In this document: positions 1 to 64,000 of the stretch, one piece after another | Layout of the letters: each line of letters begins with the position of its first letter | Numbering within the stretch: the stretch's first letter is position 1 | DNA from: a virus | Strand: one strand, 5' to 3' | Virus record (IMG/VR): IMGVR_UViG_3300012936_003649 | Coordinates: 14,975 to 78,974 of that record | Length of the DNA: 64,000 nucleotides | Notes under the pieces: model-generated | Seen by the model: the letters and a program-made list of their open reading frames with translations, nothing else | Databases searched by the model: none | What the model was told of the DNA's origin: nothing | Made by a program: the position numbers and the translations under genes

Positions 1-1
1 A

Positions 2-3000
2 TACAATTATAATGGCACAAAGTGGAACAGAACAGTAAGTCAACGTTTTGACACAAATCTATACTGGAACTATGCAGATTGGTATGCACCAGGATACAGT
101 GCATTTACAGAAATTAATAGTTTAATAGATTTTAGTTATCAATTATCTGCATTAGAAAATGATGTAGGACAAACTGTAAAAATTGCTTCAATTGGATCTG
201 GCGGATGGTTATTGTTAGAAAAAATTGCTAATTTGGAAACTGAAGATTACACACAAAATTATAAAGTTATAGGTAAACAAAATGCAACAATACAATTCAG
301 TAATAAATTGTACAACACAAGCATCAATAGAACAGGATTTGATACTGATACATTTGATACTACTTTTTATGATAGTCAACCTGTAACAGAATCTAGAGTT
401 GTCCTAGAAACTTTAAGAGATAATATTTTTGTTGATGACTTAGAATCTCATTACAACGAATTGTTTATCGCTAGTATACGTTATGCTTTTAGTGAACAAC
501 CTAATATTGATTGGGCATTTAAAACATCTTTTATAAAAGCACAACACAATGTAGGTGAACTTGCACAAAAAGTAACTTTTAAAAATGACAATATTGATAA
601 TTATCAAGATTATATAAATGAAGTAAAACCTTTCAAAACAAAAATTAGAGAATACGTTTCTAATTATGAAAAAATCGATCCTACTAATAGCGTAGTTACT
701 GACTTTGATTTACCTCCAAGATATAATTTTGGACAAAAGAGAATATCAAGCAGTACAGCAAAAGTAAGAAACAACTTAATTTCAAGTGCGCCTAAAACAA
801 CAGAACAATATCCTGATAAGCATTGGTTAGAAAATAGTGGATATGAAATTACAGAAATTAGTGTAGGAAATACTGGCTCGAAATATACCTTACCTCCAAT
901 AGTAAGTATTGAAGGCGGCGGCGGTAGCGGAGCAAAAGCACAAGCATATTTAAATGGTGGTAAAGTTTCTAAAATTGAAGTTACTGCTACAGGCAATGGA
1001 TATTTAAAAGCACCGGATGTTATTTTAAATGGAAGTGTTGAAGATGGCGGAACAAAAGCAACTGCAAGAGCAGTCCTAGGTAATGGTAAAGTTAGAGGCA
1101 CACATGTAATATCTAGGTTTGATAGGATAAGTGGCAACCCTTATTATTTAGAAGTTGCAAGATCCGAAACATTTACTGGAGACAGTGCAACATCAGTATA
1201 CAACTTATTATGGCCAATGAACCTAAATGGTGCAAAAGTAAAAATATACATAGACGGAGTTGAATTACTGAAAAGTGAGTACACATATACAAATTACGAA
1301 GATAATACTAAAGGATATACTAGAAAACAAGGTAGAATATCATTTACTTTACCGCCAGCAACAGGAAAAGCAATTAAAATAGATTATGAATTAGCACCAG
1401 ACTTACTTACTGCTCAAGATAGAGTGCAAAGTTATTATCAACCAATAGACGGTATGATTGGTAAAGATATTTCACAACTTATGATGGGCGTTGATTTTGG
1501 TGGAGTAGAAGTTAAAAGTTTTGATTTCACTGGTTCAGGAGGTTTTGAAACAAAAGGTTTTGGAATTGAAGCATATGATGTTTATGATAATACATTTGAA
1601 GATATTATTTTTTACTTAGACGGATCTACAGCAATTCTTACTTTTGCTAAACCTTTGGAAGATGGTGTTGTATATAATGTATATAAAAATAACACAAGAT
1701 TAGATGATACTAATTTTCCTAGCAATCCTACTAACCCTAATGCTGTAATGCCTAGCATTATAGGTGATGGGTTAATTACAGAAATTAATATACAAAACTT
1801 TGGAATAACATCTAAAGATGATGATATATTCATTATAAGAAAAAGCACAAGTGATGGAAGTTTCAAACCTGATCCTGCAAGTTATGATACTCAACTTTCA
1901 GGCGGATCATTAAGTTACAGCAACGCTAAAGGTATAGATGCAAGTGATATAATTGTTGACGGTGACGGATTTATAACACCAATGACAACAACAGGACCAG
2001 AGGAACTAGTGCCAGGAAAAATTTCTGACACAGTTGATATCCAAGTGTACCATAGACCAGATGATGGAACAAGTAATGTCCAAACACAATTTTTCCAAAC
2101 AGATGGAGTCACACAAACTTATAATATAGGTATACACCCGCATAATAGTGAAGCAGTTTTTGTTACATTAGATAATGTAAGAGTCGCTAATACAGATTAC
2201 ACAATCAATTATGTAAATGACACAATTACTTTTACAACTGCACCAGTAACAGGAAAAGTATTAAGTATTGTTTGCTTAGGAATAAGTGGACAGAAAATTT
2301 TAGATATTAACAAATTTGTTGCAGATGGCAGTACAAATACATACACAACAAACATAAAATATCAAACAGGTGTAAGTCATTATGTAACAATTAACGGTGA
2401 GTCAATTACTTCTAGATTATCACAAGATGCAAATAAAAACTTTGTAATTACATTTGATACAGCACCGCAATCAGGACAAGTTGTAGATTATGGATTATTT
2501 TATACAACTGCTAAGAACTTTAGTGCAACTACTGTTCAGACTCTTGTAGGAGATGGATCAACAACAATATTTGATGTAAACCCTGCACTTGTAGGAGGCT
2601 TGCCTACTGCACAAAACGCTATAGTTGAAGTTAACAATAGTATACTTGATGCAGGTTACAATACTGAATTTACAATTACAAATGCAAATACTAGAGAGTA
2701 TCAGATACAAGAATGGCAGTTTTTCAGTAATAGCGTAAGAGGCGAAGATATAGAAGTTTATTTAAATGATGAATTGCTTGTAAAGAACATTCAATACAGA
2801 TGGGACAGTTCAAACAATAGTGTAAAACTTTCAGCAGGAGTTGGAGCAGTTAATGATAAGTTAGATGTATTTTTTAGCGTGGACGGAACTTATGCGTTTG
2901 GATATGTTGGTGTTGGTGCAGATAGTACAACTAGATTTTTACAAGACAGAAGCAAAATTTATTTTGATACAGCCCCAGGATTAGGTGAGTCAATTAGAAT

Positions 3001-4042
3001 TACATCATTTAGTAATCACGACTTGCAAGACTTTGAGCGTATTAAATATGATCTAGTAAGTAGAGTGGCACTTGTTCCTGGTACTACAAACTTCAAAGAA
3101 TATATTAATTTAAGTAACGGACTTGTAAAACTAAGAAATCCATCGCAAGATTCAGAGTATGTATGGGTAATTGTAAATGGTGTTAGATTAGCACCAAATG
3201 TTGATTATTATGTGCCTGAAGATAAGCAACACGTAAAAATATTGCAAAAATTGAATAAAAATGATCAAATAGAGATTATACAGTTTGGTGAAGAGCAACT
3301 TACACATAGATTCGGATTTAGACAGTTCAAAGATATATTGAACCGGGTTCACTACAAGAGATTGGATGATAGTAATAAGTACAAACTAGCACAAGACTTG
3401 AATTGGTGGGATACTAGAATTGAAATAGTAGACGCTTCAAAATTACCTGAGCCAGGTAAAAAGAAACAAATTCCAGGCGTTGTGTTTATTAACGGTGAAA
3501 GAATTGAGTATTACGTGAAGCAAGGTAATAGTTTACGTCAAATTAGAAGAGGTACATTAGGTACAGGTGTAAACACATTTATTGCTTCAGGAACTTCTGT
3601 AATTGATCAAAGTCCGGGCGAAAATATGCCTTATAAAGATCAAACACTTACACAAGTGTTTACAGCAGATGGTACAACAGCATCATATGATTTAGACTTT
3701 ACTCCTACTAAGGGCGTTGATGAGTTTGAAGTATTTGTTGCTGGAAAAAGACTTCGTAAAAATGCGATAAGTAGTTATCAAGTAGACACTAAAGATAGTG
3801 CAGGAAACTTTGTAACTAGGTTTATTGCACAAGATAGTGCCGAAGGTGATATAACATTGCCAGTGGAATTCACTTTGAGTGGTAGTACATTGAATTTAGC
3901 AGTAACACCTGAGCAAGATCAGAAGGTTACGGTGGTTCGAAGAGTGGGTCAAACATGGTCAAATGCAGGAGAAAGCCTAGTTGATGCAGAAAATGACGTT
4001 GCACAGTTTCTTAAGGCAAGAACAACGGAATTACCTAAATAA
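2..4042 (+). CDS. Large virion structural protein, baseplate wedge-like (5'-truncated)
   Basis: Frame is open from position 2 (YNYNGTKWNRTVSQRFDT...), so it starts before the window. >1340 aa, Thr/Asp/Gly-rich, with repeated F-x-x-DG-x-T-x-x-[YF] modules and a GGGGSGAKAQA...V...G.GY...P.V segment. Heads a run of tail genes. Confidence 0.65.
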   Translation, partial: YNYNGTKWNRTVSQRFDTNLYWNYADWYAPGYSAFTEINSLIDFSYQLSALENDVGQTVKIASIGSGGWLLLEKIANLETEDYTQNYKVIGKQNATIQFSNKLYNTSINRTGFDTDTFDTTFYDSQPVTESRVVLETLRDNIFVDDLESHYNELFIASIRYAFSEQPNIDWAFKTSFIKAQHNVGELAQKVTFKNDNIDNYQDYINEVKPFKTKIREYVSNYEKIDPTNSVVTDFDLPPRYNFGQKRISSSTAKVRNNLISSAPKTTEQYPDKHWLENSGYEITEISVGNTGSKYTLPPIVSIEGGGGSGAKAQAYLNGGKVSKIEVTATGNGYLKAPDVILNGSVEDGGTKATARAVLGNGKVRGTHVISRFDRISGNPYYLEVARSETFTGDSATSVYNLLWPMNLNGAKVKIYIDGVELLKSEYTYTNYEDNTKGYTRKQGRISFTLPPATGKAIKIDYELAPDLLTAQDRVQSYYQPIDGMIGKDISQLMMGVDFGGVEVKSFDFTGSGGFETKGFGIEAYDVYDNTFEDIIFYLDGSTAILTFAKPLEDGVVYNVYKNNTRLDDTNFPSNPTNPNAVMPSIIGDGLITEINIQNFGITSKDDDIFIIRKSTSDGSFKPDPASYDTQLSGGSLSYSNAKGIDASDIIVDGDGFITPMTTTGPEELVPGKISDTVDIQVYHRPDDGTSNVQTQFFQTDGVTQTYNIGIHPHNSEAVFVTLDNVRVANTDYTINYVNDTITFTTAPVTGKVLSIVCLGISGQKILDINKFVADGSTNTYTTNIKYQTGVSHYVTINGESITSRLSQDANKNFVITFDTAPQSGQVVDYGLFYTTAKNFSATTVQTLVGDGSTTIFDVNPALVGGLPTAQNAIVEVNNSILDAGYNTEFTITNANTREYQIQEWQFFSNSVRGEDIEVYLNDELLVKNIQYRWDSSNNSVKLSAGVGAVNDKLDVFFSVDGTYAFGYVGVGADSTTRFLQDRSKIYFDTAPGLGESIRITSFSNHDLQDFERIKYDLVSRVALVPGTTNFKEYINLSNGLVKLRNPSQDSEYVWVIVNGVRLAPNVDYYVPEDKQHVKILQKLNKNDQIEIIQFGEEQLTHRFGFRQFKDILNRVHYKRLDDSNKYKLAQDLNWWDTRIEIVDASKLPEPGKKKQIPGVVFINGERIEYYVKQGNSLRQIRRGTLGTGVNTFIASGTSVIDQSPGENMPYKDQTLTQVFTADGTTASYDLDFTPTKGVDEFEVFVAGKRLRKNAISSYQVDTKDSAGNFVTRFIAQDSAEGDITLPVEFTLSGSTLNLAVTPEQDQKVTVVRRVGQTWSNAGESLVDAENDVAQFLKARTTELPK

Positions 4043-4045
4043 ATA
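4038..4045 (+). promoter_or_regulatory. T4-like late promoter box AATAAATA
   Basis: Overlaps the stop of the upstream gene, 20 nt before ATG 4066; same motif precedes other structural genes. Confidence 0.5.
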
Positions 4046-4065
4046 CAGTAGCAGTGAGAGAAAAC

Positions 4066-4671
4066 ATGACAGACAAATTAAATGATAAAAGCGGAGTAGT
4101 AGTTAAAGGACATATCAAAATACACGATCCTAAAACTGGTGAAGTGTATGTTGATAAGCGTAATGCTATCCACTATGAAAATATGAGTATTGCTCTTGCA
4201 GAAAGCCTTGCAAATCAAGGTCAAGGCATGATATATGAAATGAGTTTTGGTAACGGAGGAACAAGTGTTGATCCTACAGGAGTAATTACATATCTTACAC
4301 CTAACTCAACAGGAACAAATGCAAGTTTGTATAACCAAACATTTACAAAAGTAGTAGATGATAGGAGTACAAGTAATACAGATCCTGTAAGAAATAAAAT
4401 AGAAACACGTCATGTAAGCGGAACAAATTATACAGATATTGTTGTAACTTGTTTATTAGACTATGGTGAACCAGAAGGTCAAGATGCATTTGATACTGCT
4501 ACAGATACAGAAAACCTTTATGTGTTTGATGAATTAGGACTTAAAAGTTATAGTCCATCAGGTGAAGGTAGATTAATTACACATGTTATTTTCCACCCTG
4601 TACAAAAAAGTTTAAACAGATTAGTTCAAATTGATTATACAGTGCGTGTACAAAGTTTGTCAGGAGTATAA
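4066..4671 (+). CDS. Virion structural protein (baseplate/tail associated)
   Basis: ATG 4066 after GAGAG; FGNGG and FDELGL...LITHVIFHPVQKS motifs; located between baseplate and fibre genes. Confidence 0.55.
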   Translation: MTDKLNDKSGVVVKGHIKIHDPKTGEVYVDKRNAIHYENMSIALAESLANQGQGMIYEMSFGNGGTSVDPTGVITYLTPNSTGTNASLYNQTFTKVVDDRSTSNTDPVRNKIETRHVSGTNYTDIVVTCLLDYGEPEGQDAFDTATDTENLYVFDELGLKSYSPSGEGRLITHVIFHPVQKSLNRLVQIDYTVRVQSLSGV

Positions 4672-4674
4672 TAG

Positions 4675-6699
4675 ATGCCTTATACAATTAATTTCACTGA
4701 CGTAACAAACAAAGGTAGCATAACCGTTGAAGACAATGATATCAACGTAACAACTAGTTTAAGTTTAGTTGGACGTAATACAACAAGTTATGGTGTTGAA
4801 TTTAATCAAAACTTTTTAAAACTTTTAGAAAATTTTGCAAACTCAAGTGCTCCAACAAATCCAGTTGAAGGACAGTTATGGTATGATACAACTGCTGGCG
4901 GCGAACAATTAAAAGTTTATGACGGCACAACTTGGGTAGCAAGTGGAGGTTTGAAAAAAGCAATTGACGAACCAGGAGCGGCACAATCCGTTACTGGAGA
5001 TTTATGGGTAGACACAGATAATCAACAATTATATCTTTATACAGGTTCAGGCTGGACTCTAATTGGTCCTAATTATGCAGGCGGACTTAATACTGGTGTT
5101 AGTCCTGTAAAAATTATTGGACAAGACAATATTGAATATTCAGCACTACAAGTTGAAATAAGTGCAAAGCCGGTGGCTATAATAAGTTCAGATACATTTA
5201 CACCAAGAGCACAAATAAATGGCTTTGGACAAATTAATCCAGGTGTCAATTTAAGCACAGCAGACATCACAGGAGACGGCGCTCCAAGATTTTATGGACC
5301 AGCAGAGCAAGCAGAAAATTTAGTTGTTGCTGGTACTAAGGTTCCAGCGGCAAATTTTTTACGTGGTGATGTAGTTAGTACAACAACAAACCAATTAAAA
5401 GTTAATACAGATGATGGTATTATTTTAGGAAGTGGTAACCAAGTTGCACTAGGAGTTGAAGGGCAAATTGGTGTTATAAGTCATAACACAAGCGGATCAA
5501 GTTTAGATGTTCGTGTAAATGATCAAGGTACAACAAAAACAGTAATGCGTGTTGACTCTACAACGAATATTGGTATTAATAATACGGCTCCAAGTGAAGC
5601 ATTAGATGTAACAGGAAATATAAAAGTAAGTCAAGGTATAACTATTGATGGAACAACAGCAAGTTCAAACTTTGGAACAGGTAGTTTAATTGTAAAAGGT
5701 GGCGCTGGTTTTGCAGGAGATGTTAATATTGGCGGTACTATAAATGTAATAGGCGATACAGAAACAAGAAATGTTATTCCAGATGTAACAAATTCACGTA
5801 ACATAGGTTCCTTAGCAAACAAATATGCAGGAATATATGCAACTAATTTTTTCGGAAATGTTACAGGTAACGTTACAGGGCAAGTAAGTGGTAGAGCAGG
5901 AAGTGCAGACAAAATATCTAGTGCTACAAACTTTACAATGGCAGGAGAAGTAAGTGCGCCTACTATTATCTTTGACGGGCAAACAGGCGGAACTACAAAA
6001 ACATTTCAAACTACCGTTGCAAATAGTTTTATCAGTAATAAAACTTATACAAATGCCGCTGACGCTAGTGATGAATTTTTATTAAACAGAGTTCAAGGAC
6101 AAGTTGGCTTATACAGGATTAGTAGAAGAGATTTACTGTCAACAGTTCCAGTTAATCCTCCAGGAGTAATGATGCCTTATGCAGGTACTACTGCTCCTAG
6201 TTTTTGGTTATTGTGTTACGGACAAGAAGTATTACAAGCAGATTATCCTGAGTTATTCGATGTAATTGGATTTACTTATAAGCAGTCGGGATTACTGAGT
6301 GATCTTGGAGTAGCAAAATTTGCTTTACCTGATATGCGTGGTAGAACTGTAATGGGACTTGATGATATGGGCGGAACCGGTGCAGGAAGAGTTACAGGCT
6401 TACAAGGTAGTGAGTTAGGTAATAGCGGCGGTCAAGAAACAGTAACTATACAAAATGTTAATTTACCTGATCACGAGCACGATTTAGTTGTTGAAGGCAC
6501 ACAGTTTTATGCAATACTAGATGCACAAAAAGGTGTAAACAGTCCTGCGTCATCAATAATTTTTGATGCACCAACAGGACAAAATGCAGGGCAGGCTGTA
6601 ACAACAAGTGGCGGAGTTTCTGGAACCACAGGGCAGGCTATGGAAACACTAAGTCCGTTTATGTCCTTAAATTATATAATTTACACAGGGAAAGTTTAA
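4675..6699 (+). CDS. Tail fibre protein with C-terminal phage tail-collar domain
   Basis: PPGVMMPYAGTTAPSFWLLCYGQEV...YPELFDVIG...FALPDMRGRTVMG is the tail-collar signature; N-terminal module shared with the next two genes. Confidence 0.8.
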   Translation: MPYTINFTDVTNKGSITVEDNDINVTTSLSLVGRNTTSYGVEFNQNFLKLLENFANSSAPTNPVEGQLWYDTTAGGEQLKVYDGTTWVASGGLKKAIDEPGAAQSVTGDLWVDTDNQQLYLYTGSGWTLIGPNYAGGLNTGVSPVKIIGQDNIEYSALQVEISAKPVAIISSDTFTPRAQINGFGQINPGVNLSTADITGDGAPRFYGPAEQAENLVVAGTKVPAANFLRGDVVSTTTNQLKVNTDDGIILGSGNQVALGVEGQIGVISHNTSGSSLDVRVNDQGTTKTVMRVDSTTNIGINNTAPSEALDVTGNIKVSQGITIDGTTASSNFGTGSLIVKGGAGFAGDVNIGGTINVIGDTETRNVIPDVTNSRNIGSLANKYAGIYATNFFGNVTGNVTGQVSGRAGSADKISSATNFTMAGEVSAPTIIFDGQTGGTTKTFQTTVANSFISNKTYTNAADASDEFLLNRVQGQVGLYRISRRDLLSTVPVNPPGVMMPYAGTTAPSFWLLCYGQEVLQADYPELFDVIGFTYKQSGLLSDLGVAKFALPDMRGRTVMGLDDMGGTGAGRVTGLQGSELGNSGGQETVTIQNVNLPDHEHDLVVEGTQFYAILDAQKGVNSPASSIIFDAPTGQNAGQAVTTSGGVSGTTGQAMETLSPFMSLNYIIYTGKV

Positions 6700-8516
6700 T
6701 GGCGTATAAACTAAACAAAACAGACGGCACGTTACTAGTAGATTTAATTGACGGTACTATTGATGTTAATAGTACATCTCTTACATTAGTAGGTAGAAAT
6801 TATACAGGATACGGTGAAGCATTTAATGAAAATTTTATAAAATTATTAGAGAACTTTAGTAATGCTAATTCACCTATCAATCCTATTAAAGGACAACTTT
6901 GGTGGGACACAACAGAAGCACGTCTTAAAGTTTATGAAGGTTCTGTATTTAAAGCAGTAGGTGGACCTTTTGTTCAAAAAGATCAACCCGCAATGGTTGC
7001 TGGTGATTTATGGATGGACAATGTTAACAATCAACTTTATTTTTTCGATGGAACTGATTTAGTATTAGCAGGACCTATTTACAAAGCAGGACAAGGTGAA
7101 ACAGGATTTAGAATTGAAAGTGTACTTGATACTCAAGATAGAAGTCGTACACTTGCAAGTTTGTATTTAGGTAACGGCACTGACGGTACTACTTCTAGAG
7201 CCGCTGTAATTAGTAATGTAGAATTTACACCGGCAGTTGGATATGGAATAACAGGTATCACAGGAAATATCAAAAAAGGTATAAACATTATTGACAAAGA
7301 TAATTTTATATTTGAAGGTACAGCAGATGCCGCTAAAGCATTAATTAAAGCAGATGGTACAAAAGTTGGTGCAGATAATTTTGTTAGTTCAACAACAAAT
7401 AATGTTGTTACAGGATCGCTTGCAGTAAGTAATTCATCAGGTATTACTATTGGACCAAATGCTAACCAAACATTAAGTATTATTGGAAACTCATTTGTTT
7501 CTGGCAATGCACAACTAGATGAAAACTATTCAATAAGAGTTACAAGTTCAGCCGCAGGAGCACAACAAGTTGATGCTATATTCATAGACGCGGCTAATAA
7601 GCGTGTAGGTATATTTGACAATACACCAGAATATACATTAGATGTTACAGGAGATATTCGTGTAACTGGAAATTTATTAGTAGAAGGTTCAAGTGCAAGT
7701 ATAGATGTAAGTAATTTAAGAGTTGAAGACAAACAAATTGAACTTGCGATTACAAGTGATAGTACTCTTTTAACAGATGCTGGAGTCAACGATGCTGGTA
7801 TGGTTATTAGAGTTACAGGTGCAGATAAAAAATGGACTTGGTTACAAGCAACAAATAGTTGGACTACAACGGAAAATATTGATCTAACTACAGGAAACCA
7901 ATACAAAATTAACGGTACATCAGTTTTAAGTGGTAATACATTAGGAGCAGGTGTTACAGCATCTAGTCTTACAACTGTAGGTACATTAGTAAACTTAGAC
8001 GTTGATAATATTAATATCAACGGTAGTACAATTACAGCCGCTAGTGGAATGACGATAAATGCAAACGGTGATGTTAATTTTGCTAATCAAAAAATTACTG
8101 CTATAGCAACACCGTCAAATGCAACAGACGCGGCATCAAAACAATATGTTGATGAATCAATTGCGGCGTCGGCTATTTCATTTAGTATGGACGTTACTGG
8201 ATTGAACGATACACAAATTGGATTAGTACTAAACGATCTTGTGCCTGCAGGCACTGTTGCAAACGGAACAACTGCAAGAATACATTGTACAACACTTGGC
8301 GGCGCAAGTGTTACAGGCATTGATATTACCGCAGTTACAAGTAAATCATTTATAGCAGTAGACGCCGCAGGAGTTCAAAACGAATCAGTGTTACAAGATG
8401 TTGGTTTTGGAAGTGCAACAGGTACAGTTACGGTGACTGTGTCTAGATCATTAAAGGAGTACATCACAGCAGGTGGTAATTGGACATTTAGTCAAAACCT
8501 TACATCTAGTGTGTAA
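6699..8516 (+). CDS. Tail fibre protein (paralogue)
   Basis: N-terminus LVGRNYTGYGEAFNENFIKLLENF...GQLWWDT matches 4675 and 8549; beta-rich fibre-like body with DAASKQYVD motif. Confidence 0.7.
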   Translation: MAYKLNKTDGTLLVDLIDGTIDVNSTSLTLVGRNYTGYGEAFNENFIKLLENFSNANSPINPIKGQLWWDTTEARLKVYEGSVFKAVGGPFVQKDQPAMVAGDLWMDNVNNQLYFFDGTDLVLAGPIYKAGQGETGFRIESVLDTQDRSRTLASLYLGNGTDGTTSRAAVISNVEFTPAVGYGITGITGNIKKGINIIDKDNFIFEGTADAAKALIKADGTKVGADNFVSSTTNNVVTGSLAVSNSSGITIGPNANQTLSIIGNSFVSGNAQLDENYSIRVTSSAAGAQQVDAIFIDAANKRVGIFDNTPEYTLDVTGDIRVTGNLLVEGSSASIDVSNLRVEDKQIELAITSDSTLLTDAGVNDAGMVIRVTGADKKWTWLQATNSWTTTENIDLTTGNQYKINGTSVLSGNTLGAGVTASSLTTVGTLVNLDVDNININGSTITAASGMTINANGDVNFANQKITAIATPSNATDAASKQYVDESIAASAISFSMDVTGLNDTQIGLVLNDLVPAGTVANGTTARIHCTTLGGASVTGIDITAVTSKSFIAVDAAGVQNESVLQDVGFGSATGTVTVTVSRSLKEYITAGGNWTFSQNLTSSV

Positions 8517-8524
8517 GATAAATA
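8517..8524 (+). promoter_or_regulatory. T4-like late promoter box GATAAATA
   Basis: Intergenic, 24 nt before ATG 8549. Confidence 0.5.
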
Positions 8525-8548
8525 TAGTTATAATTAAAGGGTTGAAAC

Positions 8549-10030
8549 ATGGCTTATACAATTAACAAATACAGCGGAGCAACACTAGTAGTAGTGCAAG
8601 ACGGCACCGTTGATCTTACAACAGATTTAACATTTGTTGGTAAGAACTATGCCGGATACGGCGAAATACAAAATGAAAACTTTTTGTTTTTATTAGAAAA
8701 CTTTAGCGGAACTTCACAACCGCCAAAACCAGTCAGCGGGCAAATATGGCATGATTCAACAAACGGAAAAATTAAATTCTACGATGGTACAAAATTTAAA
8801 ACTACAGGCGGTGCAGAAGTTTCAACCACACAGCCAACAGGTTTAACAGCAGGAGATTTTTGGTGGGATTCAGGTAATAGCCAACTTTATACTTATAATG
8901 GTACATCATTTGTATTAGTAGGACCTCAAGGAGCAGGTTCCGGATTAACACAGATGCAGAGTAAAACAGTTCGTGATATCTCAAATGTTAACCACAGTGT
9001 GATTGCCGCAACAATTGAAGATGAAATTATTTACATTATAAGCGGGCAAGAATTTACTATTGATAGCACAGATCCTTTAAACGCTATAACAGGATTTGAT
9101 GTAGTTAAGAAAGGCTTAACACTTGTTAACACAACTGATGCAACTAATGGTGTAACTACACCTGCAGGACATTATTATTGGGGAACAGCAAGTAATGCCT
9201 TAAAACTAAATGGTTTAGAAGCAAGCAGTTTTGTACAAAGTTCTCCAGGCGTAGCAACTGAGTTTACTGATATTGTAAGATTTCCAGACGCAGGTATAAC
9301 AGTAGGTGATCAAAACGACTTACACATCTACATCGAAAATGGTAACCAAGGTGTTATTGCAAACGAAGTTGGTACAAATAATATTATAAGATTCAAAACA
9401 AGCAATGCTAATAGTGTGCAAACAAATAGTGTTATAATCCAGTCAACAGGAATGAATCCTGGTTCAACAAGCACATACACATTAGGATCAAGTATTGCAA
9501 AATGGTCAAACGTTTGGGCAGATAACTTCCAAGGCAATGCATCAAGTGCAAGTGCTATTAGATTTAATAGTGCAGATTATGCAGGAGATACAAGTGCTAT
9601 TGCAAGTACAACAGCATTAAGAGATAGTTCGGGCGATTTACATGCTAATTTCTTTAGAGGAACTGCAACACAAGCACAATACGCAGACCTTGCAGAAAAT
9701 TATGAAACAAATGAGCATTTACCAATTGGAACAGTAGTAGCAGTAGGCGGAGAAAAAGAAGTTCGTCCAGCAAAAGTAAGTGATTTTGCTATAGGTGTTA
9801 TTTCAGAATCACCAGCATATTTAATGAATAGTATGTCCGAAGGACAGGCAGTCGGCTTAAAAGGTCGTTTGCCAGTAAGAGTAAAAGGTCCAGTATCAAA
9901 AGGACAAGCAGTTTATGCATGGCAGGACGGTGTTGCTTCAACTATTGCTAGTAACGGATTAGTAGGTGTTGCATTAGAATCAAGCACTTCTGATACGGAG
10001 CAGTTAATAGAGTGTGTTTTAAAAGTATAA
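8549..10030 (+). CDS. Tail fibre protein with C-terminal chaperone-like (peptidase G2-like) domain
   Basis: Shared N-terminal module; C-terminus ADLAENY...GTVVAVGGEKEV...IGVISESPAYLMN...GRLPVRVKG resembles fibre intramolecular-chaperone domains. Confidence 0.65.
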   Translation: MAYTINKYSGATLVVVQDGTVDLTTDLTFVGKNYAGYGEIQNENFLFLLENFSGTSQPPKPVSGQIWHDSTNGKIKFYDGTKFKTTGGAEVSTTQPTGLTAGDFWWDSGNSQLYTYNGTSFVLVGPQGAGSGLTQMQSKTVRDISNVNHSVIAATIEDEIIYIISGQEFTIDSTDPLNAITGFDVVKKGLTLVNTTDATNGVTTPAGHYYWGTASNALKLNGLEASSFVQSSPGVATEFTDIVRFPDAGITVGDQNDLHIYIENGNQGVIANEVGTNNIIRFKTSNANSVQTNSVIIQSTGMNPGSTSTYTLGSSIAKWSNVWADNFQGNASSASAIRFNSADYAGDTSAIASTTALRDSSGDLHANFFRGTATQAQYADLAENYETNEHLPIGTVVAVGGEKEVRPAKVSDFAIGVISESPAYLMNSMSEGQAVGLKGRLPVRVKGPVSKGQAVYAWQDGVASTIASNGLVGVALESSTSDTEQLIECVLKV

Positions 10031-10033
10031 ATA
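10026..10033 (+). promoter_or_regulatory. T4 late promoter consensus TATAAATA
   Basis: Exact consensus before AAGGAAG and ATG 10062. Confidence 0.6.
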
Positions 10034-10061
10034 TTAAAACACGTATATAAAGGAAGTAAGC

Positions 10062-10970
10062 ATGGCAGTTGGCGATTTAATTACAGCCGCAAGATACAAC
10101 AACGCACAAGGAAGAGTAAGTGCAATTCTTGGTAATGGATCAGGCAATGAAGGCTATGGTCAAACTGTTAATAGTCAGCAAGTTTCAAGCAATGTTGTAA
10201 TTGATGCAACGCATGTAAACGCTATGTTTACAGATTTAAAAAATATTTTTGTTCATCAGACAGGTGGTAATCCAAATTCTATTGCAGAAGTAGAAGTAGG
10301 CGATACTGTCGCTGAAGATACCAGTGGAGCAGACACAAAAGAAGGCTTCAAAGATTACGAAGATTTTATAGGCATAATAGAAACATCAGCAAACAGGTTT
10401 AGATTGGCATCAGCACAAAGTAGTGTAGTCGCTAGTGCAGAAACAATTCAACGCAGGAACCAATGGACAGCACCAATTGAGTGTGAATTTCAAATTGCAT
10501 TTGCAGATGGCGATGCACGTAGACATTTTTTTAATGCTGGTGGATCTTTAACTTTTATAAGTTCATTAAGTGGAACTCCTACTTCAGGAGATAGTGTTGC
10601 AAAAAGTCAAGACTGGGCCGCAATACTCGGAAATGCAGGAACAGTGTCTATGAATCACGATATAACAACAACATCTGGAACGGGTGTTGTACAAAATATT
10701 GGAAATTTTGACTTAACAACTTCGTATCAAGAAATATATAGAAAATCAGCAACTGGAGTTTATGGCAATAATAACTATATTCTTTCTGCCAAGGCTCCTA
10801 CTAGTTCTACGATAAGAGTGAAATACGAATTTTATGATGACAACCCGGGTGGTTTCAAAATTGATGAACCAGTTCAAGGATTATTAGAAGCCAAAATAGG
10901 ATTTGTGAGAGCAAGTGGATCTTTTGTTGATACCCCAGCACCAGCATTTTCGGCTACAGATAGTCTTTGA
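10062..10970 (+). CDS. Putative virion structural protein (paralogue A)
   Basis: MAVGDLITAARYNN...ARRHFFNAGG; strongly similar to the next gene. Confidence 0.55.
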   Translation: MAVGDLITAARYNNAQGRVSAILGNGSGNEGYGQTVNSQQVSSNVVIDATHVNAMFTDLKNIFVHQTGGNPNSIAEVEVGDTVAEDTSGADTKEGFKDYEDFIGIIETSANRFRLASAQSSVVASAETIQRRNQWTAPIECEFQIAFADGDARRHFFNAGGSLTFISSLSGTPTSGDSVAKSQDWAAILGNAGTVSMNHDITTTSGTGVVQNIGNFDLTTSYQEIYRKSATGVYGNNNYILSAKAPTSSTIRVKYEFYDDNPGGFKIDEPVQGLLEAKIGFVRASGSFVDTPAPAFSATDSL

Positions 10971-10995
10971 CATAATTAACATAGTATAGTATAAT
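10967..10995 (+). promoter_or_regulatory. Sigma70-type promoter TTGACA-N17-TATAAT
   Basis: Perfect consensus, followed by GGAG and ATG 11024. Confidence 0.75.
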
Positions 10996-11023
10996 ATTAC
11001 TATACAATTGGAGAGAAGAGTAA

Positions 11024-11983
11024 ATGGCCGTTGGTGATTTAATTACCGCAACTAGATATAATAATTTACAAACAAGAGTAGAAAATATTCTTGCTAATGG
11101 ATCTGGTTCGGAAGGATATGGAGAAAGTACAGCAAGTAATCAGGTCTCTGTAGGTAATGATGTCACAGCAACACACCTTAATCAATTATTCACTGATATT
11201 GATAGGATTAGCAGACACCAAACAAATCAAAGCGCCGCTGGTACAATAGCACAAGCGGCAATAGGTGATATTATTGCAGATGAGACAAGTGATAACCCAG
11301 ACGGAGTACTAAAAGGTTTTGCTGATTACGAAAATACTATGACAGTATTAGAAGGCAACCCAAATAGATTTAGATTATCAGCATTACAAAGTACTTCAGG
11401 CACTGACCCTGACACATTAACATTTGGTCCTACACAATGGAGAGATGCATTAAATGGTTATGTTAGAGTAGTGTTTGCTAGTGCAGATGCACGTAGACAC
11501 TATTTTAATGCTGGTGGTATAATTACATTTGTAAGTAGTTTGACAAGCACAGCGTCAGGTGAAAATGTTGCTAAAACAAATGATTGGTCGACTATGCTTT
11601 CTAATGCAGGTACAGTATCTTTTGGTTACAACTATACTTCAACTAGTAATTCAGGAACAGGAAGTGCAATAGGAAACTTTCAATTAACTTCATCTGAACA
11701 ACAACTTTTTAGAAAACCAGGTTCTGGATTGTATGCAGACAATAACTATTACATTAGAGGTAAAGAAGTCAATAGTAGCACAATTGAATTCCGTATTTGG
11801 ATGTCAGATACAGATACAGGAACTGCACCATTTGGACCTAACAATGCTAAAGGATTTGTAGCAGTTGATGAATATGTAGTAGGCAATCTTGTTACTACAG
11901 TTGGTTTTAAAAGAGCCAGCGGTTCTTATGTTGACACACCATTACCTGCAATTAATAGACACTCCAATTTTAGTGGTAGTTAA
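11024..11983 (+). CDS. Putative virion structural protein (paralogue B)
   Basis: MAVGDLITATRYNN...ARRHYFNAGG; tandem duplicate of 10062. Confidence 0.55.
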   Translation: MAVGDLITATRYNNLQTRVENILANGSGSEGYGESTASNQVSVGNDVTATHLNQLFTDIDRISRHQTNQSAAGTIAQAAIGDIIADETSDNPDGVLKGFADYENTMTVLEGNPNRFRLSALQSTSGTDPDTLTFGPTQWRDALNGYVRVVFASADARRHYFNAGGIITFVSSLTSTASGENVAKTNDWSTMLSNAGTVSFGYNYTSTSNSGTGSAIGNFQLTSSEQQLFRKPGSGLYADNNYYIRGKEVNSSTIEFRIWMSDTDTGTAPFGPNNAKGFVAVDEYVVGNLVTTVGFKRASGSYVDTPLPAINRHSNFSGS

Positions 11984-11986
11984 TAC

Positions 11987-12015
11987 TTGACTTTCTGACA
12001 GATTTGTCATATAAT
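11987..12015 (+). promoter_or_regulatory. Sigma70-type promoter TTGACT-N17-TATAAT with palindrome TGACA-gatt-TGTCA in the spacer
   Basis: Read directly; precedes GGAG and ATG 12035, the first gene of the island. Confidence 0.7.
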
Positions 12016-12034
12016 ACTATTATATGGAGAAATT

Positions 12035-12370
12035 ATGGATCAACGTCTCAAAAAAGCATTAGAACATGCAGACTATGTCTCAACATTCAAAAATCAAAAA
12101 CGTATACTACAAGAAAAATACACGAAAGAATCTACAGTATATTATCAAGGCGGACAATTTACTGCAACTAGAGAATTTATTGCAAGTGTTCTAGCAATAA
12201 AATGTGATATTTTTGTAGACAATAATAATACTCCTATAAAAATTACAAACAAAGAAGCGTTTTACAACGAATTAGTCACAGCATACACAACTGCAAATGA
12301 AAATTACTATACAGAGTATCAAAAAATAATTGATAGCGAAAGAACTGTGCAAGGAATATTAAATGTCTAA
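12035..12370 (+). CDS. Hypothetical protein
   Basis: 111 aa ORF with promoter and RBS; overlaps the next gene. Confidence 0.6.
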   Translation: MDQRLKKALEHADYVSTFKNQKRILQEKYTKESTVYYQGGQFTATREFIASVLAIKCDIFVDNNNTPIKITNKEAFYNELVTAYTTANENYYTEYQKIIDSERTVQGILNV

Positions 12371-13151
12371 GGGCATACTTGTACACGCATTCAATAATGA
12401 AGAAATAGATTACGTCAAGCAAGCATGTATGGTTGCAGAACGTGTAAAAAAGTATCTTGATCTTCCTACAAGTGTTATAACTGATTGTAAAGTGCCAAAA
12501 AATGTTTTCGACCATGTAATTGAATTTGACACTCCGCAAAGATACACTAGAAAGTTGTATAATAACGGAAATCACGGAAAACATTTAACCTTTAAAAATA
12601 ATGCAAGAGTTTTAAGTTACGATTTATCACCGTATAAGCAAACACTAATGATTGATAGTGATATAATCATATGTGATGATGTTTATAAAAACTGTTTTGA
12701 ACAAGATAATCCTTTATTGATGTATAAAGATGCATATCATATAGGACAAAATTTAGATTATAGAGAATTTAATAAAATAAGCGATTCAAGTGTAGATTTT
12801 TATTGGGCAACTTGTGTATATTTTGTAAAATGTAAACAAAACAAAATATTTTTTGATTTGCTACAGCATATTGAAGAGCAATGGCGTCATTATAGAATGT
12901 TATATCAAATAGTACAGCGAACATACCGCAATGACTTTGCTTTTAGTATAGGTGCCCACATTATGAATAATCATTCTAAAGGCAACTTTGTCAATCCTAT
13001 GCCAGGAAAACTTTTTTACACTATAGACAAAGACATTACACACGAAATAAAACAAGATAAACTAACTTTTTTAATTGATAATAATCCAATTGCTACAAAA
13101 GGACTTACTGTACATGCTATGAACAAATATAGTTTAGAGGAATTACTATGA
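12363..13151 (+). CDS. GT-A fold glycosyltransferase-like protein
   Basis: YDLSPYKQTLMIDSD (DxD motif after a hydrophobic strand), RNDFAFS, late HAMNK. Confidence 0.6.
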   Translation: MSKGILVHAFNNEEIDYVKQACMVAERVKKYLDLPTSVITDCKVPKNVFDHVIEFDTPQRYTRKLYNNGNHGKHLTFKNNARVLSYDLSPYKQTLMIDSDIIICDDVYKNCFEQDNPLLMYKDAYHIGQNLDYREFNKISDSSVDFYWATCVYFVKCKQNKIFFDLLQHIEEQWRHYRMLYQIVQRTYRNDFAFSIGAHIMNNHSKGNFVNPMPGKLFYTIDKDITHEIKQDKLTFLIDNNPIATKGLTVHAMNKYSLEELL

Positions 13152-13954
13152 AACAAGGTGTATTAATATTTGCACAAAATAACCAAACAGATGATTATGT
13201 AAAACAAGCATACTTGTGTGCAATGAGTGGTATGAAAAACGGAAATATGCATTTTACACTAGTGACTGACAAAGAAGTTGAGGAAAAAATTGCATTTGTA
13301 TTTGATAAGGTTATTTTGTTAAAGCATGACCAAGCAAAAAACAGCGAATGGAAAATAGAAAATAGATGGAAAGCCTATAATCTTTCTCCATATGACGAAA
13401 CAATAGTTGTTGACAGTGATGTTTTATTTTTAGAAAAAATAAATTGGTCTAAATTTAAGGATCAAGAACTTTACTTTACACAAAATCCAATTACATATAG
13501 ACAAGAACCTATTAATGACACTTACTATAGAAAAGTTTTCTCACAAAATTACTTGATTAATATATATGCAGGATTATATTACTTCAAAAAAACAAAACGT
13601 GTAGCAAATTTTTTTGCATTATTGGAAACTGTCATAGAAAATTGGCAAGATTTTTATGAAATATTTTGTAAAAACCATAAACCAAAACATTGTAGTATTG
13701 ATGTTTGTGCCGCTATTGTATTAGAACTTATGGAATATGATAATTTTCAAGATGTTGACTTGATTGATTTTGTACACATGAAATTACACGCACAAAATTG
13801 GGTAGACACAAGTGAACATTGGCAACAGAAAGTTGATTGGTATTTTAATGATGGTTTAAAAATTGGTAATCACCAACAACACGGAGTATTTCATTACACT
13901 GAAAAAGACTTCTGTGACAAAATACTAGCAAGGTATGAAAAGTGTACTGGTTAA
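13148..13954 (+). CDS. GT-A fold glycosyltransferase-like protein (paralogue)
   Basis: YNLSPYDETIVVDSDVLF, FVHMK and FHY motifs; paralogous to 12363. Confidence 0.6.
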   Translation: MKQGVLIFAQNNQTDDYVKQAYLCAMSGMKNGNMHFTLVTDKEVEEKIAFVFDKVILLKHDQAKNSEWKIENRWKAYNLSPYDETIVVDSDVLFLEKINWSKFKDQELYFTQNPITYRQEPINDTYYRKVFSQNYLINIYAGLYYFKKTKRVANFFALLETVIENWQDFYEIFCKNHKPKHCSIDVCAAIVLELMEYDNFQDVDLIDFVHMKLHAQNWVDTSEHWQQKVDWYFNDGLKIGNHQQHGVFHYTEKDFCDKILARYEKCTG

Positions 13955-14469
13955 TATTTGATAAAGATTCTAGTAAAATTATAGGTTTACAAAACTACGC
14001 TCCAGATCATCAATATGCTTTGGAAGTCAACGAAGATTTGTATGTTGATTTTATTGAAAATCCTGATAAAAAAGAAAATTATGTTGTTAAATTTGATTTG
14101 GCAAAAAAGAAATATACATTATTAGAATATGAACAGCCAAAATTTAATTATGATATAAAAGACATAATTTATCATATTCCTAAAAAGGATAACGCAGATT
14201 GTATGATTACAAGAAACACTGAATGGCGTAATTGGAAATTATACGTCAATGTGAAAGAAAAACTTTTGTTAAATCCTAATCAACTATGCAAGTTTAGCGT
14301 AACAAAAGAAAATGATCCTCACTTGCTTATTAGAACATTTGATGCTACGGTAGAGCAAATAGCAAACGGACACATAGTTCAGTTCGAGTATGATGAAGAA
14401 GAAGGTGATGTAAGTATATACACACCAAAGATATTTAATAGTTACGGATATGTAGATGAAGCAATTTAA
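13942..14469 (+). CDS. Hypothetical protein
   Basis: 175 aa ORF overlapping both neighbours. Confidence 0.55.
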   Translation: MYWLIFDKDSSKIIGLQNYAPDHQYALEVNEDLYVDFIENPDKKENYVVKFDLAKKKYTLLEYEQPKFNYDIKDIIYHIPKKDNADCMITRNTEWRNWKLYVNVKEKLLLNPNQLCKFSVTKENDPHLLIRTFDATVEQIANGHIVQFEYDEEEGDVSIYTPKIFNSYGYVDEAI

Positions 14470-17400
14470 AGTTTTAGATTATGACATAATATATTTGTCG
14501 TATGATGAGCCAAATGCAGAAGAAAATTACACTAACTTATTAACAAAAGTTCCGTGGGCAAAACGTATTCATGGTGTAGAAGGATCTGATGCCGCACATA
14601 AGGCATGTGCAGAAATATCTGATACTAAAAGATTTATTACTATTGACGGTGACAACCAAATAGATGAACAATTCTTAAATCAAACAATTAACTTTCAAGA
14701 AGGAGTAGACCTTTCTAGGCATGTTGTAAGTTGGACTGCTGATAATATAATTAATGGATTACGGTATGGCAATGGCGGAATAAAATGTTGGGATAGAGAA
14801 ACAGTCCTAAAAATGAAAACACATGAAAATGCAGATCCTGATAACATTGCGGCAGGTATTGATTTTTGTTGGGACTTAGAATATATCCAAATTAACAGTT
14901 TGATGAGTACAGTTCACAATAATGCTACTCCACATCAAGCATGGCGTGCCGGCTTCCGTGAAGGTGTTAAAATGTGTTTAGTTGAAGGTATAAAACCTGC
15001 GAAAAAAGAACTTATAGGAAATCATTGGAAGAATTTAGAAAGACTATATGTTTGGTGTATGGCAGGAGCAGACGTACCTAACGGACTATGGGCAATATAC
15101 GGAGCCAGAGAAGGCTTACATAAAACAATGTGTACAGATTGGGATTATGTAAATGTACGTGATTTTGAATATCTTAATAATTTATGGAAAGAAAAAATAC
15201 AAACAGAAGATGACTTGTTAGACGCATGTAAAGATTATGGTGAACGTATTCTTGCAGAAATAGAATTACCTATTGCTGTAACGCCCTTAGACGCTCAACA
15301 AAGCGTTTTCTTTAAGAAAACATATCGCAACCCACCAAGACCTGAACATCCTTATATACGTACAAATACAACGCAATTTAACACCTTTTCTTCTAACTTT
15401 ATTCCTACTAAAAAAACAGAATATGATATAGTAATGATATCATATGACGAAGCAAATGCCGATGAAAATTTTAACAAATTAAAAACACGTTTTCCAAGAG
15501 CCCAACGTATACATGGAGTAAAAGGAATACATCAAGCACATATTGCGGCGGCAAATTTATGTTCAACTGAAATGTTTTGGATTGTAGATGGAGATGCTAT
15601 AATAGATGACAATTTTAATTTTGATTATGTCGCTGAAGATAACAGAGCAGTACATGTATGGCGTAGTAAAAATCCTATAAATGATTTAGTGTATGGATAT
15701 GGCGGAGTAAAATTATTTCCTACACAAATGACACGTGATATGGATACAAGCCGTCCTGATATGACTACAAGTATCAGTGACAGATTCAAAAAGATGGAAA
15801 AAATATCTTGCATCACAGGATTTAATACAAGTGAATTTAGTACTTGGCGTAGTGCATTTAGAGAATGTGCTAAATTAGCAAGTAAAGTTATTGACAGACA
15901 AAAGGAGGACGAAACAAATGAAAGACTCAAAACTTGGACAACCGTGGGACACGATAGACCATTTGGGGAATATGCTTTGGCAGGCGCTACCGCTGGTATG
16001 GAGTTTGGCCTTTCTAGGGGGTCTGATCTTCGGCTGATAAATGATTTTAATTGGTTATATGAACAGTTTACTGAAACTACAGATACAACAGAAGAATGGC
16101 AACATATGTATGGCGATAAAACAAACACGCCTGTTTCTGAACCAGTTGATATAGAACCAGTAGAAATACAAGCAGATACCGAATGGAAACAAACAGTACC
16201 TTTCAAAGAGGATGAACCACTTCCTCCTCGTGATAATTTTATTGTAGATTTACTAGATAGATTTGAAATACTTTATGGAGATAAGGTTACTAATCTTAGA
16301 CGATTTTATAATGACGGACACATGTTAGATATATTACGTATAATTGGTAATGAAGATTTACGTAAATTTGTAGAAGAAAGAAACTATCATAGTTTATTTA
16401 GATACCTAGAAGATAAAGGTATTGAAGATATTGAAGATATACGGAAAATGTATATTGAAAAAAATGTTCATAGTTTGTTTAGACTACTTGGTGAAGATCA
16501 TGACGAACTACGCAAAGTTGTTACTGAAGATAATGTCCATAGTTTATTTAGACTGGTTGGTGATGAACATGAAGATTTACGTAAAACAGTAGTTGAAGAA
16601 AATTTACATAGCCTGTTTAGATTGCTTGGAGACAAACATGAAGATCTAAGACAAGTTGTAGTACAAGAAAATATAGCACATCTATTTGATATGTTAGGTC
16701 CTGACTATGAAGATTTACGCAAAGCAATATTTGATAAAAATATCTACAGTCTGTTTAGAGTACTAGGACCAAATCATGATAACATGCGTTCAGCAATGTT
16801 AGATAAAAATTTACACGGATTGTTTAGGGTGTTAGGTAATGAATATGAAGATTTACGTAAAGCAACATTAGAAAAAAACTTCCATGCGTTATTTAGAGTA
16901 TTAGGTGATGAATACGAAGATTTACGTAAAGCAGTTACAGAAAAAAATGTTCATAGTCTATTTAGGCTTATAGATAATAGTGATACTACAGAAGATTTAA
17001 GGAAAGCATTAGTTGAATCTAATGAAATGAGTCTGTTTAGATTAATAGAAGACAAAGACACTTTAGTAGAAGATATTAAGAAAGCAGGACTATTTAAAAA
17101 TATTTGGAGTATAAAAAGATTAGAGCCTAGTGTCACTGACGAAGTTAATCTTACTATGGATAATAACAGGCATGCTTTATGGCGTGTGTTGGAAAAACAT
17201 ACAGGTAGTTTATATGTTAAACCATTAGAAATACTTGATAAGCAAAACATTAATTATGATAAAGATGTTATGAGTCGTGGACAATTAAAAAGTAAAAAAT
17301 GGTTAGTTGAAGAAGTTAAAAAAGTTTGTCCTGATTTAGGAACTGTATTTTTATGTGCAGGCTGGTATAGTAGTGTTGTGCCTATGTTGCAGGAAGCCAA

Positions 17401-17839
17401 AATAGATTTTGAAAAAATAAGAAGTTTTGATATCGATCCTGAGGCATGGAAAATAGCAGAAGTATTCAATTCAGATTTAGTTAGTGATGCATGGAAATTT
17501 AAAGCAACAACACAAGATATAATGGATATAAATTATATTGAACACAGTTATACAACTGAAAGGCTTGACGGCACAACTGCTCCTTTGACAGAAATGCCAC
17601 ACACTATTATCAACACAAGTTGTGAACATATTGATAATTTTTCTAAATGGTATGATTTATTACCAGAAGGCAGATTAATAATATTACAAAGCAACAACTA
17701 TTTTAGCATTGAAGAACATGTAAATTGTTCTAATAGTTTACAAGAGTTTAGTACAAGTGCACCTATGCAAAAAGTTTTATATGAAGGTGAACTTGACTTA
17801 GGTCAATACACGAGGTATATGAAAATTGGACGTAAGTAA
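14456..17839 (+). CDS. Multidomain protein: two GT-A-like domains, 23-aa helical repeat array, C-terminal SAM-dependent methyltransferase-like domain
   Basis: Duplicated domain YDI..[LI]SYDE.NA.EN...RIHGV.G...AH.A.A...[IV]DGD...YG.GG[IV]K...WR..FRE; repeats EDLRK...KN.HSLFR.LG; C-terminal VFLCAGWY...IRSFDIDP...IINTSCEH. Confidence 0.65.
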   Translation: MKQFKVLDYDIIYLSYDEPNAEENYTNLLTKVPWAKRIHGVEGSDAAHKACAEISDTKRFITIDGDNQIDEQFLNQTINFQEGVDLSRHVVSWTADNIINGLRYGNGGIKCWDRETVLKMKTHENADPDNIAAGIDFCWDLEYIQINSLMSTVHNNATPHQAWRAGFREGVKMCLVEGIKPAKKELIGNHWKNLERLYVWCMAGADVPNGLWAIYGAREGLHKTMCTDWDYVNVRDFEYLNNLWKEKIQTEDDLLDACKDYGERILAEIELPIAVTPLDAQQSVFFKKTYRNPPRPEHPYIRTNTTQFNTFSSNFIPTKKTEYDIVMISYDEANADENFNKLKTRFPRAQRIHGVKGIHQAHIAAANLCSTEMFWIVDGDAIIDDNFNFDYVAEDNRAVHVWRSKNPINDLVYGYGGVKLFPTQMTRDMDTSRPDMTTSISDRFKKMEKISCITGFNTSEFSTWRSAFRECAKLASKVIDRQKEDETNERLKTWTTVGHDRPFGEYALAGATAGMEFGLSRGSDLRLINDFNWLYEQFTETTDTTEEWQHMYGDKTNTPVSEPVDIEPVEIQADTEWKQTVPFKEDEPLPPRDNFIVDLLDRFEILYGDKVTNLRRFYNDGHMLDILRIIGNEDLRKFVEERNYHSLFRYLEDKGIEDIEDIRKMYIEKNVHSLFRLLGEDHDELRKVVTEDNVHSLFRLVGDEHEDLRKTVVEENLHSLFRLLGDKHEDLRQVVVQENIAHLFDMLGPDYEDLRKAIFDKNIYSLFRVLGPNHDNMRSAMLDKNLHGLFRVLGNEYEDLRKATLEKNFHALFRVLGDEYEDLRKAVTEKNVHSLFRLIDNSDTTEDLRKALVESNEMSLFRLIEDKDTLVEDIKKAGLFKNIWSIKRLEPSVTDEVNLTMDNNRHALWRVLEKHTGSLYVKPLEILDKQNINYDKDVMSRGQLKSKKWLVEEVKKVCPDLGTVFLCAGWYSSVVPMLQEAKIDFEKIRSFDIDPEAWKIAEVFNSDLVSDAWKFKATTQDIMDINYIEHSYTTERLDGTTAPLTEMPHTIINTSCEHIDNFSKWYDLLPEGRLIILQSNNYFSIEEHVNCSNSLQEFSTSAPMQKVLYEGELDLGQYTRYMKIGRK
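16352..17122 (+). repeat. About 11 in-frame tandem repeats of ~69 nt (23 aa, consensus EDLRKAV.EKNVHSLFRLLGDEH)
   Basis: Counted in the translation; recurrent GAAGATTTACG and CATAGT.T.TTTAG at the DNA level. Confidence 0.9.
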
Positions 17840-18050
17840 ATTAACACTTAGAGAATTACAAACTGAAAGTGCTAGAGCCTTAAGTACTATGGAAGCAACT
17901 AATAATAACATTTATAAGTTCAACAAGCAAGCACATCACAATAGCCAAAATTGGTATGTGGCTGTGATTGAGTGGTATGTAAATACATATGGAGGACTTC
18001 CAAGCCAAGTAGGCCCAGGGAAAGATGTAAAATTAGTATACGATGTATAG
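17826..18050 (+). CDS. Small hypothetical protein (74 aa)
   Basis: Fills the gap with overlaps to both neighbours; GAGG upstream; TTG start. Confidence 0.55.
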   Translation: MDVSKLTLRELQTESARALSTMEATNNNIYKFNKQAHHNSQNWYVAVIEWYVNTYGGLPSQVGPGKDVKLVYDV

Positions 18051-19125
18051 ATACGAAAATATTAAGGAAGTGCATTTAGAAGTTACACAAAGGTGCCAAG
18101 CGGCATGTCCTATGTGTGATCGTAATATGAACGGTGGTGCTGATAATCCTCATATTACAAATGCTGAACTAAGTTTAGAAGATGCAAAACAAATGTTCAA
18201 ACCGGAGTTTATTCAGCAGTTAAATGTTATGTATATGTGCGGCAACCTAGGAGATCCTATTGTTGCAAAAGATACATTAGAAATATTTCAATACTTTAGA
18301 GAACACAATGCTAATATGTGGTTAAGTATGAATACAAATGCAGGTGCAAAAGATATTTACTGGTGGGCAAAACTTGCAGAAGTAATAGGACGCAGAGGTG
18401 CTGTAATTTTTAGTGTAGACGGATTGCGTGACACTAATCATTTGTATAGGCAAAACGTTGTATGGGATAATGTAGAACGTAATATGCAAGCATTTATTGA
18501 TGCTGGCGGCAGAGCCCGTTGGGACTTTTTAATATTTCAACACAACGAACATCAAGTAGAAGAAGCAGAAGCACTTGCAAATCAATGGGGTTGTGAAAAA
18601 TTTATTAAGAAAAAATCAGGTAGATTCATTACAAGTGATATTAAACCAAAGTATGAACACCAAGCAGTAAATCGAAAAGGTGCAGAAACACAAAAATTGG
18701 CTCCGCCTAAAGAAGAAAAGAATAAGAATTTAGCATTACTAAAACAAAAAGAAATAGAAAAATCATACGGAAGTATGAAAGAATATTTAGACAAATGCAA
18801 CATAACTTGTAAGGTTGCTAAACAAGGAAGTATTTTTGTTACAGCCGAAGGATTGTTAATGCCTTGTTGTTGGACCGCTGGACGTATGTACAAATGGTGG
18901 CATGAAGATCCTAAAGTAGAACAAATATGGGATCATATAGATAGTGCTGGTGGAAAAAAAGGCATCAGTCTAATTGACAATGATCTTAAAACAGTAGTCA
19001 ATGGTAGGCTAATACATAGTATTTCATCAAGTTGGAACAAGTCTAGTATTGCAGATGGTAAACTTGGAGTTTGTGCTCAAAAGTGTGGAAGCGAGTTTGA
19101 TCCTTATGCAGAGCAGTTCAAGTAA
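18043..19125 (+). CDS. Radical SAM enzyme with C-terminal twitch/SPASM-like Cys domain
   Basis: CQAACPMC (CxxxCxxC), MCGNLGDP, MNTN, FSVDG; C-terminal C...GSIFVTAEGLLMPCC...CAQKC. Confidence 0.9.
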   Translation: MYRYENIKEVHLEVTQRCQAACPMCDRNMNGGADNPHITNAELSLEDAKQMFKPEFIQQLNVMYMCGNLGDPIVAKDTLEIFQYFREHNANMWLSMNTNAGAKDIYWWAKLAEVIGRRGAVIFSVDGLRDTNHLYRQNVVWDNVERNMQAFIDAGGRARWDFLIFQHNEHQVEEAEALANQWGCEKFIKKKSGRFITSDIKPKYEHQAVNRKGAETQKLAPPKEEKNKNLALLKQKEIEKSYGSMKEYLDKCNITCKVAKQGSIFVTAEGLLMPCCWTAGRMYKWWHEDPKVEQIWDHIDSAGGKKGISLIDNDLKTVVNGRLIHSISSSWNKSSIADGKLGVCAQKCGSEFDPYAEQFK

Positions 19126-20259
19126 TTATTTACTGCTATAATAACAATCTGCATTAAATCCAATAAATTTATCAATACTTTCGTATTTTACTTTTCTTTT
19201 GTAATCAGGACGAGGATTTACAGCCATACCAAATTCAGATGCCATTATACTATGTAACGACACAGCCATTTGATGCATATGTGGTCTAGCATCCTCAGAG
19301 TCTAGACTTGCATTGTTACCTCTACTTTTAAGATTTTTAAAAGTTGAATAATCTTGATTGCCTTCTAAAGTTCTAAGTGCAACTAATTTTAGTTTCGGAC
19401 CTAAATATTCATCTTTAAACAAATCTACACCAAATGATCTAGCCATGATAGCATATCCAAACATACTATTTGCACCTAATGTATGATACCAATAACCCCT
19501 GTTACCTCTAAAACTATTGTTATTAATGTATCCGTCTTTGGTAATTGTTTTAAGCATACTATTTCTACGTATTTTAATTTCCTTATATGCTAAATTTTTA
19601 TCATTTGTCCAATGAGCATATGCAAGAACACCCATTCCACCATCACCCCATTCGTAAAAACCATTGTCGTGTAATGATGCTGAAGCATATGCTTTTACAA
19701 ATTTATTGTATGCTTTCTTAAAGTATTTTGAAAGTATTTGTTGATCGTTTTCAGTCATATGTTCTTTCAAAATTATAGCACTATACATCATAGCCATAAA
19801 TGTAAAACTTGTGTGTTGCGGAGTATGATTATGACACGTAGCATTTTTATCTCCATCCCCCCAACATCCACTATTACCAAACTTTCTAGTAGATAAAAGT
19901 GCTTCTGCTTTTGCAATATAAACAAGGGTAGCAACGACATCTTGTGCTAGACGTTTATTATTTGTTGCCTCGGCTTTATAAGTTTGTCTTAATAGTTCTG
20001 ACCATCTATCTGATAATCCATCATGATTAACAGTTAAACTAGTGTCATTTTCGAATAACTTGTTAGCATTAATTTTAGCAAGGTCTTTCGGAGGCAAACC
20101 TTCTGTTTTTGCTACTACACATTGTTTGCCTTTAATTTGATCTACAAGCAAATCATCCGGAAAATTTATTGGATTTTTGGCATCTAAAGAACCGCTATGA
20201 GCGGTCATACACCCAGTAAGTAGTACTGTTGATAGTATTAAAGGTACAATTTTTTTCAT
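19126..20259 (-). CDS. Lipoprotein with alginate-lyase-like (alpha/alpha toroid) domain
   Basis: Likely start MKKIVPLILSTVLLTGC (lipobox); helical body with I.KDGYI...RGNRGYWYH resembling the polysaccharide-lyase RG...YH motif. Confidence 0.5.
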   Translation of the reverse strand: MKKIVPLILSTVLLTGCMTAHSGSLDAKNPINFPDDLLVDQIKGKQCVVAKTEGLPPKDLAKINANKLFENDTSLTVNHDGLSDRWSELLRQTYKAEATNNKRLAQDVVATLVYIAKAEALLSTRKFGNSGCWGDGDKNATCHNHTPQHTSFTFMAMMYSAIILKEHMTENDQQILSKYFKKAYNKFVKAYASASLHDNGFYEWGDGGMGVLAYAHWTNDKNLAYKEIKIRRNSMLKTITKDGYINNNSFRGNRGYWYHTLGANSMFGYAIMARSFGVDLFKDEYLGPKLKLVALRTLEGNQDYSTFKNLKSRGNNASLDSEDARPHMHQMAVSLHSIMASEFGMAVNPRPDYKRKVKYESIDKFIGFNADCYYSSK

Positions 20260-20270
20260 AAATTTATCCA

Positions 20271-20350
20271 TATAAATAATTAAAACTATAGTTAATTGTA
20301 ACATATAACAGCCAGAAGTCAAGGAAATTGGTAAAATCCACGAATAAGTA
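20271..20350 (+). promoter_or_regulatory. Late-type boxes TATAAATA (20271-20278) and AATAAGTA (20343-20350)
   Basis: Upstream of the radical SAM array; the second box lies 5 nt before ATG 20356. Confidence 0.5.
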
Positions 20351-20355
20351 ATAGT

Positions 20356-21762
20356 ATGACAAACATTAAATACCCATCCGATACCTTCTGCCTTCTTCCC
20401 TGGGTGCATTTAAGCACAAGACCAGATGGAAGTATGCGAGTTTGCTGTACTGCAAATGCAAGTTCAGTAGGACCTACTAATGACAAAGAGCATGGTGGGC
20501 AAGTAGGAATCCTAAAAGATGAACAAGGAAGACCTAACAATTTAAATGTAAGTGATTTTGAAACAGCATGGAATAGTACATATATGAAGAATGTACGAAA
20601 ACAAATGCTGAATGGTGAAATGCCACCTAGTTGTATTAAGTGTTATAAAGAAGAAGCCGCAGGACATAATTCAAAACGTATGTGGGAAACAGCATATTGG
20701 TCTGAGCGTGTTGATGTTGATAAAGTAATTGCTAATACAGGAGAAGACGGATCAGTGCCTCCACAACTTGCTTATATTGATTTACGTTTCGGTACAAAAT
20801 GTCAATTAGCGTGTGTAATGTGTAGTCCGCACGATTCAAGTGGTTGGATTAAAGACTACAAAAAGATTTTTCCGGATGTAAAAAATGAATCTCTAAAAGA
20901 AACTATGCAATGGAAAGACAAAGGCAGTTATAACGGTAGTAGTTATAATTGGCACAAACAAAATCCTACATTTTGGAAACAGTTTTATGAGCAGATGCCT
21001 AGTATGCAACAAATTTATTTTGCAGGCGGCGAAAGTCTTATTATTGAAGAACACTACGAAATACTTGAACATGCTATCAAAATGGGCTATGCAAAAGATT
21101 TAGAACTACGTTATAATTCAAATGGTGTTGAATGGCGTGATGATTTGTTTGACTTATGGAAAGAATTTAAATTAGTACGTTTTCATTATTCAATAGATAG
21201 TATTAAAGAAATGAATGATTACATACGTTATCCTAGTACTTGGAAACGTCAAGAAGAAGTTTTTCACATACTAGATAATGAAACAAGTAATAATGTAGAA
21301 GTAACAGTTGCTTGTGCAGTTCAAGCACTAAACATATATTATATTCCTGACTTTATAAAGTGGAAACTTACACAAGGATTCAAAAAAATTAATATGTGGC
21401 CTTTTGGTGCAGGCGCTATTAACTATCATTTTGTTTATCACCCTCCGCATTTGAATGTTAAAATTTTGCCTAAATGGTTCAAAGAAGAGTGTCGTAAAAA
21501 GTACGAAGAATTTTACCCTTGGTGGGAAGAAAATTGGGAACTAGGTGTTCCTAGTTGGCATAAAGGCAAAGTACCGTATCAAAAATGGCGTGATGCAAGT
21601 TATGGTATTAGTAGACTAGAAGGTATGCTAAAATTTATGGAAAGCGAAGACTGGAGTAGGCGTTTGCCGGAAATGAAAGAGTTCCTTGACTTATGCGACA
21701 AACAGCGTGGAATAACTTTTGCTGAAACATTCCCAGAAATGAAGGACATATTCAATGGCTAA
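20356..21762 (+). CDS. N-terminal twitch-domain radical SAM enzyme 1
   Basis: FCLLPWVHL..RPDG..RVCC...CIKC, then CQLACVMC, FAGGES, YNSN, SID. Confidence 0.9.
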   Translation: MTNIKYPSDTFCLLPWVHLSTRPDGSMRVCCTANASSVGPTNDKEHGGQVGILKDEQGRPNNLNVSDFETAWNSTYMKNVRKQMLNGEMPPSCIKCYKEEAAGHNSKRMWETAYWSERVDVDKVIANTGEDGSVPPQLAYIDLRFGTKCQLACVMCSPHDSSGWIKDYKKIFPDVKNESLKETMQWKDKGSYNGSSYNWHKQNPTFWKQFYEQMPSMQQIYFAGGESLIIEEHYEILEHAIKMGYAKDLELRYNSNGVEWRDDLFDLWKEFKLVRFHYSIDSIKEMNDYIRYPSTWKRQEEVFHILDNETSNNVEVTVACAVQALNIYYIPDFIKWKLTQGFKKINMWPFGAGAINYHFVYHPPHLNVKILPKWFKEECRKKYEEFYPWWEENWELGVPSWHKGKVPYQKWRDASYGISRLEGMLKFMESEDWSRRLPEMKEFLDLCDKQRGITFAETFPEMKDIFNG

Positions 21763-22951
21763 GCCAATTTGTAGTGCTGTTCAGCATGGATTAGCAATTA
21801 CAGCATATGGAGCAGTCAATCCATGTTGTGCTAGTGGTGATTTCAAACACATAACTGAAATAGATAACATAGTTGATTATGTCAGGAATAATAAAGAATT
21901 AAAAGATAAACGTGCTATAGAGTATACCGATGAATGGATACCAGAATGCACAGGCTGTGATCAAAAATCACGTAAAGGTTTGATATCTCGTAAAGATAAG
22001 ATGTTAAATTGGTTTCCTTTCGCAGATGAACAATGGTCGTTAAAAAACAAAGACACTTACATACACATGGATATAAGTTTTGGTAATACTTGTAGTCAGC
22101 AGTGTATTATGTGTAATAGTAATTTTAGTAGCAAATGGTTGAAGTATGACTTAGAATTAAATGAATCAAACGATAGTCGTAAAAAATTTGCAAGAAATTT
22201 TGATATTATGGCTTTAAAAAATTGGAGTTTAAATTATGAACAATTAGATCAAATTGCAAGTCTTGTATCATATGAGACTAGAATGATAGAAATTAAAGGG
22301 GGAGAACCTTTATACGATAAAAGATTCGATTACTTTGTACAAGCAGTTTTAAAACGTAATCCGAATGTAAAGATTAGCACTAATACCAACGGTATACACT
22401 TTAGTAAAAAAACTATTGACATGCTTAATAATATTAACAGATTAAATGTTGATATAAGTTATGACGGCACTGAAAAAGTATACGAATGGATTAGGTCTAG
22501 TAAGTGGGACATGGCTGTAGAAAATTATAAAAGATGTTTGTCACATCTGCGCCATTGTCCCACTTTGAATTATACAACTATGATGTATAATGTAGATCAT
22601 TTTGAAACATTTTATAATTGGGCGGCAGATATGTCAGAAAAATATGATAGGCGTGTGCCTCTGCATTTTACACAAGTAGTTACAGCACCAAAGCATATAG
22701 GACCTGCGTTTGCTTCAAAGGAGCGTATAAAAAATGGCATAAGCCAATTAGAAATGATGTATGATGATCCTAGAGATGCAGGCGCAAGTGATAGTGCAAT
22801 TTATAAACCCCGTATAAAAAACTTAATTGCGTTCTTACAAAAGTGCTATGATCAAAAATTAGAAAGCAAAGAAAGTGAAAGGCATGTAGAAGTACATGAC
22901 TGGTTAACAAAAGTAAGGGGATGGGATATAAAAGATTATGCCAACATGTAA
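21755..22951 (+). CDS. N-terminal twitch-domain radical SAM enzyme 2
   Basis: IC...PCC...CTGC; CSQQCIMC; KGGEP; TNTNG; SYDG. Confidence 0.88.
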   Translation: MAKPICSAVQHGLAITAYGAVNPCCASGDFKHITEIDNIVDYVRNNKELKDKRAIEYTDEWIPECTGCDQKSRKGLISRKDKMLNWFPFADEQWSLKNKDTYIHMDISFGNTCSQQCIMCNSNFSSKWLKYDLELNESNDSRKKFARNFDIMALKNWSLNYEQLDQIASLVSYETRMIEIKGGEPLYDKRFDYFVQAVLKRNPNVKISTNTNGIHFSKKTIDMLNNINRLNVDISYDGTEKVYEWIRSSKWDMAVENYKRCLSHLRHCPTLNYTTMMYNVDHFETFYNWAADMSEKYDRRVPLHFTQVVTAPKHIGPAFASKERIKNGISQLEMMYDDPRDAGASDSAIYKPRIKNLIAFLQKCYDQKLESKESERHVEVHDWLTKVRGWDIKDYANM

Positions 22952-24098
22952 AGTACCATGGATGACTATTACCTTAGCGGCAAACGGCGGCATAAAGCCG
23001 TGTTGTGTCTACGAAGGTGGTGACTGGAGTATACATAATGGTGATACTTTAGACAGTGCATGGAAAGACATGGATACGTTAAGGCAAAAATTTATAAATG
23101 GTGAAAGGCCTAAAGAATGTAGACAATGTTGGAAGCGTGAAGCAAGTTTAGGACACAGCCGTAGAACATGGTACGATGATAAAATAGAAGAATGGCCAAA
23201 TGAATACAAATTAAATCCGCCTATGCAGTTACGTCATATGGATTTAAACTTTGGTAATACTTGCAATCTAAAATGTCGTATGTGTGGTAGTTGGGGAAGT
23301 ACAGCATGGTTCAAAGAAGAAGAGAAATTAATTGCTATTGATAGAGATTTCCAACGCAGTAGAGGACCAAGACGTCCTACTATTATCCCAGCAAGTTACT
23401 GGGAAGATAAAAAAGATATGTTTCAATATTTAGAACGTATTGACTTTAAAGGTGGCGAGCCTATGATGCAAGATGGTATGTATGACTTTTTAGAATATCT
23501 TGTTGAATGGGGATACGCTCCTAAAATTACTATTGCATATACAACCAATGGAACAAAAACACCAGAACGCTTGAAAGACTTGTGGCCTAAATTTAAAAGA
23601 GTAAAATTAATTATTAGTGTAGAAGGTACAGGAAAACTTTACGAATATATCCGTGGAGGAGATGTACAATCATTAGAAAGTTTAAAAGAAAATATTCATT
23701 GGTTTGATCAATTTGAAAATTTGCGTGGTAGTTTCAACAGTGCAATACAGATATACAATATTTTTGATTTGAACAATTTACTTGAATGGTTTAGAGATAC
23801 TGTTAATGCTAGTAAAAAATGGCATAGAGATCCTGACACATTTAAATTTGATTGTTTAGTTTCTAGCCCACCTTATTTGAATATTAATATTATGCCAGAT
23901 GAATTAAAACAAAAAGCAATAGAAATTATAGATGAAAAAAACTATAAAAGTCTGCAAACAATTCGTACAGCATTAACTAGGTCGTCTTACAATAATAAGC
24001 AATGGGACTTGTTTGTTCGCTTTACTAATGAACTAGACAAAATGCGTGGCGGTATTCAATGTTTAGATGTTGTGCCACAACTAAAAGGATACATGTAA
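22938..24098 (+). CDS. N-terminal twitch-domain radical SAM enzyme 3
   Basis: CKVPW...PCC...CRQC; CNLKCRMC; KGGEP; TTNG. Confidence 0.9.
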   Translation: MPTCKVPWMTITLAANGGIKPCCVYEGGDWSIHNGDTLDSAWKDMDTLRQKFINGERPKECRQCWKREASLGHSRRTWYDDKIEEWPNEYKLNPPMQLRHMDLNFGNTCNLKCRMCGSWGSTAWFKEEEKLIAIDRDFQRSRGPRRPTIIPASYWEDKKDMFQYLERIDFKGGEPMMQDGMYDFLEYLVEWGYAPKITIAYTTNGTKTPERLKDLWPKFKRVKLIISVEGTGKLYEYIRGGDVQSLESLKENIHWFDQFENLRGSFNSAIQIYNIFDLNNLLEWFRDTVNASKKWHRDPDTFKFDCLVSSPPYLNINIMPDELKQKAIEIIDEKNYKSLQTIRTALTRSSYNNKQWDLFVRFTNELDKMRGGIQCLDVVPQLKGYM

Positions 24099-25369
24099 TG
24101 ACTAATCCTAAATTTTCACCTTATAATTATTGTGTATATTTGAACAACCAGCCTTATATTGATAACGACGGTATGATTTTTTCATGTTGCAAAAACAGAA
24201 AAACACGCCTACCTTACAATATAAAAGATATGCCACTTATTGATATGTTTAACACTCCTGAGTTTATTGAAACTAGAAAACAAATGGCTGAAGGTATTAT
24301 GCCATTTGGATGTGAACCGTGTTATAGTGCAGAAGCAAAAGGTCAAAACAATAGTTTTAGAATAAGAAGTTTGAAGGGTGTGCGTTTCAGAGATCATGGA
24401 CCTGTTAAAACTTTACCGGAGGGTATGGATCAATCAATTTATATTAAACCTTACCCTGACACTAAAATTAGGGCTTTAGATTTGAGATTAGGATCAACTT
24501 GCAATCTTACTTGCGTTATGTGTTATCCTAGTGATAGTAATAAATGGCATAAAATATTTGAAGATTACGCTAGAACTGTAAACAAAGAAACTGAAAATGC
24601 AATAAACATTACAATGAATAGATATGATCCTAAAAAACTTAATTGGGCTGAAGATCCTAAAGCATGGGATAATATTTTTTGTAGTATTGATGATGATGTC
24701 AAAAGGATATATCTTGCTGGCGGCGAACCTTTTTATATTAGAGGATTTGAAGATTACTTGGTAGAATTATACAACAAGTGTCCGCAAGCATTTATAGAAA
24801 TTAATACAAATGCAACACGCCTACTACCTGAAAAATATTTGAAAAAATTAAAAGGAGCAAAATTAGGAATCCGTGTTAGCATTGATGGATTAGGAACAGT
24901 AGACGAATATGTACGTCAAGGAACTAAATGGGATGAAAAAGTACAAGTAATCGATCAATACCAAAAATATTTTGATATAACTAGTTTTGATATTACTGTA
25001 AGTTCTTTGAATGTGCATAATTTACCAGACACGCTTCAATGGATTAAAGACAATTATATTAATGAAAATGAGTTTCCTACAATACTTGTACGTCCTGTTA
25101 TAAGTCAAAAAGGTTTGAGTATTAATGTGCTTCCTTTACATGAACGACAGGAGATATTAAACAGATTAAATGCACTATTAGACAATTGGCCTAATTATAA
25201 GCGTAAACTTAATATTAATGAAGTTATTGCTAAATTGTCTGAAGAACAAGTAGATGAAATTGATAAACTAGGAAGGATTATAAATTTTTGGGAAAAGTCG
25301 TCAAAAATAAGTTACGAAAATATCAATCCAAAATTAATAAGGTGGGTACATGCAAACAGTAGCAGTTGA
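24098..25369 (+). CDS. N-terminal twitch-domain radical SAM enzyme 4
   Basis: TAATG-coupled start MTNPKF; YC...SCC...CEPC; CNLTCVMC; AGGEP. Confidence 0.88.
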   Translation: MTNPKFSPYNYCVYLNNQPYIDNDGMIFSCCKNRKTRLPYNIKDMPLIDMFNTPEFIETRKQMAEGIMPFGCEPCYSAEAKGQNNSFRIRSLKGVRFRDHGPVKTLPEGMDQSIYIKPYPDTKIRALDLRLGSTCNLTCVMCYPSDSNKWHKIFEDYARTVNKETENAINITMNRYDPKKLNWAEDPKAWDNIFCSIDDDVKRIYLAGGEPFYIRGFEDYLVELYNKCPQAFIEINTNATRLLPEKYLKKLKGAKLGIRVSIDGLGTVDEYVRQGTKWDEKVQVIDQYQKYFDITSFDITVSSLNVHNLPDTLQWIKDNYINENEFPTILVRPVISQKGLSINVLPLHERQEILNRLNALLDNWPNYKRKLNINEVIAKLSEEQVDEIDKLGRIINFWEKSSKISYENINPKLIRWVHANSSS

Positions 25370-26102
25370 ACATGCAAGTCCAAACCAAGCCAAGGTTGTA
25401 AAGATCGAATGGAATATGGGCAAACGTTGTAACTTTAATTGTAGTTATTGTGATGAATTTACCCATGACCATAAAAGTAAACACATGAGTTTTGAAGTTG
25501 CACAACGAACTATTGATAAAATTGTTAGTAAATTACCTGGTAGAAGATTTAAAATAAATTTAACAGGTGGAGAACCTACTGTTAATCCTAACTTTGAAAA
25601 AATATTAGATTACATGTATAGTAAAGGTATTGATGTTGGATTAACAACTAATGGCAGTAGAACACTAGAATTTTACAAAAGAATACTTCCAAAACTAGCA
25701 AGTTTTATTGTTAGTTATCATATGGAGTATCACAAGAGAGAAGTTATTCCTGAAAACATTGTAGCCTTAAAGAAACTAGCACTAGAACAAGACAGGTATA
25801 TACACGTACATGTCCACATGATGATGTTGCCTACAACATTTGACGAAGCAAAAGAAGCAATAGAGTATCTAAAAGAAAATGATGTTCCTGTTGTTATGCG
25901 TAGAATACGTCCTGCAAGGATGAAGCAACATCCTGATAGTAAATTTAACGAAAAAGGTCAACTAATCGAAGGCCCTATATCTAGACCATTTTATGATGGT
26001 ATTGTAACACAATTATTTAAAAACGGATCTCCTTATTATGGAGGAGACAAAGACTATTATTCGGAAGATGAAATAGAATTTTTGGAGAATGCCGGTGTAT
26101 AA
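25350..26102 (+). CDS. Radical SAM enzyme, core domain only
   Basis: CNFNCSYC, LTGGEPT, TTNGSR, SYH; related to the N-terminal part of 39747. Confidence 0.88.
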   Translation: MQTVAVEHASPNQAKVVKIEWNMGKRCNFNCSYCDEFTHDHKSKHMSFEVAQRTIDKIVSKLPGRRFKINLTGGEPTVNPNFEKILDYMYSKGIDVGLTTNGSRTLEFYKRILPKLASFIVSYHMEYHKREVIPENIVALKKLALEQDRYIHVHVHMMMLPTTFDEAKEAIEYLKENDVPVVMRRIRPARMKQHPDSKFNEKGQLIEGPISRPFYDGIVTQLFKNGSPYYGGDKDYYSEDEIEFLENAGV

Positions 26103-26463
26103 TACTTTAAAAAATCAAAACAAAGCAGGAAGTTTTGTCAATGTTGCAACTATACAAGAGCGAGAAGAAGGGTTGACAAAGGTTGAAGAAAATGTTAACG
26201 ATATATTAGTAAGAAAAGAAAATGAATACATTGATTGGTTATGTTGGAGCGGTCAAGAAAGTTTGTTTATTAGAGATAACGGCGATGTTTTCAATGCAAC
26301 ATGTAGAGTAAAGTATTTAGGTAATATATATGATGATTTTGATATTCCGACTGAACCAATTATTTGCAAAAAACAATGGTGTGCTTGTGCCGCCGACTTA
26401 AATACTTCTAAAGCAAAAGATGTAGAGTCAGCAAAATATTTAAGGATAAACAATGGAACTTAG
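26089..26463 (+). CDS. Stand-alone SPASM-like Fe-S domain protein
   Basis: CWSG..SLFIRDNGDVFNATC...LGNI...P..C....CACAAD aligns with the C-terminus of 39747. Confidence 0.7.
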   Translation: MPVYNTLKNQNKAGSFVNVATIQEREEGLTKVEENVNDILVRKENEYIDWLCWSGQESLFIRDNGDVFNATCRVKYLGNIYDDFDIPTEPIICKKQWCACAADLNTSKAKDVESAKYLRINNGT

Positions 26464-27070
26464 TCAAAGATGGAAAAATAGACGTACCGAAAGATGGTTT
26501 TCGGATGCTGATGTTGAAGAAGAAAAAATTAAAAAACTTTGTGATGTTATACCACATATTCCTTCTCAACAAAGTATTGTAGATCATTATTGGTGTTGCT
26601 TTTCCAAAGATGAAAAAGAAATGAGAGATTTTTTATTTTATCACGTTTTCTTATCTAAAAAAGGTTTTGATCGCAATCATGTTGACGATGACATTCTTCA
26701 TTTTGGAAGTATACTGACTGCTCCCTACGTGCTTGTAGGATTACATAGAAGTGGTATGCCCTCACATAATGATATAGGATTGCACACTGGTGTTTTATTA
26801 GCAACTGCATTAGAATTAGAACTTGATGTTGCAACAATGGGATGTCAAGCAGGATTTGTAAAAGTTAAAAAATTCAACAAACTTATTAGAAAACATAGAA
26901 ACATACCGGACAAAAATCATCTTATTCCAGTAATGGCAGTTTGTGTTGGATATAAAGAAAGACATCCTAAAGAATATTTTTATTTAGAAGATGGAACTAG
27001 AGTGAACACACAACTATCAGTTGATAGAGATAGAAAACCAAATAATTTTGTAGGAAAACATGAGCAATAA
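26453..27070 (+). CDS. Nitroreductase-fold flavoprotein
   Basis: W.NRRTERWF...V..EKI...PSQQ...IGLHTG.L...A.EL.LD...MGC...VCVG pattern. Confidence 0.6.
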   Translation: MELSQRWKNRRTERWFSDADVEEEKIKKLCDVIPHIPSQQSIVDHYWCCFSKDEKEMRDFLFYHVFLSKKGFDRNHVDDDILHFGSILTAPYVLVGLHRSGMPSHNDIGLHTGVLLATALELELDVATMGCQAGFVKVKKFNKLIRKHRNIPDKNHLIPVMAVCVGYKERHPKEYFYLEDGTRVNTQLSVDRDRKPNNFVGKHEQ

Positions 27071-28334
27071 AGATAAAGCATTAAAAAGTGATACGTTTTG
27101 CTTGTTGCCTTTCATACATATGGCAACAAAAACCGATGGCGATATGAAACTATGCTGTCGCAGTTGGCCTGTAGGTAATATAAATGAAACCACAATGAAA
27201 GAATTATGGAACAGCGACAAATATAAAGAAGTAAGACGTATGATGCTTGATGGAGAAAGACCAAAAGAATGTGATGCTTGTTGGCGACAGGAAGATATTG
27301 GTGTAAGAAGTATGCGACAGCGTTATAACAAAACTAGAACCAAAAAATATTTGTCTCGGTTAGATAATATGTCTGATGATTACACAATGCCTTTTGAAAT
27401 TCCTGTGCTAGAATCTAAACTTAGTAATTTTTGTAATTTAAAATGTCGCATGTGTCATCCACTTGATAGTACAAGTTGGAGTAAAGACTGGGAAACAATT
27501 GAACACTTAATGGAAAAAGCCAACGGAAGTACTTTTAGAAAAGTTCGTGAATTTGGACTGACAAGAAAGCCTTACATAAGTGGCTGGGAAAAGAATGATG
27601 AATTTTGGAAAGAGTTTGAAGAACTTGCTCCGCACTTTGAGCGTATAGAATTTGCTGGAGGAGAACCTTTGATTGATCCTATACATTATCGTATTTTAAA
27701 TATTCTTAAAAAATATGGAAGTAATATAGAATTAAAGTATAGTACTAATCTTACAAAACTAAACTATAAAAAAGATGATGTTATGGAGTTATGGAATCAC
27801 TTCAAAGGCGTGGAGGTGATGATTAGTATTGATGGTGTTGACGATGTTTACAATTATATTAGGCAACTAGGTGATTATGAAATTGTAAAAAAGAATATTT
27901 TAAAAGTTGTTGATCATCCTAAGGTAGTTAAAATAGCAGGCGCTTGTACATTCCAAGTATACAATATTTTTAGTATGCCTGAAATTTTTGATCAATTTAC
28001 AGAAGATCTCAACATAGATATTCATGCACATAGAGTAAACTATCCAACGTTTTTAGATATGAGATTGATACCTGATAGTGTAAAACAACCGTTGACAAAA
28101 AAACTTGAAGATTATGTAGACACTATTGAAAACAAAACACATTCAAATTGGACCGAAGAAAGAAAACAAAATGCGATCAAACACGGCAAGGATAATATTG
28201 CCGCACTTAATGGAGGTTCTTTGACTAAAGAGATTCCAGCATTTATTGAATTTAGTGATAGATTAGATCACAAACAAAAAGTAGTAAAAGATTGGAAAGA
28301 ATTACTTCCAGAATTAGCAAAGGAAATAATATGA
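27060..28334 (+). CDS. N-terminal twitch-domain radical SAM enzyme 5
   Basis: FCLLPFIH...DG..KLCC...CDAC; CNLKCRMC; AGGEP; SIDG. Confidence 0.9.
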   Translation: MSNKDKALKSDTFCLLPFIHMATKTDGDMKLCCRSWPVGNINETTMKELWNSDKYKEVRRMMLDGERPKECDACWRQEDIGVRSMRQRYNKTRTKKYLSRLDNMSDDYTMPFEIPVLESKLSNFCNLKCRMCHPLDSTSWSKDWETIEHLMEKANGSTFRKVREFGLTRKPYISGWEKNDEFWKEFEELAPHFERIEFAGGEPLIDPIHYRILNILKKYGSNIELKYSTNLTKLNYKKDDVMELWNHFKGVEVMISIDGVDDVYNYIRQLGDYEIVKKNILKVVDHPKVVKIAGACTFQVYNIFSMPEIFDQFTEDLNIDIHAHRVNYPTFLDMRLIPDSVKQPLTKKLEDYVDTIENKTHSNWTEERKQNAIKHGKDNIAALNGGSLTKEIPAFIEFSDRLDHKQKVVKDWKELLPELAKEII

Positions 28335-29728
28335 TAAGTCAAAAAGCACAGGCAGAAAGACTAGTAAGAAATAATGGAATTATGGTTGCATATGTTGATA
28401 GTCATGATACCAGATATAAAGATCCTTTTATTGAAATGGTCTCAAAAAATATTGCGGAATTTAATACACTTGATTTAAGACAATTAGAACAAAAAGTAAT
28501 TACAACGACATCTTATTTAGATGCTTTGCATATAGCACAAAGACAAGGCTGTAAACATTTGTTGTATGTGGAGTTAGGTACTGTTATAGATTGGTGTGAC
28601 GGTCCTATGAAAGATATTGTTGCTTTTATTAGATCATATCCGGATAGTAAATTTTTCGGACATATTTTACAACATGCAAACGGATCGTTTTATATACACC
28701 CACAGTTTTTTGTAATAGATGTCGAGTGGGCAATGGAAAACAATATAAGAAGGATTGAGGAAGAAAATCCTAAAATTAAATGGAATGCACCTGTATTTGA
28801 AAGGAGCGTTAGTCACTTCCATGATGGATATACACCTCATTGGGTAAAGATCGGTGAGAAAAAACGTTCTAAAGTCAGAGGACAAGGCAAAGGTTGGAAC
28901 ATTCTAGATGCAATATTTGAAACTGACAGTGAAATGCAAGTTTGGCCAGAACATATACGCAATGCTAAAAAGTTTCTTTATCCTACAGTAAAAGAAGAGT
29001 GTGTAAAAAATAAAGCAGTAATTTTTAGCGAAATGAATACAAATAGAGTATATGTCGCTAATACTGAAGAAATCCAGTATGAGAAATATTCTCGTATTTT
29101 AGATCATCATGATATAAAATGTGTCGCTACTCCTGCAAGTGGGTTAAGTACTTTCTTGCTTCCTTTTTATGCACGGGCAGAAAAAACACTTGCATATGAT
29201 ATAAACATTATGTCTTTACATATGATCGAACTAATGACAGAAGAATGGGACGGAACTAATTTTAAAGATTTTATAAACACAAGAGTTGTAACTCACCGTG
29301 CGTTAGAATCAGTATATAAAGCGAAAGATGTACATCTAGAAAATGCAGATGCTTTACTTAAAAGTTTTGGAGATGAATGGGTTGATTGGTGGAGAACCAG
29401 AGGTAAAAATTCAATTACTACTAAGCAAATAGATATTTTCAATCATCATACATGGTATAATTTTAAAAATCATTTAATGGGCAACCATGTTACATTGTTA
29501 AATATTAGTAATATTATGCACTATGCACCTTCTGCAACTTTATTTAATACACAACAAAGAATAGATATATTAAAAAATTTACATAGTTATATTACAACAA
29601 ATGTTATGAACAAAGAAAATTTACTTATACATGGTAGAAGCCCTACTGAAAGTGACCATCCTATTTATGGGTATTTTCGAGAAAGAGATATTGTAAGTAA
29701 TATAGTATTTCCATGGAGGAGAAATTAA
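28331..29728 (+). CDS. Hypothetical enzyme (possible GT-like N-domain plus Rossmann/SAM-binding C-domain)
   Basis: 465 aa from MISQK; FYIHPQFFVID and HDGYTPHW in the N-half, VATPASG...LAYD in the C-half; assignment weak. Confidence 0.35.
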   Translation: MISQKAQAERLVRNNGIMVAYVDSHDTRYKDPFIEMVSKNIAEFNTLDLRQLEQKVITTTSYLDALHIAQRQGCKHLLYVELGTVIDWCDGPMKDIVAFIRSYPDSKFFGHILQHANGSFYIHPQFFVIDVEWAMENNIRRIEEENPKIKWNAPVFERSVSHFHDGYTPHWVKIGEKKRSKVRGQGKGWNILDAIFETDSEMQVWPEHIRNAKKFLYPTVKEECVKNKAVIFSEMNTNRVYVANTEEIQYEKYSRILDHHDIKCVATPASGLSTFLLPFYARAEKTLAYDINIMSLHMIELMTEEWDGTNFKDFINTRVVTHRALESVYKAKDVHLENADALLKSFGDEWVDWWRTRGKNSITTKQIDIFNHHTWYNFKNHLMGNHVTLLNISNIMHYAPSATLFNTQQRIDILKNLHSYITTNVMNKENLLIHGRSPTESDHPIYGYFRERDIVSNIVFPWRRN

Positions 29729-30429
29729 TGGAAGAAATTAGAGAAATAATTAGACGTAATGCAAATATAATACACAATGAACATATTCCACCTATTCCAG
29801 AAGAGTTTAGAGATGGAAAAAATGATGCTAAGTTCTGTGATTGGATTATAAGTCATAGCATGTTGCCATCTTTTCCTTTAGATATTGAAATTCCACACGA
29901 AGAAATGTATAAAGAAGCAATGGCGCAAAAGCATCGATTTGTAAAACATAGAGGTAGTAGCAGTCCGGGCTGGTCCAGTATGGCGATCCATGGCACAGCA
30001 GTACATCATACTTCACCGAGAGAAAATTATTTTGAACAAGACAATATGCCAGAGTATGATTGGACTGAACTTGCAGACCTATGTCCAATTACAAAACAGT
30101 GGTTACAAAATTTAGGATTCAAAAAATATCAAAGAGTGCGTTTCATGTTACTTGATCCTGGAGGTTACATCAATCCTCACAGAGATGTTGATGTGAGAAA
30201 ACTTCATGCTTGGAACGTGGCAATAAATAATCCTGTAGGACATAAATTTGTCTTAGATGGACACGGAATAATTCCTTGGAAAGTCGGCGAAGTTAGAGGT
30301 ATTGATATATCTCAACTGCATACTGTAGTCAATGATGGTGTAGAACCAAGACTACACATGATTATACACGGCCACTTTGATGAAGGAATAGCAAAGACTA
30401 TTTGCAGGAGTTATGAAAAGTTGGTATGA
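29728..30429 (+). CDS. 2OG-Fe(II) oxygenase, aspartyl/asparaginyl beta-hydroxylase-like
   Basis: RVRFMLLDPGGYINPHRD...LHTVVN....RLHMIIHG (HxD...H...R). Confidence 0.8.
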   Translation: MEEIREIIRRNANIIHNEHIPPIPEEFRDGKNDAKFCDWIISHSMLPSFPLDIEIPHEEMYKEAMAQKHRFVKHRGSSSPGWSSMAIHGTAVHHTSPRENYFEQDNMPEYDWTELADLCPITKQWLQNLGFKKYQRVRFMLLDPGGYINPHRDVDVRKLHAWNVAINNPVGHKFVLDGHGIIPWKVGEVRGIDISQLHTVVNDGVEPRLHMIIHGHFDEGIAKTICRSYEKLV

Positions 30430-31928
30430 CAAAATACGATATTGCTTTAGTAAGTACACCAGTTATGGAGACAAATGTGCCTGCGCCTGCAATCTATTAT
30501 TTGAAAGGCGCATTAAATCCGCATGGCTTCAAAACAAGATGTTTCGACTTAGTACGAGATAGTGAAGAGTATTTTGGCAAAGAGGAAAACAAACAAGTAA
30601 ACAGTTATTTACTTGCTGATTGGCATGCTGGCATGCACACAGTAAAGAAAGATAAAGAAATTTATGATATGATTGTTGACTATTACAGAGATTATGTAGT
30701 AGAGCGTATTGCTCCCACGCAAGCAGAATGGGTTGGAATAAGTGTGTTCAGTCAAAACAGTCAAAAATCATCTCATATACTTTGCAAAGTAGTACGTGAA
30801 GTTATGCCTGACGCTAAAATTATATTGGGAGGCACAGGACTTGGCATTAGTATGGGAGGTAAAAAAACATTCGGTACTAGGTTAATTGAAGAAGGATATG
30901 CTGATTACTTTATTGACGGAGAAGGAGAAAACGCTCTTGTTGCATTATTAAAAGGAGATACATCCTATCCAGGTATTAATAGTACACAATATAAACAGAT
31001 TGACAAAATAGATGATATTCCCTTTCCTGATTACAGTGACTACCAAGAAGATTACGGCGATATAACTAAAATTACCCTAACTGGGTCACGTGGGTGTGTA
31101 AGGCGTTGTAGTTTTTGTGATATAGGAGCATTTTGGAAAAAGTTTAGATTTAGAAGCGGTGAAAATATTGCAAAGGAAATGATTAGAAATAAAAAAGAAT
31201 ATAATTCAAAAACATACTTCTTTTCAGATAGTCTAATAAATGGTAGTATGAAAGCGTTTAGAGACCTATGTGTCGTATTAGCAGACTACCATGAAAAACA
31301 TCCTAAAATTAAAGATAGGATTAAATGGGGCGGACAATTTATTATACGTAGTGAAAGACAAAGTCCTGCTTCGGATTATGAATTAATGGCTAAGGCAGGA
31401 ATGACTTGGGCTAGTATTGGTATTGAAAGTGCAAGCGAAGATGTTCGCAATCATATGGACAAGCAATTTAGTAATGAGGACATGTATTTTAGCATTGATC
31501 AACTTATTAAAAATGGTATAGGCGTTACAGCAATGTTCATTGTAGGTTATCCAACTGAAACATTAGAAATGTTTGATGAAAACATAAAATTTTTAAAATA
31601 CTATGCAGATAGAAATAGTTCTAAGTATACAAGGAATGGATTAGATCCAGGAGACTATGGTTGTATCAGAGATATTAATTTAGGACAAACGTTGGGTGTG
31701 TTAGACGATAGTCCATTAGCATCAATGACTGACGATTTTGAAGGTAAAGACACTTGGGTATCTAAAACAGTAGAAGGACTAGATTTTGAAGAGCGTGTAC
31801 GTAGGAGAAAAAAACTTTCAAGAGTTGCAAATGCATTAGGATATAATGTACGTTGGGATGAAAAACAATTACACTTTTTAAATAAAAAATTAGAAGATTG
31901 GAAACAAGAAGGGAAACCTATAAGATGA
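30426..31928 (+). CDS. Cobalamin-binding (class B-like) radical SAM enzyme
   Basis: N-terminal P.PAI..LK...VGISVFS...IILGG...GEGE; SRGCVRRCSFC; DSLING; IGIES; IVGYPTET. Confidence 0.85.
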   Translation: MTKYDIALVSTPVMETNVPAPAIYYLKGALNPHGFKTRCFDLVRDSEEYFGKEENKQVNSYLLADWHAGMHTVKKDKEIYDMIVDYYRDYVVERIAPTQAEWVGISVFSQNSQKSSHILCKVVREVMPDAKIILGGTGLGISMGGKKTFGTRLIEEGYADYFIDGEGENALVALLKGDTSYPGINSTQYKQIDKIDDIPFPDYSDYQEDYGDITKITLTGSRGCVRRCSFCDIGAFWKKFRFRSGENIAKEMIRNKKEYNSKTYFFSDSLINGSMKAFRDLCVVLADYHEKHPKIKDRIKWGGQFIIRSERQSPASDYELMAKAGMTWASIGIESASEDVRNHMDKQFSNEDMYFSIDQLIKNGIGVTAMFIVGYPTETLEMFDENIKFLKYYADRNSSKYTRNGLDPGDYGCIRDINLGQTLGVLDDSPLASMTDDFEGKDTWVSKTVEGLDFEERVRRRKKLSRVANALGYNVRWDEKQLHFLNKKLEDWKQEGKPIR

Positions 31929-32599
31929 GGAATATTGAAACATGGAAATCACGCTATACTGTAAAACAGTTTACAGATAAAGAAATTGATTTAGAAGATA
32001 TGGAATACTTAACAGACCTATTTGAATATATTCCTATTCAACAAGGATTGCTAAGTCATTTTTGGTTAAGATTAGGTCCTGAAGAGCAGGATTTTAAAAC
32101 ATTCTTGTATGAAAAAGTTTTTCATATGAAAGATAAATCTGAACATATGTATGCTGTTGCTTCATCACCTTATGTATTTCTAGGAGTATATCATCAGCAA
32201 GGACTTGTTGGAAAAGGTGGAAGGATGTCTCATGTTTCTGAACATGAAGCAATTATAAATCTTGGATTTCATGGAGGAGTGTTATTAAGCGAAGCACTAC
32301 ACTTAGGATACGATGTTTCACAAGTTGCTTGTCAAGAAGGCATAAACAAAAATTGGCCTGAATTCAATCAACGTGTAAGAGATTTTTTGTCTGAAGAAGA
32401 TGTTAAAAAATTAATGTTTCATCCTGCTAGATTACCCAAGGTAGACTTCCATCCAAAATTAGTCATTTGTATTGGTAAAGGTTTACCTTTAACGGAAAAT
32501 GTTAGTACTGTAATAAGAGATGGTTTTCCAGCCAAGGTACATCAAAAACCTAAAAAACCTGCAACTAATCTTGTATTAAGGAAACCTGCGAATGAATAA
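31925..32599 (+). CDS. Nitroreductase-fold flavoprotein (paralogue of 26453)
   Basis: WKSRYTVKQFTDKEI...IPIQQ...SPYV...LGFHGGVLL..A..LGYD....AC...CIG. Confidence 0.6.
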   Translation: MRNIETWKSRYTVKQFTDKEIDLEDMEYLTDLFEYIPIQQGLLSHFWLRLGPEEQDFKTFLYEKVFHMKDKSEHMYAVASSPYVFLGVYHQQGLVGKGGRMSHVSEHEAIINLGFHGGVLLSEALHLGYDVSQVACQEGINKNWPEFNQRVRDFLSEEDVKKLMFHPARLPKVDFHPKLVICIGKGLPLTENVSTVIRDGFPAKVHQKPKKPATNLVLRKPANE

Positions 32600-33758
32600 T
32601 AAAACCTTTTGTATTTTGCCTTGGATGCACCTTGCTACAAACGCAAGTGGTAATCTGCGTGTGTGTTGTAATAGTACACCAGGCAAAAATTTTATTACAA
32701 AAGAAGATGGTACTCCTTATAAATTGCACAGAGACAATATGCAAGAAGCATGGGAAAGTGAAGTTTATAAAGTTATTAGAAAACAATTATTGAATGGCGA
32801 ACGTCCTGAAATGTGTACACGTTGTTTCCGTGAAGAAGATGTAGGTATTAAGAGTGCTAGGCAAGCATGGAATGACAAATGGATGCAAGACAAAGAATAT
32901 ACAATGGACGCACCATTTGATATCAAGTATGTGGACCTAAGATTAAGCAATTTATGTAACCTTAAATGTAGAATGTGTAATCCTTATGCTTCAAACATGT
33001 GGGTAAAAGAATGGGCAAGTGTTGACAATGCACTTAGTGAAAGTGAATACAAACGTCTTAGTAGAATGGATTGGCCTGAAGAAGAAAAAACTTGGGAAAA
33101 TTTATTCAGTATTGCACACACTGTTGAAGAAATATATTTGACAGGTGGCGAACCTACAGTTATAAAAAAACAGCAAAAGTTGTTAGACTATTTTATAGAA
33201 AACGGTACTTCTAAAAATATACGATTAAAATATAATACAAACTTAGTAAAAGTTCCTCCTTGGTTGTTAGATAGATGGACACACTTCAAGCGTGTGCAAC
33301 TTAATTGTTCAATAGACGCAGTAGGAGAATTAGATCGTTATATTAGACATCCGAGCAAATGGGAAGTTATTGTTAAGAATTTTGAAACTGTCAGACAATT
33401 ACCTAATGTAAATATTGAAATACATTGTACAGTACAAATGTATAACATACTTCGGTTACACGAACTAGTTAAGTGGGCAAAACCTTATGGGCATAAAATA
33501 TATTTAAACATACTTAATCATCCTGAATACCTAAATGTAAGAGTGTTACCTAAACATCTTAAAGATCAAGCAAAAGAATTTTTACAAGAACATCTTGATA
33601 TACCTAAGATGCAAGGATTGATTGATTATATGTATGCAGAAGACTGGAGCAAAAAACTTCCAGAATTTTTCAAATATACAAATACATTAGATAAGTCACG
33701 CAACGAGAACTTATTTAAAATATTACCGGAGTTTGATCTTGAAGTATCTAGTTACTAG
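32592..33758 (+). CDS. N-terminal twitch-domain radical SAM enzyme 6
   Basis: FCILPWMHL...G..RVCC...CTRC; CNLKCRMC; TGGEP; YNTN; SID. Confidence 0.9.
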   Translation: MNNKTFCILPWMHLATNASGNLRVCCNSTPGKNFITKEDGTPYKLHRDNMQEAWESEVYKVIRKQLLNGERPEMCTRCFREEDVGIKSARQAWNDKWMQDKEYTMDAPFDIKYVDLRLSNLCNLKCRMCNPYASNMWVKEWASVDNALSESEYKRLSRMDWPEEEKTWENLFSIAHTVEEIYLTGGEPTVIKKQQKLLDYFIENGTSKNIRLKYNTNLVKVPPWLLDRWTHFKRVQLNCSIDAVGELDRYIRHPSKWEVIVKNFETVRQLPNVNIEIHCTVQMYNILRLHELVKWAKPYGHKIYLNILNHPEYLNVRVLPKHLKDQAKEFLQEHLDIPKMQGLIDYMYAEDWSKKLPEFFKYTNTLDKSRNENLFKILPEFDLEVSSY

Positions 33759-34452
33759 TGGATGTAGTTTTACAGCGTATGAGCGTTGCTGGCCATATCG
33801 TTTAGTAGAACAATTAGGCAAAATAAATTATACCTTAATTAACGATGCTGAAGGCAGTAGCGGAAATGCTATGATTCATAGAAGGATTATCTATCAAGTA
33901 GGAAAACTGTTAGCACAAGGTATAGATAAAGATGATATTTTAGTTGGAGTTATGTGGAGTGGTGCAAATAGGCATAATATACATGATGAAAAAATAGAAC
34001 GCATAGGAAAGGATGATGTAAATCCTTATTATTGGCCTGAAGAAGGAGGCAGAGGTGCTTGGGAAATTTTTTGTGCTACAAATTCTTCAAGGAAAGTAAT
34101 GTGGTATTATCAACATGTTTTTAGTTACTATCAAAGCGTTTTAGAAACTTATGAATATATTAATCATTTACAAAATTATTTACAAATGAAAGATGTAAAA
34201 TATTTCATGTGTCCTTACATGGACGGTTGGGACTATGAAGGTTTTCATGATAATGATGATCCATATATTCGTATGCTTGTAGACAGTATTGATTATAGTA
34301 AATGGCCAACAAAGCAAGGTCAATGGGAATGGGTTAAGGAGAACTATGCAAATCTTAAATTGGCTAACCCTAAACATCCAGGACCAGAGCAAAACAATCT
34401 TTGGGTTGAAAAAGTAATAATTCCTTGGCTGAAAGAAAATAATTATGTCTAA
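33733..34452 (+). CDS. SGNH/GDSL-like hydrolase or acyltransferase
   Basis: LVTSGCSFT...W...GSSGN...VMWS...HPG near the C-terminus. Confidence 0.55.
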   Translation: MILKYLVTSGCSFTAYERCWPYRLVEQLGKINYTLINDAEGSSGNAMIHRRIIYQVGKLLAQGIDKDDILVGVMWSGANRHNIHDEKIERIGKDDVNPYYWPEEGGRGAWEIFCATNSSRKVMWYYQHVFSYYQSVLETYEYINHLQNYLQMKDVKYFMCPYMDGWDYEGFHDNDDPYIRMLVDSIDYSKWPTKQGQWEWVKENYANLKLANPKHPGPEQNNLWVEKVIIPWLKENNYV

Positions 34453-35623
34453 TGTATTTTGTCCATTGCCTTGGAATCACTTATTCGTAAGAGCAAACCA
34501 AGATGTCTTTCCTTGTTGTGAAACTAATTTAGTAAGTACAAAGTTTGACGAGTCTATTGAGAAGACAGCCAATCATCCTGTGTTTAATAAATTTAGATTA
34601 GATATACTAAATGGTTCAAAACTACCTCCAGAATGTCGTTCTTGCGAAATAAAAGAATTAGCAGGAAAACAGAGTCTTAGATTAGTTTCTTTAAAACACC
34701 ACAGTACTATGAACAAAGAAAAAGCACAAGCAATTACACAGCCAGATGGAAGTGTGCGTAATTTTAAATTAGAAAGATTAGACATTCGTAGTAGTAACTT
34801 GTGTAATTATAAGTGTAGATTCTGTGGGATTATAAGTAGCAACAGTTGGCTTAACGATCATAAGTTATTAGGTTATGAAGTTGAAAAATCGTACGATAAA
34901 AAAACTGGCATCGCTGAATTTGAATTGCCGTGGGAAGATCTAAAACAGCATCTGCCGTATGTAAAAGAAGTTAAACTTGCTGGTGGCGAACCAGTAATGA
35001 TGCCAGGAACTTATCAACTACTTGAAGAATTAATTTCTATAGGCAATACAGATGCAAAAATAGTGCTTATAACAAATGCAAGTATGGCTAATTATGGCAA
35101 TAAAAATATTATTGAATTGATTAAAAAATTTAAACGTTCAGTAATTATGTTAAGTGTTGATGGTATAGGACATGCCCATGAATGGTTGAGATCAGGTAAA
35201 AGTGATTGGCTAAAAGTAAAACAAGTTATAAAAGATTATACTTCTTTTGCAAACTATGATTCAGTTCATTTTCACGTAGGAGTATCTTGGATGAATATGT
35301 GGCATCTAGAAAAGTTTGTAAGAGAATATCCTAATCATAAATTTATATTCAACCCGGTAACTGATCCTGCTATATATTCTATTGCTAGGTTTCCTAAAGA
35401 ACAAGTTAATCTTGCGGCAGAACACTACAAAAAATTGTACAGTAAAGAAGGTCAAAATCAGTGGCTTGCAATTTATAATATGTTACATGCTATGGCAAAC
35501 AAAGACGCAGGCGAATTTGATCAGAAGGAGTTTGTTCGTGTAACAAATTTGTTAGATACTAGTAGGAAACAAGATTTCAGAAAAGCATTTCCTGAACATG
35601 CAAAGGTATTATTACATGGATAA
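34445..35623 (+). CDS. N-terminal twitch-domain radical SAM enzyme 7
   Basis: FCPLPWNH...PCC...CRSC; CNYKCRFC; AGGEP; SVDG. Confidence 0.9.
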   Translation: MSNVFCPLPWNHLFVRANQDVFPCCETNLVSTKFDESIEKTANHPVFNKFRLDILNGSKLPPECRSCEIKELAGKQSLRLVSLKHHSTMNKEKAQAITQPDGSVRNFKLERLDIRSSNLCNYKCRFCGIISSNSWLNDHKLLGYEVEKSYDKKTGIAEFELPWEDLKQHLPYVKEVKLAGGEPVMMPGTYQLLEELISIGNTDAKIVLITNASMANYGNKNIIELIKKFKRSVIMLSVDGIGHAHEWLRSGKSDWLKVKQVIKDYTSFANYDSVHFHVGVSWMNMWHLEKFVREYPNHKFIFNPVTDPAIYSIARFPKEQVNLAAEHYKKLYSKEGQNQWLAIYNMLHAMANKDAGEFDQKEFVRVTNLLDTSRKQDFRKAFPEHAKVLLHG

Positions 35624-36824
35624 GACAGCGTATTGCCCAATGCCATTTGTTACTCTTACTGTAAACCCAACAGGTGTTATAACTCGTTGTATGATGAGTA
35701 TGAAAACAATGGGCTCTATTTCAAAAAATACATATAGCAATGCAGAATTTCAAACATTAAGAAAAAATATGCTTAATGGTATTTGGGATGAAAAAGGTTG
35801 CGAGTCTTGTAAAAATGCAGAAGACAATGGTAGGTGGAGCCAAAGATTAAAATGGCTAGATAGAGAAGAAAAATATTTAGGAGAAACAGGCATATATGAA
35901 GCCAATACAAATATTGTCAAAAATGACATACACCATTTGTACATGAACTTTAATAATATTTGTAATTTTAAATGTAGAATGTGCGGTCCACATTTTAGTA
36001 ATGCATGGATACCAGATCATAATAAATTAGCAGAAGCAACAAAAACAACTAGACCTTGGTTAGAAAATTCAATGTCAAAACAAAGAATTGACATAGACAA
36101 TTTTTTTGATCAGTTTGGTGATATGATTTCAAACCTAAAACAGATTTGGATAACTGGCGGTGAACCATTTATAGATAATTCTATATATGATTTTTTTGAG
36201 CAGTTAAAAAAATATACAAATTTAAAAAATATAAAAGTGCTTATTAATACTAATGCAACAAAAGTAGATCCCCAAAAACTCATTCCTCTTATGAATGTAA
36301 AGCAATTAGCATTAAATATTAGTGTTGACGCAACAGGAAAATTATTTCCTTACATGCGTGGATATAACTATTCTTTTGATGATATAGATGCTAAAATTAG
36401 GAGTATATGCAAGTTGAAAAAAAGTTACAAAAATTTTCAAGTGCAAGTAAATGCGGCTTACCAAATATTTAATATACTTAATGTTGAAGATTTTTTTAAT
36501 TGGGCAAGTGAAATATTAGAAGATGAAACAGCAGGCTTAGTAGAATACAGAACTTTGCATGGTCCGCCTTTTTTGAGAGCAAGGAATGCACCTAAAGCAA
36601 TCAAGTATGATGCATTGTTAATGCTAGAAAGACTTGTAAAACGTTTTCCAAATAATAATTATTTTCCAGATATGATAAAAGAAGTTAAACAACAACAAGA
36701 TAAAAAAGATTTGGATGATTTTGTTTTATGGAACAAAAAATTAGATGAAATACGTAGTGAACATTTAGTAAAAGCATTTCCAGAACTTGTAAAATGTTTT
36801 AATAACGAAGGTCTTAGAATATGA
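35616..36824 (+). CDS. N-terminal twitch-domain radical SAM enzyme 8
   Basis: YCPMPF...G..TRCM...CESC (CC reduced to CM); CNFKCRMC; TGGEP. Confidence 0.88.
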   Translation: MDKTAYCPMPFVTLTVNPTGVITRCMMSMKTMGSISKNTYSNAEFQTLRKNMLNGIWDEKGCESCKNAEDNGRWSQRLKWLDREEKYLGETGIYEANTNIVKNDIHHLYMNFNNICNFKCRMCGPHFSNAWIPDHNKLAEATKTTRPWLENSMSKQRIDIDNFFDQFGDMISNLKQIWITGGEPFIDNSIYDFFEQLKKYTNLKNIKVLINTNATKVDPQKLIPLMNVKQLALNISVDATGKLFPYMRGYNYSFDDIDAKIRSICKLKKSYKNFQVQVNAAYQIFNILNVEDFFNWASEILEDETAGLVEYRTLHGPPFLRARNAPKAIKYDALLMLERLVKRFPNNNYFPDMIKEVKQQQDKKDLDDFVLWNKKLDEIRSEHLVKAFPELVKCFNNEGLRI

Positions 36825-37924
36825 CAACACGTTGGTGTCAAGCAGGAAAGAACCATATTTGGTTAAGGCAGGATTGGACTATTCAATTATGTTGTAGTCT
36901 TGTTGGTGATACTTGGGATCATCAAATGAAATTAGACAACCCCAAACATCTATTTAGAGTGCTTGCAAAACATTGGCCAGAAACTTATAAAATATTAGAA
37001 AAAGAACCATTACCAAAAGGCAAGTGTGCTATTTGTATTTCTGAACAAGAAATGCATGGTACAAGTCAAAGAACAAAAATTAATGAATTAACTAATGATG
37101 GTAAAAAGTTTTTTTTAAAGATAGACTTTAGTAATAAATGTAATTTAAAATGTACAATGTGTTCTAGCAAAAGATCAACTGGCTGGATCAAAGATGAACA
37201 AAAGATGAATAAGGCTCTTGAGGGTGATAGACGTTTAGAATTGCCTATAGCAGGGCATGAGACACTCGGATCAGAATGGTTTAAACAAATTCCAATTGAA
37301 TGGTTTAAAAATTTAGGAGCGGTAGAAATATCGGGAGGTGAACCATTATATCAAGAAGATGCATTAGAATTTTTAGAATTCTTATCAATAGAAGTTCCTG
37401 ATATACAAATGCGTATTATAACAAACACAACTCTTGTAGATGACAAAATTTTAACTATGCTAGGTAGATTTTCTAGACTACGTGTGCTTTGTAGTATAGA
37501 TGCATGGGAAAATGATTGCTATCAATATGTAAGAGGAGGTGTGTATGAACTTCCTCAAATTAAAGAGAACATTATTAAACTTGCAAAAACTGTAAGTGGC
37601 AATGTTGCTGTTGCCGACACAATACATCCTGCTAATTACAATCAATATGACCTTGGTGCAAAATTTATAGAAAAATTAAATAATGATTACAGTCCAAAAC
37701 GTCCTGTAAGATATAGTTGGAGTTATGTATCCAAGCCATTACATTTAAATCCTAGGACAGTATTGCCTGAAGAATTTGTTCCTGGTGAGAAAAACATAGC
37801 AGAACAAAAACTATTTTATAGGTTTACATCTAACTTAGACAAAATTAGAAAGCAAAACATATTAGACATAAGACCAGAATTTGAATCTTGGTGGAATGAA
37901 ATGGAAAAATTATGCAAACATTAG
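36821..37924 (+). CDS. N-terminal twitch-domain radical SAM enzyme 9
   Basis: WC...LCC...CAIC; CNLKCTMC; SGGEP; SID. Confidence 0.88.
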   Translation: MTTRWCQAGKNHIWLRQDWTIQLCCSLVGDTWDHQMKLDNPKHLFRVLAKHWPETYKILEKEPLPKGKCAICISEQEMHGTSQRTKINELTNDGKKFFLKIDFSNKCNLKCTMCSSKRSTGWIKDEQKMNKALEGDRRLELPIAGHETLGSEWFKQIPIEWFKNLGAVEISGGEPLYQEDALEFLEFLSIEVPDIQMRIITNTTLVDDKILTMLGRFSRLRVLCSIDAWENDCYQYVRGGVYELPQIKENIIKLAKTVSGNVAVADTIHPANYNQYDLGAKFIEKLNNDYSPKRPVRYSWSYVSKPLHLNPRTVLPEEFVPGEKNIAEQKLFYRFTSNLDKIRKQNILDIRPEFESWWNEMEKLCKH

Positions 37925-38793
37925 GATTATTTGGAGATAGTTTTGTACAAGACCATAGGTGGGGCGAATTTATGTTCCATGATGTTCTAAAAATTACAAA
38001 TGAAGATAAACTTACAAATTTATTACAACAATATAAAAAAGCAATTCCTGCTTGGTGGGAATTATTACACAACTATAATGCTACACCACACGGAGTTGGC
38101 GGCGCAGATAATTATTGCGGTTTACTTAATTTTTTATATAATCATGAAAAATATGACCGCGTAATATTTTTAATAACAGAATCACAGCGACAAAGTTTTT
38201 GGTTAGAGGAAAGCAAGTCATCACATAATTTGACAAGTGATATTCATTATAGTGCGAATAACTTAGACCGTTGGATTCATGCAACAAGCGAAGCACAGTG
38301 CATAGATAAACAATCTAGTAATGAATTTTATAGTGTAATGAAAGATTTTCATGCAACTGTTGGCAGGGCTGATAGAGTAAAAGGTAATATATTAACAAAT
38401 TTAATAGTAGAAAAAGTAAAAAAAATAAGACCAGACACATTGTTTATTAATGGTTTTGCAGATAATTCTGAGGACATTCTACTTGAACATTTAATTGAAG
38501 ATTTTTTTGAGGTTAAAAAAGGCACGCCTTTGTTAGAATTACACTGGATTGATAATAAAAAATTAGGTACTTGGCCTAATTTAGTAGATATGAGGATATC
38601 ACATCAATCAACACCTTCAAATACAAGGCTTGCTAAAATTATACAAATGCACCTTGATACTGACAAAACACTATTAGAATTTGACATCGAACCATTTAGG
38701 CATATCAAAGTTGATAAAAATTTAGTATTTGTAAAATCTAATAACCCAGAATCTTTCAAACAACATTTAGACTTGTTAGGAGTAGAATTATGA
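37912..38793 (+). CDS. SGNH/GDSL-like protein
   Basis: LFGDSF...HGVGGADN...HEKYDRVIF...D.R.SH. Confidence 0.55.
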   Translation: MQTLGLFGDSFVQDHRWGEFMFHDVLKITNEDKLTNLLQQYKKAIPAWWELLHNYNATPHGVGGADNYCGLLNFLYNHEKYDRVIFLITESQRQSFWLEESKSSHNLTSDIHYSANNLDRWIHATSEAQCIDKQSSNEFYSVMKDFHATVGRADRVKGNILTNLIVEKVKKIRPDTLFINGFADNSEDILLEHLIEDFFEVKKGTPLLELHWIDNKKLGTWPNLVDMRISHQSTPSNTRLAKIIQMHLDTDKTLLEFDIEPFRHIKVDKNLVFVKSNNPESFKQHLDLLGVEL

Positions 38794-39716
38794 AAATTGG
38801 CATCTTTGGTGATAGTTATGTTGACCGATGGAATCCGGCACATAGATTAGCAAGACAGTGTTTAGATGACAATCTTGCTGAGAAATTTTGTAATGATAAT
38901 CCAGCATTTCCGTGGTATACGCATTTACCAAAGATGAATAATACATATAAAGTATTTGAACATGGTTTGGGAGGTTGTGACAATTGGTACATATATAGTC
39001 AATTTTTAGAACATCATGAAAAATATGATAAAATAATAGTTGTTTGGACTCATGACGGCAGGTATAGTTGGACTACATATGAAGAAGGATTTCCTTATGA
39101 TCCAGAAGAAATACAAAACCGACATTGGTTACATGCAGTCAATCTTGACACTGCTATAGATAAAAGCAAAAACTATTGCGATGAAGGACCTCCTGTTCCA
39201 GGTGTTGAAAGATACAGAGCAGATTACAAAGCATTGATACCTTTTTTTGAACGTGTGCATCATGCAGATAGGAAAAGGCATCTTAAGTTTAGCCAACTAC
39301 TACAAAAAGAGGTTCGTGAAACAAGACCAGATGCTATCTTTATCAATGCTTTCAATCCATCAGGATCCAGCATAGACCATACTGGTACTTTACATGAAAT
39401 AACACTCTACGAAAATCATCTATTATATGAAGACTGGCCTCAAATGGGTGAAAAAATTATTCCAACTTTTTGGAGTGGGGCTCCTCCAATGGATGAGATA
39501 ATAGATTGTAGAATATGTCATATGACAAAAAACTCAAATGTAAAATTTGCAGAAAAAGTATTAAGTGCTATAAATTACAATCATACAAATATTCAAATAA
39601 TAGTTAATGATTTTTGGAGGAAGATGGAAAAGAAAGATTATAGAGAATTTTGGACTAGAAGAGATATATTAAAATATGCAAACACATACTATAATGCAGG
39701 AATTACAATAGGTTGA
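38790..39716 (+). CDS. SGNH/GDSL-like protein (tandem paralogue)
   Basis: IFGDSY...HGLGGCDN...HEKYDKIIV...D.R.CH. Confidence 0.55.
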   Translation: MKIGIFGDSYVDRWNPAHRLARQCLDDNLAEKFCNDNPAFPWYTHLPKMNNTYKVFEHGLGGCDNWYIYSQFLEHHEKYDKIIVVWTHDGRYSWTTYEEGFPYDPEEIQNRHWLHAVNLDTAIDKSKNYCDEGPPVPGVERYRADYKALIPFFERVHHADRKRHLKFSQLLQKEVRETRPDAIFINAFNPSGSSIDHTGTLHEITLYENHLLYEDWPQMGEKIIPTFWSGAPPMDEIIDCRICHMTKNSNVKFAEKVLSAINYNHTNIQIIVNDFWRKMEKKDYREFWTRRDILKYANTYYNAGITIG

Positions 39717-39741
39717 CAGTTTATTACAAAGGTGCTATAAT
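39713..39741 (+). promoter_or_regulatory. Sigma70-type promoter TTGACA-N17-TATAAT with extended -10 TG
   Basis: Perfect consensus; ATG 39747 follows 5 nt after the -10 box. Confidence 0.75.
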
Positions 39742-39746
39742 ACGTT

Positions 39747-40877
39747 ATGACTGAAGATTTGAAATGGAGTAACTATGACTTCACAAAAATACCTTTTGAT
39801 GACATTGTTAGTGTGGGTCAACGCACTTCGCTTTATCGCGATTTATTTACTGTATCCTGGTTACTCGGAAGGTTCTGTAACTACAGATGTTCATACTGCT
39901 GGCCCTACGCAAGATCAGATCGTAAAGATCACCGTCCTACCGAGTTATGCTTGCGTACAGTGGATGAGATTAAACGTCAAGCCAGAGACAACGGTTTCAA
40001 CAGTTTCCACTTCTCCTTGTCAGGAGGAGAGCCTACATTCCATCCTGGATACTTGGACATTCTAAAACATTTAGCAGATGATGCACCTAACACAAATTAT
40101 ACAAGTATTCATATGACTAGTAATTGTAGCAGACCTATGAAATGGTTTGAAACTTATGTTGAATATGCAAAACCATTCCACCGTGCCAGCATTACTGCTA
40201 GTTTACATGTTGAACATGTAAATACAAAAGAGAAGATGCAAGATTTTGCAGATAAATTAAATTTATGTCAGGAGTATGATGTTCAAGTTACAATCAATCA
40301 AGTTATGGTTCCAGAACATTTCGAAAGAGACTGGGAAAATGCTCTCTTCTTTCATGAACAAGGAATCAACGTTACCCTTAAACCTCAGTCGGATCCGACT
40401 GCGTCCAGAGTGGTTGATGGATACAAAGACGCAGACCTCAAAAGACTCTGGAACGGTATGCCACAAAGGGCGTACACAGAAAGTAAAAGGGTCTGGGCAG
40501 ACAGACCTAAAGCGTCATTCGAAATACCTCATGGAGTAGAAGGCAAGAACGATGCAAGTGTGCCTTGGCATATGCAGGTAGAATTAAAAGATTCTAAAGG
40601 CAAAAAATGGTATATGGACCAAGCAGAACGTTTTAATGCCTTTAATTTCAATAATTTCGAAGGATGGCGGTGTAACGCCGGTTTTAGCGGACTAATAATA
40701 CGCGAGCCAGACGGTAGCGTAAAAAGGAGTTATTCATGCCACGATGCACCACTAGGCAATATAGAAACAGGATTCGAACTGTTTAAGACACCTAAAACAT
40801 GCATCACCAAAAGTTGTGTAAGTTCTGCTGATTCAAAGATACCAAAGCGTAAAACTACTTCACTTCAAAGCAGTTAA
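39747..40877 (+). CDS. Radical SAM enzyme with C-terminal SPASM-like domain
   Basis: CNYRCSYC, LSGGEPT, TSN; C-terminal CNAG...DG.V.RSYSC...LGNI...C....C.SSAD. Confidence 0.9.
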   Translation: MTEDLKWSNYDFTKIPFDDIVSVGQRTSLYRDLFTVSWLLGRFCNYRCSYCWPYARSDRKDHRPTELCLRTVDEIKRQARDNGFNSFHFSLSGGEPTFHPGYLDILKHLADDAPNTNYTSIHMTSNCSRPMKWFETYVEYAKPFHRASITASLHVEHVNTKEKMQDFADKLNLCQEYDVQVTINQVMVPEHFERDWENALFFHEQGINVTLKPQSDPTASRVVDGYKDADLKRLWNGMPQRAYTESKRVWADRPKASFEIPHGVEGKNDASVPWHMQVELKDSKGKKWYMDQAERFNAFNFNNFEGWRCNAGFSGLIIREPDGSVKRSYSCHDAPLGNIETGFELFKTPKTCITKSCVSSADSKIPKRKTTSLQSS

Positions 40878-41643
40878 TTATTCTATTACCTTTACTGAAT
40901 GTTGGAAATGTAATTTCCTTTGGTAAATGATGAACGTTGCCCTGCGGGTCTTTTGCTGTTCCAGAAGAAATGTCAACTACATTATAATCTTGGTCAGTCC
41001 ATCCACCTGTTGATTGTCCTATCATAACTTCATGCTCATCTGATTCGTTATGGTTGCGTCCTTGCTGTGGATATCCAATGCCTATGCCGTATTCTAATTG
41101 TTTTGTTCCGTTACTAATATCTTCTGCTATGTTGAGCCTTTTAAACCAATACTCTTTATCAGGCGGCGCACTCATATTTTTATTGAATCCAGTAACATAT
41201 CCCATTTCAGCGGCAGACCGTGCAACTAGACCCATAGCCATTCCTATCGAAGCCAAACAGTTATCACGTCTATTAGCGTGTTCAGGTGATCTTCCTGTTC
41301 CATCAGCATTGAAGTTACGCATTGTGTCAGGAAACTTGCTAACAAAACACATGTAAAAGTTAGCACCCATTTGCGGATTCTTCCAACAAGAAGGTGGCAA
41401 TGTAGGATCACCAGGATGTGGTGTAGCAGTAAAGCCCCAAGTATAATCTAACATCTCTTTAATTACTTCTGGTTTACGAATAAAATATACATCATAATAT
41501 GCTTCATGCTGTTTGCTTGGAGCGTTTTGAGCAATCCATAACCAATGATTGATATGCTCTTGTGGTATTTCTTTTGATAAATCCCAATTTCTTTGGCATC
41601 GTTGGATTGTTTTGATGTAATCTTTTTCTTTGTCCATATCCAT
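40855..41643 (-). CDS. Nitroreductase family protein
   Basis: RCQRNWD..K.IP........A..APSKQ...IGMAMG.....A..MGY.TG...IGIGYP. Confidence 0.75.
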   Translation of the reverse strand: MDMDKEKDYIKTIQRCQRNWDLSKEIPQEHINHWLWIAQNAPSKQHEAYYDVYFIRKPEVIKEMLDYTWGFTATPHPGDPTLPPSCWKNPQMGANFYMCFVSKFPDTMRNFNADGTGRSPEHANRRDNCLASIGMAMGLVARSAAEMGYVTGFNKNMSAPPDKEYWFKRLNIAEDISNGTKQLEYGIGIGYPQQGRNHNESDEHEVMIGQSTGGWTDQDYNVVDISSGTAKDPQGNVHHLPKEITFPTFSKGNRIINCFEVK

Positions 41644-41648
41644 ATAAC

Positions 41649-41693
41649 TACTTATCCACCTTTATAGTTGCCAAATGCTATAACAGATAATTA
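41649..41693. promoter_or_regulatory. Divergent late-type boxes GATAAGTA (-, 41656-41649) and GATAATTA (+, 41686-41693)
   Basis: Each box lies exactly 5 nt before its ATG (41643 on -, 41699 on +). Confidence 0.45.
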
Positions 41694-41698
41694 CTAAT

Positions 41699-42328
41699 AT
41701 GCACGATAATTTTATTTTGTATAACATGTTGGCTAGTTATGGCGTGGCTAGTAGACTTAATTTTAAAATTCCGCGTCCTTCTGCGTTCGTAGAATGGACA
41801 GAAAATAATTTTGAATATGTAAAATACAATCCAAGAAAAGATATAAACCGTTATGGTTTAAGTATTACTAGTTTAGATGGCGGTCTATCTGGTAGACCAG
41901 ATTTAGATAGTTTAAATGAATATAATGCAGAATCTAATACCAAGTATGAAGAAACGGATTTTAATGTATTAACAGATGTGTATCATAAAAGTGCAGATTT
42001 ACAAAAACTAGTAGATCCATGGAAAGAAGATATTTTTAGAACTCATATTTTAAAAATAAATCCAGGAGGATATTTTCCTCCTCATAGAGATTATCGTGGA
42101 ACATTATTTGATAGTTTTAGATTAATTGTTTCTTTAAAGAATCAATGTAAATTTTTAATTGAAGAACGCCCTATTAATTTTATAGACGGAAGCATGTATT
42201 TTATTGATACTGCTAAAGAACATACATTATTTAATGTACATGATCAACCTAGTTATTGGATAGTTTTTAATGTGCAATTAAATGAAAAGACTGTAAACAA
42301 AGTTACCGAGAATTTTAGCGTACGATGA
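41699..42328 (+). CDS. 2OG-Fe(II) oxygenase, Asp/Asn beta-hydroxylase-like
   Basis: RTHILKINPGGYFPPHRD...DTAKEHTLFN. Confidence 0.7.
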   Translation: MHDNFILYNMLASYGVASRLNFKIPRPSAFVEWTENNFEYVKYNPRKDINRYGLSITSLDGGLSGRPDLDSLNEYNAESNTKYEETDFNVLTDVYHKSADLQKLVDPWKEDIFRTHILKINPGGYFPPHRDYRGTLFDSFRLIVSLKNQCKFLIEERPINFIDGSMYFIDTAKEHTLFNVHDQPSYWIVFNVQLNEKTVNKVTENFSVR

Positions 42329-42882
42329 TTATAACAACAATTACTGATGATCTAATTCCTGCCTTAGAAGTATTCTGCTTTAAAGCAAAACAACTGAAGT
42401 ACGAAAACAACAGCAGTTTAAAAGCAATGAAATTTGATTGGTGCAAAGAACATGGCGAATATTTTTGTGCAATACGTGACGGATTCATAGTAGCAGTAGC
42501 AGGATGTCATCCTTTGCCTGAAGTAGATGACTCTGCTTGGCGTATATTATTTAGAGGTTGTGAACTACCAAATAAAGATGTATTCAAAGGAATGGGCAAA
42601 GGCGACTGGAATAGTATAACACAACGTGAAATTATTCCACGTTTTATCGAATGGTGTCCTACTGATCAATTGTATATTACAACAAATACTTATCATGAAC
42701 ATTCTAACGGTAAAGCCGCACGTAACCATAGACTAATGGGCCTATTAGCAAAACAAAAAATACTTGACAAACATAGCGAAATGATGCTATACTATACAGA
42801 GCAAACTGTCTGGAAATTAAATATACAAGAATATACCAGACGCAGAAATTTGTTGGAAGGAAACTATGTGGTACAATCCTAA
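42325..42882 (+). CDS. GNAT-like acyltransferase
   Basis: YFCAIRDGFIVAVAGCH...WRILFRG..LP....G.G pattern. Confidence 0.45.
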   Translation: MIITTITDDLIPALEVFCFKAKQLKYENNSSLKAMKFDWCKEHGEYFCAIRDGFIVAVAGCHPLPEVDDSAWRILFRGCELPNKDVFKGMGKGDWNSITQREIIPRFIEWCPTDQLYITTNTYHEHSNGKAARNHRLMGLLAKQKILDKHSEMMLYYTEQTVWKLNIQEYTRRRNLLEGNYVVQS

Positions 42883-43123
42883 ACATTTACAAGAAGCAAA
42901 AACAAAAGCAGGTAGGCCTGATGCAGGTTATTGGTGGCATTTTAGACTTGCTATAAACGAATTCTTTTTCCTATTACTAGTTTGTATAGGAAGTTTAGTT
43001 CACGCTATTTTCCCTTGGGTACTTGACTTTAAATTATTAGAATGGCGTATTAATCGTCTTAAAGAACTCAAGCGAAAATTGCCTGACGATCCACAATTAC
43101 AGAAGGTACATTTTGATGACTAA
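42866..43123 (+). CDS. Small membrane-associated protein (DUF6356-like)
   Basis: HL......Y..HF..A...hydrophobic stretch...VHAIFP. Confidence 0.5.
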   Translation: MWYNPKHLQEAKTKAGRPDAGYWWHFRLAINEFFFLLLVCIGSLVHAIFPWVLDFKLLEWRINRLKELKRKLPDDPQLQKVHFDD

Positions 43124-43946
43124 CGTTTTAGATTTAATTGCATACAAAGATGGTGAATACAAAAGGTTGAGAGATATAGGACCAACTATACTCGACTTTG
43201 GATTTATACATTGCGATGCAACATATGATGTTATGCCTGTGTATAATGGCAAAGCATTTTGTTATGAAAGACATTTACAAAGATTTAAAAATAGTGCAGA
43301 AAGATATGGTTTAAGTTTACCTGATCCTGAATGGACAGATCCTTTAGAAATAACAAGACAACTTGCAAAACGCAATCCTATCCAAAATGCATTTGTTTGG
43401 TTTTTAGCATGGAGAGGGTATCCACCTAGTGGTAACCCAAGAGACTTAGAAAATTGTAAAACACATTTTGCTATGTATATAAAACCAAGTTACCCAATCG
43501 GTAAAAAGCCAATTATTAATATTGCATTGGATGAAGAAACTAACCGTGTTAATGATGACTACTACGGCCAAACTTATAAAAATATGGCGTGGATCGAACT
43601 AACAATGAGCCAGCGTAACAGACCAGAAGGAAGCGACACAACCGTATTAGTAGACGTTGATGGAAATATTACTGAAGGTCCTGGATTCAATGTAGGTATT
43701 GTAATTGATGGTAAAGTATACACTGCTGATAAAAATGTTCTCAAAGGTGTAACTATGAGTGTAGTGGAAGATATTGTAGACTTGACTAGGCGCCCTATTT
43801 CAAAAAAAGAATTCTTAGACGCAGATGAAGTTTTTATTACAAGTTCAAGCGGTGGAGTAACAGAAACGCAACGCTCAGGACCTGTAACAAAAATGCTTAT
43901 TGAAGAATACGAAAAGAAAAAAGAAGAATATGGAACCTTATTATAA
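43113..43946 (+). CDS. PLP-dependent class IV aminotransferase, (R)-amine transaminase-like
   Basis: DFGFIHCDATYDV...HLQRF..SA, catalytic YKNMAW, TEGPGFN, VLKGVT, DEVFITSSSGG. Confidence 0.85.
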   Translation: MMTNVLDLIAYKDGEYKRLRDIGPTILDFGFIHCDATYDVMPVYNGKAFCYERHLQRFKNSAERYGLSLPDPEWTDPLEITRQLAKRNPIQNAFVWFLAWRGYPPSGNPRDLENCKTHFAMYIKPSYPIGKKPIINIALDEETNRVNDDYYGQTYKNMAWIELTMSQRNRPEGSDTTVLVDVDGNITEGPGFNVGIVIDGKVYTADKNVLKGVTMSVVEDIVDLTRRPISKKEFLDADEVFITSSSGGVTETQRSGPVTKMLIEEYEKKKEEYGTLL

Positions 43947-44427
43947 ACTTGTTCCATATGCAATCACAGAGGATACAAAGCAAAAAATATTAAGTTTTGC
44001 TCACGCCCCTAATGCATTTGTTGATATTAGTTACAAGATAAGTTTTTTTAAATTACCTAGCACAATACAACATTTCAACACAACAGGATTAGATTGTGTA
44101 TGTCAAATGTTAAAAGTAAATGAGTCTGGTAGCACTGTACACAAGGACAAAAACAGACACAACGAATTTGATGGTACTTGGATACCTAGACAGACTGTTG
44201 TAAGTTTTCCTTTAACAGATAATTGTGGATCTACTCATTTCTTTGATGACAATAAAAATTTTGTTTGTGATATTGATTACGAAGGGCATGGAGCAATACT
44301 AAACACTGGCGAACATTATCATAATGTAAACTTTACAAAGACAAACAATGAAAGAATAGTATTTCAATTTTGTTTTGAAGAATCATTTGATAAAGTGTGC
44401 AAACTTTGGAATAATATAAAAATATGA
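43930..44427 (+). CDS. 2OG-Fe(II) oxygenase-like/cupin protein
   Basis: HKD...FPL...T.F...LNT..HYHNV......RIVFQ. Confidence 0.5.
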   Translation: MEPYYKLVPYAITEDTKQKILSFAHAPNAFVDISYKISFFKLPSTIQHFNTTGLDCVCQMLKVNESGSTVHKDKNRHNEFDGTWIPRQTVVSFPLTDNCGSTHFFDDNKNFVCDIDYEGHGAILNTGEHYHNVNFTKTNNERIVFQFCFEESFDKVCKLWNNIKI

Positions 44428-45008
44428 ATACTGAAAATTATATATACGAGTTAGATGATTTTATTGATTGTTTATATGTTTACAATAAAGCACAAAATTT
44501 ATTAAGTGAAGATTGGTTAGAATTACCTGATCCGTATGCTTTAGGACAATATACAGATAATGAGAATTACTATATAAAAGTAGACGGTGATGATTATCTA
44601 TCAAATATAAAGAAAAAATTTCCTAAATTAAAACCTTACATAAAAATTCTAAAATCAGAAAAAGGCGTATGGCCGGCTCATGTTGATAATTGGCGAGTTA
44701 CTGCAATTAACATACCTTTGTCAAATGTAGAAGGCTGTGATACGATTTTTTATAAAGACAACTATGTAAAAAAAGAATCAATGTTTAGTCCATTTGGTAA
44801 AACAAAAGGAACATGGAAGTCTAATAAATGGGTAACTTATATTGAAACAAAGGACGAGTTATTCAAACATCAACTTACCAAACCTACTATTATTAACACA
44901 AATCAACCCCATAGTATTGTAAAGCATACAGAAGGATATAGAATAATCGCTAGTTGGACATATGATGAACCTTTTGAACAAGCGATTAAAGATTTTTCAT
45001 GCCAGTAA
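44424..45008 (+). CDS. 2OG-Fe(II) oxygenase-like protein
   Basis: PAHVD..R..AINIP...T.F...INTNQPHSI......RIIAS. Confidence 0.55.
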   Translation: MNTENYIYELDDFIDCLYVYNKAQNLLSEDWLELPDPYALGQYTDNENYYIKVDGDDYLSNIKKKFPKLKPYIKILKSEKGVWPAHVDNWRVTAINIPLSNVEGCDTIFYKDNYVKKESMFSPFGKTKGTWKSNKWVTYIETKDELFKHQLTKPTIINTNQPHSIVKHTEGYRIIASWTYDEPFEQAIKDFSCQ

Positions 45009-45634
45009 ATATAACAGATAAAGATGAAGTATTTGATGACAATTTTTGGAATCAATTATACAAAAAAGAATTAGTGCCTTGGAGCAATGCACCTGCAAAT
45101 CTACTTAAAAATTTTGTAGAATATTTGCCTAAAGGTGCTAAGATATTAGACTTAGGTTGCGGAAGAGGACGCAATAGTTTTTTCTTAGAAAGATTAGGAT
45201 TTGAAGTTTTAGGTTTAGATATATCTGAAACAGCAATACAACAAGCAAAAGATAAAAACAGTAAATGTAAATTTAAAGTATTTGATCTTATGCACGAGGA
45301 ATGGCCTAAAGATTTTGATGCTGTTATTGATTTCGGCTTTTATCATTTTTTACCAAGTCAGTATAGAAAAGAATATGTAAGTAAATTAAATAATACATTA
45401 AATAATAAAGGAATATATTGTCAACAGTCTGGTAGAAATGATATCGAACATTCATATAATAGAATACCTGGTGAGTATGTACCACCAGAACTCAACAAAG
45501 AAGATATTGTGTTTAACAATTATACTGTTATACTTTGTGAAGAACTTACAATCCCTCCACATGACCATTGGGGAAAGTATCCTTGTTGGAATCTAATAGC
45601 GAGGAAAAATTTTGAAAACAGCAATAATTTTTAA
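44999..45634 (+). CDS. Class I SAM-dependent methyltransferase
   Basis: ILDLGCGRG, GLDISETAI, FDAVIDFGFYH. Confidence 0.9.
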   Translation: MPVNITDKDEVFDDNFWNQLYKKELVPWSNAPANLLKNFVEYLPKGAKILDLGCGRGRNSFFLERLGFEVLGLDISETAIQQAKDKNSKCKFKVFDLMHEEWPKDFDAVIDFGFYHFLPSQYRKEYVSKLNNTLNNKGIYCQQSGRNDIEHSYNRIPGEYVPPELNKEDIVFNNYTVILCEELTIPPHDHWGKYPCWNLIARKNFENSNNF

Positions 45635-47093
45635 TGATAGCGGCTGGCAAATAACCAGACGTACTATGGGTGCATACAAAGTTGCTCATATGATGAGGTC
45701 GTATGGATGGAATGTAGAAGTTGTAGATTGGATTACTAAATGGAAAGATACAGAAATACTAGAATTTTTAGGTAATTGTAAAAAAATAGATCTAATAGGA
45801 TTTGGTAATCTTTGGTTAGAAGATAGTTTTGTAAAAGATAAAATTGCCTTAATTAAAAAAAATTATCCTACAGTTAAATTTATATTAGGAAGTCCTAAAC
45901 CATATCAACAAGACTTTGGTGCAGATGTAATGATTTTTGGTTATTCAGAACATGCTCTTAAACCTGTGCTTGATTGGATGTTTGATAACGGAAGAAAACC
46001 TAAAGGAAAATATCCTAGTTGGGCTCCTAATAGTTATCTAATAGATGCTAATCATTTGTATCCTGCTCTACAAATAGGCAGTTATGATGTAGAATATCAA
46101 GATAATGATTTTGTTTTGCCAACAGATGTTTTAACATTAGAAATGACTAGAGGTTGTAGATTTAGATGTAAGTATTGCAGTTACGCATTCCTTGGAGTAA
46201 AAGAAGATTATAGTAGATGTGAAGAAAGCATTTACCATGAAATGATGGACAATTACAATAAATGGGGAACTGTTAATTATGTTATTGCTGACGATACGTT
46301 TAATGATAGAGACATCAAGATAGAAAGACTAGCAAATGTCGTCAAGCGATTACCTTTCCAGCCTAACTTTAGTGCTTTTATTAGACTAGATTTAGTTTTA
46401 CTTCGTCCTAAGCAATTACAACTATTAATTGATGCTAGAGTATGGGCTCACTTTTATGGTATAGAAACATTACATCCAGAAGCCGCTAAAGCAATAGGCA
46501 AAGGTATGCACCCAAGCAAAATAAAAGATGGATTATTAAGTGTAAGAGAATCATTCAGAAATGCTTTAGGACTTTATAGAGGCACATGCGGCATGATAGC
46601 AGGATTACCTTTTGAGCCTATAGAAAGTTGGCACGAGAGTTTAGAATGGATGGATAAGAACTGGGAGTGTTATTTGTTTTGGGCTTTACATATTAGCACC
46701 GATAAAGATATACAAACACATAGTGACTTTAGTATTGATGCAAAAAAATATGGGTACAACCCAACAGAAGATGTAGAAATGTTAAGTTGGGCAGAACAAC
46801 AAGGTTTGTTAGACATACATTCTGAAAATACACATAAACTAGACAGGCATATAATGATATGGGAAGCAGACTGGGCAAACTTTAAAGATGCATCCGAGTT
46901 TGCAACTATGTACAATAAAAATTATTTTCCTAAAATAAAGGTTCCTAATTTTGAACTTTTAAATTATTGGAATTATAATAATTTTATAAATTTTACTGCA
47001 CAAGATGCTTATATAGATGCAAAGTTCAAAACAGCCGAAGATAATATGATTAAGGAATATATATTTAAGAAGTTGAAAAATGAAAAAAATTAA
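45612..47093 (+). CDS. Cobalamin-binding-type radical SAM enzyme
   Basis: RTMGAYKVAH.MR..G..VEVVD; TRGCRFRCKYC; ADDTFND; GIET; IAGLPFE. Confidence 0.85.
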   Translation: MKTAIIFNDSGWQITRRTMGAYKVAHMMRSYGWNVEVVDWITKWKDTEILEFLGNCKKIDLIGFGNLWLEDSFVKDKIALIKKNYPTVKFILGSPKPYQQDFGADVMIFGYSEHALKPVLDWMFDNGRKPKGKYPSWAPNSYLIDANHLYPALQIGSYDVEYQDNDFVLPTDVLTLEMTRGCRFRCKYCSYAFLGVKEDYSRCEESIYHEMMDNYNKWGTVNYVIADDTFNDRDIKIERLANVVKRLPFQPNFSAFIRLDLVLLRPKQLQLLIDARVWAHFYGIETLHPEAAKAIGKGMHPSKIKDGLLSVRESFRNALGLYRGTCGMIAGLPFEPIESWHESLEWMDKNWECYLFWALHISTDKDIQTHSDFSIDAKKYGYNPTEDVEMLSWAEQQGLLDIHSENTHKLDRHIMIWEADWANFKDASEFATMYNKNYFPKIKVPNFELLNYWNYNNFINFTAQDAYIDAKFKTAEDNMIKEYIFKKLKNEKN

Positions 47094-48114
47094 CGATGAT
47101 ATAAAATTAGATTTTTCTGACGTGCTAATAGAACCAATAGAAAGTTCTAAACCTCTCACACGTAAAAATGTTGATATAGAAATAGATTGGTTAGATACCA
47201 AAGCAACTCCTGTAATTGTTTCAAACATGCTTAGTACAGGAACTTATAAAATTGCAAATATACTTACACCATTGCGTATTTTTACTTTTTTACACAAAGA
47301 ATATACTGCTGAACAACATATAAAAGAATTACAAAAAATGTCTGACAGAAGATTTATTGCAATTACAAGCGGTGTACAATCATGGGATAAAGATAAAACA
47401 ATTGAAGTAGTAAGTAAGTTTCCTGACATAGGTATTATTAATGTTGATATTGCAAATGTATATGCTAACATGCAAGGAATGATTGATACAATTAAATTAT
47501 ATAGACAAAAATTTCCAAACATACATATAAGTGCTGGCAATGTAGCAACTCCAAATGTTGTATCTAAATTAGTTCAAGCAGGAGCAAACTTTATTAAGGT
47601 AGGAGTTGGTAGTGGTGCGGCTTGCAGAACACGCTCAGAAGTAGGAGTAGGTATACCTCAACTAAGTGCTATACTAGATTGTTATGAAACTGTTACTAGG
47701 AATGGTGCTCATATCATTTCAGATGGTGGCTGTGTAACTTCTGGAGATGTTTGTAAAGCAATAGGTGCAGGTGCTAAAATGGTTATGATAGCAGGGATGA
47801 TATCTAAAGCAGAAGAGTGTGATAATATTGTAGAAATTGACGGTAAAAAATATGTTAACTTTTATGGGCTAGGTAGCACAACTATGTATAACCGTACAAA
47901 TCCAACAGAACAAGAGTATAGACCTAACGAAGGTAGAGACTTGTTAATACCCGCAAAAGGGTCTGTTAAAAGCATTTTAAAGCAAATACAAGGGGGTTTA
48001 AGGAGTGTATGTACATATGTAGGTGCAGAGCATATAAACCAATTAAACAGCCGTACACGCTTTGTACGTGTCAATAATCAAATTAATAATAGTTTAGAAA
48101 AGTACGAAAAATGA
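47080..48114 (+). CDS. guaC: GMP reductase-like (IMPDH/GMPR family)
   Basis: KLDFSDVLI, AGNVAT, KVGVGSGAACRTR..GVGIPQLSAI, IISDGGC, FYG, GGLRSVCTYVGA; no CBS domain. Confidence 0.8.
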   Translation: MKKINDDIKLDFSDVLIEPIESSKPLTRKNVDIEIDWLDTKATPVIVSNMLSTGTYKIANILTPLRIFTFLHKEYTAEQHIKELQKMSDRRFIAITSGVQSWDKDKTIEVVSKFPDIGIINVDIANVYANMQGMIDTIKLYRQKFPNIHISAGNVATPNVVSKLVQAGANFIKVGVGSGAACRTRSEVGVGIPQLSAILDCYETVTRNGAHIISDGGCVTSGDVCKAIGAGAKMVMIAGMISKAEECDNIVEIDGKKYVNFYGLGSTTMYNRTNPTEQEYRPNEGRDLLIPAKGSVKSILKQIQGGLRSVCTYVGAEHINQLNSRTRFVRVNNQINNSLEKYEK

Positions 48115-48821
48115 TAAGTTTTGACAAAATATTAAATGAAGGAGTAACCATATCTAGTAGTGGTACAACCGGACCTTCAAAAGATATATTTCGTGATCCT
48201 GAAAATTTAAAAGAAGCAAATAAGATTGCAGTAGATGCACAAAATATATCAAGCACAAGTAAAATACTTACTGTGACTAGAATGACTCACGCTGGAGGAT
48301 TACTGGCTCAAAGTTTGCCAGCGTATAGTGTTGGCGCTGAAGTAACTATTTTAAAAAAATTTAATCCATTTACATTTCTCAAAAATTTTCAACACTACAC
48401 TCATACTTTTCTAGCACCTGCTCAGATGACTGCACTAATGAATACAAAAGGATTTAAAGATTGTGATCTTACAGGTAAAAGAATTTTAGGGGGAAGTGAT
48501 CCTGTAACTTGGGATATGATCGAAGCATTTGTAAACAAAGGTGCTATTGTGCAACCCAATTGGGGAATGAGCGAGATAGGACCAATTACTATTAATATTG
48601 AATTTGCTACAATGGAGCAAGTTGAATATGTAAAACAAAGATGTCCTGATGGCTACACAATCATGGGTAATAAATATTATTGTGATTGGAAAATAGTTGA
48701 CCATGAATTATATGTCAAAGGTCCAACATGCGTATATGATGATTGGTTTGCTACAGGTGATATAGTAGCACTAGATATGGGTAGGAGAATGTACTACCTA
48801 GGAAGAAAGGAAAATATATGA
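48111..48821 (+). CDS. Minimal AMP-binding (ANL superfamily) adenylation enzyme
   Basis: SSGTTGPSK P-loop, HAGG, WGMSE, WFATGD, YLGR; only 236 aa. Confidence 0.75.
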   Translation: MISFDKILNEGVTISSSGTTGPSKDIFRDPENLKEANKIAVDAQNISSTSKILTVTRMTHAGGLLAQSLPAYSVGAEVTILKKFNPFTFLKNFQHYTHTFLAPAQMTALMNTKGFKDCDLTGKRILGGSDPVTWDMIEAFVNKGAIVQPNWGMSEIGPITINIEFATMEQVEYVKQRCPDGYTIMGNKYYCDWKIVDHELYVKGPTCVYDDWFATGDIVALDMGRRMYYLGRKENI

Positions 48822-49402
48822 GGCCTTATTTTCAATATGTAGAAGGTATAAATTTTACCCAAGAAACTCGAAAAAAACTTGCAGAAAATATTTTATCGAA
48901 TGCAGAAGATTATATTAGAAGTGCTAATTATAGGCACAACAAATATGGAAAATATGATTGGAATTGGTTCTGTCCTAGAGAACTTATGCCTACTGAACTT
49001 ATGGACGAAGTAGGAAAACGTTTCAAAATTCCTGTCGCATATGAAATACTTGGGCAAACTCCTTATACTGATGGAAAGATACATATTGATAGAAAAGTAG
49101 AAGGACTACCACCTAGAGTCACATTGATAAACTTTCCAGTATATCCATTTGATATGAATGTATATGGACCGACAAATTTTTTTAAATTAACAGACGGTAG
49201 TTACTCTGATTACGATAATGCTACATTTGAACTACAATGTAGCGTAGATTACAGTCACAACCTTCCAGTAATTTTTAATTTGCAAGAATATCATAATGCT
49301 GTAAACGATACAAATGATTATAGATTTAATGCACAATTCACAACAGATTTAGAAGCCGAAGAAATATTCGAACTTTACGATTCCGGAAAATTATTCGATT
49401 AA
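48818..49402 (+). CDS. 2OG-Fe(II) oxygenase-like protein
   Basis: IHID...R..LINFP...T.F...FNLQEYHNAVN....RFNAQ. Confidence 0.55.
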   Translation: MRPYFQYVEGINFTQETRKKLAENILSNAEDYIRSANYRHNKYGKYDWNWFCPRELMPTELMDEVGKRFKIPVAYEILGQTPYTDGKIHIDRKVEGLPPRVTLINFPVYPFDMNVYGPTNFFKLTDGSYSDYDNATFELQCSVDYSHNLPVIFNLQEYHNAVNDTNDYRFNAQFTTDLEAEEIFELYDSGKLFD

Positions 49403-51384
49403 ATTAAGTTAGCCCAAGCACCGTTTTCGTAGCCTTGGAATTTGTTAATCGTAGTATTGTAAATTACCATTCCATTAGCCGCTGTAAGTGCATCACGTTC
49501 TGTACTTGTTAGTGAACCAAACTGTACAAAAGATTGTGTAATTAAACCTCTTGTAGCACCTTCTAATTTCATTGATTCATTAAATGTACCGATTCCACCA
49601 AGTCTTGTCATAAACAGCATATCTGCTGTAATATTACTTGATGACACTGCTGTAACTTTACCTTTGATTCCAAGTGCAATTTGAGGAGAAGTTCCGTCAT
49701 TACCTGCCCAACTAAGTGTACCTAACAAGTCACCTACTTGCACTGTGGTCTGTGCCGCAACTGTACCTCTTGCTCTGTATAAGCCTAATTCGTTACAATA
49801 AGTTGCATCGTCGTGAATGTTTTGAATATTAACTACAGTGTCTGAAAAAGAACCGTTAGTTGATAATGAATAGTATTGTACTCTATTATTCGCTTGAGTA
49901 TTCTTACCAAAGTCTACAGTATTCTCAAATTCTGCTGGTTGCGAAGTAGTAATTGTACCATTGATATCACTTCCCGAATCAACTGTACCTGTAAGTGTTC
50001 CATTTACATTACCAGTAAATGTTGCATCTGTACCGTCTGTTCCTGAATCTAATACTACTTGACCACCTGTTGCCTTAACATCACCTTTGACGTTTCCTTC
50101 AACATTTCCTTGTAATTGGCCACTTGCAACAAAGTTGACAGCATATGCATTTGTTGTAATTGTAATATCATCTGCAAAAGCACTACCATTTACATCAAGT
50201 GTTGTTGCTGTAACACTACCTACGTTCATTGAACGGTTTGAAGTGTTAATCATTATAACTGAATCAGGTCCGATAATGTTACCATCTAAAATGTCTGCTC
50301 TTACATAACTAAAGTCTGCGTTTGTTGCCGTTACTGTTTTTGTTGAGTTATCTAAAAATACTGCATTATCTGCATGTAGTATGTTGCCTTTCATTAATCC
50401 GTTTATGTTTGTTGCGTTTAATGTTCCAGCCGCTAGTGTTCCGCTAAATGAACCAGTAATTAAATTTAAATCTTTAGAAGCAGTATTAAGAGCAACAGTA
50501 CTGTCATCTGAAATAACATCACCTGATATATTAATATCATATGTTTGTCCATCAACTACTCCGCCTGACCCGCCTGAGCCAGTTACTTGCACCCAACTAG
50601 AACCATTATAAACTTTTAATGTTTTAGTAGGATTATCAAATACAATCTGTCCTGCTTGTTCACTTCCTGCAATAGCAGTATAATCTGAAGAACCAAATGT
50701 TGCTAATTTTAAACCATAACCATTGTGTATGTCTACACTTTTTGCTGTTGTATCAACACTGAAAGAAGTACCACCTACAGTATCATCTACTCTAAATTGT
50801 TTTCCTGCTGTAGGAGCAACTGTTATATGACCACCTGCCGCTGTATTTGTAATTGTATTGTCGTTAGTATCAACATTACCGCTTGATTTTACTTCTACAG
50901 CCAAAGGCTGATTCATTGAAATTTCGCCGCCGGTTGCAGTAATTGTTGCACCGCCTAAGTTAATTGTTGTACCAGAAAGATATAAATCATTGAAGCGTTT
51001 TGTAGTGGAGCCTAAGTCATACACTTCATTTTGATCTGGAACAATATGGCCTTTTACTGTGCCATCTAAGTTTATGGAACTGTTTGTTGCGTCAACTAAA
51101 ATAGTGCTATCAGCACCTGTAACACTTTCTTTATCACCTTGATCATCGCCTGGGATAAAATTGCTACCGTCCCATTGTAGGATTTGACCTACTTGTATGC
51201 CTGCAATATTAACATCAGACATTTGATTAATACTACCTTGGGTACTGTCTACAGCAATACCTCCAACCGTTGTGCCGTCACCAACGAACATCTTTTTAGT
51301 GTCAGTAGTATAAACTAACTCACCTTCTAAAAAGGTTACGCCGCTTCGTTCAGCATCGGTTCCTCTTCTAATTCTTAAACTCAT
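49399..51384 (-). CDS. Tail fibre/adhesin with Mtd-like N-terminal domain
   Basis: LRIRRGT..ER......GELVYTTDTKKMFVGDG; C-terminal ERDALTAANGMVIYNTT.NKFQGY; late box upstream. Confidence 0.7.
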   Translation of the reverse strand: MSLRIRRGTDAERSGVTFLEGELVYTTDTKKMFVGDGTTVGGIAVDSTQGSINQMSDVNIAGIQVGQILQWDGSNFIPGDDQGDKESVTGADSTILVDATNSSINLDGTVKGHIVPDQNEVYDLGSTTKRFNDLYLSGTTINLGGATITATGGEISMNQPLAVEVKSSGNVDTNDNTITNTAAGGHITVAPTAGKQFRVDDTVGGTSFSVDTTAKSVDIHNGYGLKLATFGSSDYTAIAGSEQAGQIVFDNPTKTLKVYNGSSWVQVTGSGGSGGVVDGQTYDINISGDVISDDSTVALNTASKDLNLITGSFSGTLAAGTLNATNINGLMKGNILHADNAVFLDNSTKTVTATNADFSYVRADILDGNIIGPDSVIMINTSNRSMNVGSVTATTLDVNGSAFADDITITTNAYAVNFVASGQLQGNVEGNVKGDVKATGGQVVLDSGTDGTDATFTGNVNGTLTGTVDSGSDINGTITTSQPAEFENTVDFGKNTQANNRVQYYSLSTNGSFSDTVVNIQNIHDDATYCNELGLYRARGTVAAQTTVQVGDLLGTLSWAGNDGTSPQIALGIKGKVTAVSSSNITADMLFMTRLGGIGTFNESMKLEGATRGLITQSFVQFGSLTSTERDALTAANGMVIYNTTINKFQGYENGAWANLI

Positions 51385-51423
51385 TGAATGGCTCCTGAAT
51401 ATTCCATAATCTTACTTATACAG

Positions 51424-51431
51424 TATTTATG
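51424..51431 (-). promoter_or_regulatory. Late promoter box CATAAATA
   Basis: Upstream of AGGAG and ATG 51384. Confidence 0.5.
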
Positions 51432-51457
51432 CCTTTGACAAACTAACTGTATTTTAT

Positions 51458-51769
51458 TTATTTACGTTTTTTCATAAAGGTTTTTGTACGTCCTTCTATG
51501 TCTTTTCGTACTTTATGGGTATTTAACCTAAAATCTATGCTGTCAATGGCCTTATCATACTCTCTAAATAAGGACTCTAAACCGTATTCTAAGTCAGGAT
51601 TTGGGGGTGTTTTTTTGTCTAATTCTATTATCCATGCTTTACCGTCTTTAAATTTGACAGTAATAGATTGGAGGTATTCAAGGGGTACAGTACGTACTTC
51701 AATATCCTTGAATACTTCCGGCCAATGAGCAATGACGTCTTTTGATAACTTGTTGCTTTTACGAGACAC
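51458..51769 (-). CDS. Hypothetical phage protein
   Basis: 103 aa ORF in a co-directional run. Confidence 0.55.
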   Translation of the reverse strand: MSRKSNKLSKDVIAHWPEVFKDIEVRTVPLEYLQSITVKFKDGKAWIIELDKKTPPNPDLEYGLESLFREYDKAIDSIDFRLNTHKVRKDIEGRTKTFMKKRK

Positions 51770-52352
51770 TTTCGGTCATCTTTGCCTTTTTCTTCGTCGG
51801 AACAAGTTCCTCCGCTTGTTCACGCAATCTCTTTGCTTCTTTAAACAAAGAGTCGGCTTGTGACCTATATTGTGCCGCTAATGCTTCATCATCAAGCGGT
51901 GCTTCGCTTGTTGGTGTAGCATCTTCCACTGCCGGTGCAGTAGGTGCTTGCGTTGATTGTGTAGTATCTGGAACTGCTAATTCTTCGATTGTTACACCTT
52001 TTTGGTCAGCAATCATCTGATTGATTTCATCTAATTTAATAGCAGTAGTTCTATTAGGTGTAAGTTCTACAATATTAGTAGGAACTTTTACTAATTTACC
52101 TGTTTGATGGAAACGTGCTAACATGTTAGAACCATCTGTAAGTTGTGTTCTAGCCATTACAGTTGAAAGTTCATCGGCTGTTTGACCAGCATTACTTTCT
52201 ACCATTGTAATTAATGTATCATGATCAGCCGCTTCTAAACTTTCTGTATGGATAACAAGACAGTTTTCAGGTTCACCTGGAACTACTCTGTATGCCACGA
52301 CTAATTTTCTATTGTTAGTAGTAAGTCTACCAACGTGCTTTATCTCAGCCAT
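51759..52352 (-). CDS. Hypothetical phage protein
   Basis: Start MAEIKHVG after AGGAG; C-terminal coiled-coil-like segment. Confidence 0.6.
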   Translation of the reverse strand: MAEIKHVGRLTTNNRKLVVAYRVVPGEPENCLVIHTESLEAADHDTLITMVESNAGQTADELSTVMARTQLTDGSNMLARFHQTGKLVKVPTNIVELTPNRTTAIKLDEINQMIADQKGVTIEELAVPDTTQSTQAPTAPAVEDATPTSEAPLDDEALAAQYRSQADSLFKEAKRLREQAEELVPTKKKAKMTESVS

Positions 52353-52353
52353 A

Positions 52354-52647
52354 TTATGCTCCTTTTGCAGGTCCTGTTTCAGTAGGTGCCTGTTGTGTTT
52401 GGTTTGCTTGTTGTTGTACCGCTGAAAGGAATGCTTCAAGTTTACCGTAAACTTGTCCAACACTCATCATTTCATTTGGTTTAAATGCTCCACGTGAACT
52501 AGCAACATCAATAATTGTTTTTAGTCCTTGGAGGTCTTGTACTGACAAGTCTGCTCCTGCTTGTGGTGTTGCCGGTGCATCTGCAGGTGCAGTTGCTGGC
52601 GTATCCACTGCCGGTGCGTCTTGTTTTGTATCTTTTGTATCGCTCAT
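52354..52647 (-). CDS. Hypothetical phage protein
   Basis: AGGAG RBS and AATAAATA box (52687-52680); core IIDVASSRGAFKPNEM. Confidence 0.6.
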   Translation of the reverse strand: MSDTKDTKQDAPAVDTPATAPADAPATPQAGADLSVQDLQGLKTIIDVASSRGAFKPNEMMSVGQVYGKLEAFLSAVQQQANQTQQAPTETGPAKGA

Positions 52648-52682
52648 TATTTACTCCTATATTATATATATGCGTACTTTAT

Positions 52683-52958
52683 TTATTTGTACCGCAAAAG
52701 TGGACAGGCTAACATGAAATAACTAAGTTCTTTTCCATCTTCAAATCCCACTCTAACTACAGTGTTATTTCGTGAAGGATCAGCCGTTTTTGTAACAATA
52801 AAACGTCCTTTAAGATGCTCTGTTATCCAGTCCTGAATTGCGGATTCAAGGTTATAAAGCACTTCTATGTCCGCATATTCAAAATGCGGGGGAAGTACTT
52901 TAGGATTTCTTATTTTAAATACATTATTCGGATTTGGTGCTTTAAGCGGCTTCATCAT
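52683..52958 (-). CDS. Hypothetical phage protein
   Basis: 91 aa ORF overlapping the upstream gene. Confidence 0.5.
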   Translation of the reverse strand: MMKPLKAPNPNNVFKIRNPKVLPPHFEYADIEVLYNLESAIQDWITEHLKGRFIVTKTADPSRNNTVVRVGFEDGKELSYFMLACPLLRYK

Positions 52959-54231
52959 AGTGTGCAGTTACTCCAAATGGTGCTTGTAAGTTCTTGTCAC
53001 GATGGCTATGGATAACAAAAATTGTATCACAGTAATCTTCATCACCCCAACTACCAAATGGATATCCATCTGTAAACATAATAAACTTTTTAGGAACTAT
53101 ATCGTTTTCCTTCATATAAATCCAATTAGCGTCAAAGTCAGTACCACCGCCACCAAGTATTTCATAATCAGTTAAATCTTGACCGCCGTCTGCACTGAAA
53201 TCTTCTTCATTATAGACTTTAGTATCGAAGCACCATAATTTAATTTTGTAATCTTTATATTCGTCCATAATACCTTTTACTTCACCTAAGAAGTCTTGTG
53301 CTTGTATATCTCCTATAGATCCACTCATATCAATACCGATACAAATATCAATTGTATCCATAAAATTCATACCTGGTAATATTGCACCAGTATGCCAACC
53401 TTTACGTGAAGGACGACTGAAAGTAAAATCACTTTTAATTGTTGATTGTATTTGCTGACGTAACAATTCACGCCAATTCATTTTAGGTTCCGTTAACTCT
53501 TTAATCATACGTGCAATCTCGCCTGGAGTATTACCAGCACCTGCTGATTGAGCAGATGTAATCATACTTTCTTTAATTTCGTCACGTATCTTTTTTAATT
53601 CTTCTTTTGAATATGAAGGACGTTTAGATTTCTTATCTTTTTCTTTACCTCCACCTTTGCCAGGATTTTTGCCTTCGCCTTCTTTATCTCCGTCTTTCTC
53701 CCAGTCAATGTGTTCGTCTAAAAGTTCACCTAGTGCTTGTAATTCTTCTTCATCGTACTTGTTATAGATATCATCATATATTTCTTCTGATGTCCAATCA
53801 TCATATTTAAAGTCTTGGAAAATTTGAATTTGATCTACACGTTCGCCAATCTTGTCGCGTACTAACAAATTATTAACTTTGTAGTCACACGCAATATTGA
53901 ATATACGAGGATTCCGGTCTTCTCTACGGATAATGTGATCAAATACGCAATGAAGAATTTCGTGGGCAATAACAAACTCAATTTGTTTGTTAGTAAGCAT
54001 ATTAAAAAATTGTGTATTGTAGTATAAATTTCTACCGTCTGTAGCGGCTGTAGGACACCAATCATCGCAGTTCTGTACACGCATTCTAGTAGCCATATTA
54101 CCAAAGAAAGGGTGTCTTAGCAAAAGACCTACTCTTGCAACAATGACTCTATCGTGAACATCTTCACGCATTTTTTCTAGTTCTTCTTTGGATAATTCTA
54201 CTGGTTGAAACCCTTTAGTATCTAAGCCCAT
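52942..54231 (-). CDS. Metallopeptidase-like/VWA-domain protein (DUF2201-like), MoxR partner
   Basis: TAATDG, HEILH (HExxH), DMSGS MIDAS motif, GGGGTDF, FTDGY. Confidence 0.8.
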   Translation of the reverse strand: MGLDTKGFQPVELSKEELEKMREDVHDRVIVARVGLLLRHPFFGNMATRMRVQNCDDWCPTAATDGRNLYYNTQFFNMLTNKQIEFVIAHEILHCVFDHIIRREDRNPRIFNIACDYKVNNLLVRDKIGERVDQIQIFQDFKYDDWTSEEIYDDIYNKYDEEELQALGELLDEHIDWEKDGDKEGEGKNPGKGGGKEKDKKSKRPSYSKEELKKIRDEIKESMITSAQSAGAGNTPGEIARMIKELTEPKMNWRELLRQQIQSTIKSDFTFSRPSRKGWHTGAILPGMNFMDTIDICIGIDMSGSIGDIQAQDFLGEVKGIMDEYKDYKIKLWCFDTKVYNEEDFSADGGQDLTDYEILGGGGTDFDANWIYMKENDIVPKKFIMFTDGYPFGSWGDEDYCDTIFVIHSHRDKNLQAPFGVTAHYDEAA

Positions 54232-54259
54232 GCCATGTCCTTTTTGTTACTATACATAT

Positions 54260-54287
54260 ATAATAGCATATTTACGTTTTTAGTCAA
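54260..54287 (-). promoter_or_regulatory. Sigma70-type promoter TTGACT-N16-TATTAT
   Basis: Intergenic, with extended -10 TG; similar to the promoter at 55504. Confidence 0.5.
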
Positions 54288-54301
54288 CCTGTTTTGGTAA
54301 G

Positions 54302-54333
54302 AATAAAGGGTAGAGATAGCCCTACCCTTTATT
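54302..54333 (-). terminator. Intrinsic terminator hairpin
   Basis: Perfect 12-bp inverted repeat AATAAAGGGTAG/CTACCCTTTATT just after the ATPase stop codon. Confidence 0.7.
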
Positions 54334-54336
54334 ACA

Positions 54337-55419
54337 TTAGTTACTGGCGGCACTTATGTACTTGCCAAAACGTTCATGGAACTCATCAAAACAAGCAACT
54401 TCGTCTGGATCGATCGGTAATTGGTATTGTGTAATAGCAACCTTAATCCCCATAACGACAAGTTCTGTTTCGAAGTTGTCCATTGCAAATCGCAGGAAGT
54501 TATTAACCATGTCATCAAACTTTTTATCATTTTTATCTGATGCTTGTTTAAGTTCATAGCAAAGGCTCACTGTCAAGGAATACATGGCACTGATTTCTTT
54601 AGTGGCCATTTCTTTAACTTTGCCTGCGAGTATATCAGATGGATTAGGCATACTAGCGGCAACCTTACGGTGAGCCATAAATTTGACAGCCAAACCTTCT
54701 CCAACTGCACCACTAATCAAATCAGTAGTGGTAGTTTCGTCATCGTCATCTTCAAGTAGTTCGGAAACAAACGACCAAGTTCTTGGTGTTGCAAAAGAAC
54801 GTGAAGGAGACTTTGGATCGAAATCGTATAAGTCTTTTTTACTAAATGTTAAGTAACCAACAACATCATTATGGATATTGTTATCTACTGCCCATGCAAA
54901 CCAGTCATCAAAATCAACTGCTAGTTCTAAGTGAACAAAACGATTGGCAAGTGGAGCAGGCATTCTATAAGTAACACCTTTGTCTGCTTCACGGTTACCA
55001 GCCGCAACAATAAGAACGTTGTCAGGCAATTTATATTGTCCAACACGTCTATTTAAAATTAATTGATAAGCCGCCGCTTGTACTGCCGGAGCCGCAGAGT
55101 TCATTTCATCTAAGAAAAGAACAATATAATCGAACTTCTTTGCAAATTCTTCTGTTGGAAGTTCTTGTGGTGGTGCCCACATCATTGTGTTATCGTTTGC
55201 CGCATAATACGGGATACCTTTAATATCAGTTGGTTCCCAAAGTGATAAACGTACATCAATTAGATGCGAGTTTTTTAGTTGTTCTGTGATTTGCCCAACA
55301 ATATCAGATTTTCCAATACCTGGAGGGCCCCACATAAAAATAGGACGTTTTTTCTTGAATGCCCTAATAATACTTTTCTTTGCTCCATTTGGAGTAACAG
55401 TTCGTACTACAGATTCCAT
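54337..55419 (-). CDS. MoxR-like AAA+ ATPase
   Basis: Walker A GPPGIGKS, Walker B LFLDE, AAGN sensor, PLANRF; start MESVVR after GAGG. Confidence 0.85.
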   Translation of the reverse strand: MESVVRTVTPNGAKKSIIRAFKKKRPIFMWGPPGIGKSDIVGQITEQLKNSHLIDVRLSLWEPTDIKGIPYYAANDNTMMWAPPQELPTEEFAKKFDYIVLFLDEMNSAAPAVQAAAYQLILNRRVGQYKLPDNVLIVAAGNREADKGVTYRMPAPLANRFVHLELAVDFDDWFAWAVDNNIHNDVVGYLTFSKKDLYDFDPKSPSRSFATPRTWSFVSELLEDDDDETTTTDLISGAVGEGLAVKFMAHRKVAASMPNPSDILAGKVKEMATKEISAMYSLTVSLCYELKQASDKNDKKFDDMVNNFLRFAMDNFETELVVMGIKVAITQYQLPIDPDEVACFDEFHERFGKYISAASN

Positions 55420-55475
55420 GTTATATTCCTCGTTTGTTTGTATCAGTGCCATACTTAATTTCTTAGTATGTATAT

Positions 55476-55504
55476 ATAATAACACAGGTTATGAGGAAAG
55501 TCAA
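55476..55504 (-). promoter_or_regulatory. Sigma70-type promoter TTGACT-N17-TATTAT
   Basis: Intergenic, upstream of the ATPase. Confidence 0.6.
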
Positions 55505-55514
55505 CCTTTTTTGG

Positions 55515-55895
55515 TTACTTTTTTTGTCTGTTTAATGCTTTGGTAAGTCCATATTTCTTTACATCTCCACTAAAAAGATGTAGTTCGAGTGCTTTCTTTT
55601 CATCTGTGACTTCTATAGAATACTTACATAACCAATAAGGGCAATCAATAAATTGGTCTAACCAAATTATAGTGTTAGTTGTAAGTTCAAAATCTTTTGG
55701 AAATGGTATTTCGTAGGTTGCAAGTTCTAATTTGGTTTTTAAAAATTCTAATCCATAATCTGTAAGTCTTAATCCGCCTTCTTCTTTGACTCTAGTATTT
55801 TGCCATAATGTAGACATATACTCTTTCATAGTAACATCTGATATAGCAATTTCGGCTTGTTTTAAAAAAACCTTAGTATATGTTTCTTTGTTCAT
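55515..55895 (-). CDS. Hypothetical phage protein
   Basis: 126 aa; GGLRLTDYG motif; ATGA-coupled start. Confidence 0.55.
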   Translation of the reverse strand: MNKETYTKVFLKQAEIAISDVTMKEYMSTLWQNTRVKEEGGLRLTDYGLEFLKTKLELATYEIPFPKDFELTTNTIIWLDQFIDCPYWLCKYSIEVTDEKKALELHLFSGDVKKYGLTKALNRQKK

Positions 55896-56182
55896 TCTTC
55901 TTCAACTATTTCACCTGTACTTAATTTATATACAGAAAAGTCTTTACAATTGAACATCTCATTTAATTTACTTGCTAGATTATGTGCATGACCTGGATTT
56001 GAAAAACTTGTTTTCTTATATTTAGGTCCTGGATAATTAGTTAACATATTGGAACTTTTTAAATTAAAAGGTTTGTCTTTATGAAAGACAGCCCATATGG
56101 CTTCTGCTTCTAATACTTGTTCACTACGATATGTTTTCTTATTTACAAATTCTAGTAATACCGTTGGTTTTGGTCTACTCAT
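55892..56182 (-). CDS. Hypothetical phage protein
   Basis: MSRPKP...GPKYKKTSFSNPGHAHNLA; GATAAATA box at 56219-56212. Confidence 0.6.
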   Translation of the reverse strand: MSRPKPTVLLEFVNKKTYRSEQVLEAEAIWAVFHKDKPFNLKSSNMLTNYPGPKYKKTSFSNPGHAHNLASKLNEMFNCKDFSVYKLSTGEIVEEE

Positions 56183-56243
56183 GCGTACTTCCTTTTAATT
56201 ATATACGCATATATTTATCTCTTTTTTTAGGTAATAGTAGCAG

Positions 56244-56783
56244 TTATCTAAGATTTAGACCTAACTTATTAACAGTCTGTTGGACACATAATGCCTGTAC
56301 TTTACAATCTTCTAATGCGTTATGTGCTTCAAACTTTATCTCTTTGCGTGGATCTGTAGGCATAATGCCGAACAATGTTCTACTGTCTTTTATTTTCCAA
56401 AAAGGCCAAGGTAAATGATGATCGTATTGTCTAAACATATCTTCAAGTATAACAATATCAAACGCAGGACCTTGGCACCAAATAGTGTCTACACCTACAC
56501 ACCATTTGTTTAATTTTTTTAAAACACTTAATACAGGTGTTCTATCATGGTCACCTAATGCTTCGTCAACTACACTTTGTTCTTGTGTTGCCCACCAATC
56601 AAGTGTGCTTTTGGAAGTTGTTCGACCTTTGCTTAATTGTTCGTCTACATTAAATCTGTAATAAAAATGTTGTGTAGTTTCTTTGATAGAATTAGGATCG
56701 AACTTAACACCTCCAATAGTTAGTACCACCGCAGTTGGTAAAACATCTAATGTTTCTAGATCGATCATTGCGTGTGTTGTCAT
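56244..56783 (-). CDS. DEDDh 3'-5' exonuclease
   Basis: MIDLETL, W..G..FD..IL, D.RT, HNALED. Confidence 0.85.
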   Translation of the reverse strand: MTTHAMIDLETLDVLPTAVVLTIGGVKFDPNSIKETTQHFYYRFNVDEQLSKGRTTSKSTLDWWATQEQSVVDEALGDHDRTPVLSVLKKLNKWCVGVDTIWCQGPAFDIVILEDMFRQYDHHLPWPFWKIKDSRTLFGIMPTDPRKEIKFEAHNALEDCKVQALCVQQTVNKLGLNLR

Positions 56784-56905
56784 GCTATTTTCTTTAAAAC
56801 TTCTGCTATTTTATCAATTAACCATTTCTCTTCAGCACTTGGTACCCAACTTTCTTCAGGTATTAGTGTGTCAAATGCTTCCCACATTGCATCTTGTTCA
56901 TCCAT
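56780..56905 (-). CDS. Small hypothetical protein (41 aa)
   Basis: MDEQDAMWEAFD...; ATGA overlap with the exonuclease; not in the ORF track. Confidence 0.35.
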   Translation of the reverse strand: MDEQDAMWEAFDTLIPEESWVPSAEEKWLIDKIAEVLKKIA

Positions 56906-57036
56906 TATAATATCCTTAATAATATGATTACTTGTAATACTAAGACAGCAATCGGTACAATAGTTCTAATTAGTTCCATTGTATGATTATACTCGTCTAA
57001 TTTTCTTTCAAGTTTATTTCTCTTCGCCATACGTCC

Positions 57037-57276
57037 TTACCAGTTGTTACCACCATCCATTTGTACTTCAACGGATTCTTCTTTACTTGCATTTTCTTTA
57101 ACAAATTTTTCCATATCACCTTGTAGTCTAGCCATAACAATACCTAATGTAAATGCAAGTCCTTTTGCTTGTTGCATAGTAAGTTTTACTTCTTTGGCTT
57201 GACTTGCATCAGCACCTTTGACAGTGTTTATAAAATTTTGTATAGGTGCAGTATTAAGAGGATCTTGCGTTGACAC
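57037..57276 (-). CDS. Hypothetical phage protein
   Basis: 79 aa ORF in a co-directional run. Confidence 0.5.
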   Translation of the reverse strand: MSTQDPLNTAPIQNFINTVKGADASQAKEVKLTMQQAKGLAFTLGIVMARLQGDMEKFVKENASKEESVEVQMDGGNNW

Positions 57277-57724
57277 GTGATAACTCCGTTCTCATTTCTA
57301 TATCAGTCATAAATGGACCGCTATAATTATATCTTTCAATTGTAATTTGTTTAGGGCAAAAACTTTTTACCCAACCTTTTTCAAATTGAATACAGTAATA
57401 TCCTGCACAATATAAACTTTTTGATTTATTACTTTTGCTAAACAAAGGTAATTTATTTTTTACATCATACATTGGATTGAAAGGTTCACAACTTGTTGGA
57501 TATCCGTGTACTTCAAATTCTGACTTTTCATCTTTATCATCAGCAGTACTCCAAGTTATTTTTCCTAAATGTTTTTTGAGTTGATTAAAATCACCAAACA
57601 CTTGTGTTCCTGCTCCGCAAGAATATGTGTAACACTCTTCGGCGGCACTTAATGTTCCTACCTTAGAGCCGTTTTCTTCAACAATCCAAAATTTATCTTT
57701 TAAGACTTCTTTTGCTTTTATCAT
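57254..57724 (-). CDS. Hypothetical phage protein
   Basis: Start MIKAKEV after GAGG; SKSLYCAGYY...WVKSFCPK motif. Confidence 0.55.
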   Translation of the reverse strand: MIKAKEVLKDKFWIVEENGSKVGTLSAAEECYTYSCGAGTQVFGDFNQLKKHLGKITWSTADDKDEKSEFEVHGYPTSCEPFNPMYDVKNKLPLFSKSNKSKSLYCAGYYCIQFEKGWVKSFCPKQITIERYNYSGPFMTDIEMRTELSRVNARSS

Positions 57725-58707
57725 ACTGGATACCTCGCTTGTAATGGTTCGGCGTAATGTTGTGCTTGATCTGCAATCCTTTGCATATCCCACTTTGCAC
57801 AGAATTTCATAAGACGCATTCCTACTTGTTGTACTTCTTTAGGAGTCATATGATCTTCAATTACGTCATTGATTATACTTCTTATATTGCCTGGTTGTGC
57901 AGTTAAATCACACAAAATAACATTGCGTTGATAATCATCTAATACACGATGTTCTTCACCGTTATGATCTACCCAACGTTGTAGCATCATGTTATTCCAA
58001 TTGAAGCCTTTTGTCTCTTTGTCTGCAAATGCTTCAACAAGACCAACTTTGTTTTTTGTACCTTTAGTTCGGACACCTGGATAAGCACTAAACACATTGT
58101 CACTTGTGTCACCACGCATACATTTCTCAAATAGCATAAATGCAGGATCGGGTGCAGATTTAGGCTCTTTAGTTTTCTTATCTAGTACAGGCTTACCTTT
58201 CTTATCAAAGTACCCTTCATGTGTAATTGTAACATCTTGTATACCATTGTATTGTTTTACATTAGGTGCAATTAATTGTGCAAAGTCACCATCTGTAGAA
58301 ATAATTACATGATTATCGTTAGGGTGTGCTTGTATCCAACCTGCAATAAGATCATCTGCTTCTAGTTGCGGATGTTGCATTACAGTACAATTAGTCTTAG
58401 TATCAACAAATTCTTTGAACTCATCAAACACTTCCCAAAATACTTTATCTTCTTCTTCCTGTGCAGGAGTCATTGCATCACGTGTTTCTTGTCGATTACG
58501 TTTGTAAGGTTCATAAAAATCCTTACGCCAACTACGACCTTCTAAACAAAATACAACATGATCTGCTTCAAAGTCACGCCATACTTTTTTAACGCCTGAA
58601 AGTGTAATATGGAAAGCCATGCCGACCTTTGTATCAATGTCGCCACGTACTACGTGCCTTGCACGAAAGAATGTGTTTGCAGTATCTACTAGTATATAAG
58701 TTGCCAT
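57721..58707 (-). CDS. rnh: 5'-3' exonuclease/flap endonuclease, T4 RNase H-like
   Basis: ILVD..N, SWRKDFY..YK.NR, EADD, STDGDF.QL, GDTSDNV. Confidence 0.85.
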   Translation of the reverse strand: MATYILVDTANTFFRARHVVRGDIDTKVGMAFHITLSGVKKVWRDFEADHVVFCLEGRSWRKDFYEPYKRNRQETRDAMTPAQEEEDKVFWEVFDEFKEFVDTKTNCTVMQHPQLEADDLIAGWIQAHPNDNHVIISTDGDFAQLIAPNVKQYNGIQDVTITHEGYFDKKGKPVLDKKTKEPKSAPDPAFMLFEKCMRGDTSDNVFSAYPGVRTKGTKNKVGLVEAFADKETKGFNWNNMMLQRWVDHNGEEHRVLDDYQRNVILCDLTAQPGNIRSIINDVIEDHMTPKEVQQVGMRLMKFCAKWDMQRIADQAQHYAEPLQARYPV

Positions 58708-58737
58708 TACTGTGCCTTTTCTAAATTGTATAATACT

Positions 58738-58766
58738 ATTATACTAGATTTTAGCACTGTTGTCAA
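58738..58766 (-). promoter_or_regulatory. Sigma70-type promoter TTGACA-N17-TATAAT
   Basis: Perfect consensus upstream of rnh. Confidence 0.7.
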
Positions 58767-59154
58767 GAGAAAATTCTTCTTGAATGTACCGTTTTAGTTC
58801 GTGATCGCCTACGTTTTCGGGTAATTCTTTCTTATAAAATAGCCTATAACTATCTGACCCATATTTTCCTATACCATAAAGTTCAGTAGCATCTTCTCCA
58901 TCCCAATCGCCGAACTGTTCACTCATTCGATATAGTCTTTTTGCTCTTACACTTCGCATGCCTAGTGGAGCAATAACTTCTTCTATTTGTTTACGTGTTG
59001 CATGTAGCAATGCAGTATGTGTAGGCCAACGTTTAAAAAATTCTGGTAATACTGCTTTAACTTGTTTACGTCCTGTTTGATTTAAACATATGACTCCTAC
59101 CATATGTTGCCAAACATTTTCTACTTGTTGTTGGACCATTAAGTTGTCTTGCAT
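58744..59154 (-). CDS. HhH-GPD DNA glycosylase, MBD4-like
   Basis: W...V..I.LNQT......V...FF.RWP...PLG...RA.......F...ELYGIGKYGSDSYRLF...D..L..Y. Confidence 0.8.
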   Translation of the reverse strand: MQDNLMVQQQVENVWQHMVGVICLNQTGRKQVKAVLPEFFKRWPTHTALLHATRKQIEEVIAPLGMRSVRAKRLYRMSEQFGDWDGEDATELYGIGKYGSDSYRLFYKKELPENVGDHELKRYIQEEFSLDNSAKI

Positions 59155-59540
59155 TATGATATTTCACTTTTGCCTTTGTCTATTGGAACTACATTAATAT
59201 AGCCTGCATCTCTTGTTTTGTCATGTCCTTCTTCTTCTAGCATTTGACTAACAATAGTTCTAAACCATGCATCAACAATTTGCTCATTAGTTTCACCTGA
59301 ATATCCAGCATCTATTAATTGTTCAATAAATTCATTATTCCAATCTAATTCAAAAAATCCGTTACGTATGTTATCTGGATTTACTTGTGTGTCTAATACT
59401 GCAACCCAAGGTTCGCCTTTTTTAGTTGCTTCTTTCTTTTCTTGTTCAAGTGCCGCACGTCTTGTTTCTTCTGATGTCGGCTTTTTCTCTTTGACCTTAG
59501 GCTTTATGCCTATTGCCTTTTTAACTTTATCCCAGTTCAT
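59154..59540 (-). CDS. Hypothetical phage protein
   Basis: GEPWVAVL...GFFELDWN..F...L...GY; TAATG-coupled start. Confidence 0.55.
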   Translation of the reverse strand: MNWDKVKKAIGIKPKVKEKKPTSEETRRAALEQEKKEATKKGEPWVAVLDTQVNPDNIRNGFFELDWNNEFIEQLIDAGYSGETNEQIVDAWFRTIVSQMLEEEGHDKTRDAGYINVVPIDKGKSEIS

Positions 59541-59719
59541 TACCATCCTGCTTTCCTTATTGCATCTGAAGGATCTTTCTTTATTTCAGCCTTCATTGCT
59601 TTTTCATGTTGTTCATTTTTATATTTTCGCATACTGCTTAGTTCGTTAATAGGATATGGATGATAAAAAGGTTCTTTCACTTCTTTCTTTTTAAAAAAAT
59701 TTTTTATTAATTGTAACAT
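59540..59719 (-). CDS. Small hypothetical protein (59 aa)
   Basis: MLQLIKKFF...KAGW fills the gap exactly; not in the ORF track. Confidence 0.4.
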   Translation of the reverse strand: MLQLIKNFFKKKEVKEPFYHPYPINELSSMRKYKNEQHEKAMKAEIKKDPSDAIRKAGW

Positions 59720-59720
59720 A

Positions 59721-60647
59721 TTAAGTTCCTATTGCATTACCAAACAAGTAAACATGTACTCTTGCCGCAACATTGTAGCCTCGTTTAAATGCTTTCTCGG
59801 CTACTTTACCTGCTCCTGCTATTTGTTCTTCTTCTCTAGCACCTGTTGGCATAACCCATATTGGCCAATCAACACCTTCTGCTTTGAAAAGTTTAATTAC
59901 TTCTTCCATTTCATCCCACTCTCTACCTTCAGGACCTACCACAAACTTTAGTTGTCCTTTGTCAGAAAGTTTTCTGTACTCTGCTACTATTTCAGGTTTT
60001 ATTGCTTTTTCTCTTTTCTCTCCTGCTACTGACCATAGTTTAGGACTTACACTAAAAAATACTTCTGTATCTATCCTGTTGACCCATTCCTTAAACGGAT
60101 CTCTTAATTTTTGTGTACCATTTGTTTCAAATGTCATACTGCCCGGCAAGTTGCCTTGTCTTTCAAGTTCTTCGTATATTCCAACGGTTGCTGTTTGTCC
60201 AGTTACCATTAAAGGCTCTCCGCCTGTGATACACAAATGTTGCCTTTGTCCTGTAACAGGATGTAAAAATAATCCTTCCGGATTACTTTCGTTTTTCATT
60301 ATATCAATTATTTTATTTGCCATTACTGTTGGAGTTTCTTGACCCATTAAGTCTTTAAACTTCTTTGCCCAAGTATAACTTGAATCACAGCCTTTATCCC
60401 ATACAGGCAAGTCCTCAACACGTTTTACAGACTTAACATCAAAGTCTTGGAAAGGTAATTCATATGTATCGGGATTAGTTGGATCAATTTGTCCGAAACC
60501 ATTACACTGTAAATTGCACAAGAAGAATCTAATCCATGCTGTAGGCACACCAGTATAATGTCCTTCACCTTGAATACTATGAAATATTTCTGAATAGTAA
60601 AACTTCTTTTCTACAGTTTTACCAAATTCATGTTGTGCTAATGACAT
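59721..60647 (-). CDS. queE: 7-carboxy-7-deazaguanine synthase-like radical SAM enzyme
   Basis: EIFHSIQGEG..TG.P....R...CNLQC...(insert)...CDS, ITGGEP, ETNGT, VSPK, R.HV.LFGN. Confidence 0.8.
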   Translation of the reverse strand: MSLAQHEFGKTVEKKFYYSEIFHSIQGEGHYTGVPTAWIRFFLCNLQCNGFGQIDPTNPDTYELPFQDFDVKSVKRVEDLPVWDKGCDSSYTWAKKFKDLMGQETPTVMANKIIDIMKNESNPEGLFLHPVTGQRQHLCITGGEPLMVTGQTATVGIYEELERQGNLPGSMTFETNGTQKLRDPFKEWVNRIDTEVFFSVSPKLWSVAGEKREKAIKPEIVAEYRKLSDKGQLKFVVGPEGREWDEMEEVIKLFKAEGVDWPIWVMPTGAREEEQIAGAGKVAEKAFKRGYNVAARVHVYLFGNAIGT

Positions 60648-60671
60648 ATATTATTCTCCATTGTATTACAC

Positions 60672-60700
60672 ATTATATACTATATTTAGGTCTTTGTCAA
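60672..60700 (-). promoter_or_regulatory. Sigma70-type promoter TTGACA-N17-TATAAT
   Basis: Perfect consensus upstream of GGAG and queE. Confidence 0.7.
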
Positions 60701-61507
60701 GTGTTTTAAAAATTTTTGTGCAATTAATTTATGATATAATTGGTTAAAATGCTCTTTGTCTTCTTCAAAATAGTTATTATAATCAATATTTCTTTGTGTA
60801 AAAAACGCTTCTACACTTTGATCTGCTATCGTTGTTGCTTTAAGTTTTCCATAAAAATCCCATACTTCAGGAAAGAATGTTCTTTCTCTCATTTTAAATA
60901 GGTATAAAGGAATATTTCTATCTGCACACATGTTATCCCATGTGTAGATATCTTTAAAGAAATCACGTTGTTCTAAATGTGTATTAAGTTCAAAAAATGT
61001 TTTTATTTGCATGTAAGATGATTTACGTATATCAGGATCTATCAATCCTTTATCATAACTAAAATTTAATCCAGGAAATTTTTCATAATCATCGTTGGTA
61101 GGTTTCTGATATAATTGAAAATATTCTTCTGAAATAATCTCATCAATATATCTATCAATCATGCCTGTTTTATCTGTGCCTTCAAAATGTGTAAATTGTT
61201 CTATTGGAATTACCTTAGGAGATAGTTTTTCATTAAATCCTAACATAAAACGGTTTAACGATGACATCAAAATAATTACTTCATCAATGTCATCGTAAGT
61301 TTTAAACATACTCCCTAACCAGTCTGCATAAGTTCTATTATTTGCGCCTGGCATTGCATAGACAACAGCCTCTTTATTATGTAAGTTTACATATTCATCT
61401 ACATAACTATTTTCATTCCATACAGAATAACTTCCAGGTCCTACTTTACCAGGAACTGTTTTGTATCCGCATGTATGGCTGTCGCCTATAAAAAGAGTCC
61501 TAGCCAT
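60686..61507 (-). CDS. SGNH/GDSL-like protein
   Basis: FIGDSHTCG...PGANN...D.EH near the C-terminus. Confidence 0.55.
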   Translation of the reverse strand: MARTLFIGDSHTCGYKTVPGKVGPGSYSVWNENSYVDEYVNLHNKEAVVYAMPGANNRTYADWLGSMFKTYDDIDEVIILMSSLNRFMLGFNEKLSPKVIPIEQFTHFEGTDKTGMIDRYIDEIISEEYFQLYQKPTNDDYEKFPGLNFSYDKGLIDPDIRKSSYMQIKTFFELNTHLEQRDFFKDIYTWDNMCADRNIPLYLFKMRERTFFPEVWDFYGKLKATTIADQSVEAFFTQRNIDYNNYFEEDKEHFNQLYHKLIAQKFLKHLTKT

Positions 61508-61709
61508 TAAAATATTTTTCAATCATGTCCAGTCGATCTTGTGCGGCCGCTAGTTTATCAAGTTCTGCGATAACTGCTTCAGTAACATCTGAATGTTCAC
61601 CAATACCTGCTGGCATTGTTTTATAAACTTCAATGTTTGCTAAATGAACTGCAACTTCGCCTTCTGCTTGTTTTTTAGCCGCATTAATTAATGCGTCTCC
61701 TGCTTTCAT
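61500..61709 (-). CDS. Small helical phage protein
   Basis: ANIEVY...PAGIGEH.D...A...EL motif. Confidence 0.55.
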   Translation of the reverse strand: MKAGDALINAAKKQAEGEVAVHLANIEVYKTMPAGIGEHSDVTEAVIAELDKLAAAQDRLDMIEKYFNG

Positions 61710-62056
61710 TTTTGCTCTTCCTTCCTTGTATATTTGCCCTTACTAGGAATAACATGTCGCACTCCTCCTCTTGGGTCTTTCATATCCCCATCTCGTCGGG
61801 GTATGAGATGTACGTGCGGCCACATTACTGTCTGCCCTGCCGCTTCGCCTACATTCTGTCCTATATTGAACGCATCACAGTATCCACGTTCAACCCAATC
61901 GTAGCCCCATTTGTATGCGGCTTCGAAACATTTAGTAAGAGATTGCCAATTTTCTTCAGAAGGTACAAAAAGAATATGTCCTTCCGTGACTGGATAAGCA
62001 TCTCTAAAAACTGTAAAATCTTTTGATTTAACTACTACGTCAGTCCAAGGTCCCAT
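61706..62056 (-). CDS. HIT-family nucleotide hydrolase
   Basis: DAYPVTEGH, N.G..AGQTV..PHVHLIPRR.GD. Confidence 0.9.
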   Translation of the reverse strand: MGPWTDVVVKSKDFTVFRDAYPVTEGHILFVPSEENWQSLTKCFEAAYKWGYDWVERGYCDAFNIGQNVGEAAGQTVMWPHVHLIPRRDGDMKDPRGGVRHVIPSKGKYTRKEEQK

Positions 62057-62667
62057 TATTTAAAACTCTGTGTTGCTTGTAAATTGAAACTAATTGTAAT
62101 TCTTTCACTATCTTTTTTCTGTTGACTAACGCCATGTAATAAGTGTGAAGGAAAAATTAGCAAACGTCCTGTTTTAGGAGTTACACTATAGGAAGGTGTA
62201 TTATAAAGATTTGCTTCTCTGTAACCTGCCCAAGGCCAATTAGTTTGTTTGTTAGTATCGTAAAATGTTATAGGTGCATCGTCTTCTTCTGCTTGTACGT
62301 AATAAACACCACTCCAAGTTGCAGGAATATGATTGTGCATTTCATGATATGTATGTTTTCTGTTGATACTGAACCAACTGCCTACAAATGTTAAATCTGC
62401 TTCAATGCCTAATATTTTATTGCCTTCCATAGCAACTTGACCTATCCATTCTCTTAAGTCATTACATTCAATGCGTTCAATTACTTGTGTACCTGGATTA
62501 TAATTAGTGTAACCGTTTGCACTATAAGGTGCTGGATTTTTATCTTCTTGTTCTATTTTTTTAAACTCTGGAATAAGTGTTTGTGCTAAACTTTCTGCAT
62601 GATCGTAATGTGCTCCAATAATAGGAACAGGAAACAAATCTAACCTATCTATTTTTAATTCACTCAT
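62056..62667 (-). CDS. Putative 2OG-Fe(II) oxygenase
   Basis: LFP.PI, W......H.H.....SGVYYV, P..G.L.IFPS.L.H.V......RITISFN. Confidence 0.8.
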   Translation of the reverse strand: MSELKIDRLDLFPVPIIGAHYDHAESLAQTLIPEFKKIEQEDKNPAPYSANGYTNYNPGTQVIERIECNDLREWIGQVAMEGNKILGIEADLTFVGSWFSINRKHTYHEMHNHIPATWSGVYYVQAEEDDAPITFYDTNKQTNWPWAGYREANLYNTPSYSVTPKTGRLLIFPSHLLHGVSQQKKDSERITISFNLQATQSFK

Positions 62668-63202
62668 TATATACTCCTACATTTTCCCACGGATATACCA
62701 ACCAAACATCTTCTTCTGCTTTGTTTACTTCATGGCATGAATAACTAATTGGTAATACTGTTTCACTAGCCATGTTATCTGTCAGTGTAGCAATACGAAC
62801 ATTATTCCCCCAAACATTATTCCAACGTTCATGGTTTGGATGGCAACTTGCTTGCCAATCTTTTGCAATCCAGTTGAAAGTTGCACCAGTATCATTAATA
62901 TCATCTACTATAAGAATTTTTTTATATAAAGGTCCGCCTGTTGCTTGTGTACCGTCGTTTAATCCAAGTGCATCTTCTGCCATCCAGGTATTGCTTTCTA
63001 GTTTACTATCATCACGTAAACTTACTTTTATTGATTCACAACGTATACCAGTCATATTACTAATTATCGTTGCAGGAACATTACCTCCTCTTGTGATGCC
63101 TACGATATAATCAGGTCTCCAATGATCTTTGTACATCTGATTTACAATACTAATACACATATTTTCTATATCAGTCCAAGAATAATAATGTTTTTTAATC
63201 AC
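62660..63202 (-). CDS. Type I phosphoribosyltransferase (purine PRT-like)
   Basis: IVGITRGG..PA, ILIVDDINDTGAT (PRPP loop), WLVYPWE. Confidence 0.85.
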   Translation of the reverse strand: MIKKHYYSWTDIENMCISIVNQMYKDHWRPDYIVGITRGGNVPATIISNMTGIRCESIKVSLRDDSKLESNTWMAEDALGLNDGTQATGGPLYKKILIVDDINDTGATFNWIAKDWQASCHPNHERWNNVWGNNVRIATLTDNMASETVLPISYSCHEVNKAEEDVWLVYPWENVGVYNE

Positions 63203-63434
63203 AGAAGTTCCTCCAAAATTTACAGTTTGCTAGTTTTGCACCTTCTGTTGGAACAGTACATACACGTTCGTGTCTTGAATTTTCCCAACAATCACCCGTT
63301 ACTCCACGCATCTGTGCAAACTTTGCAAAGCCATTATCGATACTTAAAATTACTATTGCTGGCAATATCAAACCAAAAATTACTATATTTAAAAACGCCC
63401 AGCCAAAGCCTTCGTTATGATATGGTTCATTCAT
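63195..63434 (-). CDS. Small membrane protein
   Basis: Start MNEPYH; one hydrophobic helix followed by four Cys. Confidence 0.5.
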   Translation of the reverse strand: MNEPYHNEGFGWAFLNIVIFGLILPAIVILSIDNGFAKFAQMRGVTGDCWENSRHERVCTVPTEGAKLANCKFWRNFCD

Positions 63435-63822
63435 TTTCTGTTTTTCCTTTATAATCTTGTTCGACCATTTTGTATACTCTTTTAAATTTTTCAAATGCAA
63501 TTTTTAGAGTAGGGTATTCTACCATCATATCATTAACAGTTACTAGATCAGGCATAACATCTTCAAACACAATTGGCGTTTCATATGTTGTTGTAAATGT
63601 ATAATTATCATCAAAAGTATGTGTACCAATAGTGTTAGTATTTACTGTCACATGGGAAGAATCTATTGTACTACTGGATGTTGTGGATATTGAACTTATA
63701 TCTATTGTTGGAGTTGTGTAGGAAACTTTATAATCAGGTTCTGGATTTACACTAAAAACAGTTTCTCCGTTAATAGTGATAGTATCACACCCTTCAACAA
63801 AATCTGTATCATCATTCGCCAT
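63427..63822 (-). CDS. Hypothetical phage protein
   Basis: Thr/Ser-rich N-part, C-terminal YP.LKIAFEKFK..Y.MV..D. Confidence 0.55.
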   Translation of the reverse strand: MANDDTDFVEGCDTITINGETVFSVNPEPDYKVSYTTPTIDISSISTTSSSTIDSSHVTVNTNTIGTHTFDDNYTFTTTYETPIVFEDVMPDLVTVNDMMVEYPTLKIAFEKFKRVYKMVEQDYKGKTENE

Positions 63823-64000
63823 CTGCAATCACCCTATAAAGTTTTTTGCCACTAAAGAATTCTTTGTTAAGTTTAGTAACTTGTTTGTTAATACTAGGTA
63901 AAAAGTCTTCGTAATTTTCCATATACTCAATAATTTGTGCAACAACTTTATCTCTATGCTCTAGATAACTATCATAGTCTTCAGTCCATTTGCTTTCATA
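63812..64000 (-). CDS. C-terminal fragment of a CDS entering from beyond the window
   Basis: Open frame YESKWTEDYDSYLEHRDK...VIADGE* from the window edge. Confidence 0.5.
   Translation of the reverse strand, partial: YESKWTEDYDSYLEHRDKVVAQIIEYMENYEDFLPSINKQVTKLNKEFFSGKKLYRVIADGE

What the first reader, a model, noticed from the sequence alone, without database searches (positions are those of the whole stretch)
12035..49402. Phage-encoded ~37 kb radical-SAM and glycan-tailoring island between tail-fibre genes
Seen: about 39 mostly overlapping genes, including 14 CxxxCxxC radical SAM enzymes, at least 4 GT-A-like domains, 2 or more methyltransferases, ~5 2OG-Fe(II) oxygenase-like, 3 nitroreductase-fold and 3 SGNH-like proteins, a GNAT, a PLP transaminase, an adenylation enzyme and a GMP reductase. 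Tail-fibre genes flank both ends and late-type boxes occur inside. Known: these are the tailoring classes of natural-product and complex-glycan pathways; twitch enzymes such as BtrN oxidise sugar-like substrates; some phages and giant viruses glycosylate their virions. Inference: one assembly line that builds and heavily modifies a glycan or other adduct on virion proteins, or on the host surface, for example to alter receptor binding or resist proteases and defences. I know of no characterised phage pathway of this size.
Basis: partly seen in the sequence, partly recalled or inferred. Interest (0 to 1): 0.95.

Follow-up and report, generated by a model that had tools for sequence, protein, structure and literature searches.

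The report
Hypervariable radical-SAM sugar-tailoring island in jumbo phage
A marine giant phage carries, next to its tail-fibre genes, a 37-kb swap-in/swap-out block of sugar-transferring, methylating and 14 radical-SAM enzymes. It most likely builds and chemically diversifies a sugar coat; no such enzyme family or pathway has been characterised.

Summary
The core observation holds. There are 39 ORFs at 12035-49402, and 14 carry CxxxCxxC and pass Pfam Radical_SAM. Fibre-like genes lie on both sides.

Nine of the radical SAM (rSAM) genes are diverged paralogues of the uncharacterised NCBIfam family NF033640 (N-terminal twitch rSAM).

The contig is a 79-kb piece of a ~360-400-kb marine myophage and is not chimeric. 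Both island borders and four rSAM anchor genes are syntenic in related IMG/VR contigs. The content between them turns over: 49 N-twitch subfamilies in 52 loci.

Support for sugar chemistry:
- Three domains model as, or align with, GT-A glycosyltransferases, two of them fused to methyltransferase-like domains, as in chlorovirus A064R.
- Relatives' islands hold RmlC-like, SDR epimerase/dehydratase and DegT-like genes.
- Bacterial NF033640 genes sit beside GT2, AsnB, UDP-sugar dehydrogenase and GT-C genes.
- Some Bdellovibrionota genomes hold up to 16-17 copies.

The acceptor (virion proteins, host envelope or something else) is not resolved. The late-promoter, GNAT, SGNH and "about five 2OG oxygenases" claims were not confirmed.

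Earlier notes of this scan cover only this same genome. rSAM-rich marine phages and rSAM cassettes have been noted in the literature, without a function.

The parts
2..4042 (+). C-terminal part of a giant (~4,950 aa) virion structural protein whose ORF starts at contig base 4155
   Evidence: Open at the window's 5' end. ORF 4155..14972 of L063 is open at its 3' end. PHROG virion-structural hits. Homologue upstream of the fibres in G002.
4675..10030 (+). Three paralogous tail-fibre-like genes (4675-6699, 6699-8516, 8549-10030): shared N-termini, different C-termini
   Evidence: 32-35% identity over the first ~300 aa. PHROG tail-fibre and tail-collar hits. Same order in G002.
10062..11983 (+). 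Paralogue pair of unknown function (10062-10970, 11024-11983) between the fibres and the island
   Evidence: 46% identical. No PHROG hit. Conserved in position in G002.
12035..14469 (+). Island start: a 111-aa ORF, paralogues 12363-13151 and 13148-13954 (possibly GT-A-like) and a 175-aa ORF
   Evidence: No Pfam family; only a weak Mannosyl_trans3 hit (E 0.04). Homologues hold the same position in G002, G004 and G005. A TTGACT-17-TATAAT match lies at 11987-12015, just upstream.
14456..17839 (+). Fusion protein: GT-A domain A, GT-A domain B, about 11 helical 23-aa repeats, methyltransferase-like domain C
   Evidence: Model of domain A: pLDDT 87.5, GT-A fold, VIA Z 8-10; Foldseek lists SunS, PBCV-1 A64R and other GT-A enzymes. 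D64 is invariant and D66 nearly so. 69-nt tandem repeats. The domains are separate ORFs in relatives. Domain C resembles Methyltransf_31 clusters.
18043..19125 (+). Anchor rSAM 1, with a C-terminal Cys-rich (SPASM/twitch-like) region
   Evidence: PF04055 31 bits. 11 Cys. Orthologues at 65% median identity in 39 loci.
19126..20409 (-). Alginate-lyase-like protein with a hydrophobic N-terminus; a cassette specific to this window
   Evidence: PF05426 31.5 bits. Hydrophobic segment at residue 25. No homologue in 52 related loci.
20356..21762 (+). Anchor rSAM 2: N-terminal-twitch rSAM (NF033640, 422 bits)
   Evidence: Orthologues at 72% median identity in 51 loci.
21755..25369 (+). Three accessory N-twitch rSAM cassettes (21755-22951, 22938-24098, 24059-25369)
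   Evidence: Each belongs to a small subfamily found in 5-11 of the 52 loci.
25350..26463 (+). Split rSAM: a 250-aa core (25350-26102) plus a 124-aa Cys-rich twitch-like protein (26089-26463); paralogue of anchor 4
   Evidence: BLAST to 39747-40877: core 5e-17, small ORF to its residues 307-369. Matching Cys spacing. The pair recurs in phage and bacterial loci.
26453..27070 (+). Nitroreductase-fold protein (paralogue at 31898-32599)
   Evidence: PF00881 E 3.6e-4, below the cut-off. BLAST 3e-24 to 31898-32599.
27060..28334 (+). Accessory N-twitch rSAM (NF033640, 364 bits)
28292..29728 (+). Two-domain protein: GT-A fold followed by a class-I methyltransferase fold
   Evidence: Model pLDDT 81.6. 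Residues 15-234 against PBCV-1 A64R: Z 10.7. Residues 236-455 against CheR and 6ulo: Z 11-12.3. Fused to an Asp/Arg-hydroxylase domain in Bdellovibrionales.
29713..30429 (+). 2OG/Fe(II) oxygenase of the Asp/Asn beta-hydroxylase family
   Evidence: PF05118 41 bits.
30426..31928 (+). B12-binding-domain rSAM (class-B-like)
   Evidence: PF04055 67.6 bits. B12-binding 30.2 bits, cut-off 32.1. Weak PhpK-family and RiPP C-methyltransferase hits.
32592..33758 (+). Anchor rSAM 3: N-twitch rSAM (NF033640, 405 bits), the most widely conserved gene
   Evidence: 50 of 52 loci. 1366 database proteins at E<=1e-10.
33733..34452 (+). DUF6071 protein
   Evidence: PF19547 44 bits.
34445..37924 (+). Three accessory N-twitch rSAM cassettes (34445-35623, 35598-36824, 36821-37924)
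37912..39716 (+). Paralogue pair of unknown function (37912-38793, 38790-39716)
   Evidence: 26% identity, E 2e-18. No family.
39747..40877 (+). Anchor rSAM 4, with a C-terminal twitch-like Cys motif
   Evidence: PF04055 59 bits. Orthologues at 82% median identity in 44 loci. 62-67% identical copies in contigs binned as Bdellovibrionales.
40855..41643 (-). Nitroreductase-family protein
   Evidence: PF00881 24.7 bits, over the cut-off.
41699..49402 (+). 3' block: 2OG oxygenase, unknown ORFs, an 85-aa protein with one membrane segment, class-IV aminotransferase, class-I methyltransferase, B12-like rSAM, GMP-reductase-like protein, AMP-binding fragment, unknown ORF
   Evidence: Almost no counterparts in related loci, so this block is variable cargo.
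49399..51384 (-). Fibre-like protein with an Mtd N-terminal domain; the downstream border
   Evidence: PF18454 42 bits. Partial homologue at the same border in G002.

Best explanation
The island is the sugar-building and sugar-editing part of the phage's host-recognition region.

Proposed mechanism:
1. Soluble GT-A glycosyltransferase/methyltransferase multidomain enzymes (14456-17839, 28292-29728) assemble a methylated sugar adduct in the cytoplasm of the infected cell.
2. Twitch-type rSAM enzymes abstract hydrogen from sugar carbons and rework the adduct or its nucleotide-sugar precursors. Possible reactions are oxidation, epimerisation, decarboxylation, dehydration and C-methylation. The set comprises four conserved anchors, exchangeable N-twitch cassettes and two B12-type enzymes.
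3. 2OG oxygenases, an aminotransferase and a methyltransferase add further changes. Nitroreductase-fold flavoproteins may supply electrons.
4. The most likely acceptor is the virion surface (fibre or baseplate proteins), by analogy with chlorovirus capsid glycans.
5. Cassette turnover gives each phage its own decoration.

Shown: the enzyme families and folds, the conserved synteny, the cassette turnover, and the sugar genes in relatives' islands and beside bacterial homologues.

Inferred: sugars as the rSAM substrate, the reaction types, and the acceptor.
For: 1. GT-A folds. 14456 domain A: pLDDT 87.5, VIA Z 8-10, and all top Foldseek hits are GT-A enzymes, including PBCV-1 A64R and SunS. D64 is invariant and D66 nearly so in the DxD motif. 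Its G001 homologue gives a weak Pfam GT2 hit (19.8 bits). The N-terminal half of 28292 matches A64R at Z 10.7, and its C-terminal half has a methyltransferase fold at Z 11-12.
2. The GT-GT-methyltransferase and GT-methyltransferase fusions parallel chlorovirus A064R, a soluble enzyme that builds methylated capsid glycans (PMC9614988).
3. The homologous islands of relatives contain nucleotide-sugar genes. G004 has three SDR epimerase/dehydratases at 40.6-43.2 kb and an RmlC-like gene at 46.7 kb (111.8 bits). G002 and G003 have an epimerase and a DegT-like gene. All lie between GT-like and N-twitch genes.
4. Bacterial NF033640 genes lie in glycan contexts in four lineages:
   - a Methylomagnum plasmid, with GT2, GT4, GT39, AsnB, UbiA and an ABC transporter;
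   - a Bdellovibrionales chromosome, where seven tandem copies sit beside AsnB, GT2, a UDP-sugar dehydrogenase and PMT_2;
   - Pseudobdellovibrionaceae: in L077 two GT2 genes lie directly upstream, and homologous ORFs recur in 11-12 loci;
   - Synechocystis, with GT2 next to a sulfotransferase-rSAM-aminotransferase fusion.
5. The N-twitch profile hits enzymes that act on sugars or nucleotides, namely BlsE, viperin and MoaA. Its N-terminal domain aligns with the twitch domain of BtrN.
6. All island proteins are soluble apart from two small or leader-like hydrophobic segments. The island is co-linear with the fibre genes, and its borders are conserved in G002, G004 and G005.
Against: - The window's own island has no recognisable nucleotide-sugar biosynthesis gene.
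- The GT-A fold is shared with nucleotidyltransferases (MobA and IspD at similar Z), and no sequence model passes a GT cut-off in the window.
- The best solved-structure match of the N-twitch profile is the peptide-modifying enzyme SkfB, and the second is a lipid synthase.
- One bacterial context, in Paenibacillus, is ketosynthase/SDR rather than glycan.
- No acceptor has been identified. The Ser/Thr-(GGGGSS)n tail of the gp6-like baseplate protein is absent from relatives that carry the island.
- No expression data could be obtained.
- Some 'bacterial' loci come from metagenome bins and could be viral contigs.
Confidence: 0.4

Rival explanations
1. The chemistry is the same, but the target is the host envelope. 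The island remodels host lipopolysaccharide, capsule or surface glycoproteins during infection, for example to block superinfection by competing phages. The host's own lipid carrier and export machinery would be used.
For: Bacterial homologues sit in clusters for exported glycans, with GT-C/PMT_2, ABC-transporter and polyprenyl genes. Pelagimyophage work reads the glycosyltransferases of the fibre-region island this way (PMC7029224). The window carries a secreted-looking alginate-lyase-like gene at 19126-20409(-). A sigma70-like promoter match lies in front of the island.
Against: The island has no flippase, polymerase, ligase, GT-C or any multi-span membrane protein. It is embedded in the virion structural module. 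It is very costly for an exclusion function in a lytic jumbo phage.
Confidence: 0.25
2. The rSAM enzymes modify proteins or peptides directly, in the manner of RiPP maturases. They would install cross-links, epimerised residues or methyl groups on tail fibres or on an unrecognised precursor, and the GT and methyltransferase enzymes would add further decoration.
For: Most characterised SPASM/twitch enzymes that occur in arrays are peptide maturases. SkfB is the best solved-structure match (4e-13). Asp/Asn beta-hydroxylase-family oxygenases and nitroreductase-fold proteins are common in RiPP clusters. The island adjoins the fibre genes. Iyer et al. proposed that fibre and collagen-like proteins are hydroxylase substrates in phage clusters (PMC2938197).
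Against: No precursor-like small ORF is conserved. The 124-aa Cys-rich ORF is a split twitch domain. No leader-binding (RRE), peptidase or exporter domain was found. This reading does not explain the nucleotide-sugar genes in relatives' islands or the GT2 neighbours in bacteria.
Confidence: 0.12
3. The island makes a diffusible small molecule, such as an aminoglycoside-like, nucleoside-like or lipid-like compound, that acts on the host or on competitors.
For: The mix of GT, methyltransferase, twitch rSAM (BtrN-like), B12-rSAM, aminotransferase and an adenylating fragment resembles aminoglycoside and nucleoside antibiotic clusters. One bacterial homologue lies in a ketosynthase cluster. A GMP-reductase-like gene is present.
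Against: There is no scaffold-forming enzyme (cyclase, NRPS, PKS), no exporter and no resistance gene. Cassette turnover on this scale is unusual for a defined metabolite. The position is in the structural module.
Confidence: 0.08
4. The island hypermodifies phage DNA or nucleotides, for example by glycosylating and then editing bases, to escape host nucleases.
For: Large myophages are known to glycosylate or otherwise hypermodify their DNA. Known thymidine hypermodification pathways use rSAM and PLP enzymes (PMC5889632 and PMC8989533, listed). MoaA, viperin and BlsE, which resemble the N-twitch profile, act on nucleotides or nucleosides. A QueE-like rSAM lies nearby at 59721-60647(-).
Against: The island has no base hydroxymethylase, kinase, DNA transglycosylase or other hallmark of such pathways. 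It lies with the fibre genes rather than the nucleotide-metabolism genes. The bacterial contexts are glycan clusters.
Confidence: 0.06

Closest known systems
Chlorovirus PBCV-1 A064R (with A061L and A111/114R): virus-encoded cytoplasmic glycosylation of the capsid protein
   Same: Soluble, virus-encoded multidomain enzymes that combine GT-A glycosyltransferase domains with a class-I methyltransferase domain. A64R domain 1 is among the top structural matches of both modelled proteins.
   Different: There is no detectable sequence similarity. The chlorovirus pathway has no rSAM enzymes, 2OG oxygenases or cassette turnover. The acceptor here is unknown. 14456-17839 also carries an ~11 x 23-aa repeat spacer.
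NCBIfam NF033640, 'twitch domain-containing radical SAM protein' (uncharacterised)
   Same: Seven of the nine paralogues score above the curated cut-off. All have four invariant N-terminal Cys plus CxxxCxxC.
   Different: Two paralogues (21755-22951, 36821-37924) fall below the cut-off (156 and 125 bits against 170). No member has a known substrate. Arrays of 9 or more in a virus have not been described.
BtrN and BlsE: twitch rSAM enzymes acting on sugar-like substrates
   Same: Both have an rSAM core plus one auxiliary 4Fe-4S twitch domain. The N-terminal domain aligns with BtrN's twitch domain (E 8e-5), and the core aligns with BlsE (1.5e-7).
   Different: The twitch domain is at the N-terminus rather than the C-terminus (a permuted order). 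Similarity is only at superfamily level. SkfB, a peptide enzyme, scores higher.
Host-recognition cluster of pelagimyophages and cyanomyophages (Zaragoza-Solas 2020) and the rSAM-rich T4-like environmental genome of Nishimura 2017
   Same: A hypervariable island in the structural region holding tail fibres, glycosyltransferases and rSAM cassettes (PMC7029224). A marine T4-like genome with 12 rSAM genes has been noted (PMC5332604).
   Different: This phage belongs to a jumbo lineage. Its gp6-like protein is nearest to those of SCTP-2, Atu_ph07 and PA5oct at ~36% identity, and a complete relative has 399,796 bp. The downstream border is not a neck gene. The earlier papers gave no enzyme family, anchors or function.
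Mycobacteriophage virion O-glycosylation (Freeman 2023, seen here only as a reference cited in PMC12801897)
   Same: Phage-encoded glycosyltransferases that decorate virion proteins.
   Different: From my own recollection of the paper, which I did not read here, that system uses only a few glycosyltransferases and no radical chemistry. The Ser/Thr-rich tail seen here on the gp6-like protein is not conserved in relatives.

Membership tests
Radical SAM superfamily | CxxxCxxC motif and a Pfam PF04055 score above the gathering cut-off | tested here: met
   14 of 14 proteins.
NF033640 N_Twi_rSAM | Whole-protein score at or above the curated cut-off of 170 bits | tested here: met
   Seven of nine score 223-422 bits. 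21755-22951 (156) and 36821-37924 (125) fall below but align over the full length.
NF033640 N_Twi_rSAM | Auxiliary-cluster (twitch) domain N-terminal to the rSAM core | tested here: met
   Invariant C7, C25, C75 and C78 precede C122/C126/C129. Pfam SPASM hits at residues ~4-90. The domain aligns with the BtrN twitch domain.
Full SPASM domain (two auxiliary clusters) | Seven conserved Cys in the auxiliary domain | tested here: not met
   Only four Cys are invariant in the N-terminal domain of the nine paralogues. This fits a twitch domain, not SPASM.
GT-A glycosyltransferases | GT-A (nucleotide-diphospho-sugar transferase) fold | tested here: met
   14456 domain A: Z 8-10 over ~135-140 residues. 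28292 N-terminal half: Z 10.7 over 167 of 206 residues of A64R.
GT-A glycosyltransferases | DxD metal/nucleotide-sugar motif after the fourth strand | tested here: met
   D64 is invariant and D66 nearly invariant in 17 homologues of domains A and B, at the end of strand 59-64. Not examined for 28292.
GT-A glycosyltransferases | Sequence-model membership in a GT family (for example Pfam GT2) | tested here: inconclusive
   No hit in the window. The G001 homologue of domain A scores 19.8 bits against a cut-off of 23.3. MobA/IspD nucleotidyltransferases match the fold at similar Z.
Class-B (cobalamin) rSAM methyltransferases | B12-binding domain plus rSAM core above the model cut-offs | tested here: inconclusive
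   B12-binding scores 30.2 and 21.9 bits against a cut-off of 32.1. All NCBIfam subfamily hits are far below their cut-offs.
RiPP biosynthetic cluster | Precursor peptide gene, leader-recognition (RRE) domain, and a peptidase or exporter | tested here: inconclusive
   None was found by Pfam or NCBIfam. The candidate small ORF 26089-26463 is a split twitch domain. Short unannotated precursors cannot be excluded.
Phage DNA hypermodification pathway | Base hydroxymethylase, 5-hmdU kinase, aGPT-Pplase or DpdA-type transglycosylase | tested here: inconclusive
   No such family among the 39 island ORFs. The rest of the genome, ~78% of which is missing, was not searched.
A064R-like viral GT/GT/methyltransferase enzyme | Two transferase domains followed by a SAM methyltransferase domain in one soluble protein | tested here: inconclusive
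   The two GT-A domains are supported. The methyltransferase nature of domain C rests on motifs, a weak profile match (E 0.0046, probability 8%) and language-model neighbours with Methyltransf_31. 28292 shows GT-A plus methyltransferase by fold.
A064R-like viral GT/GT/methyltransferase enzyme | Glycan built on a virion protein | not testable with these tools
   Needs virions or heterologous expression.

The most novel reading that the evidence does not exclude
N-terminal-twitch rSAM enzymes are a large, uncharacterised class of radical sugar editors. Jumbo phages, and independently some Bdellovibrionota (mostly predatory bacteria, with up to 16-17 copies per genome), would use exchangeable arrays of them to write hypervariable, chemically unusual glycan patterns on their own attack surface (fibres or virion, or the cell surface). 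That would be a combinatorial radical glyco-code evolving in an arms race.
Probability: 0.3. Interest if true: 0.9.

Novelty: new variant of a known kind. Interest (0 to 1): 0.78.

Why it matters
Virus-encoded glycosylation is known from chloroviruses, mimiviruses and a few mycobacteriophages. None of those systems uses radical chemistry, and none shows cassette-like turnover.

Here one enzyme family without any known substrate is represented by 7,730 database clusters at 50% identity (E<=1e-30). It is concentrated in abundant marine phages and in Bdellovibrionota.

If these enzymes edit sugars, they would open a new area of carbohydrate radical enzymology. They would also explain a widespread, costly, fast-evolving part of jumbo-phage genomes that sits next to the host-range determinants. 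The four conserved anchors give concrete entry points for biochemistry.

Tried and rejected
Searches that found nothing or little:
- Megablast of the flanks and island against 50,697 phage records: no match.
- Protein search in isolates: only distant relatives at 25% identity or less, in KVP40-like vibriophages and Ralstonia RsoM2USA, with no informative annotation.
- The profile of the nine paralogues was too divergent for a genome-contig scan. A scan with the Methylomagnum protein found nothing. The CNLKCRM-motif alignment worked, but that motif biases the sample.
- A second plasmid search found nothing.
- Sequence searches of 14456, its domain profiles and four unknown ORFs against solved structures gave nothing useful.
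- Profile-profile tests linking the GT-A and methyltransferase domains of 14456 and 28292, or 13148 to either, were insignificant.

Ideas considered and set aside:
- The gp6-like Ser/Thr-(GGGGSS)n tail as the general acceptor. The tail is real, but relatives with the island lack it.
- Mtd_N fibres next to the bacterial arrays: none found, and the control search also found nothing, so this is uninformative.
- The T4 late-promoter argument: not enriched.
- A chimeric contig: composition is even and both borders are syntenic in relatives.

Full report
**What is there**

The window is bases 14975-78974 of a 78,974-bp IMG/VR viral contig that CheckV rates 22% complete. That implies a genome of about 360 kb. 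The gp6-like baseplate protein upstream is nearest (~36% identity) to those of the jumbo myophages Salicola SCTP-2, Agrobacterium Atu_ph07 and Pseudomonas PA5oct. One relative is a complete 399,796-bp record.

Between 12035 and 49402 lie 39 ORFs, 37 of them on the + strand and mostly overlapping. Fourteen have CxxxCxxC, and all fourteen pass the Pfam Radical_SAM cut-off. GC content is even at 0.29-0.38 and the skew follows gene orientation.

**The radical SAM (rSAM) set**

Nine genes are paralogues at 22-31% identity: 20356, 21755, 22938, 24059, 27060, 32592, 34445, 35598 and 36821.
- Their Pfam SPASM hits lie N-terminal to the rSAM core.
- Seven of the nine exceed the curated cut-off of NCBIfam NF033640, 'twitch domain-containing radical SAM protein'.
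- Four N-terminal Cys and the CxxxCxxC motif are invariant. This fits one auxiliary cluster, that is a twitch domain and not a full SPASM domain.
- A profile of the nine hits SkfB, the archaeal tetraether synthase, BlsE, viperin and MoaA. Its N-terminal domain aligns with the C-terminal twitch domain of BtrN.

The other five rSAM genes are:
- 18043, with a C-terminal Cys-rich region;
- 39747, with a C-terminal twitch-like motif;
- 25350, whose twitch-like part is the separate 124-aa ORF 26089;
- two with B12-binding-like domains, 30426 and 45612.

**Other genes**

Supported by family models:
- two Asp/Asn-beta-hydroxylase-family oxygenases;
- three nitroreductase-fold proteins;
- a DUF6071 protein;
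- a class-IV aminotransferase;
- a class-I methyltransferase;
- a GMP-reductase-like protein;
- an AMP-binding fragment;
- an alginate-lyase-like protein with a hydrophobic N-terminus, on the minus strand.

A GNAT, three SGNH proteins and about five 2OG oxygenases could not be confirmed. No island protein has multiple membrane segments.

**Glycosyltransferase evidence**

The 1127-aa protein 14456-17839 consists of two homologous domains (A and B), about eleven 23-aa repeats (69-nt tandem repeats) and a C-terminal domain C. In relatives these are separate ORFs.
- An AlphaFold model of domain A, built from 17 homologues, has pLDDT 87.5. It matches only GT-A-fold enzymes by Foldseek and reaches Z 8-10 by VIA-align. 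Matches include SunS, PBCV-1 A64R, STIV A197 and B4GALNT1, but also the MobA and IspD nucleotidyltransferases.
- D64 is invariant and D66 nearly so, forming a DxD motif after a strand.
- Domain C has class-I methyltransferase-like motifs and language-model neighbours that carry Methyltransf_31. This is a lead, not a demonstration.

The 478-aa protein 28292-29728 models (pLDDT 81.6) as two domains. The first has a GT-A fold (A64R, Z 10.7). The second has a class-I methyltransferase fold (CheR Z 11.0; 6ulo Z 12.3).

GT-GT-methyltransferase in one soluble viral protein is the architecture of chlorovirus A064R. That enzyme builds the methylated end of the capsid glycan (PMC9614988).

**Relatives**

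Using 32592 as bait returned 52 related IMG/VR loci at 45-81% identity.
- Four rSAM genes are conserved anchors: 32592 in 50 loci, 39747 in 41, 20356 in 40 and 18043 in 28 by the ≥40%-identity clusters, at 65-82% median identity. The GT-A domain-B ORF and the repeat/domain-C ORF are also conserved.
- Everything between the anchors varies. There are 274 N-twitch ORFs in 49 subfamilies at 40% identity. Only two subfamilies are near-universal.
- Five long relatives carry 8-19 Radical_SAM (PF04055) matches each.

In G002 the full order is conserved: giant protein, 4054 homologue, three fibres, the 10062/11024 pair, 12035, 12363, 13148, 13942, GT genes, rSAM arrays, Mtd_N fibre, then the 51759, 52942 and 54337 homologues. 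G004 and G005 keep the same borders. The island there spans about 50-55 kb.

The contig is therefore not chimeric, and the island is a lineage-wide, fast-turning-over feature next to the fibres.

**Sugar genes in relatives' islands**
- G004 holds three SDR epimerase/dehydratase genes at 40.6-43.2 kb and an RmlC-like gene at 46.7 kb (111.8 bits). These lie between GT-like and N-twitch genes.
- G002 and G003 hold an epimerase and a DegT-like gene inside their islands.
- The window's own island lacks such genes.

**Cellular counterparts**

The family profile finds 7,730 clusters at 50% identity with E<=1e-30. A motif-seeded scan of one genome per species returned 77 loci, mostly from Bdellovibrionota. 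At least five of them (L068, L069, L073, L086, L105) are evidently phage contigs of this lineage binned into MAGs.

True chromosomal loci exist:
- A 1.9-Mb Bdellovibrionales chromosome has 17 copies over the cut-off, in clusters. One cluster of seven tandem copies plus a 39747-like gene abuts AsnB, a GT2, a UDP-sugar dehydrogenase and a PMT_2 GT-C.
- In Pseudobdellovibrionaceae locus L077 two GT2 genes lie directly upstream, and homologous ORFs recur in 11-12 such loci.
- Synechocystis salina has a GT2 next to a sulfotransferase-N-twitch-aminotransferase fusion.
- A Methylomagnum plasmid places the gene among GT2, GT4, GT39, AsnB, UbiA, polyprenyl-synthase and ABC-transporter genes.
- A Paenibacillus locus is different, with an SDR plus two ketosynthases.

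In an even sample of 81 Bdellovibrionota genomes, 14 have the family, with 1-16 copies each. None of 14 model organisms has it. On a FastTree tree the phage and bacterial members are interleaved, with at least 13 changes forced. This indicates repeated exchange.

**Interpretation**

The weight of evidence favours sugar-directed chemistry. Soluble GT-A/methyltransferase enzymes would build an adduct, and twitch rSAM enzymes would edit the sugars, with oxygenases, an aminotransferase and methyltransferases adding more.

Which molecule receives the product is not shown.
- Virion proteins are favoured (0.40). All the enzymes are soluble, the island is co-linear with the fibre genes, and there is the chlorovirus parallel.
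- Host-envelope remodelling is the main rival (0.25). It is supported by the export-type contexts in bacteria and by the reading given for pelagimyophage islands (PMC7029224).
- Direct protein modification (0.12), a small molecule (0.08) and DNA hypermodification (0.06) are less likely, for the reasons listed under the rivals.

**Promoters**

TATAAATA occurs twice against 12.5 expected. However, three copies sit exactly on the starts of 20356, 41699 and 40855(-), which are among the few real intergenic gaps in the island. An 11-of-12 sigma70-like match lies at 11987-12015, in front of the first island gene. Timing of expression therefore remains open.

**Prior knowledge**

Nishimura et al. noted a 183-kb T4-like marine genome with 12 rSAM genes (PMC5332604). 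Zaragoza-Solas et al. described a hypervariable fibre-region island with glycosyltransferases and rSAM cassettes in pelagimyophages (PMC7029224). Neither identified the enzyme family, the anchors, the GT/methyltransferase fusions, the link to Bdellovibrionota or a function.

The earlier notes of this scan all concern this same genome.

**Verdict**

This is a real, lineage-wide feature. It is a new variant of virus-encoded glycan machinery, distinguished by arrays of an uncharacterised rSAM family. Interest is 0.78.

Noticed in passing
L063:4155-14972 continuing into window 2-4042: A single ORF of about 4,950 aa (a giant virion structural protein) precedes the fibre genes. Homologues stand in the same place in G002, G004 and G005.
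   Followed up: partly
L063:532-4155 (gp6-like baseplate protein), last ~70 residues: The C-terminal tail is a Ser/Thr run followed by (GGGGSS)n and GYGY. It is absent from the gp6 homologues of four relatives, so it is specific to this phage.
   Followed up: yes
window 59721-60647 (-): A fifteenth rSAM-type gene outside the island, QueE-like (phrog_2076, E 5.5e-54). It lies among exonuclease genes and a 2OG-oxygenase gene and is conserved in G001 and G005.
   Followed up: no
window 20345-20358, 41688-41701 (+) and 41641-41654 (-): TAA[GT]TA-N5-ATG sits exactly on the start codons of 20356, 41699 and 40855(-), at the island's few true intergenic gaps. This suggests leaderless or very short-leader transcripts. 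By my rough estimate about 0.2 such coincidences are expected by chance.
   Followed up: partly
L069, L105, L073, L086, L068 (genome contigs): Contigs deposited in MAGs labelled Gammaproteobacteria, Rickettsiales, Crocinitomicaceae and Neisseriaceae carry this phage lineage's island, with 57-87% identical anchor genes in the same order. They are probably mis-binned phage contigs.
   Followed up: partly
G006 (Bdellovibrionales chromosome, 1.9 Mb): 792-803 kb, 1068-1092 kb: 17 NF033640 genes sit in a 1.9-Mb genome, in tandem arrays. Across the phylum the family is patchy but strongly expanded (14 of 81 sampled genomes, 1-16 copies).
   Followed up: partly
L139:9125-13918 (Synechocystis salina): A 1597-aa fusion of a sulfotransferase, an N-twitch rSAM and a class-III aminotransferase lies next to a GT2. 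It is a natural fusion that hints at the substrate class of the family.
   Followed up: no
window 16432-16965: The 23-aa helical repeat (69-nt period, about 11 copies) lies between the GT-A and methyltransferase-like domains of 14456-17839. The repeat-bearing ORFs of relatives differ in length (253-357 aa).
   Followed up: partly
Protein-representative hits P0122-P0145: Many database relatives are ~800-aa tandem fusions of two N-twitch rSAM units, and some are longer (up to 1,466 aa, one with TPR repeats).
   Followed up: no

Follow-up and report, generated by a model that had tools for sequence, protein, structure and literature searches.

The question raised by this locus is why a phage would join two glycosyltransferase-like domains, a long array of helical repeats and a methyltransferase-like domain in one chain, and whether the array measures the length of a glycan. 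The window, by which we mean the whole 64,000-nucleotide stretch of DNA that was analysed, comes from an uncultured marine giant phage whose record is 22% complete. The open reading frame (ORF) at 14456–17839 on its plus strand is intact, starts with ATG, encodes 1127 residues and overlaps each neighbouring ORF by 14 nt. It is a natural fusion, and an assembly or frameshift artefact was ruled out by 326 fused homologues from independent data sets. For the whole protein nothing significant was found in Pfam, PHROGs or NCBIfam; the PDB gave no significant sequence match, either by phmmer or by profiles of D1 and of the repeats plus the methyltransferase domain (MT), and Pfam run on each member of the D1 and MT alignments returned no significant match. 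All of the domain assignments in Table 1 rest on modelled folds.

Table 1. Features of the ORF at 14456–17839 and of the genes adjoining it, in window coordinates.
Feature	Coordinates	Strand	Basis
D1, predicted GT-A-fold glycosyltransferase-like domain, aa 1–300	14456..15355	+	AlphaFold2, VIA, Foldseek
Short basic inter-domain linker, aa 301–322	15356..15421	+	pI 9.99; pLDDT <50 at 310–320
D2, paralogue of D1, aa 323–545	15422..16090	+	BLASTP vs D1; conserved DGD
Acidic Pro/Thr/Glu tether, aa 546–590, specific to fused forms	16091..16225	+	pI 4.05; pLDDT 29–51
preR, conserved helical cap	16226..16357	+	Conservation; N-terminal in stand-alone repeat-MT proteins
Ten canonical 23-aa helix-hairpin repeats, aa 635–870	16358..17065	+	Tandem Repeats Finder, HMM, AlphaFold2
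Degenerate terminal hairpins joining arm to methyltransferase, aa 871–930	17066..17245	+	Helices to 929; weak HMM match
Predicted class I SAM-methyltransferase-fold domain, aa 931–1127, plus stop codon	17246..17839	+	VIA fold matches
74-aa partner ORF overlapping the end of the MT gene	17826..18050	+	Conserved in related loci
Upstream module genes: paralogous pair (12363–13151, 13148–13954) and 175-aa ORF	12363..14469	+	Synteny

The sequence-only reading of this DNA had seen two homologous, DGD-containing domains of GT-A type, and this part of it is borne out. BLASTP of residues 1–300 against 318–545 gives 32% identity with an E of 1e-38, and the two domains are paralogues. The DGD motifs lie at residues 64–66 in D1 (nt 14645–14653) and 378–380 in D2 (nt 15587–15595), each placed by AlphaFold2 directly after a strand (59–64 and 373–378, respectively), and none of the four aspartates (D64, D66, D378 and D380) varies across 66 homologues. 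When D1 is modelled alone with AlphaFold2 its pLDDT is 90.4, with a core (residues 1–156) and a helical half (residues 157–300). The best 50 VIA matches, with Z from about 9.8 to 6.8, all belong to the GT-A/NDP-sugar transferase superfamily and cover residues 1–156; the first of them (Z 9.8) aligns 138 residues with an rmsd of 3.2, and a second VIA look gave 90 chains with Z of at least 8. Foldseek matches include WrtF, SunS/ThuS and PBCV-1 A64R at E about 1e-4. The predicted fold of D1 is that of the GT-A/NDP-sugar transferases, with a Rossmann-like alpha/beta/alpha nucleotide-binding core.

At the level of catalogued families, the query protein matches no GT family in Pfam and falls outside the Pfam/CAZy GT2 (Glycos_transf_2) profile. 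Glyco_tranf_2_2 is touched by one of 25 D1 homologues (Pfam, E 0.0018), and a precomputed PF00535 match is present in one of 120 homologues among the matches listed. Comparison of the D1 profile with one GT2 sequence from a Dyadobacter locus by hhalign was not significant, the weak match falling exactly on the DGD of the GT2. A D2 homologue in Dyadobacter sits among GT1, GT2 and methyltransferase genes, and one in Streptomyces adjoins a GT1 gene. The D1/D2 family is uncatalogued and contributes two new domains of predicted GT-A type.

For the C-terminus, the earlier suggestion of a SAM-methyltransferase-like domain holds as regards the fold. Residues 932–1127 match NodS with a VIA Z of 15.7 (rmsd 2.7, 163 aligned) and BioC with 15.4; 50 further methyltransferases follow at Z of at least 12.8, and the best 50 matches are methyltransferases without exception, which points to a class I methyltransferase fold. 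D992 is invariant at the end of beta-2 (strand 987–992), D1021 after strand 3 is nearly invariant, and an NTSCEH motif follows beta-4. The glycine loop reads C-A-G-W-Y instead of GxGxG, with only G969 invariant, and because of this departure SAM binding by the domain is not assured. Methyltransf_31 is the sole Pfam match among members of the MT alignment (1 of 16, E 3e-4), and hhalign of the MT profile against one bona fide methyltransferase from the Dyadobacter locus was not significant.

Between the two catalytic halves, the acidic Pro/Thr linker noticed earlier can be confirmed at residues 546–590 (pI 4.05, rich in Pro, Thr and Glu, pLDDT <50), and it is the least conserved segment of the protein, with 3–88% identity among homologues. 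The preR segment that follows lies at the N-terminus of stand-alone repeat-MT proteins, and in many of the closer homologues its conservation exceeds that of D1, D2 and MT (84–100% vs. 58–93% for MT in the first 16 rows). Tandem Repeats Finder detects a 69-nt period over 16432–16965, and a repeat HMM finds 10 units at residues 635–869 with an exact 23-aa spacing, 8 of them at E about 1e-15, with the consensus L-R-K-A-V-x-E-x-N-x-H-S-L-F-R-L-L-G. Beyond these clear units there are about four degenerate ones, with helices that reach residue 929 at pLDDT 75–93 and a single weak HMM match at 902–912, so that the previous count of about 11 helical repeats was a fair one. Over 501 repeats, R2 is conserved at 100%, N9 at 99% and R15 at 97%, and the level of conservation in the terminal repeats equals that in the catalytic domains.

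Each repeat unit is modelled by AlphaFold2 as two helices of about 8 and 11 residues; N9 falls in a loop of two residues that precedes helix B, and G18 follows that helix. The region 594–929 contains 28 helices of 7–14 residues (14 hairpins) and no long helix. Of the two architectures that had been proposed for the array, an extended rod or a solenoid, the model agrees with the second in being a stack of short helix hairpins, and it has no extended coiled coil; a coiled coil for the spacer is rejected as the helices are too short. The arm is also acidic (pI 5.6), on which ground a DNA-tracking solenoid is rejected. In the repeat region Pfam gave only sub-threshold, chance-level matches (DUF4197, Wtap, BBS2_CtH, Urb2), and the ESM Atlas gave no usable match to it; VIA on the full model is saturated by methyltransferases and says nothing about the repeat fold. 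The 23-aa helical repeat is probably new.

The distribution of the repeats among homologues makes it clear that they form an N-terminal arm of the methyltransferase and not a free spacer. The MT domain is present in 108 of 112 shorter repeat-bearing proteins (the remaining 4 are short fragments; repeats were detected in 107 of the 108), and the array was seen only with this methyltransferase. An IMG/VR scan of related viral loci found the order D1 ... D2 followed by preR, 0–9 repeats and MT in 80 of 80, usually as separate overlapping genes, with the D2 gene directly upstream of the MT gene, and usually overlapping it, in every one. Homologues also include D1-D2, D2-MT and D1-MT fusions as well as D1-D2-MT without repeats. 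Being natural fusions of separately encoded proteins, these argue, in the Rosetta-stone sense, that D1, D2 and MT work together. The module comprises 2,685 clusters at 50% identity and occurs on at least 598 viral contigs.

A comparison of repeat counts in homologues had been named as a check on the idea of a ruler, and the number does vary, from 0 to 13, in whole internal 23-aa units. It differs even between proteins that share 77% identity or more, the two ends of the array remaining orthologous, and repeat-free forms are common, as are direct fusions of D2 to MT. Inspection of the locus tables by eye showed no apparent link of repeat number to how long the adjacent fibre-like gene is or to the partial-D2 unit count.

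The enzyme gene is located within a conserved radical-SAM island, where the surrounding genes mostly encode radical SAM and redox enzymes, and tail-fibre-like genes precede the module here as well as elsewhere among the loci. The upstream gene families are present in 43 and 29 of the 80 loci, in the same order; the paralogous pair is syntenic with gp353/352 of Ralstonia phage RsoM2USA, and the 175-aa ORF has no match in that phage. DSD motifs can be seen by eye in the upstream genes, for which Pfam gives no match. In 65 of the 80 loci the 74-aa ORF comes after the MT gene, in most cases immediately, and its conservation far exceeds that of the enzymes; a RiPP-type precursor was rejected as its identity on account of this conservation and of the lack of Cys in the window copy. 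RsoM2USA itself encodes homologues of D1 (gp350, 43% identity), D2 (gp348, 46%) and MT (gp347, 29%), all annotated as hypothetical proteins, in a module that abuts the structural module. It differs in that these are separate genes, those for D1 and D2 flanking a radical-SAM gene (gp349), and in having no 23-aa repeat array.

Neither a membrane-spanning segment nor an amphipathic anchor was found in the fused protein, whose highest 19-residue hydropathy (1.24) falls within the core of MT. Among the plus-strand ORFs of the island none exceeds 1.6 or contains a membrane-spanning segment, and none of the 20 neighbouring ORFs scanned belongs to a transporter family, ABC transporters included.

The reading we prefer, to which we attach an even chance, is that of a soluble phage enzyme that builds a glycan and caps it with a methyl group. 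In its logic it would come closest to A064R of chloroviruses, a GT-GT-MT protein that transfers two rhamnoses and then methylates the last of them at 2-O (PMC9614988). The protein would be a soluble, cytoplasmic glycan-assembly enzyme with three activities, derived by fusion from three proteins that in phages would normally form a working complex. D1 and D2 would act as DxD-type, metal- and NDP-sugar-dependent glycosyltransferases, each adding one kind of sugar, and the C-terminal class I methyltransferase would then methylate, and so cap, the product. The arm, made up of preR and a rigid hairpin stack, may hold the methyltransferase on or near D2, with preR mediating complex formation and the distance between the two growing by one hairpin per repeat. 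The acceptor would most likely be a soluble macromolecule made late in infection, for instance a virion or tail-fibre protein, or alternatively a sugar-bearing product of the adjoining radical-SAM island. A glycan-building role is probable because related phages encode the parts as neighbouring genes beside tail-fibre genes. Counting against it are the lack of a sequence match to any curated GT or MT family, the fold scores of nucleotidyltransferases, which nearly equal those of glycosyltransferases, and the atypical glycine loop of MT. Neither a pathway for nucleotide sugars nor an acceptor was identified, and the variation from 0 to 13 repeats is only loosely explained, since an enzyme of the A064R type needs no spacer.

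That variation would find a direct use in a polymerase, ruler and terminator of the kind that the sequence-only reading proposed. D1 and D2 would alternate in polymerising a disaccharide-repeat glycan, the hairpin stack would be a rigid ruler, and only those chains reaching the distal methyltransferase would be capped, the repeat number setting the length. The fold calls and the WbbB/WbdA-WbdD-like layout of that proposal have stood, and repeat number does vary among homologues. There is no coiled coil, no membrane anchor was found and no transporter among the ORFs scanned, and we consider the proposal unlikely. In its favour, systems of the WbdD and WbbB kind operate with methyl caps and spacers (PMC11231755), the tandem pair of GT-A domains has the K4CP polymerase as its top Foldseek match, a terminator-type enzyme lies at the far end of the repeat arm, conserved preR stands where a polymerase docking site would be, and arm length shifts in exact 23-aa units between orthologous ends; yet the spacer consists of short helices, the disordered and poorly conserved tether of about 45 aa between the GTs and the arm would make a fixed distance imprecise if preR did not dock on D2, zero-repeat forms and fusions of D2 straight to MT are common, and the non-polymerising A064R fits at least as well. 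The specific version in which a soluble phage polymerase-terminator has its chain length set by a countable stack of 23-residue hairpins on the capping methyltransferase, and not by a coiled coil, seems to us rather doubtful. Alternatively, the stack could be a binding platform, comparable to the TPR superhelix in O-GlcNAc transferase or to the helical domains that glycocin S-glycosyltransferases carry. It would take hold of an extended protein (a fibre, for example), of a polymer substrate or of partner enzymes and bring them to the methyltransferase. The near-invariant polar residues (R2, N9, R15, K3, E7 and S12 over the 501 repeats) exceed what a passive spacer should need, and the conservation of the terminal repeats, the attachment of the array to MT and not to the GTs, the adjoining tail-fibre genes and the presence of SunS and ThuS among the D1 fold matches are in keeping with such a role. 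N9 and G18, however, may be helix caps given their positions flanking helix B, charged residues may form inter-repeat ladders, many homologues with 0–2 repeats evidently function and no ligand was identified, which leaves the platform a rather improbable account.

The identity of D1 and D2 as glycosyltransferases should also be weighed, since MobA, IspD and cytidylyltransferases score Z 8–8.8 against D1, near the best glycosyltransferases at 9.9. Nucleotidyl- or phospho-transferases of the same fold superfamily, decorating a small-molecule product of the radical-SAM island, would agree with the failure of the query to match a Pfam GT family and with neighbours that are mostly radical SAM and redox enzymes. 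We judge this very unlikely, as the DxD is invariant at the GT-A position, the N-terminal glycine-rich nucleotidyltransferase loop is missing, the strand-1 motif SYDEPN resembles GT2, genes of the GT2 and GT1 families flank the bacterial homologues or are fused to them, and one family member has the precomputed PF00535 match. A target in the phage genome, namely a modified base on which the enzyme would assemble and methylate a glycan, has precedent in phage glycosyltransferases that build glycans on DNA (Pyle et al. 2024, cited in PMC12619734), and a QueE-like gene lies at 59721–60647 of the same fragment. The module, however, follows tail-fibre genes, one of the only two TATAAATA boxes in the window is placed about 4.4 kb upstream, ahead of a run of co-directional genes to which the enzyme gene belongs, and an arm of pI 5.6 is unlike a DNA-tracking solenoid, so that hypermodification of DNA is most improbable; thymidylate-synthase/hydroxymethylase genes were not found in the phage's own record, which at 22% completeness is uninformative on this point.

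To our knowledge, virus-encoded glycan assembly is understood in detail only in chloroviruses and in a few mycobacteriophages, and the present locus belongs to a large uncatalogued module that combines two new GT-A-type domains, as predicted, with a divergent methyltransferase bearing a probably new repeat. By analogy, the layout would fit a length-measuring role of the repeats. If the repeats do set chain length, phages would tune the length of glycans on virions or another product by adding or deleting whole repeats (0–13 observed), and the arm would be an independently evolved, modular molecular ruler. With its natural series from 0 to 13 repeats, the module offers a test, already set up, of whether glycan length can be measured by a stack of helical repeats, and the cultured phage RsoM2USA makes the module testable.

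Among known systems, the E. coli K4 chondroitin polymerase K4CP, a bifunctional glycosaminoglycan polymerase, likewise carries a tandem pair of GT-A domains with DxD motifs in a single chain, and it is the best Foldseek PDB match of the full model (E 8e-6) and matches D1 at a VIA Z of 7.6. Superposition of the whole chains is poor (TM 0.11–0.18), which indicates that the domain arrangement is not common to both; K4CP also has neither methyltransferase nor repeat arm, and identity is 9–12%. WbbB of Klebsiella O12 and WbdA/WbdD of E. coli O9a and Klebsiella O3/O5 resemble the layout described here in that an elongated helical spacer of variable length separates polymerase-type GT modules from a terminator, in that split (WbdA + WbdD) and fused (WbbB) versions both exist (PMC11231755) and, for WbdD-type terminators, in methyl capping. 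Their spacer is an extended coiled coil, in place of the stacked 23-aa hairpins seen here. They associate with the membrane and are linked to an ABC transporter that reads the cap, whereas no membrane segment is present here and no transporter among the ORFs scanned, and their GT and terminator families are different ones with no sequence similarity. The chlorovirus enzyme, PBCV-1 A064R, is a protein of 638 aa with a GT-A rhamnosyltransferase, a second rhamnosyltransferase and a class I methyltransferase (PMC9614988). It acts in a eukaryotic host on a capsid N-glycan acceptor, it has no repeat arm, and its GT domains are of unrelated folds or families, whereas D1 and D2 are paralogues. The structures of its domain 1 (2p73, 2p72 and 2p6w) are among the Foldseek matches of D1 (E 3.6e-4, 13–14% identity), a likeness detected at the fold level only, and both enzymes are virus-encoded, soluble, single polypeptides in which two GT domains are followed by a class I methyltransferase, as predicted for the protein described here.

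The fusion ORF lies in an IMG/VR viral record of 78,974 bp whose completeness is 22% (CheckV), which makes that record a fragment of a giant phage. Neither the whole protein nor its domain profiles gave an above-threshold match in sequence searches of Pfam, PHROGs, NCBIfam and PDB. The sequence-only reading had described two homologous DGD-containing domains, an acidic Pro/Thr linker, about 11 helical 23-aa repeats and a SAM-methyltransferase-like domain, and this layout holds with the segment limits collected in the table. The two GT-A-like domains, D1 and D2, match each other at E 1e-38 with 32% identity, and both Asp of each DGD (residues 64-66 and 378-380) are invariant in the 66 homologues compared. 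The linker is a tether with the lowest conservation of any segment of the protein.

Features of the fusion ORF and its surroundings (nucleotides of the window, residues of the fusion protein)
Feature	Position	Strand	Remarks
Three consecutive tail-fibre/collar-fibre-like proteins	4675-10030	+	Upstream of the enzyme island
Late-promoter boxes TATAAATA	10026-10033 and 20271-20278	+	Each just upstream of a gene start (10062, 20356)
Fusion ORF	14456-17839	+	Intact, 1127 aa; 14-nt overlap with each neighbouring ORF
D1	residues 1-300	+	Paralogue of D2
D2	residues 318-545	+	Paralogue of D1
Acidic Pro/Thr/Glu tether	residues 546-590	+	pI 4.05, pLDDT <50
preR helical cap	residues 591-634
Canonical 23-aa repeats (n = 10)	residues 635-870		Followed by about 3 degenerate units
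74-aa ORF	17826-18050	+	TTG start; overlaps the methyltransferase stop by 14 nt

Structural comparison bears out both proposed fold classes. The C-terminal domain (MT, residues 932-1127) matches the class I SAM methyltransferases NodS (Z 15.7, rmsd 2.7 Å, 163 aligned) and BioC (Z 15.4), and methyltransferases fill its entire top 50. An invariant acidic residue, D992, ends strand 2, and since the glycine loop is an unusual C-A-G-W-Y, the predicted binding of SAM is graded as likely at most. D1 folded alone with a pTM of 0.88 and a pLDDT of 90.4, and for its residues 1-156 the top 50 representative PDB chains all belong to one superfamily, either as GT-A glycosyltransferases or as nucleotidyltransferases (Z 9.8-6.8). 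Foldseek matches of D1 at E ~1e-4 include WrtF, the glycocin S-glycosyltransferases SunS and ThuS, and the glycosyltransferase domain of PBCV-1 A64R, while the top match of the full model is the two-GT-A chondroitin polymerase K4CP (E 8e-6).

The repeats give a 69-nt period across 16432-16965 (Tandem Repeats Finder), and 8 of the 10 canonical units are recovered by a repeat HMM at E ~1e-15. The sequence-only reading had left the choice between an extended rod and a compact solenoid to structure prediction, and the full-length AlphaFold2 model (66 homologues as input, mean pLDDT 83) has no single long helix in residues 594-929 but 14 helix hairpins, built from 28 helices of 7-14 residues each. 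Across 501 homologue repeats the consensus is L-R-K-A-V-x-E-x-N-x-H-S-L-F-R-L-L-G, with R2 conserved in 100%, N9 in 99% and R15 in 97%. The repeat array belongs to the methyltransferase: the MT domain is also present on 108 of 112 shorter repeat-carrying proteins (repeats were detected in 107 of these 108, nearly all with preR too), and the other four are fragments of 67-186 aa. Repeat counts in homologues, a comparison that the earlier reading had called for, do vary, from 0 to 13 and by whole 23-aa units. In close relatives, units one to four and the final two are positional orthologues (91-100% identity), and the differences in copy number come from whole internal units gained or lost. The preR cap is 84-100% identical where MT is 58-93%, and it exceeds D1, D2 and MT in conservation in many closer homologues. 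Because copies change by whole internal units and preR is so conserved, the arm, that is, preR and the repeat stack on the N-terminal side of MT, is under structural constraint, and its far tip is conserved. Within fusion proteins it is connected to D2 only through the floppy, fast-evolving tether.

Among 1.84 billion cluster representatives searched, 2,685 were relatives at E <=1e-3, and their architectures include D1 alone, D2 alone, D1-D2, D1-MT, D2-MT, repeat-less D1-D2-MT, and preR-repeats-MT proteins that carry no GT domain. The full fusion occurs in one sub-lineage, and an assembly artefact is ruled out as its origin since 326 homologues of near full length come from independent data sets, marine ones among them. 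Scanning IMG/VR with the MT domain gave at least 598 viral loci, and in all 80 analysed a D2 gene lies directly upstream of a gene for preR, 0-9 repeats and MT, usually overlapping it; wherever D1 falls within the fetched stretch, it precedes D2, at distances of as much as several kb. The cultured Ralstonia jumbo phage RsoM2USA carries the three parts as separate genes (gp350, 43% identical to D1; gp348, 46% to D2; gp347, 29% to MT) with a radical-SAM gene, gp349, between the D1 and D2 homologues and no repeat array; this module adjoins annotated structural genes and is itself unannotated. The fusion ORF is a merger of a conserved three-gene set.

Two further observations concern the relatives. 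One homologous protein, P0002, is 97-100% identical to the fusion protein in D1, D2, preR and all repeats and only 66% identical in MT, as if near-identical phages had recently exchanged MT alone as a cassette. Other phages encode a D2 protein with 1-15 N-terminal copies of a degenerate half-domain of ~100 aa (P0142, P0146, P0154, P0212; loci L028, L049, L098). These proteins are up to 1,789 aa long, which means that MT is not the only partner in the module with a repeat arm of variable number. The half-domains align to positions ~45-110 of the D2 profile, and in P0146, the sole protein read through, they have lost the DxD.

When the ORFs of the 80 loci were clustered, a conserved order emerged: a fibre-like gene, two unknowns, a paralogous pair (12363-13954 in the window), a 175-aa ORF, D1, an optional N-terminal-twitch radical SAM gene, D2, arm-MT, the 74-aa ORF, a radical SAM gene (18043-19125) and further radical SAM genes. 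In the window the later part of the island encodes a B12-radical SAM protein and an Asp/Asn hydroxylase-like protein as well as many radical SAM/SPASM proteins. In 65 of the 80 loci the MT gene is followed by the 74-aa ORF, usually directly, and the conservation of this ORF is far above that of the enzymes, with many near-invariant positions over most of its length; the window copy has no Cys and no family match. Its product is probably a small partner that the module cannot do without. The three fibre-like proteins share an N-terminal module (phrog_14394 and phrog_15511) and differ in their C-terminal fibre/collar domains, so that they resemble a set of fibre cassettes arrayed just upstream of the island.

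The T4-type late-promoter box occurs twice in 64 kb against 12.5 copies expected by chance, and this rarity, together with placement upstream of gene starts, suggests that late transcription units take in the fusion ORF and that stray boxes are selected against. Between ~17,800 and 40,800 a single minus-strand ORF of 100 aa or more was seen; it is alginate-lyase-like (19126-20409; PF05426, E 1.6e-7) and has a lipoprotein-type signal after an internal Met, a hydrophobic stretch ending in Cys; it may encode a secreted polysaccharide lyase. Separate from the island, a QueE-like radical SAM gene (59721-60647, minus strand; phrog_2076, E 5.5e-54) is a hint that the source phage has a 7-deazaguanine pathway.

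Single-domain D2 homologues (~35% identity) are common in the chromosomes of Streptomyces, Kitasatospora and other actinomycetes (L106-L162), and in L117, the one actinomycete locus examined, the Streptomyces copy is followed by a GT1 gene. A Dyadobacter homologue of similar identity (L120) carries a fused Pfam GT2 domain and lies amid radical SAM, GT1, GT2, histidine phosphatase and two methyltransferase genes. This gene company supports a glycan role by association.

The best-supported reading, to which we give about an even chance, is that the fusion protein is a soluble enzyme that builds and caps a glycan. D1 and D2 would each transfer one sugar from an NDP-sugar, MT would methylate their product, and the arm would keep MT on or near D2. 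The sequence-only reading had instead proposed a polymerase whose repeats act as a ruler before a methylating terminator. Its layout parallels WbbB and WbdA/WbdD, with split and fused forms in both cases (PMC11231755), and it agrees with an arm that changes length by whole units and with a conserved distal cap; it nevertheless seems unlikely, as the coiled coil of such rulers is absent, forms with zero repeats are common, the tether lacks order, no transporter was found among the ORFs scanned, and there is neither a membrane anchor nor, in the fusion protein or any plus-strand ORF of the island, a membrane-spanning segment. Slightly less probable still is a hairpin stack serving as a binding platform, for which the polar residues near-invariant in every repeat speak, although N9 and G18 may merely cap helix B. 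The fold of D1 alone also admits other transferases of its superfamily, but the position of the DxD and a GT2-like SYDEPN after strand 1, where nucleotidyltransferases have a glycine-rich loop, favour a glycosyltransferase, and we regard other chemistry by D1 and D2 as improbable; DNA hypermodification is the least probable reading, with very little weight.

The GT-A fold, the class I methyltransferase fold and multi-domain viral glycan enzymes are already known kinds. What is new is an uncatalogued GT-A family and an uncatalogued 23-aa hairpin repeat that is tied to one methyltransferase and varies countably from 0 to 13. Among known systems, WbbB and WbdA/WbdD resemble the module in layout and in having split and fused forms, but are defined by a coiled coil (PMC11231755). 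The nearest precedent in logic for the best-supported reading is A064R of a chlorovirus: this viral protein has the order GT-GT-MT, attaches two rhamnoses and methylates the terminal rhamnose at its 2-O position (PMC9614988).

Follow-up and report, generated by a model that had tools for sequence, protein, structure and literature searches.

Nine ancient subfamilies of N-terminal twitch radical SAM enzymes arrayed in an uncultured marine jumbo phage

Introduction

An uncultured marine jumbo phage, known here from part of its genome, carries nine co-directional radical SAM genes in whose products an auxiliary twitch domain precedes the catalytic core. Sequence comparison identifies the nine as ancient, separately conserved subfamilies of the NCBIfam family NF033640 (N_Twi_rSAM) and the array as an assembled, cassette-like set swapped among related phages. 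The gene neighbourhood suggests that the enzymes may tailor a glycan or glycolipid by radical chemistry, and makes peptides, lipids or nucleotides less likely as substrates; we give this reading an even chance of being right.

SPASM and twitch domains have been described as C-terminal extensions of the radical SAM core, and the auxiliary cluster of BtrN, ligated by four cysteines, is a proposed electron acceptor (PMC9012708). Earlier work had already shown that the genomes of uncultured marine phages may contain about a dozen genes for radical SAM enzymes: in a T4-like viral genome from the marine environment there are 12, counted there as Fe–S-related auxiliary genes (Nishimura et al. 2017, PMC5332604); N-terminal twitch architecture, subfamilies and island structure are not treated in that paper. 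A literature search returned no publication on the NF033640 / N_Twi_rSAM family. As NF033640 has no assigned function, membership names an architecture and not a chemistry.

The array and its family

The window analysed here comprises 64,000 nucleotides (positions 14,975 to 78,974 of IMG/VR record IMGVR_UViG_3300012936_003649). A sequence-only reading of this DNA had proposed nine diverged paralogues with an inverted domain order. All nine are found at the proposed starts on the + strand, with open reading frames of 367-468 aa and a mutual identity of 18-33% in pairwise alignment. Two of these starts are internal: 24098 (copy D) is an ATG within a longest ORF that begins at 24059, and 35616 (copy H) lies inside an ORF that begins at 35598. 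The copies are contained in a 19-gene run (20356-39716) with overlapping gene ends throughout, itself part of a larger island.

20356-21762, + strand: copy A, 468 aa; NF033640 422.4 bits, E 1.8e-126; conserved frame gene of the island; phage-contig orthologues up to 91% identical
21755-22951, + strand: copy B, divergent, 398 aa; NF033640 156.8 bits (<170), E 8.3e-46, full-length coverage; orthologues up to 59%, clade support 100% (SH-aLRT)
22938-24098, + strand: copy C, 386 aa; NF033640 299.3 bits; orthologues up to 78% identical
24098-25369, + strand: copy D, 423 aa from ATG 24098; NF033640 222.7 bits; orthologues 42-45% identical, clade support 100%
27060-28334, + strand: copy E, 424 aa; NF033640 364.2 bits; Pfam SPASM at residues 14-75, E 9.7e-12; phage orthologues up to 77%, Bdellovibrionota sister clade at 45% identity
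32592-33758, + strand: copy F, the modelled reference copy, 388 aa; NF033640 405.4 bits; orthologues in 52 IMG/VR contigs at 45-81% identity, Bdellovibrionota sister clade at 50%
34445-35623, + strand: copy G, 392 aa; NF033640 289.3 bits; orthologues up to 46% identical
35616-36824, + strand: copy H, 402 aa; NF033640 249.4 bits; orthologues up to 55% identical
36821-37924, + strand: copy I, divergent, 367 aa; NF033640 135.4 bits (below cut-off), E 2.7e-39, model positions 3-324; orthologues up to 50% identical

A scan of the whole record found near-full-length NF033640 matches in exactly these nine proteins. The orphan N-terminal twitch family invoked in the sequence-only reading exists, and its members share with all nine copies the order of twitch domain, radical SAM core and helical C-terminal part. 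E-values from 2.7e-39 to 1.8e-126 place the resemblance far beyond chance. The curated cut-off of the family, a whole-protein score of 170 bits, is reached by seven copies (A, C, D, E, F, G and H); for B and I, which score below it, NF033640 is still the best match at full or near-full length. Pfam PF04055 exceeds its gathering score in all nine, and GGE is invariant.

Conserved residues

The nine proteins share the pattern C-x17-C(C)-x36-61-C-x2-C-x34-59-C-x3-C-x2-C. The proposed order of the N-terminal cysteines, with a CxxC ahead of CxxxCxxC, holds, but the first spacing is exactly 17 residues in every copy and not ~13-17; likewise, the CC doublet is present in eight copies whereas copy H has C-M at this place. 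Other proposed motifs are visible in the alignment: the SAM motif is followed by S-[STN]-x-W, and GGEP (in A, GGES) and S-[IVY]-[DE] are also present. The C-terminal LD..R......PE signature is present in E, F, G, H and I and degenerate in A, B, C and D.

Invariant positions, in the numbering of copy F, are C7, C25, C75, C78, C122, C126, C129, S134, W137, G185, G186, E187, N217, S240, R252, N285. The divergent copies B and I keep all seven conserved cysteines, and the four N-terminal and three SAM-motif cysteines are nearly invariant across 474 homologues. Only four or five cysteines precede the SAM motif in each copy, which is one cluster's worth, against seven or eight in SPASM; copy G has none downstream of the motif. 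By homology, each copy would reductively cleave SAM by means of a [4Fe-4S] cluster on CxxxCxxC.

The N-terminal twitch domain

Profile and structure comparisons agree on the nature of the N-terminal domain. Pfam SPASM matches the N-terminus in seven of the nine copies, and positions 4-70 of the family profile match the BtrN twitch domain (E 8e-5). The AF2 model of full-length copy F has a pLDDT of 96.8 and a pTM of 0.93, and the N-terminal domain modelled alone reaches a pLDDT of 95.4. When this domain was compared with 350,542 chains by Foldseek, the top two matches were both BtrN (E 0.03). VIA-align against 48,161 chains gave two matches with Z>=2, the BtrN twitch domain (residues 164-248, Z 4.1) and the SPASM domain of ChlB. 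Low as these scores are, they are specific, and on these models the domain is a twitch domain. Its predicted fold comprises C7, a hairpin at 13-23, C25, helices and the C75/C78 pair; in all nine copies it occupies residues 1 to ~100, ahead of the core. The architecture proposed from the sequence, an N-terminal twitch domain before the radical SAM core, is therefore borne out by the profile and by two structure aligners. Outside these two domains the model contains helices only, and the C-terminal region is all-helical.

The best and nearly sole counterpart of the domain, BtrN, is a 2-deoxy-scyllo-inosamine dehydrogenase (PDB 4M7S/4M7T) and the prototype twitch enzyme. Both it and the N_Twi copies offer four cysteines for a fully ligated auxiliary cluster, and the four N-terminal cysteines are predicted to bind a second, fully Cys-ligated [4Fe-4S] cluster. 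However, the BtrN twitch domain is C-terminal (164-248), as in the other characterised twitch members, and its identity to the N_Twi copies is only ~17-18%. It acts on a carbohydrate-like substrate as a single-copy enzyme of an aminoglycoside pathway.

The modelled core aligns with anSME, BlsE, SkfB and viperin at Z 13-14 in a flat list (Z 13.8-10.4).

Age and selection

The nine copies had been read as an expansion of paralogues. They are indeed old and under purifying selection, but they did not expand within this phage. Each copy has orthologues in related IMG/VR jumbo phages at 42-91% identity and is at most 33% identical to any paralogue in its own genome. The tree assigns each of them to a separate clade (support 99-100%), and the AU test rejects the nine as a single clade (p 1.75e-8). 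As orthologues are closer than paralogues and a single clade is rejected, the array is not a local expansion; the copies represent separate deep subfamilies.

Redundant or decaying paralogues, none with an individual function, would fit the low mutual identity (18-33%) and the two copies below the family cut-off. We give this reading practically no credence: none of the nine reading frames is interrupted, no cluster cysteine or SAM-binding motif has been lost, conserved orthologues exist for each copy, and the upper bounds of dN/dS (0.05-0.41) lie well below 1 despite saturated dS.

Distribution in phages and bacteria

Related phage records contain 4-13 N_Twi copies each. Among cellular organisms, the main reservoir is the Bdellovibrionota, with N_Twi proteins in 45 of 201 genomes and up to 20 copies; the sister sequences of types E and F are found there. 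The view of a family known mainly from uncultured marine sequences does not stand, given its abundance in jumbo phages and Bdellovibrionota chromosomes. Distant full-length homologues (20-25% identity), the 'MoaA/NifB/PqqE family' radical SAM proteins, are found in cultured jumbo or T4-like phages, namely Vibrio phage KVP40 and relatives and Ralstonia phage RsoM2USA. They share the N-terminal cysteine pattern and occur in two to five places per genome, but with fewer copies and in another neighbourhood, near nadV and a QueC-like gene.

Frame and accessory genes of the island

Related phages share a conserved frame: a double GT2-like protein, a radical SAM protein, copy A, a variable block, copy F, a second variable block and a closing radical SAM protein. 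The variable blocks hold further N_Twi copies and accessory genes. In the window, frame and accessory genes are as follows.

14456-17839, + strand: frame gene, double GT2-like protein; homologous domains at residues 1-305 and 320-545
18043-19125, + strand: frame gene, radical SAM with C-terminal Cys-rich SPASM/twitch-like region; Pfam Radical_SAM
25350-26463, + strand: split radical SAM; 250-aa core at 25350-26102 (Radical_SAM E 1.4e-17) and 124-aa Cys-rich domain at 26089-26463
26453-27070, + strand: nitroreductase-like accessory; PF00881 E 3.6e-4, below gathering score
28292-29728, + strand: 478-aa accessory; no Pfam/NCBIfam match; homologues in 10/52 related loci
29713-30429, + strand: Asp/Asn beta-hydroxylase-like cupin; PF05118 E 1.9e-10
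30426-31928, + strand: B12-binding radical SAM (class B); Radical_SAM and B12-binding
31898-32599, + strand: 233-aa accessory; no Pfam match; homologues in 6/52 related loci
33733-34452, + strand: DUF6071 accessory; PF19547 E 2.4e-11
37912-39716, + strand: two paralogous accessories (37912-38793, 38790-39716), G-x-F-G-D-S at start; 26% identity, E 4e-20; no Pfam match
39747-40877, + strand: frame gene, radical SAM with C-terminal twitch-like Cys domain; Radical_SAM E 8.4e-16

The protein at 14456 contains an internal duplication, of which split forms exist in relatives, followed by helical repeats of ~23 aa (~598-930) and a C-terminal domain (938-1127). Searches for a direct Pfam GT2 match and for a PDB sequence match found neither; there is a weak DUF6492 match, and the atlas gives leads, all scoring <0.8, to clusters of GT2 and of methyltransferase proteins. 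Precomputed PF13641 or PF00535 domains are annotated on homologues of 43-52% identity, and the putative GT2-like assignment is drawn indirectly from these domains. Homologues occur in 25 of 52 related loci. Those of the 18043 protein are found in 40 of 52 phage loci, directly upstream of A in relatives, and in 19 of 78 bacterial loci. The 39747 protein closes the array in 49 of 52 phage loci, with homologues up to 89-90% identical, and a 38%-identical homologue follows a seven-copy N_Twi array in the Bdellovibrionales (locus L083). The PF05118 family recurs across phage and Bdellovibrionota islands. For the 30426 protein, the best NCBIfam matches are to PhpK-family and lipid-type B12 radical SAM enzymes, all below cut-offs.

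Candidate substrates

Several observations point to a sugar-bearing substrate. GT2 is the commonest non-radical-SAM neighbour at Bdellovibrionota loci (8 of 148 proteins). Related phage islands carry genes for a cytidylyltransferase, FkbM methyltransferases and an NDP-sugar epimerase/dehydratase, and N_Twi is fused to Methyltransf_24 in metagenome proteins. In the 64,000-nt window no nucleotide-sugar synthesis genes were found, and most neighbour proteins match no family. Of the functional clue that the phage context had been suggested to offer, an indirect one is found: the GT2-like frame gene, together with tail-fibre genes that are near in most but not all relatives.

In the mechanism that we propose, the 5′-deoxyadenosyl radical would take a hydrogen atom from the substrate. 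The second electron would pass to the auxiliary cluster, in line with the proposal for BtrN, giving overall a two-electron oxidation or a cross-link. The glycosyltransferase of the island would build one sugar-bearing scaffold, a glycan or glycolipid, and the copies would serve as exchangeable modules that tailor it at specific sites; the copy set would fix the final structure on the virion or the infected-cell envelope.

A rival reading is a protein or peptide substrate. The closest solved relatives of the core include peptide and protein maturases: SkfB leads the PDB matches by sequence (3e-13), with CteB, anSME, SuiB and ChlB among them, and the structural scores are Z 13.8 for anSME and 13.2 for SkfB. 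Side-chain cross-links, oxidation or epimerisation could be introduced into tail fibres, another virion protein or a RiPP-like peptide, the nine enzymes acting together with the hydroxylase-like and B12-radical-SAM methyltransferase-like genes. This would agree with the Asp/Asn beta-hydroxylase-like genes at 29713 and 41699, with the match of the 30426 protein to a RiPP C-methyltransferase family (80 bits, below cut-off), with TPR fusions among metagenome homologues, and with tail-fibre genes within ~10 kb of the array here and in three relatives (G002, G003 and G011). In the sole complete relative (G001), however, the tail-fibre genes are 130 kb away. The maturases also differ in having a C-terminal auxiliary domain, often with two auxiliary clusters, and in the majority of them an RRE lies at the N-terminus or the substrate is a precursor peptide encoded nearby. 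The N_Twi copies showed neither feature: no PqqD/RRE match appears in any of the nine (Pfam, E<=0.01) and their C-terminal region is modelled as all-helical; the overlapping gene ends leave no room for a small precursor ORF in the 20356-39716 run, and no convincing one was seen beside the L083 array. Leader peptidases and RiPP transporters or exporters are not among the 25 most frequent families in the neighbour censuses (148 bacterial, 133 phage proteins). We consider a protein or peptide substrate unlikely.

Radical C–H functionalisation or C–C coupling of an acyl chain, in lipid A/LPS or another membrane lipid, seems distinctly less probable still. A single-copy Paenibacillus homologue lies between genes for an ACP, an SDR/ketoreductase, two ketosynthases, a GT2 and a PPTase, but in the bacterial neighbour census ketosynthases are confined to the two Paenibacillus loci, and acyl carrier, ketosynthase and acyltransferase genes are absent from the window. 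The core profile matches the lipid-coupling GDGT-MAS (3.6e-10), no better than it matches many other radical SAM enzymes. Also compatible with a lipid are three fatty-acid desaturase clusters in related phage islands and the matches of both B12-radical-SAM proteins, below cut-off, to a 'lipid biosynthesis B12-binding/radical SAM' family. LpxO, which hydroxylates lipid A, is a member of the Asp_Arg_Hydrox family.

Among the structural matches of the core, viperin and BlsE score level with the best, which raises the possibility of a nucleotide or nucleic-acid substrate, either in DNA hypermodification or in viperin-like making or destruction of modified nucleotides during phage-host conflict. 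Some related islands, and the surroundings of the KVP40 homologues, contain genes for QueC/PP-loop proteins and thymidylate synthase; these, and a GMP-reductase/IMPDH-like gene at 47080, would suit this. Yet the matches to prokaryotic viperin and MoaA are weak and sub-threshold, viperin scoring at most 35 bits against a cut-off of 180, and no hypermodification-type DNA glycosylase, kinase or transferase is next to the array. With 9-13 distinct copies in one genome, and as many as 20 in Bdellovibrionota, the number is far above any known nucleotide-modification pathway. We regard such a substrate as very improbable.

Returning to a sugar-bearing substrate, a broader and rather doubtful extension is that N_Twi arrays perform a combinatorial 'radical glyco-editing'. 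Each subfamily would have its own radical chemistry, as yet undescribed, acting on a sugar linked to a polymer or a lipid, and phages and predatory Bdellovibrionota would exchange cassettes, thereby diversifying a recognition surface structure. If so, the edited structure would serve host range, superinfection exclusion or prey contact.

Arrangement of the auxiliary domain

Three arrangements of the auxiliary domain occur within the island: it is placed at the N-terminus, at the C-terminus or on a polypeptide of its own. The last is the 124-aa Cys-rich ORF of the split radical SAM, which aligns (E 2e-6) with the 39747 protein at its C-terminus; the split enzyme occurs fused in Bdellovibrionales. 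A possible origin of the twitch-first architecture is a permutation inside tandem arrays of rSAM-twitch genes.

Nine members of a catalogued radical SAM family

All nine open reading frames named by the sequence-only reading are present on the plus strand. They encode proteins of 367-468 residues with a mutual identity of 18-33%, and the best match of each is NCBIfam NF033640 (N_Twi_rSAM, 'twitch domain-containing radical SAM protein'), the E-values spanning 2.7e-39 to 1.8e-126. The family cut-off of 170 bits is exceeded by seven of the nine, copies B (156.8 bits) and I (135.4 bits) falling below it. When the whole source record was scanned, exactly these nine gave near-full-length matches. 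The nine genes add new members to a family that is catalogued but uncharacterised, and no study of it was found in the literature searched.

Copies of the N_Twi array: ORF start, strand, and identity to the best match in another phage contig
A, 20356, +, 91%
B, 21755, +, 59%
C, 22938, +, 78%
D, 24098, +, 42%
E, 27060, +, 77%
F, 32592, +, 81%
G, 34445, +, 46%
H, 35616, +, 55%
I, 36821, +, 50%

The copies follow the cysteine pattern C-x17-C(C)-x36-61-CxxC-x34-59-CxxxCxxC, with C-M replacing the CC doublet in copy H. Sixteen positions after the start methionine are invariant in all nine, including seven cysteines, S134, W137, GGE, N217, S240 and R252, so that the SAM-cluster cysteines are indeed kept throughout the array, as had been stated. 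Downstream of the SAM motif no cysteine is conserved among the copies, and copy G has none at all in this region. Phage and bacterial loci supplied 474 homologues, in which almost no variation occurs at the four N-terminal cysteines or in the SAM triad; the second cysteine of the doublet is present in about 87% of them.

Purifying selection had been proposed from the retained cysteines. Compared with orthologues, the NG86 dN/dS ratios amount to 0.05-0.41, values to be read as upper bounds with saturated dS (1.3-2.1 or undefined), and all nine reading frames are open without decay. Together with the invariant catalytic positions, these bounds support the view that each copy is probably maintained by purifying selection. 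An in-frame TGA in one copy of the related phage records G002/G003 is a normal stop codon; pseudogene and selenocysteine readings of it were excluded.

The N-terminal domain

The N-terminus of seven copies is matched by Pfam SPASM (best E 9.7e-12), and a profile of the nine aligns with residues 166-238 of BtrN, its twitch domain (E 8e-5). In the AlphaFold model of copy F (141-sequence alignment; pLDDT 96.8, pTM 0.93), a beta-hairpin is flanked by C7 and C25, and a helix precedes C75/C78. A separate model of the N-terminal 109 residues reaches a pLDDT of 95.4. A Foldseek search with this N-terminal model against 350,542 chains places BtrN at ranks 1 and 2 (probability 0.99 and 0.82; TM 0.56; E 0.03), and the hits below look like noise. 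With VIA-align, only two of 48,161 chains reach Z>=2: the BtrN twitch domain (residues 164-248, Z 4.1, 83 residues, rmsd 4.0 Å) and the ChlB SPASM domain (Z 2.2). The scores are weak but specific, and the separate lines (Pfam, profile, models, structure search) agree in supporting a predicted twitch domain, which bears out the N-terminal twitch architecture first recognised from the cysteine spacing.

Since four N-terminal cysteine ligands are available, the predicted auxiliary cluster is likely to be fully Cys-ligated, as in BtrN. The BtrN cluster has been proposed to serve a two-electron oxidation by accepting its second electron (PMC9012708), and the N_Twi auxiliary cluster may act as a second-electron acceptor in a similar manner. 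The core of the F model (residues about 105-350) matches anSME, BlsE, SkfB, viperin, CteB and MoaA at Z 13.8-12. Fold searches with the whole model returned generic radical SAM barrels at similar scores, and no function-level match.

Local expansion or assembled set

Relatives were sought with the single protein F in IMG/VR contigs and with a three-sequence alignment in prokaryotic genomes. Orthologues of F (45-81% identity) occur in 52 IMG/VR contigs; less than 10 kb from this orthologue, each contig carries 2-9 N_Twi genes. The closest paralogue of a window copy in its own genome shares 25-29% identity by BLAST, and at most 33% in the alignment, far below the matches in other contigs. On a FastTree phylogeny of 214 representatives, nine changes are required to place the label 'window', and therefore no two window copies are sisters. 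An IQ-TREE analysis of 53 rows places every copy in a separate clade that also contains orthologues from other contigs (support 99-100%); for E and F, the sister sequences of this clade come from Bdellovibrionota. A tree constrained to unite the nine in one clade is worse by 3044 log-likelihood units (AU p 1.75e-8).

Because closer orthologues lie elsewhere, the clades are separate and a single clade is rejected, the array is a set of nine old subfamilies and not a recent duplication burst. The 'old expansion' proposed earlier is thus right as to age; the phylogeny that it called for recovers separate orthologous clades and rejects a monophyletic, local expansion. For this phage lineage, the formal rejection is new. 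As the copies are separately conserved subfamilies, orthologue-rich targets such as A and F can be chosen.

The phage record and the structure of the island

The source record comprises 78,974 bp, of which the window covers bases 14975-78974; its completeness, estimated by CheckV at 22%, implies a genome of roughly 350 kb. Its phage identity is supported by upstream genes matching virion structural and tail-fibre families, by a downstream ATPase 50% identical to its counterpart in PA5oct-type Pseudomonas jumbo phages, and by the length of related records (236-400 kb). Neither a blastn search of cultured phages with 8 kb of array sequence nor a tblastn search of plasmids with copy F gave a match.

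Gene-order maps show a constant frame: a homologue of the gene starting at 14456, then 18043, copy A, a variable block, copy F, a second variable block and 39747. The filling between these genes varies from contig to contig, and this frame-plus-cassette structure is likewise new for the lineage. In the window, 20356-39716 holds 19 genes with overlapping ends.

Genes accompanying the nine copies (coordinates or ORF start; strand where noted)
14456-17839, frame protein of 1127 aa with two homologous GT2-like domains, each with a DGD motif
18043, radical SAM enzyme with C-terminal Cys domain
19126-20409, -, lipoprotein-like protein with alginate-lyase domain (PF05426, E 1.6e-7; weak LPAM match, residues 51-67)
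25350-26463, split pair 25350+26089, radical SAM enzyme and C-terminal Cys domain
33733-34452, DUF6071 protein between F and G
37912-39716, two adjacent paralogues (26% identity, E 4e-20)
39747-40877, closing radical SAM enzyme with C-terminal Cys domain
40855-49402, second block, downstream of the array
within the island, two B12-type radical SAM enzymes
within the island, nitroreductase-like and hydroxylase-like genes

In related phages the number of N_Twi copies ranges from 4 in the 399,796-bp record, complete by CheckV, through 11 in three partial records to 13 in a 54-kb fragment. The first of these (G001, CheckV 100%) is the sole complete relative, and its only four copies lie at 179-185 kb. 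Tail-fibre genes are found within about 10 kb of the array in the window and three relatives. The fibre homologues of G001 are located at 43-49 kb, 130 kb from its array, so the adjacency is not universal.

The large frame protein 14456 carries repeats of roughly 23 aa over about 330 residues (…HSLFRLLG…EDLRK…). Its C-terminal domain shares 42% identity with proteins of two Bdellovibrionales loci. The GT2-like domains, the repeats and the C-terminal domain, its three parts, are separate ORFs in relatives. Homologues at 43-52% identity have precomputed Pfam GT2 domains; PDB sequence searches with 14456, by single sequence and by profile, returned nothing meaningful.

The 124-aa Cys-rich ORF 26089 aligns with the C-terminal Cys domain of 39747 (33% identity, E 2e-6), which identifies 25350+26089 as a split form of this enzyme type. 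A fused 396-aa form is seen at a Bdellovibrionales locus (L074:6668-7855). One island therefore displays auxiliary Cys domains in three arrangements: N-terminal, C-terminal and as a separate polypeptide. Speculatively, duplication within tandem arrays could have permuted the domain. When the N-terminal twitch profile was compared by hhalign with the C-terminal Cys domains of 26089 and 18043, the hairpin alone was aligned, at probabilities of 0.8% and 14%.

The two paralogues at 37912-39716 open with G-[LI]-F-G-D-S, resembling SGNH block I (an SGNH-like GDS motif), and have no Pfam hit. Distant homologues of both, and of the DUF6071 protein, recur in related phage islands. The alginate-lyase-domain gene is the sole minus-strand gene inside the plus-strand island, and the 52 related phage loci yielded no homologue of it. 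The second block contains a nitroreductase-like gene (-), a second hydroxylase-like gene, a class IV aminotransferase, a SAM methyltransferase, a second B12-type radical SAM enzyme, a GMP-reductase/IMPDH-like gene and a truncated AMP-binding domain; the last five were not found in the fetched related loci.

Distribution of the family

A profile search of 1.84 billion representatives recovered 7,731 cluster representatives (50% identity clusters) at E<=1e-30. Some metagenome proteins (P0001-P0030, P0058, P0104, P0126) unite two or three N_Twi units in one chain (770-1466 aa), and others in the same set join N_Twi to TPR repeats or a Methyltransf_24 domain. Scanning one genome per prokaryotic species gave matches mainly in Bdellovibrionales and other Bdellovibrionota. 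Many bacterial matches lie on megabase contigs, often in tandem; at one locus (L083), a homologue of 39747 comes after seven copies, and three Bdellovibrionales MAGs hold 12-20 copies each. In an even phylum sample, 45 of 201 Bdellovibrionota genomes contain matches above the family cut-off, versus none of 14 control genomes. From loci L065-L140, genomes G006-G008 and this sample, Bdellovibrionota is the main cellular reservoir. Its tandem arrays include the same partner radical SAM and hydroxylase-like genes as the phage, perhaps through gene exchange with such phages or because of a host link. One Paenibacillus and one Acidobacteriota genome each have a single copy.

Two top 'MAG' matches, in a Crocinitomicaceae bin (81%) and a Gammaproteobacteria bin (74%), show the gene order of the phage island and are probably phage contigs. 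Frame genes at 55-87% identity are present in L063, L064, L091 and L125 (binned as Crocinitomicaceae, Gammaproteobacteria, Neisseriaceae and Verrucomicrobiales), all four probably phage contigs mis-binned into MAGs.

Cultured phages have distant members only (20-25% identity; KVP40-type Vibrio phages, with KVP40.0261 and KVP40.0272 as examples, and Ralstonia phage RsoM2USA), and those of Vibrio phages make the family approachable. The nearest published note reports 12 radical SAM genes in the genome of a T4-like marine virus (PMC5332604).

Candidate substrates

GT2 is the commonest non-radical-SAM family near N_Twi genes on long bacterial contigs (8 of 148 neighbours), and related phage islands encode a cytidylyltransferase, FkbM methyltransferases and an NDP-sugar epimerase/dehydratase. 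An RRE, a peptidase or a precursor-like ORF was seen neither in or around the nine copies nor among N_Twi neighbours in bacterial and phage loci. These observations, with the GT2 homologues of 14456, argue for a sugar-bearing substrate, and we see about an even chance that N_Twi enzymes tailor a glycan or glycolipid. Action on a protein or peptide appears rather unlikely; in its favour, the nearest solved cores include peptide maturases, and the Asp/Asn-hydroxylase-like genes and TPR fusions would fit. A lipid substrate is less probable again; it would agree with the Paenibacillus copy lying among ACP, ketosynthase and ketoreductase genes, and with fatty-acid desaturases in phage islands. A nucleotide substrate appears very improbable.

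Should a glycan be the substrate, the family would represent a large untapped set of radical carbohydrate-tailoring reactions and a new way for phages to vary surface structure. Its members number in the thousands; marine jumbo phages can carry 9-13 copies, and Bdellovibrionota as many as 20. The fixed island frame suggests a minimal gene set for co-expression, and the structural support for a predicted twitch domain is also new for this phage lineage.

In Paenibacillus polysaccharolyticus (L118, 8278-19745), a single-copy N_Twi gene is located amid genes for ACP, SDR, two ketosynthases, GT2, PPTase and an ABC transporter, possibly a glycolipid or polyketide-type cluster in a cultured organism.
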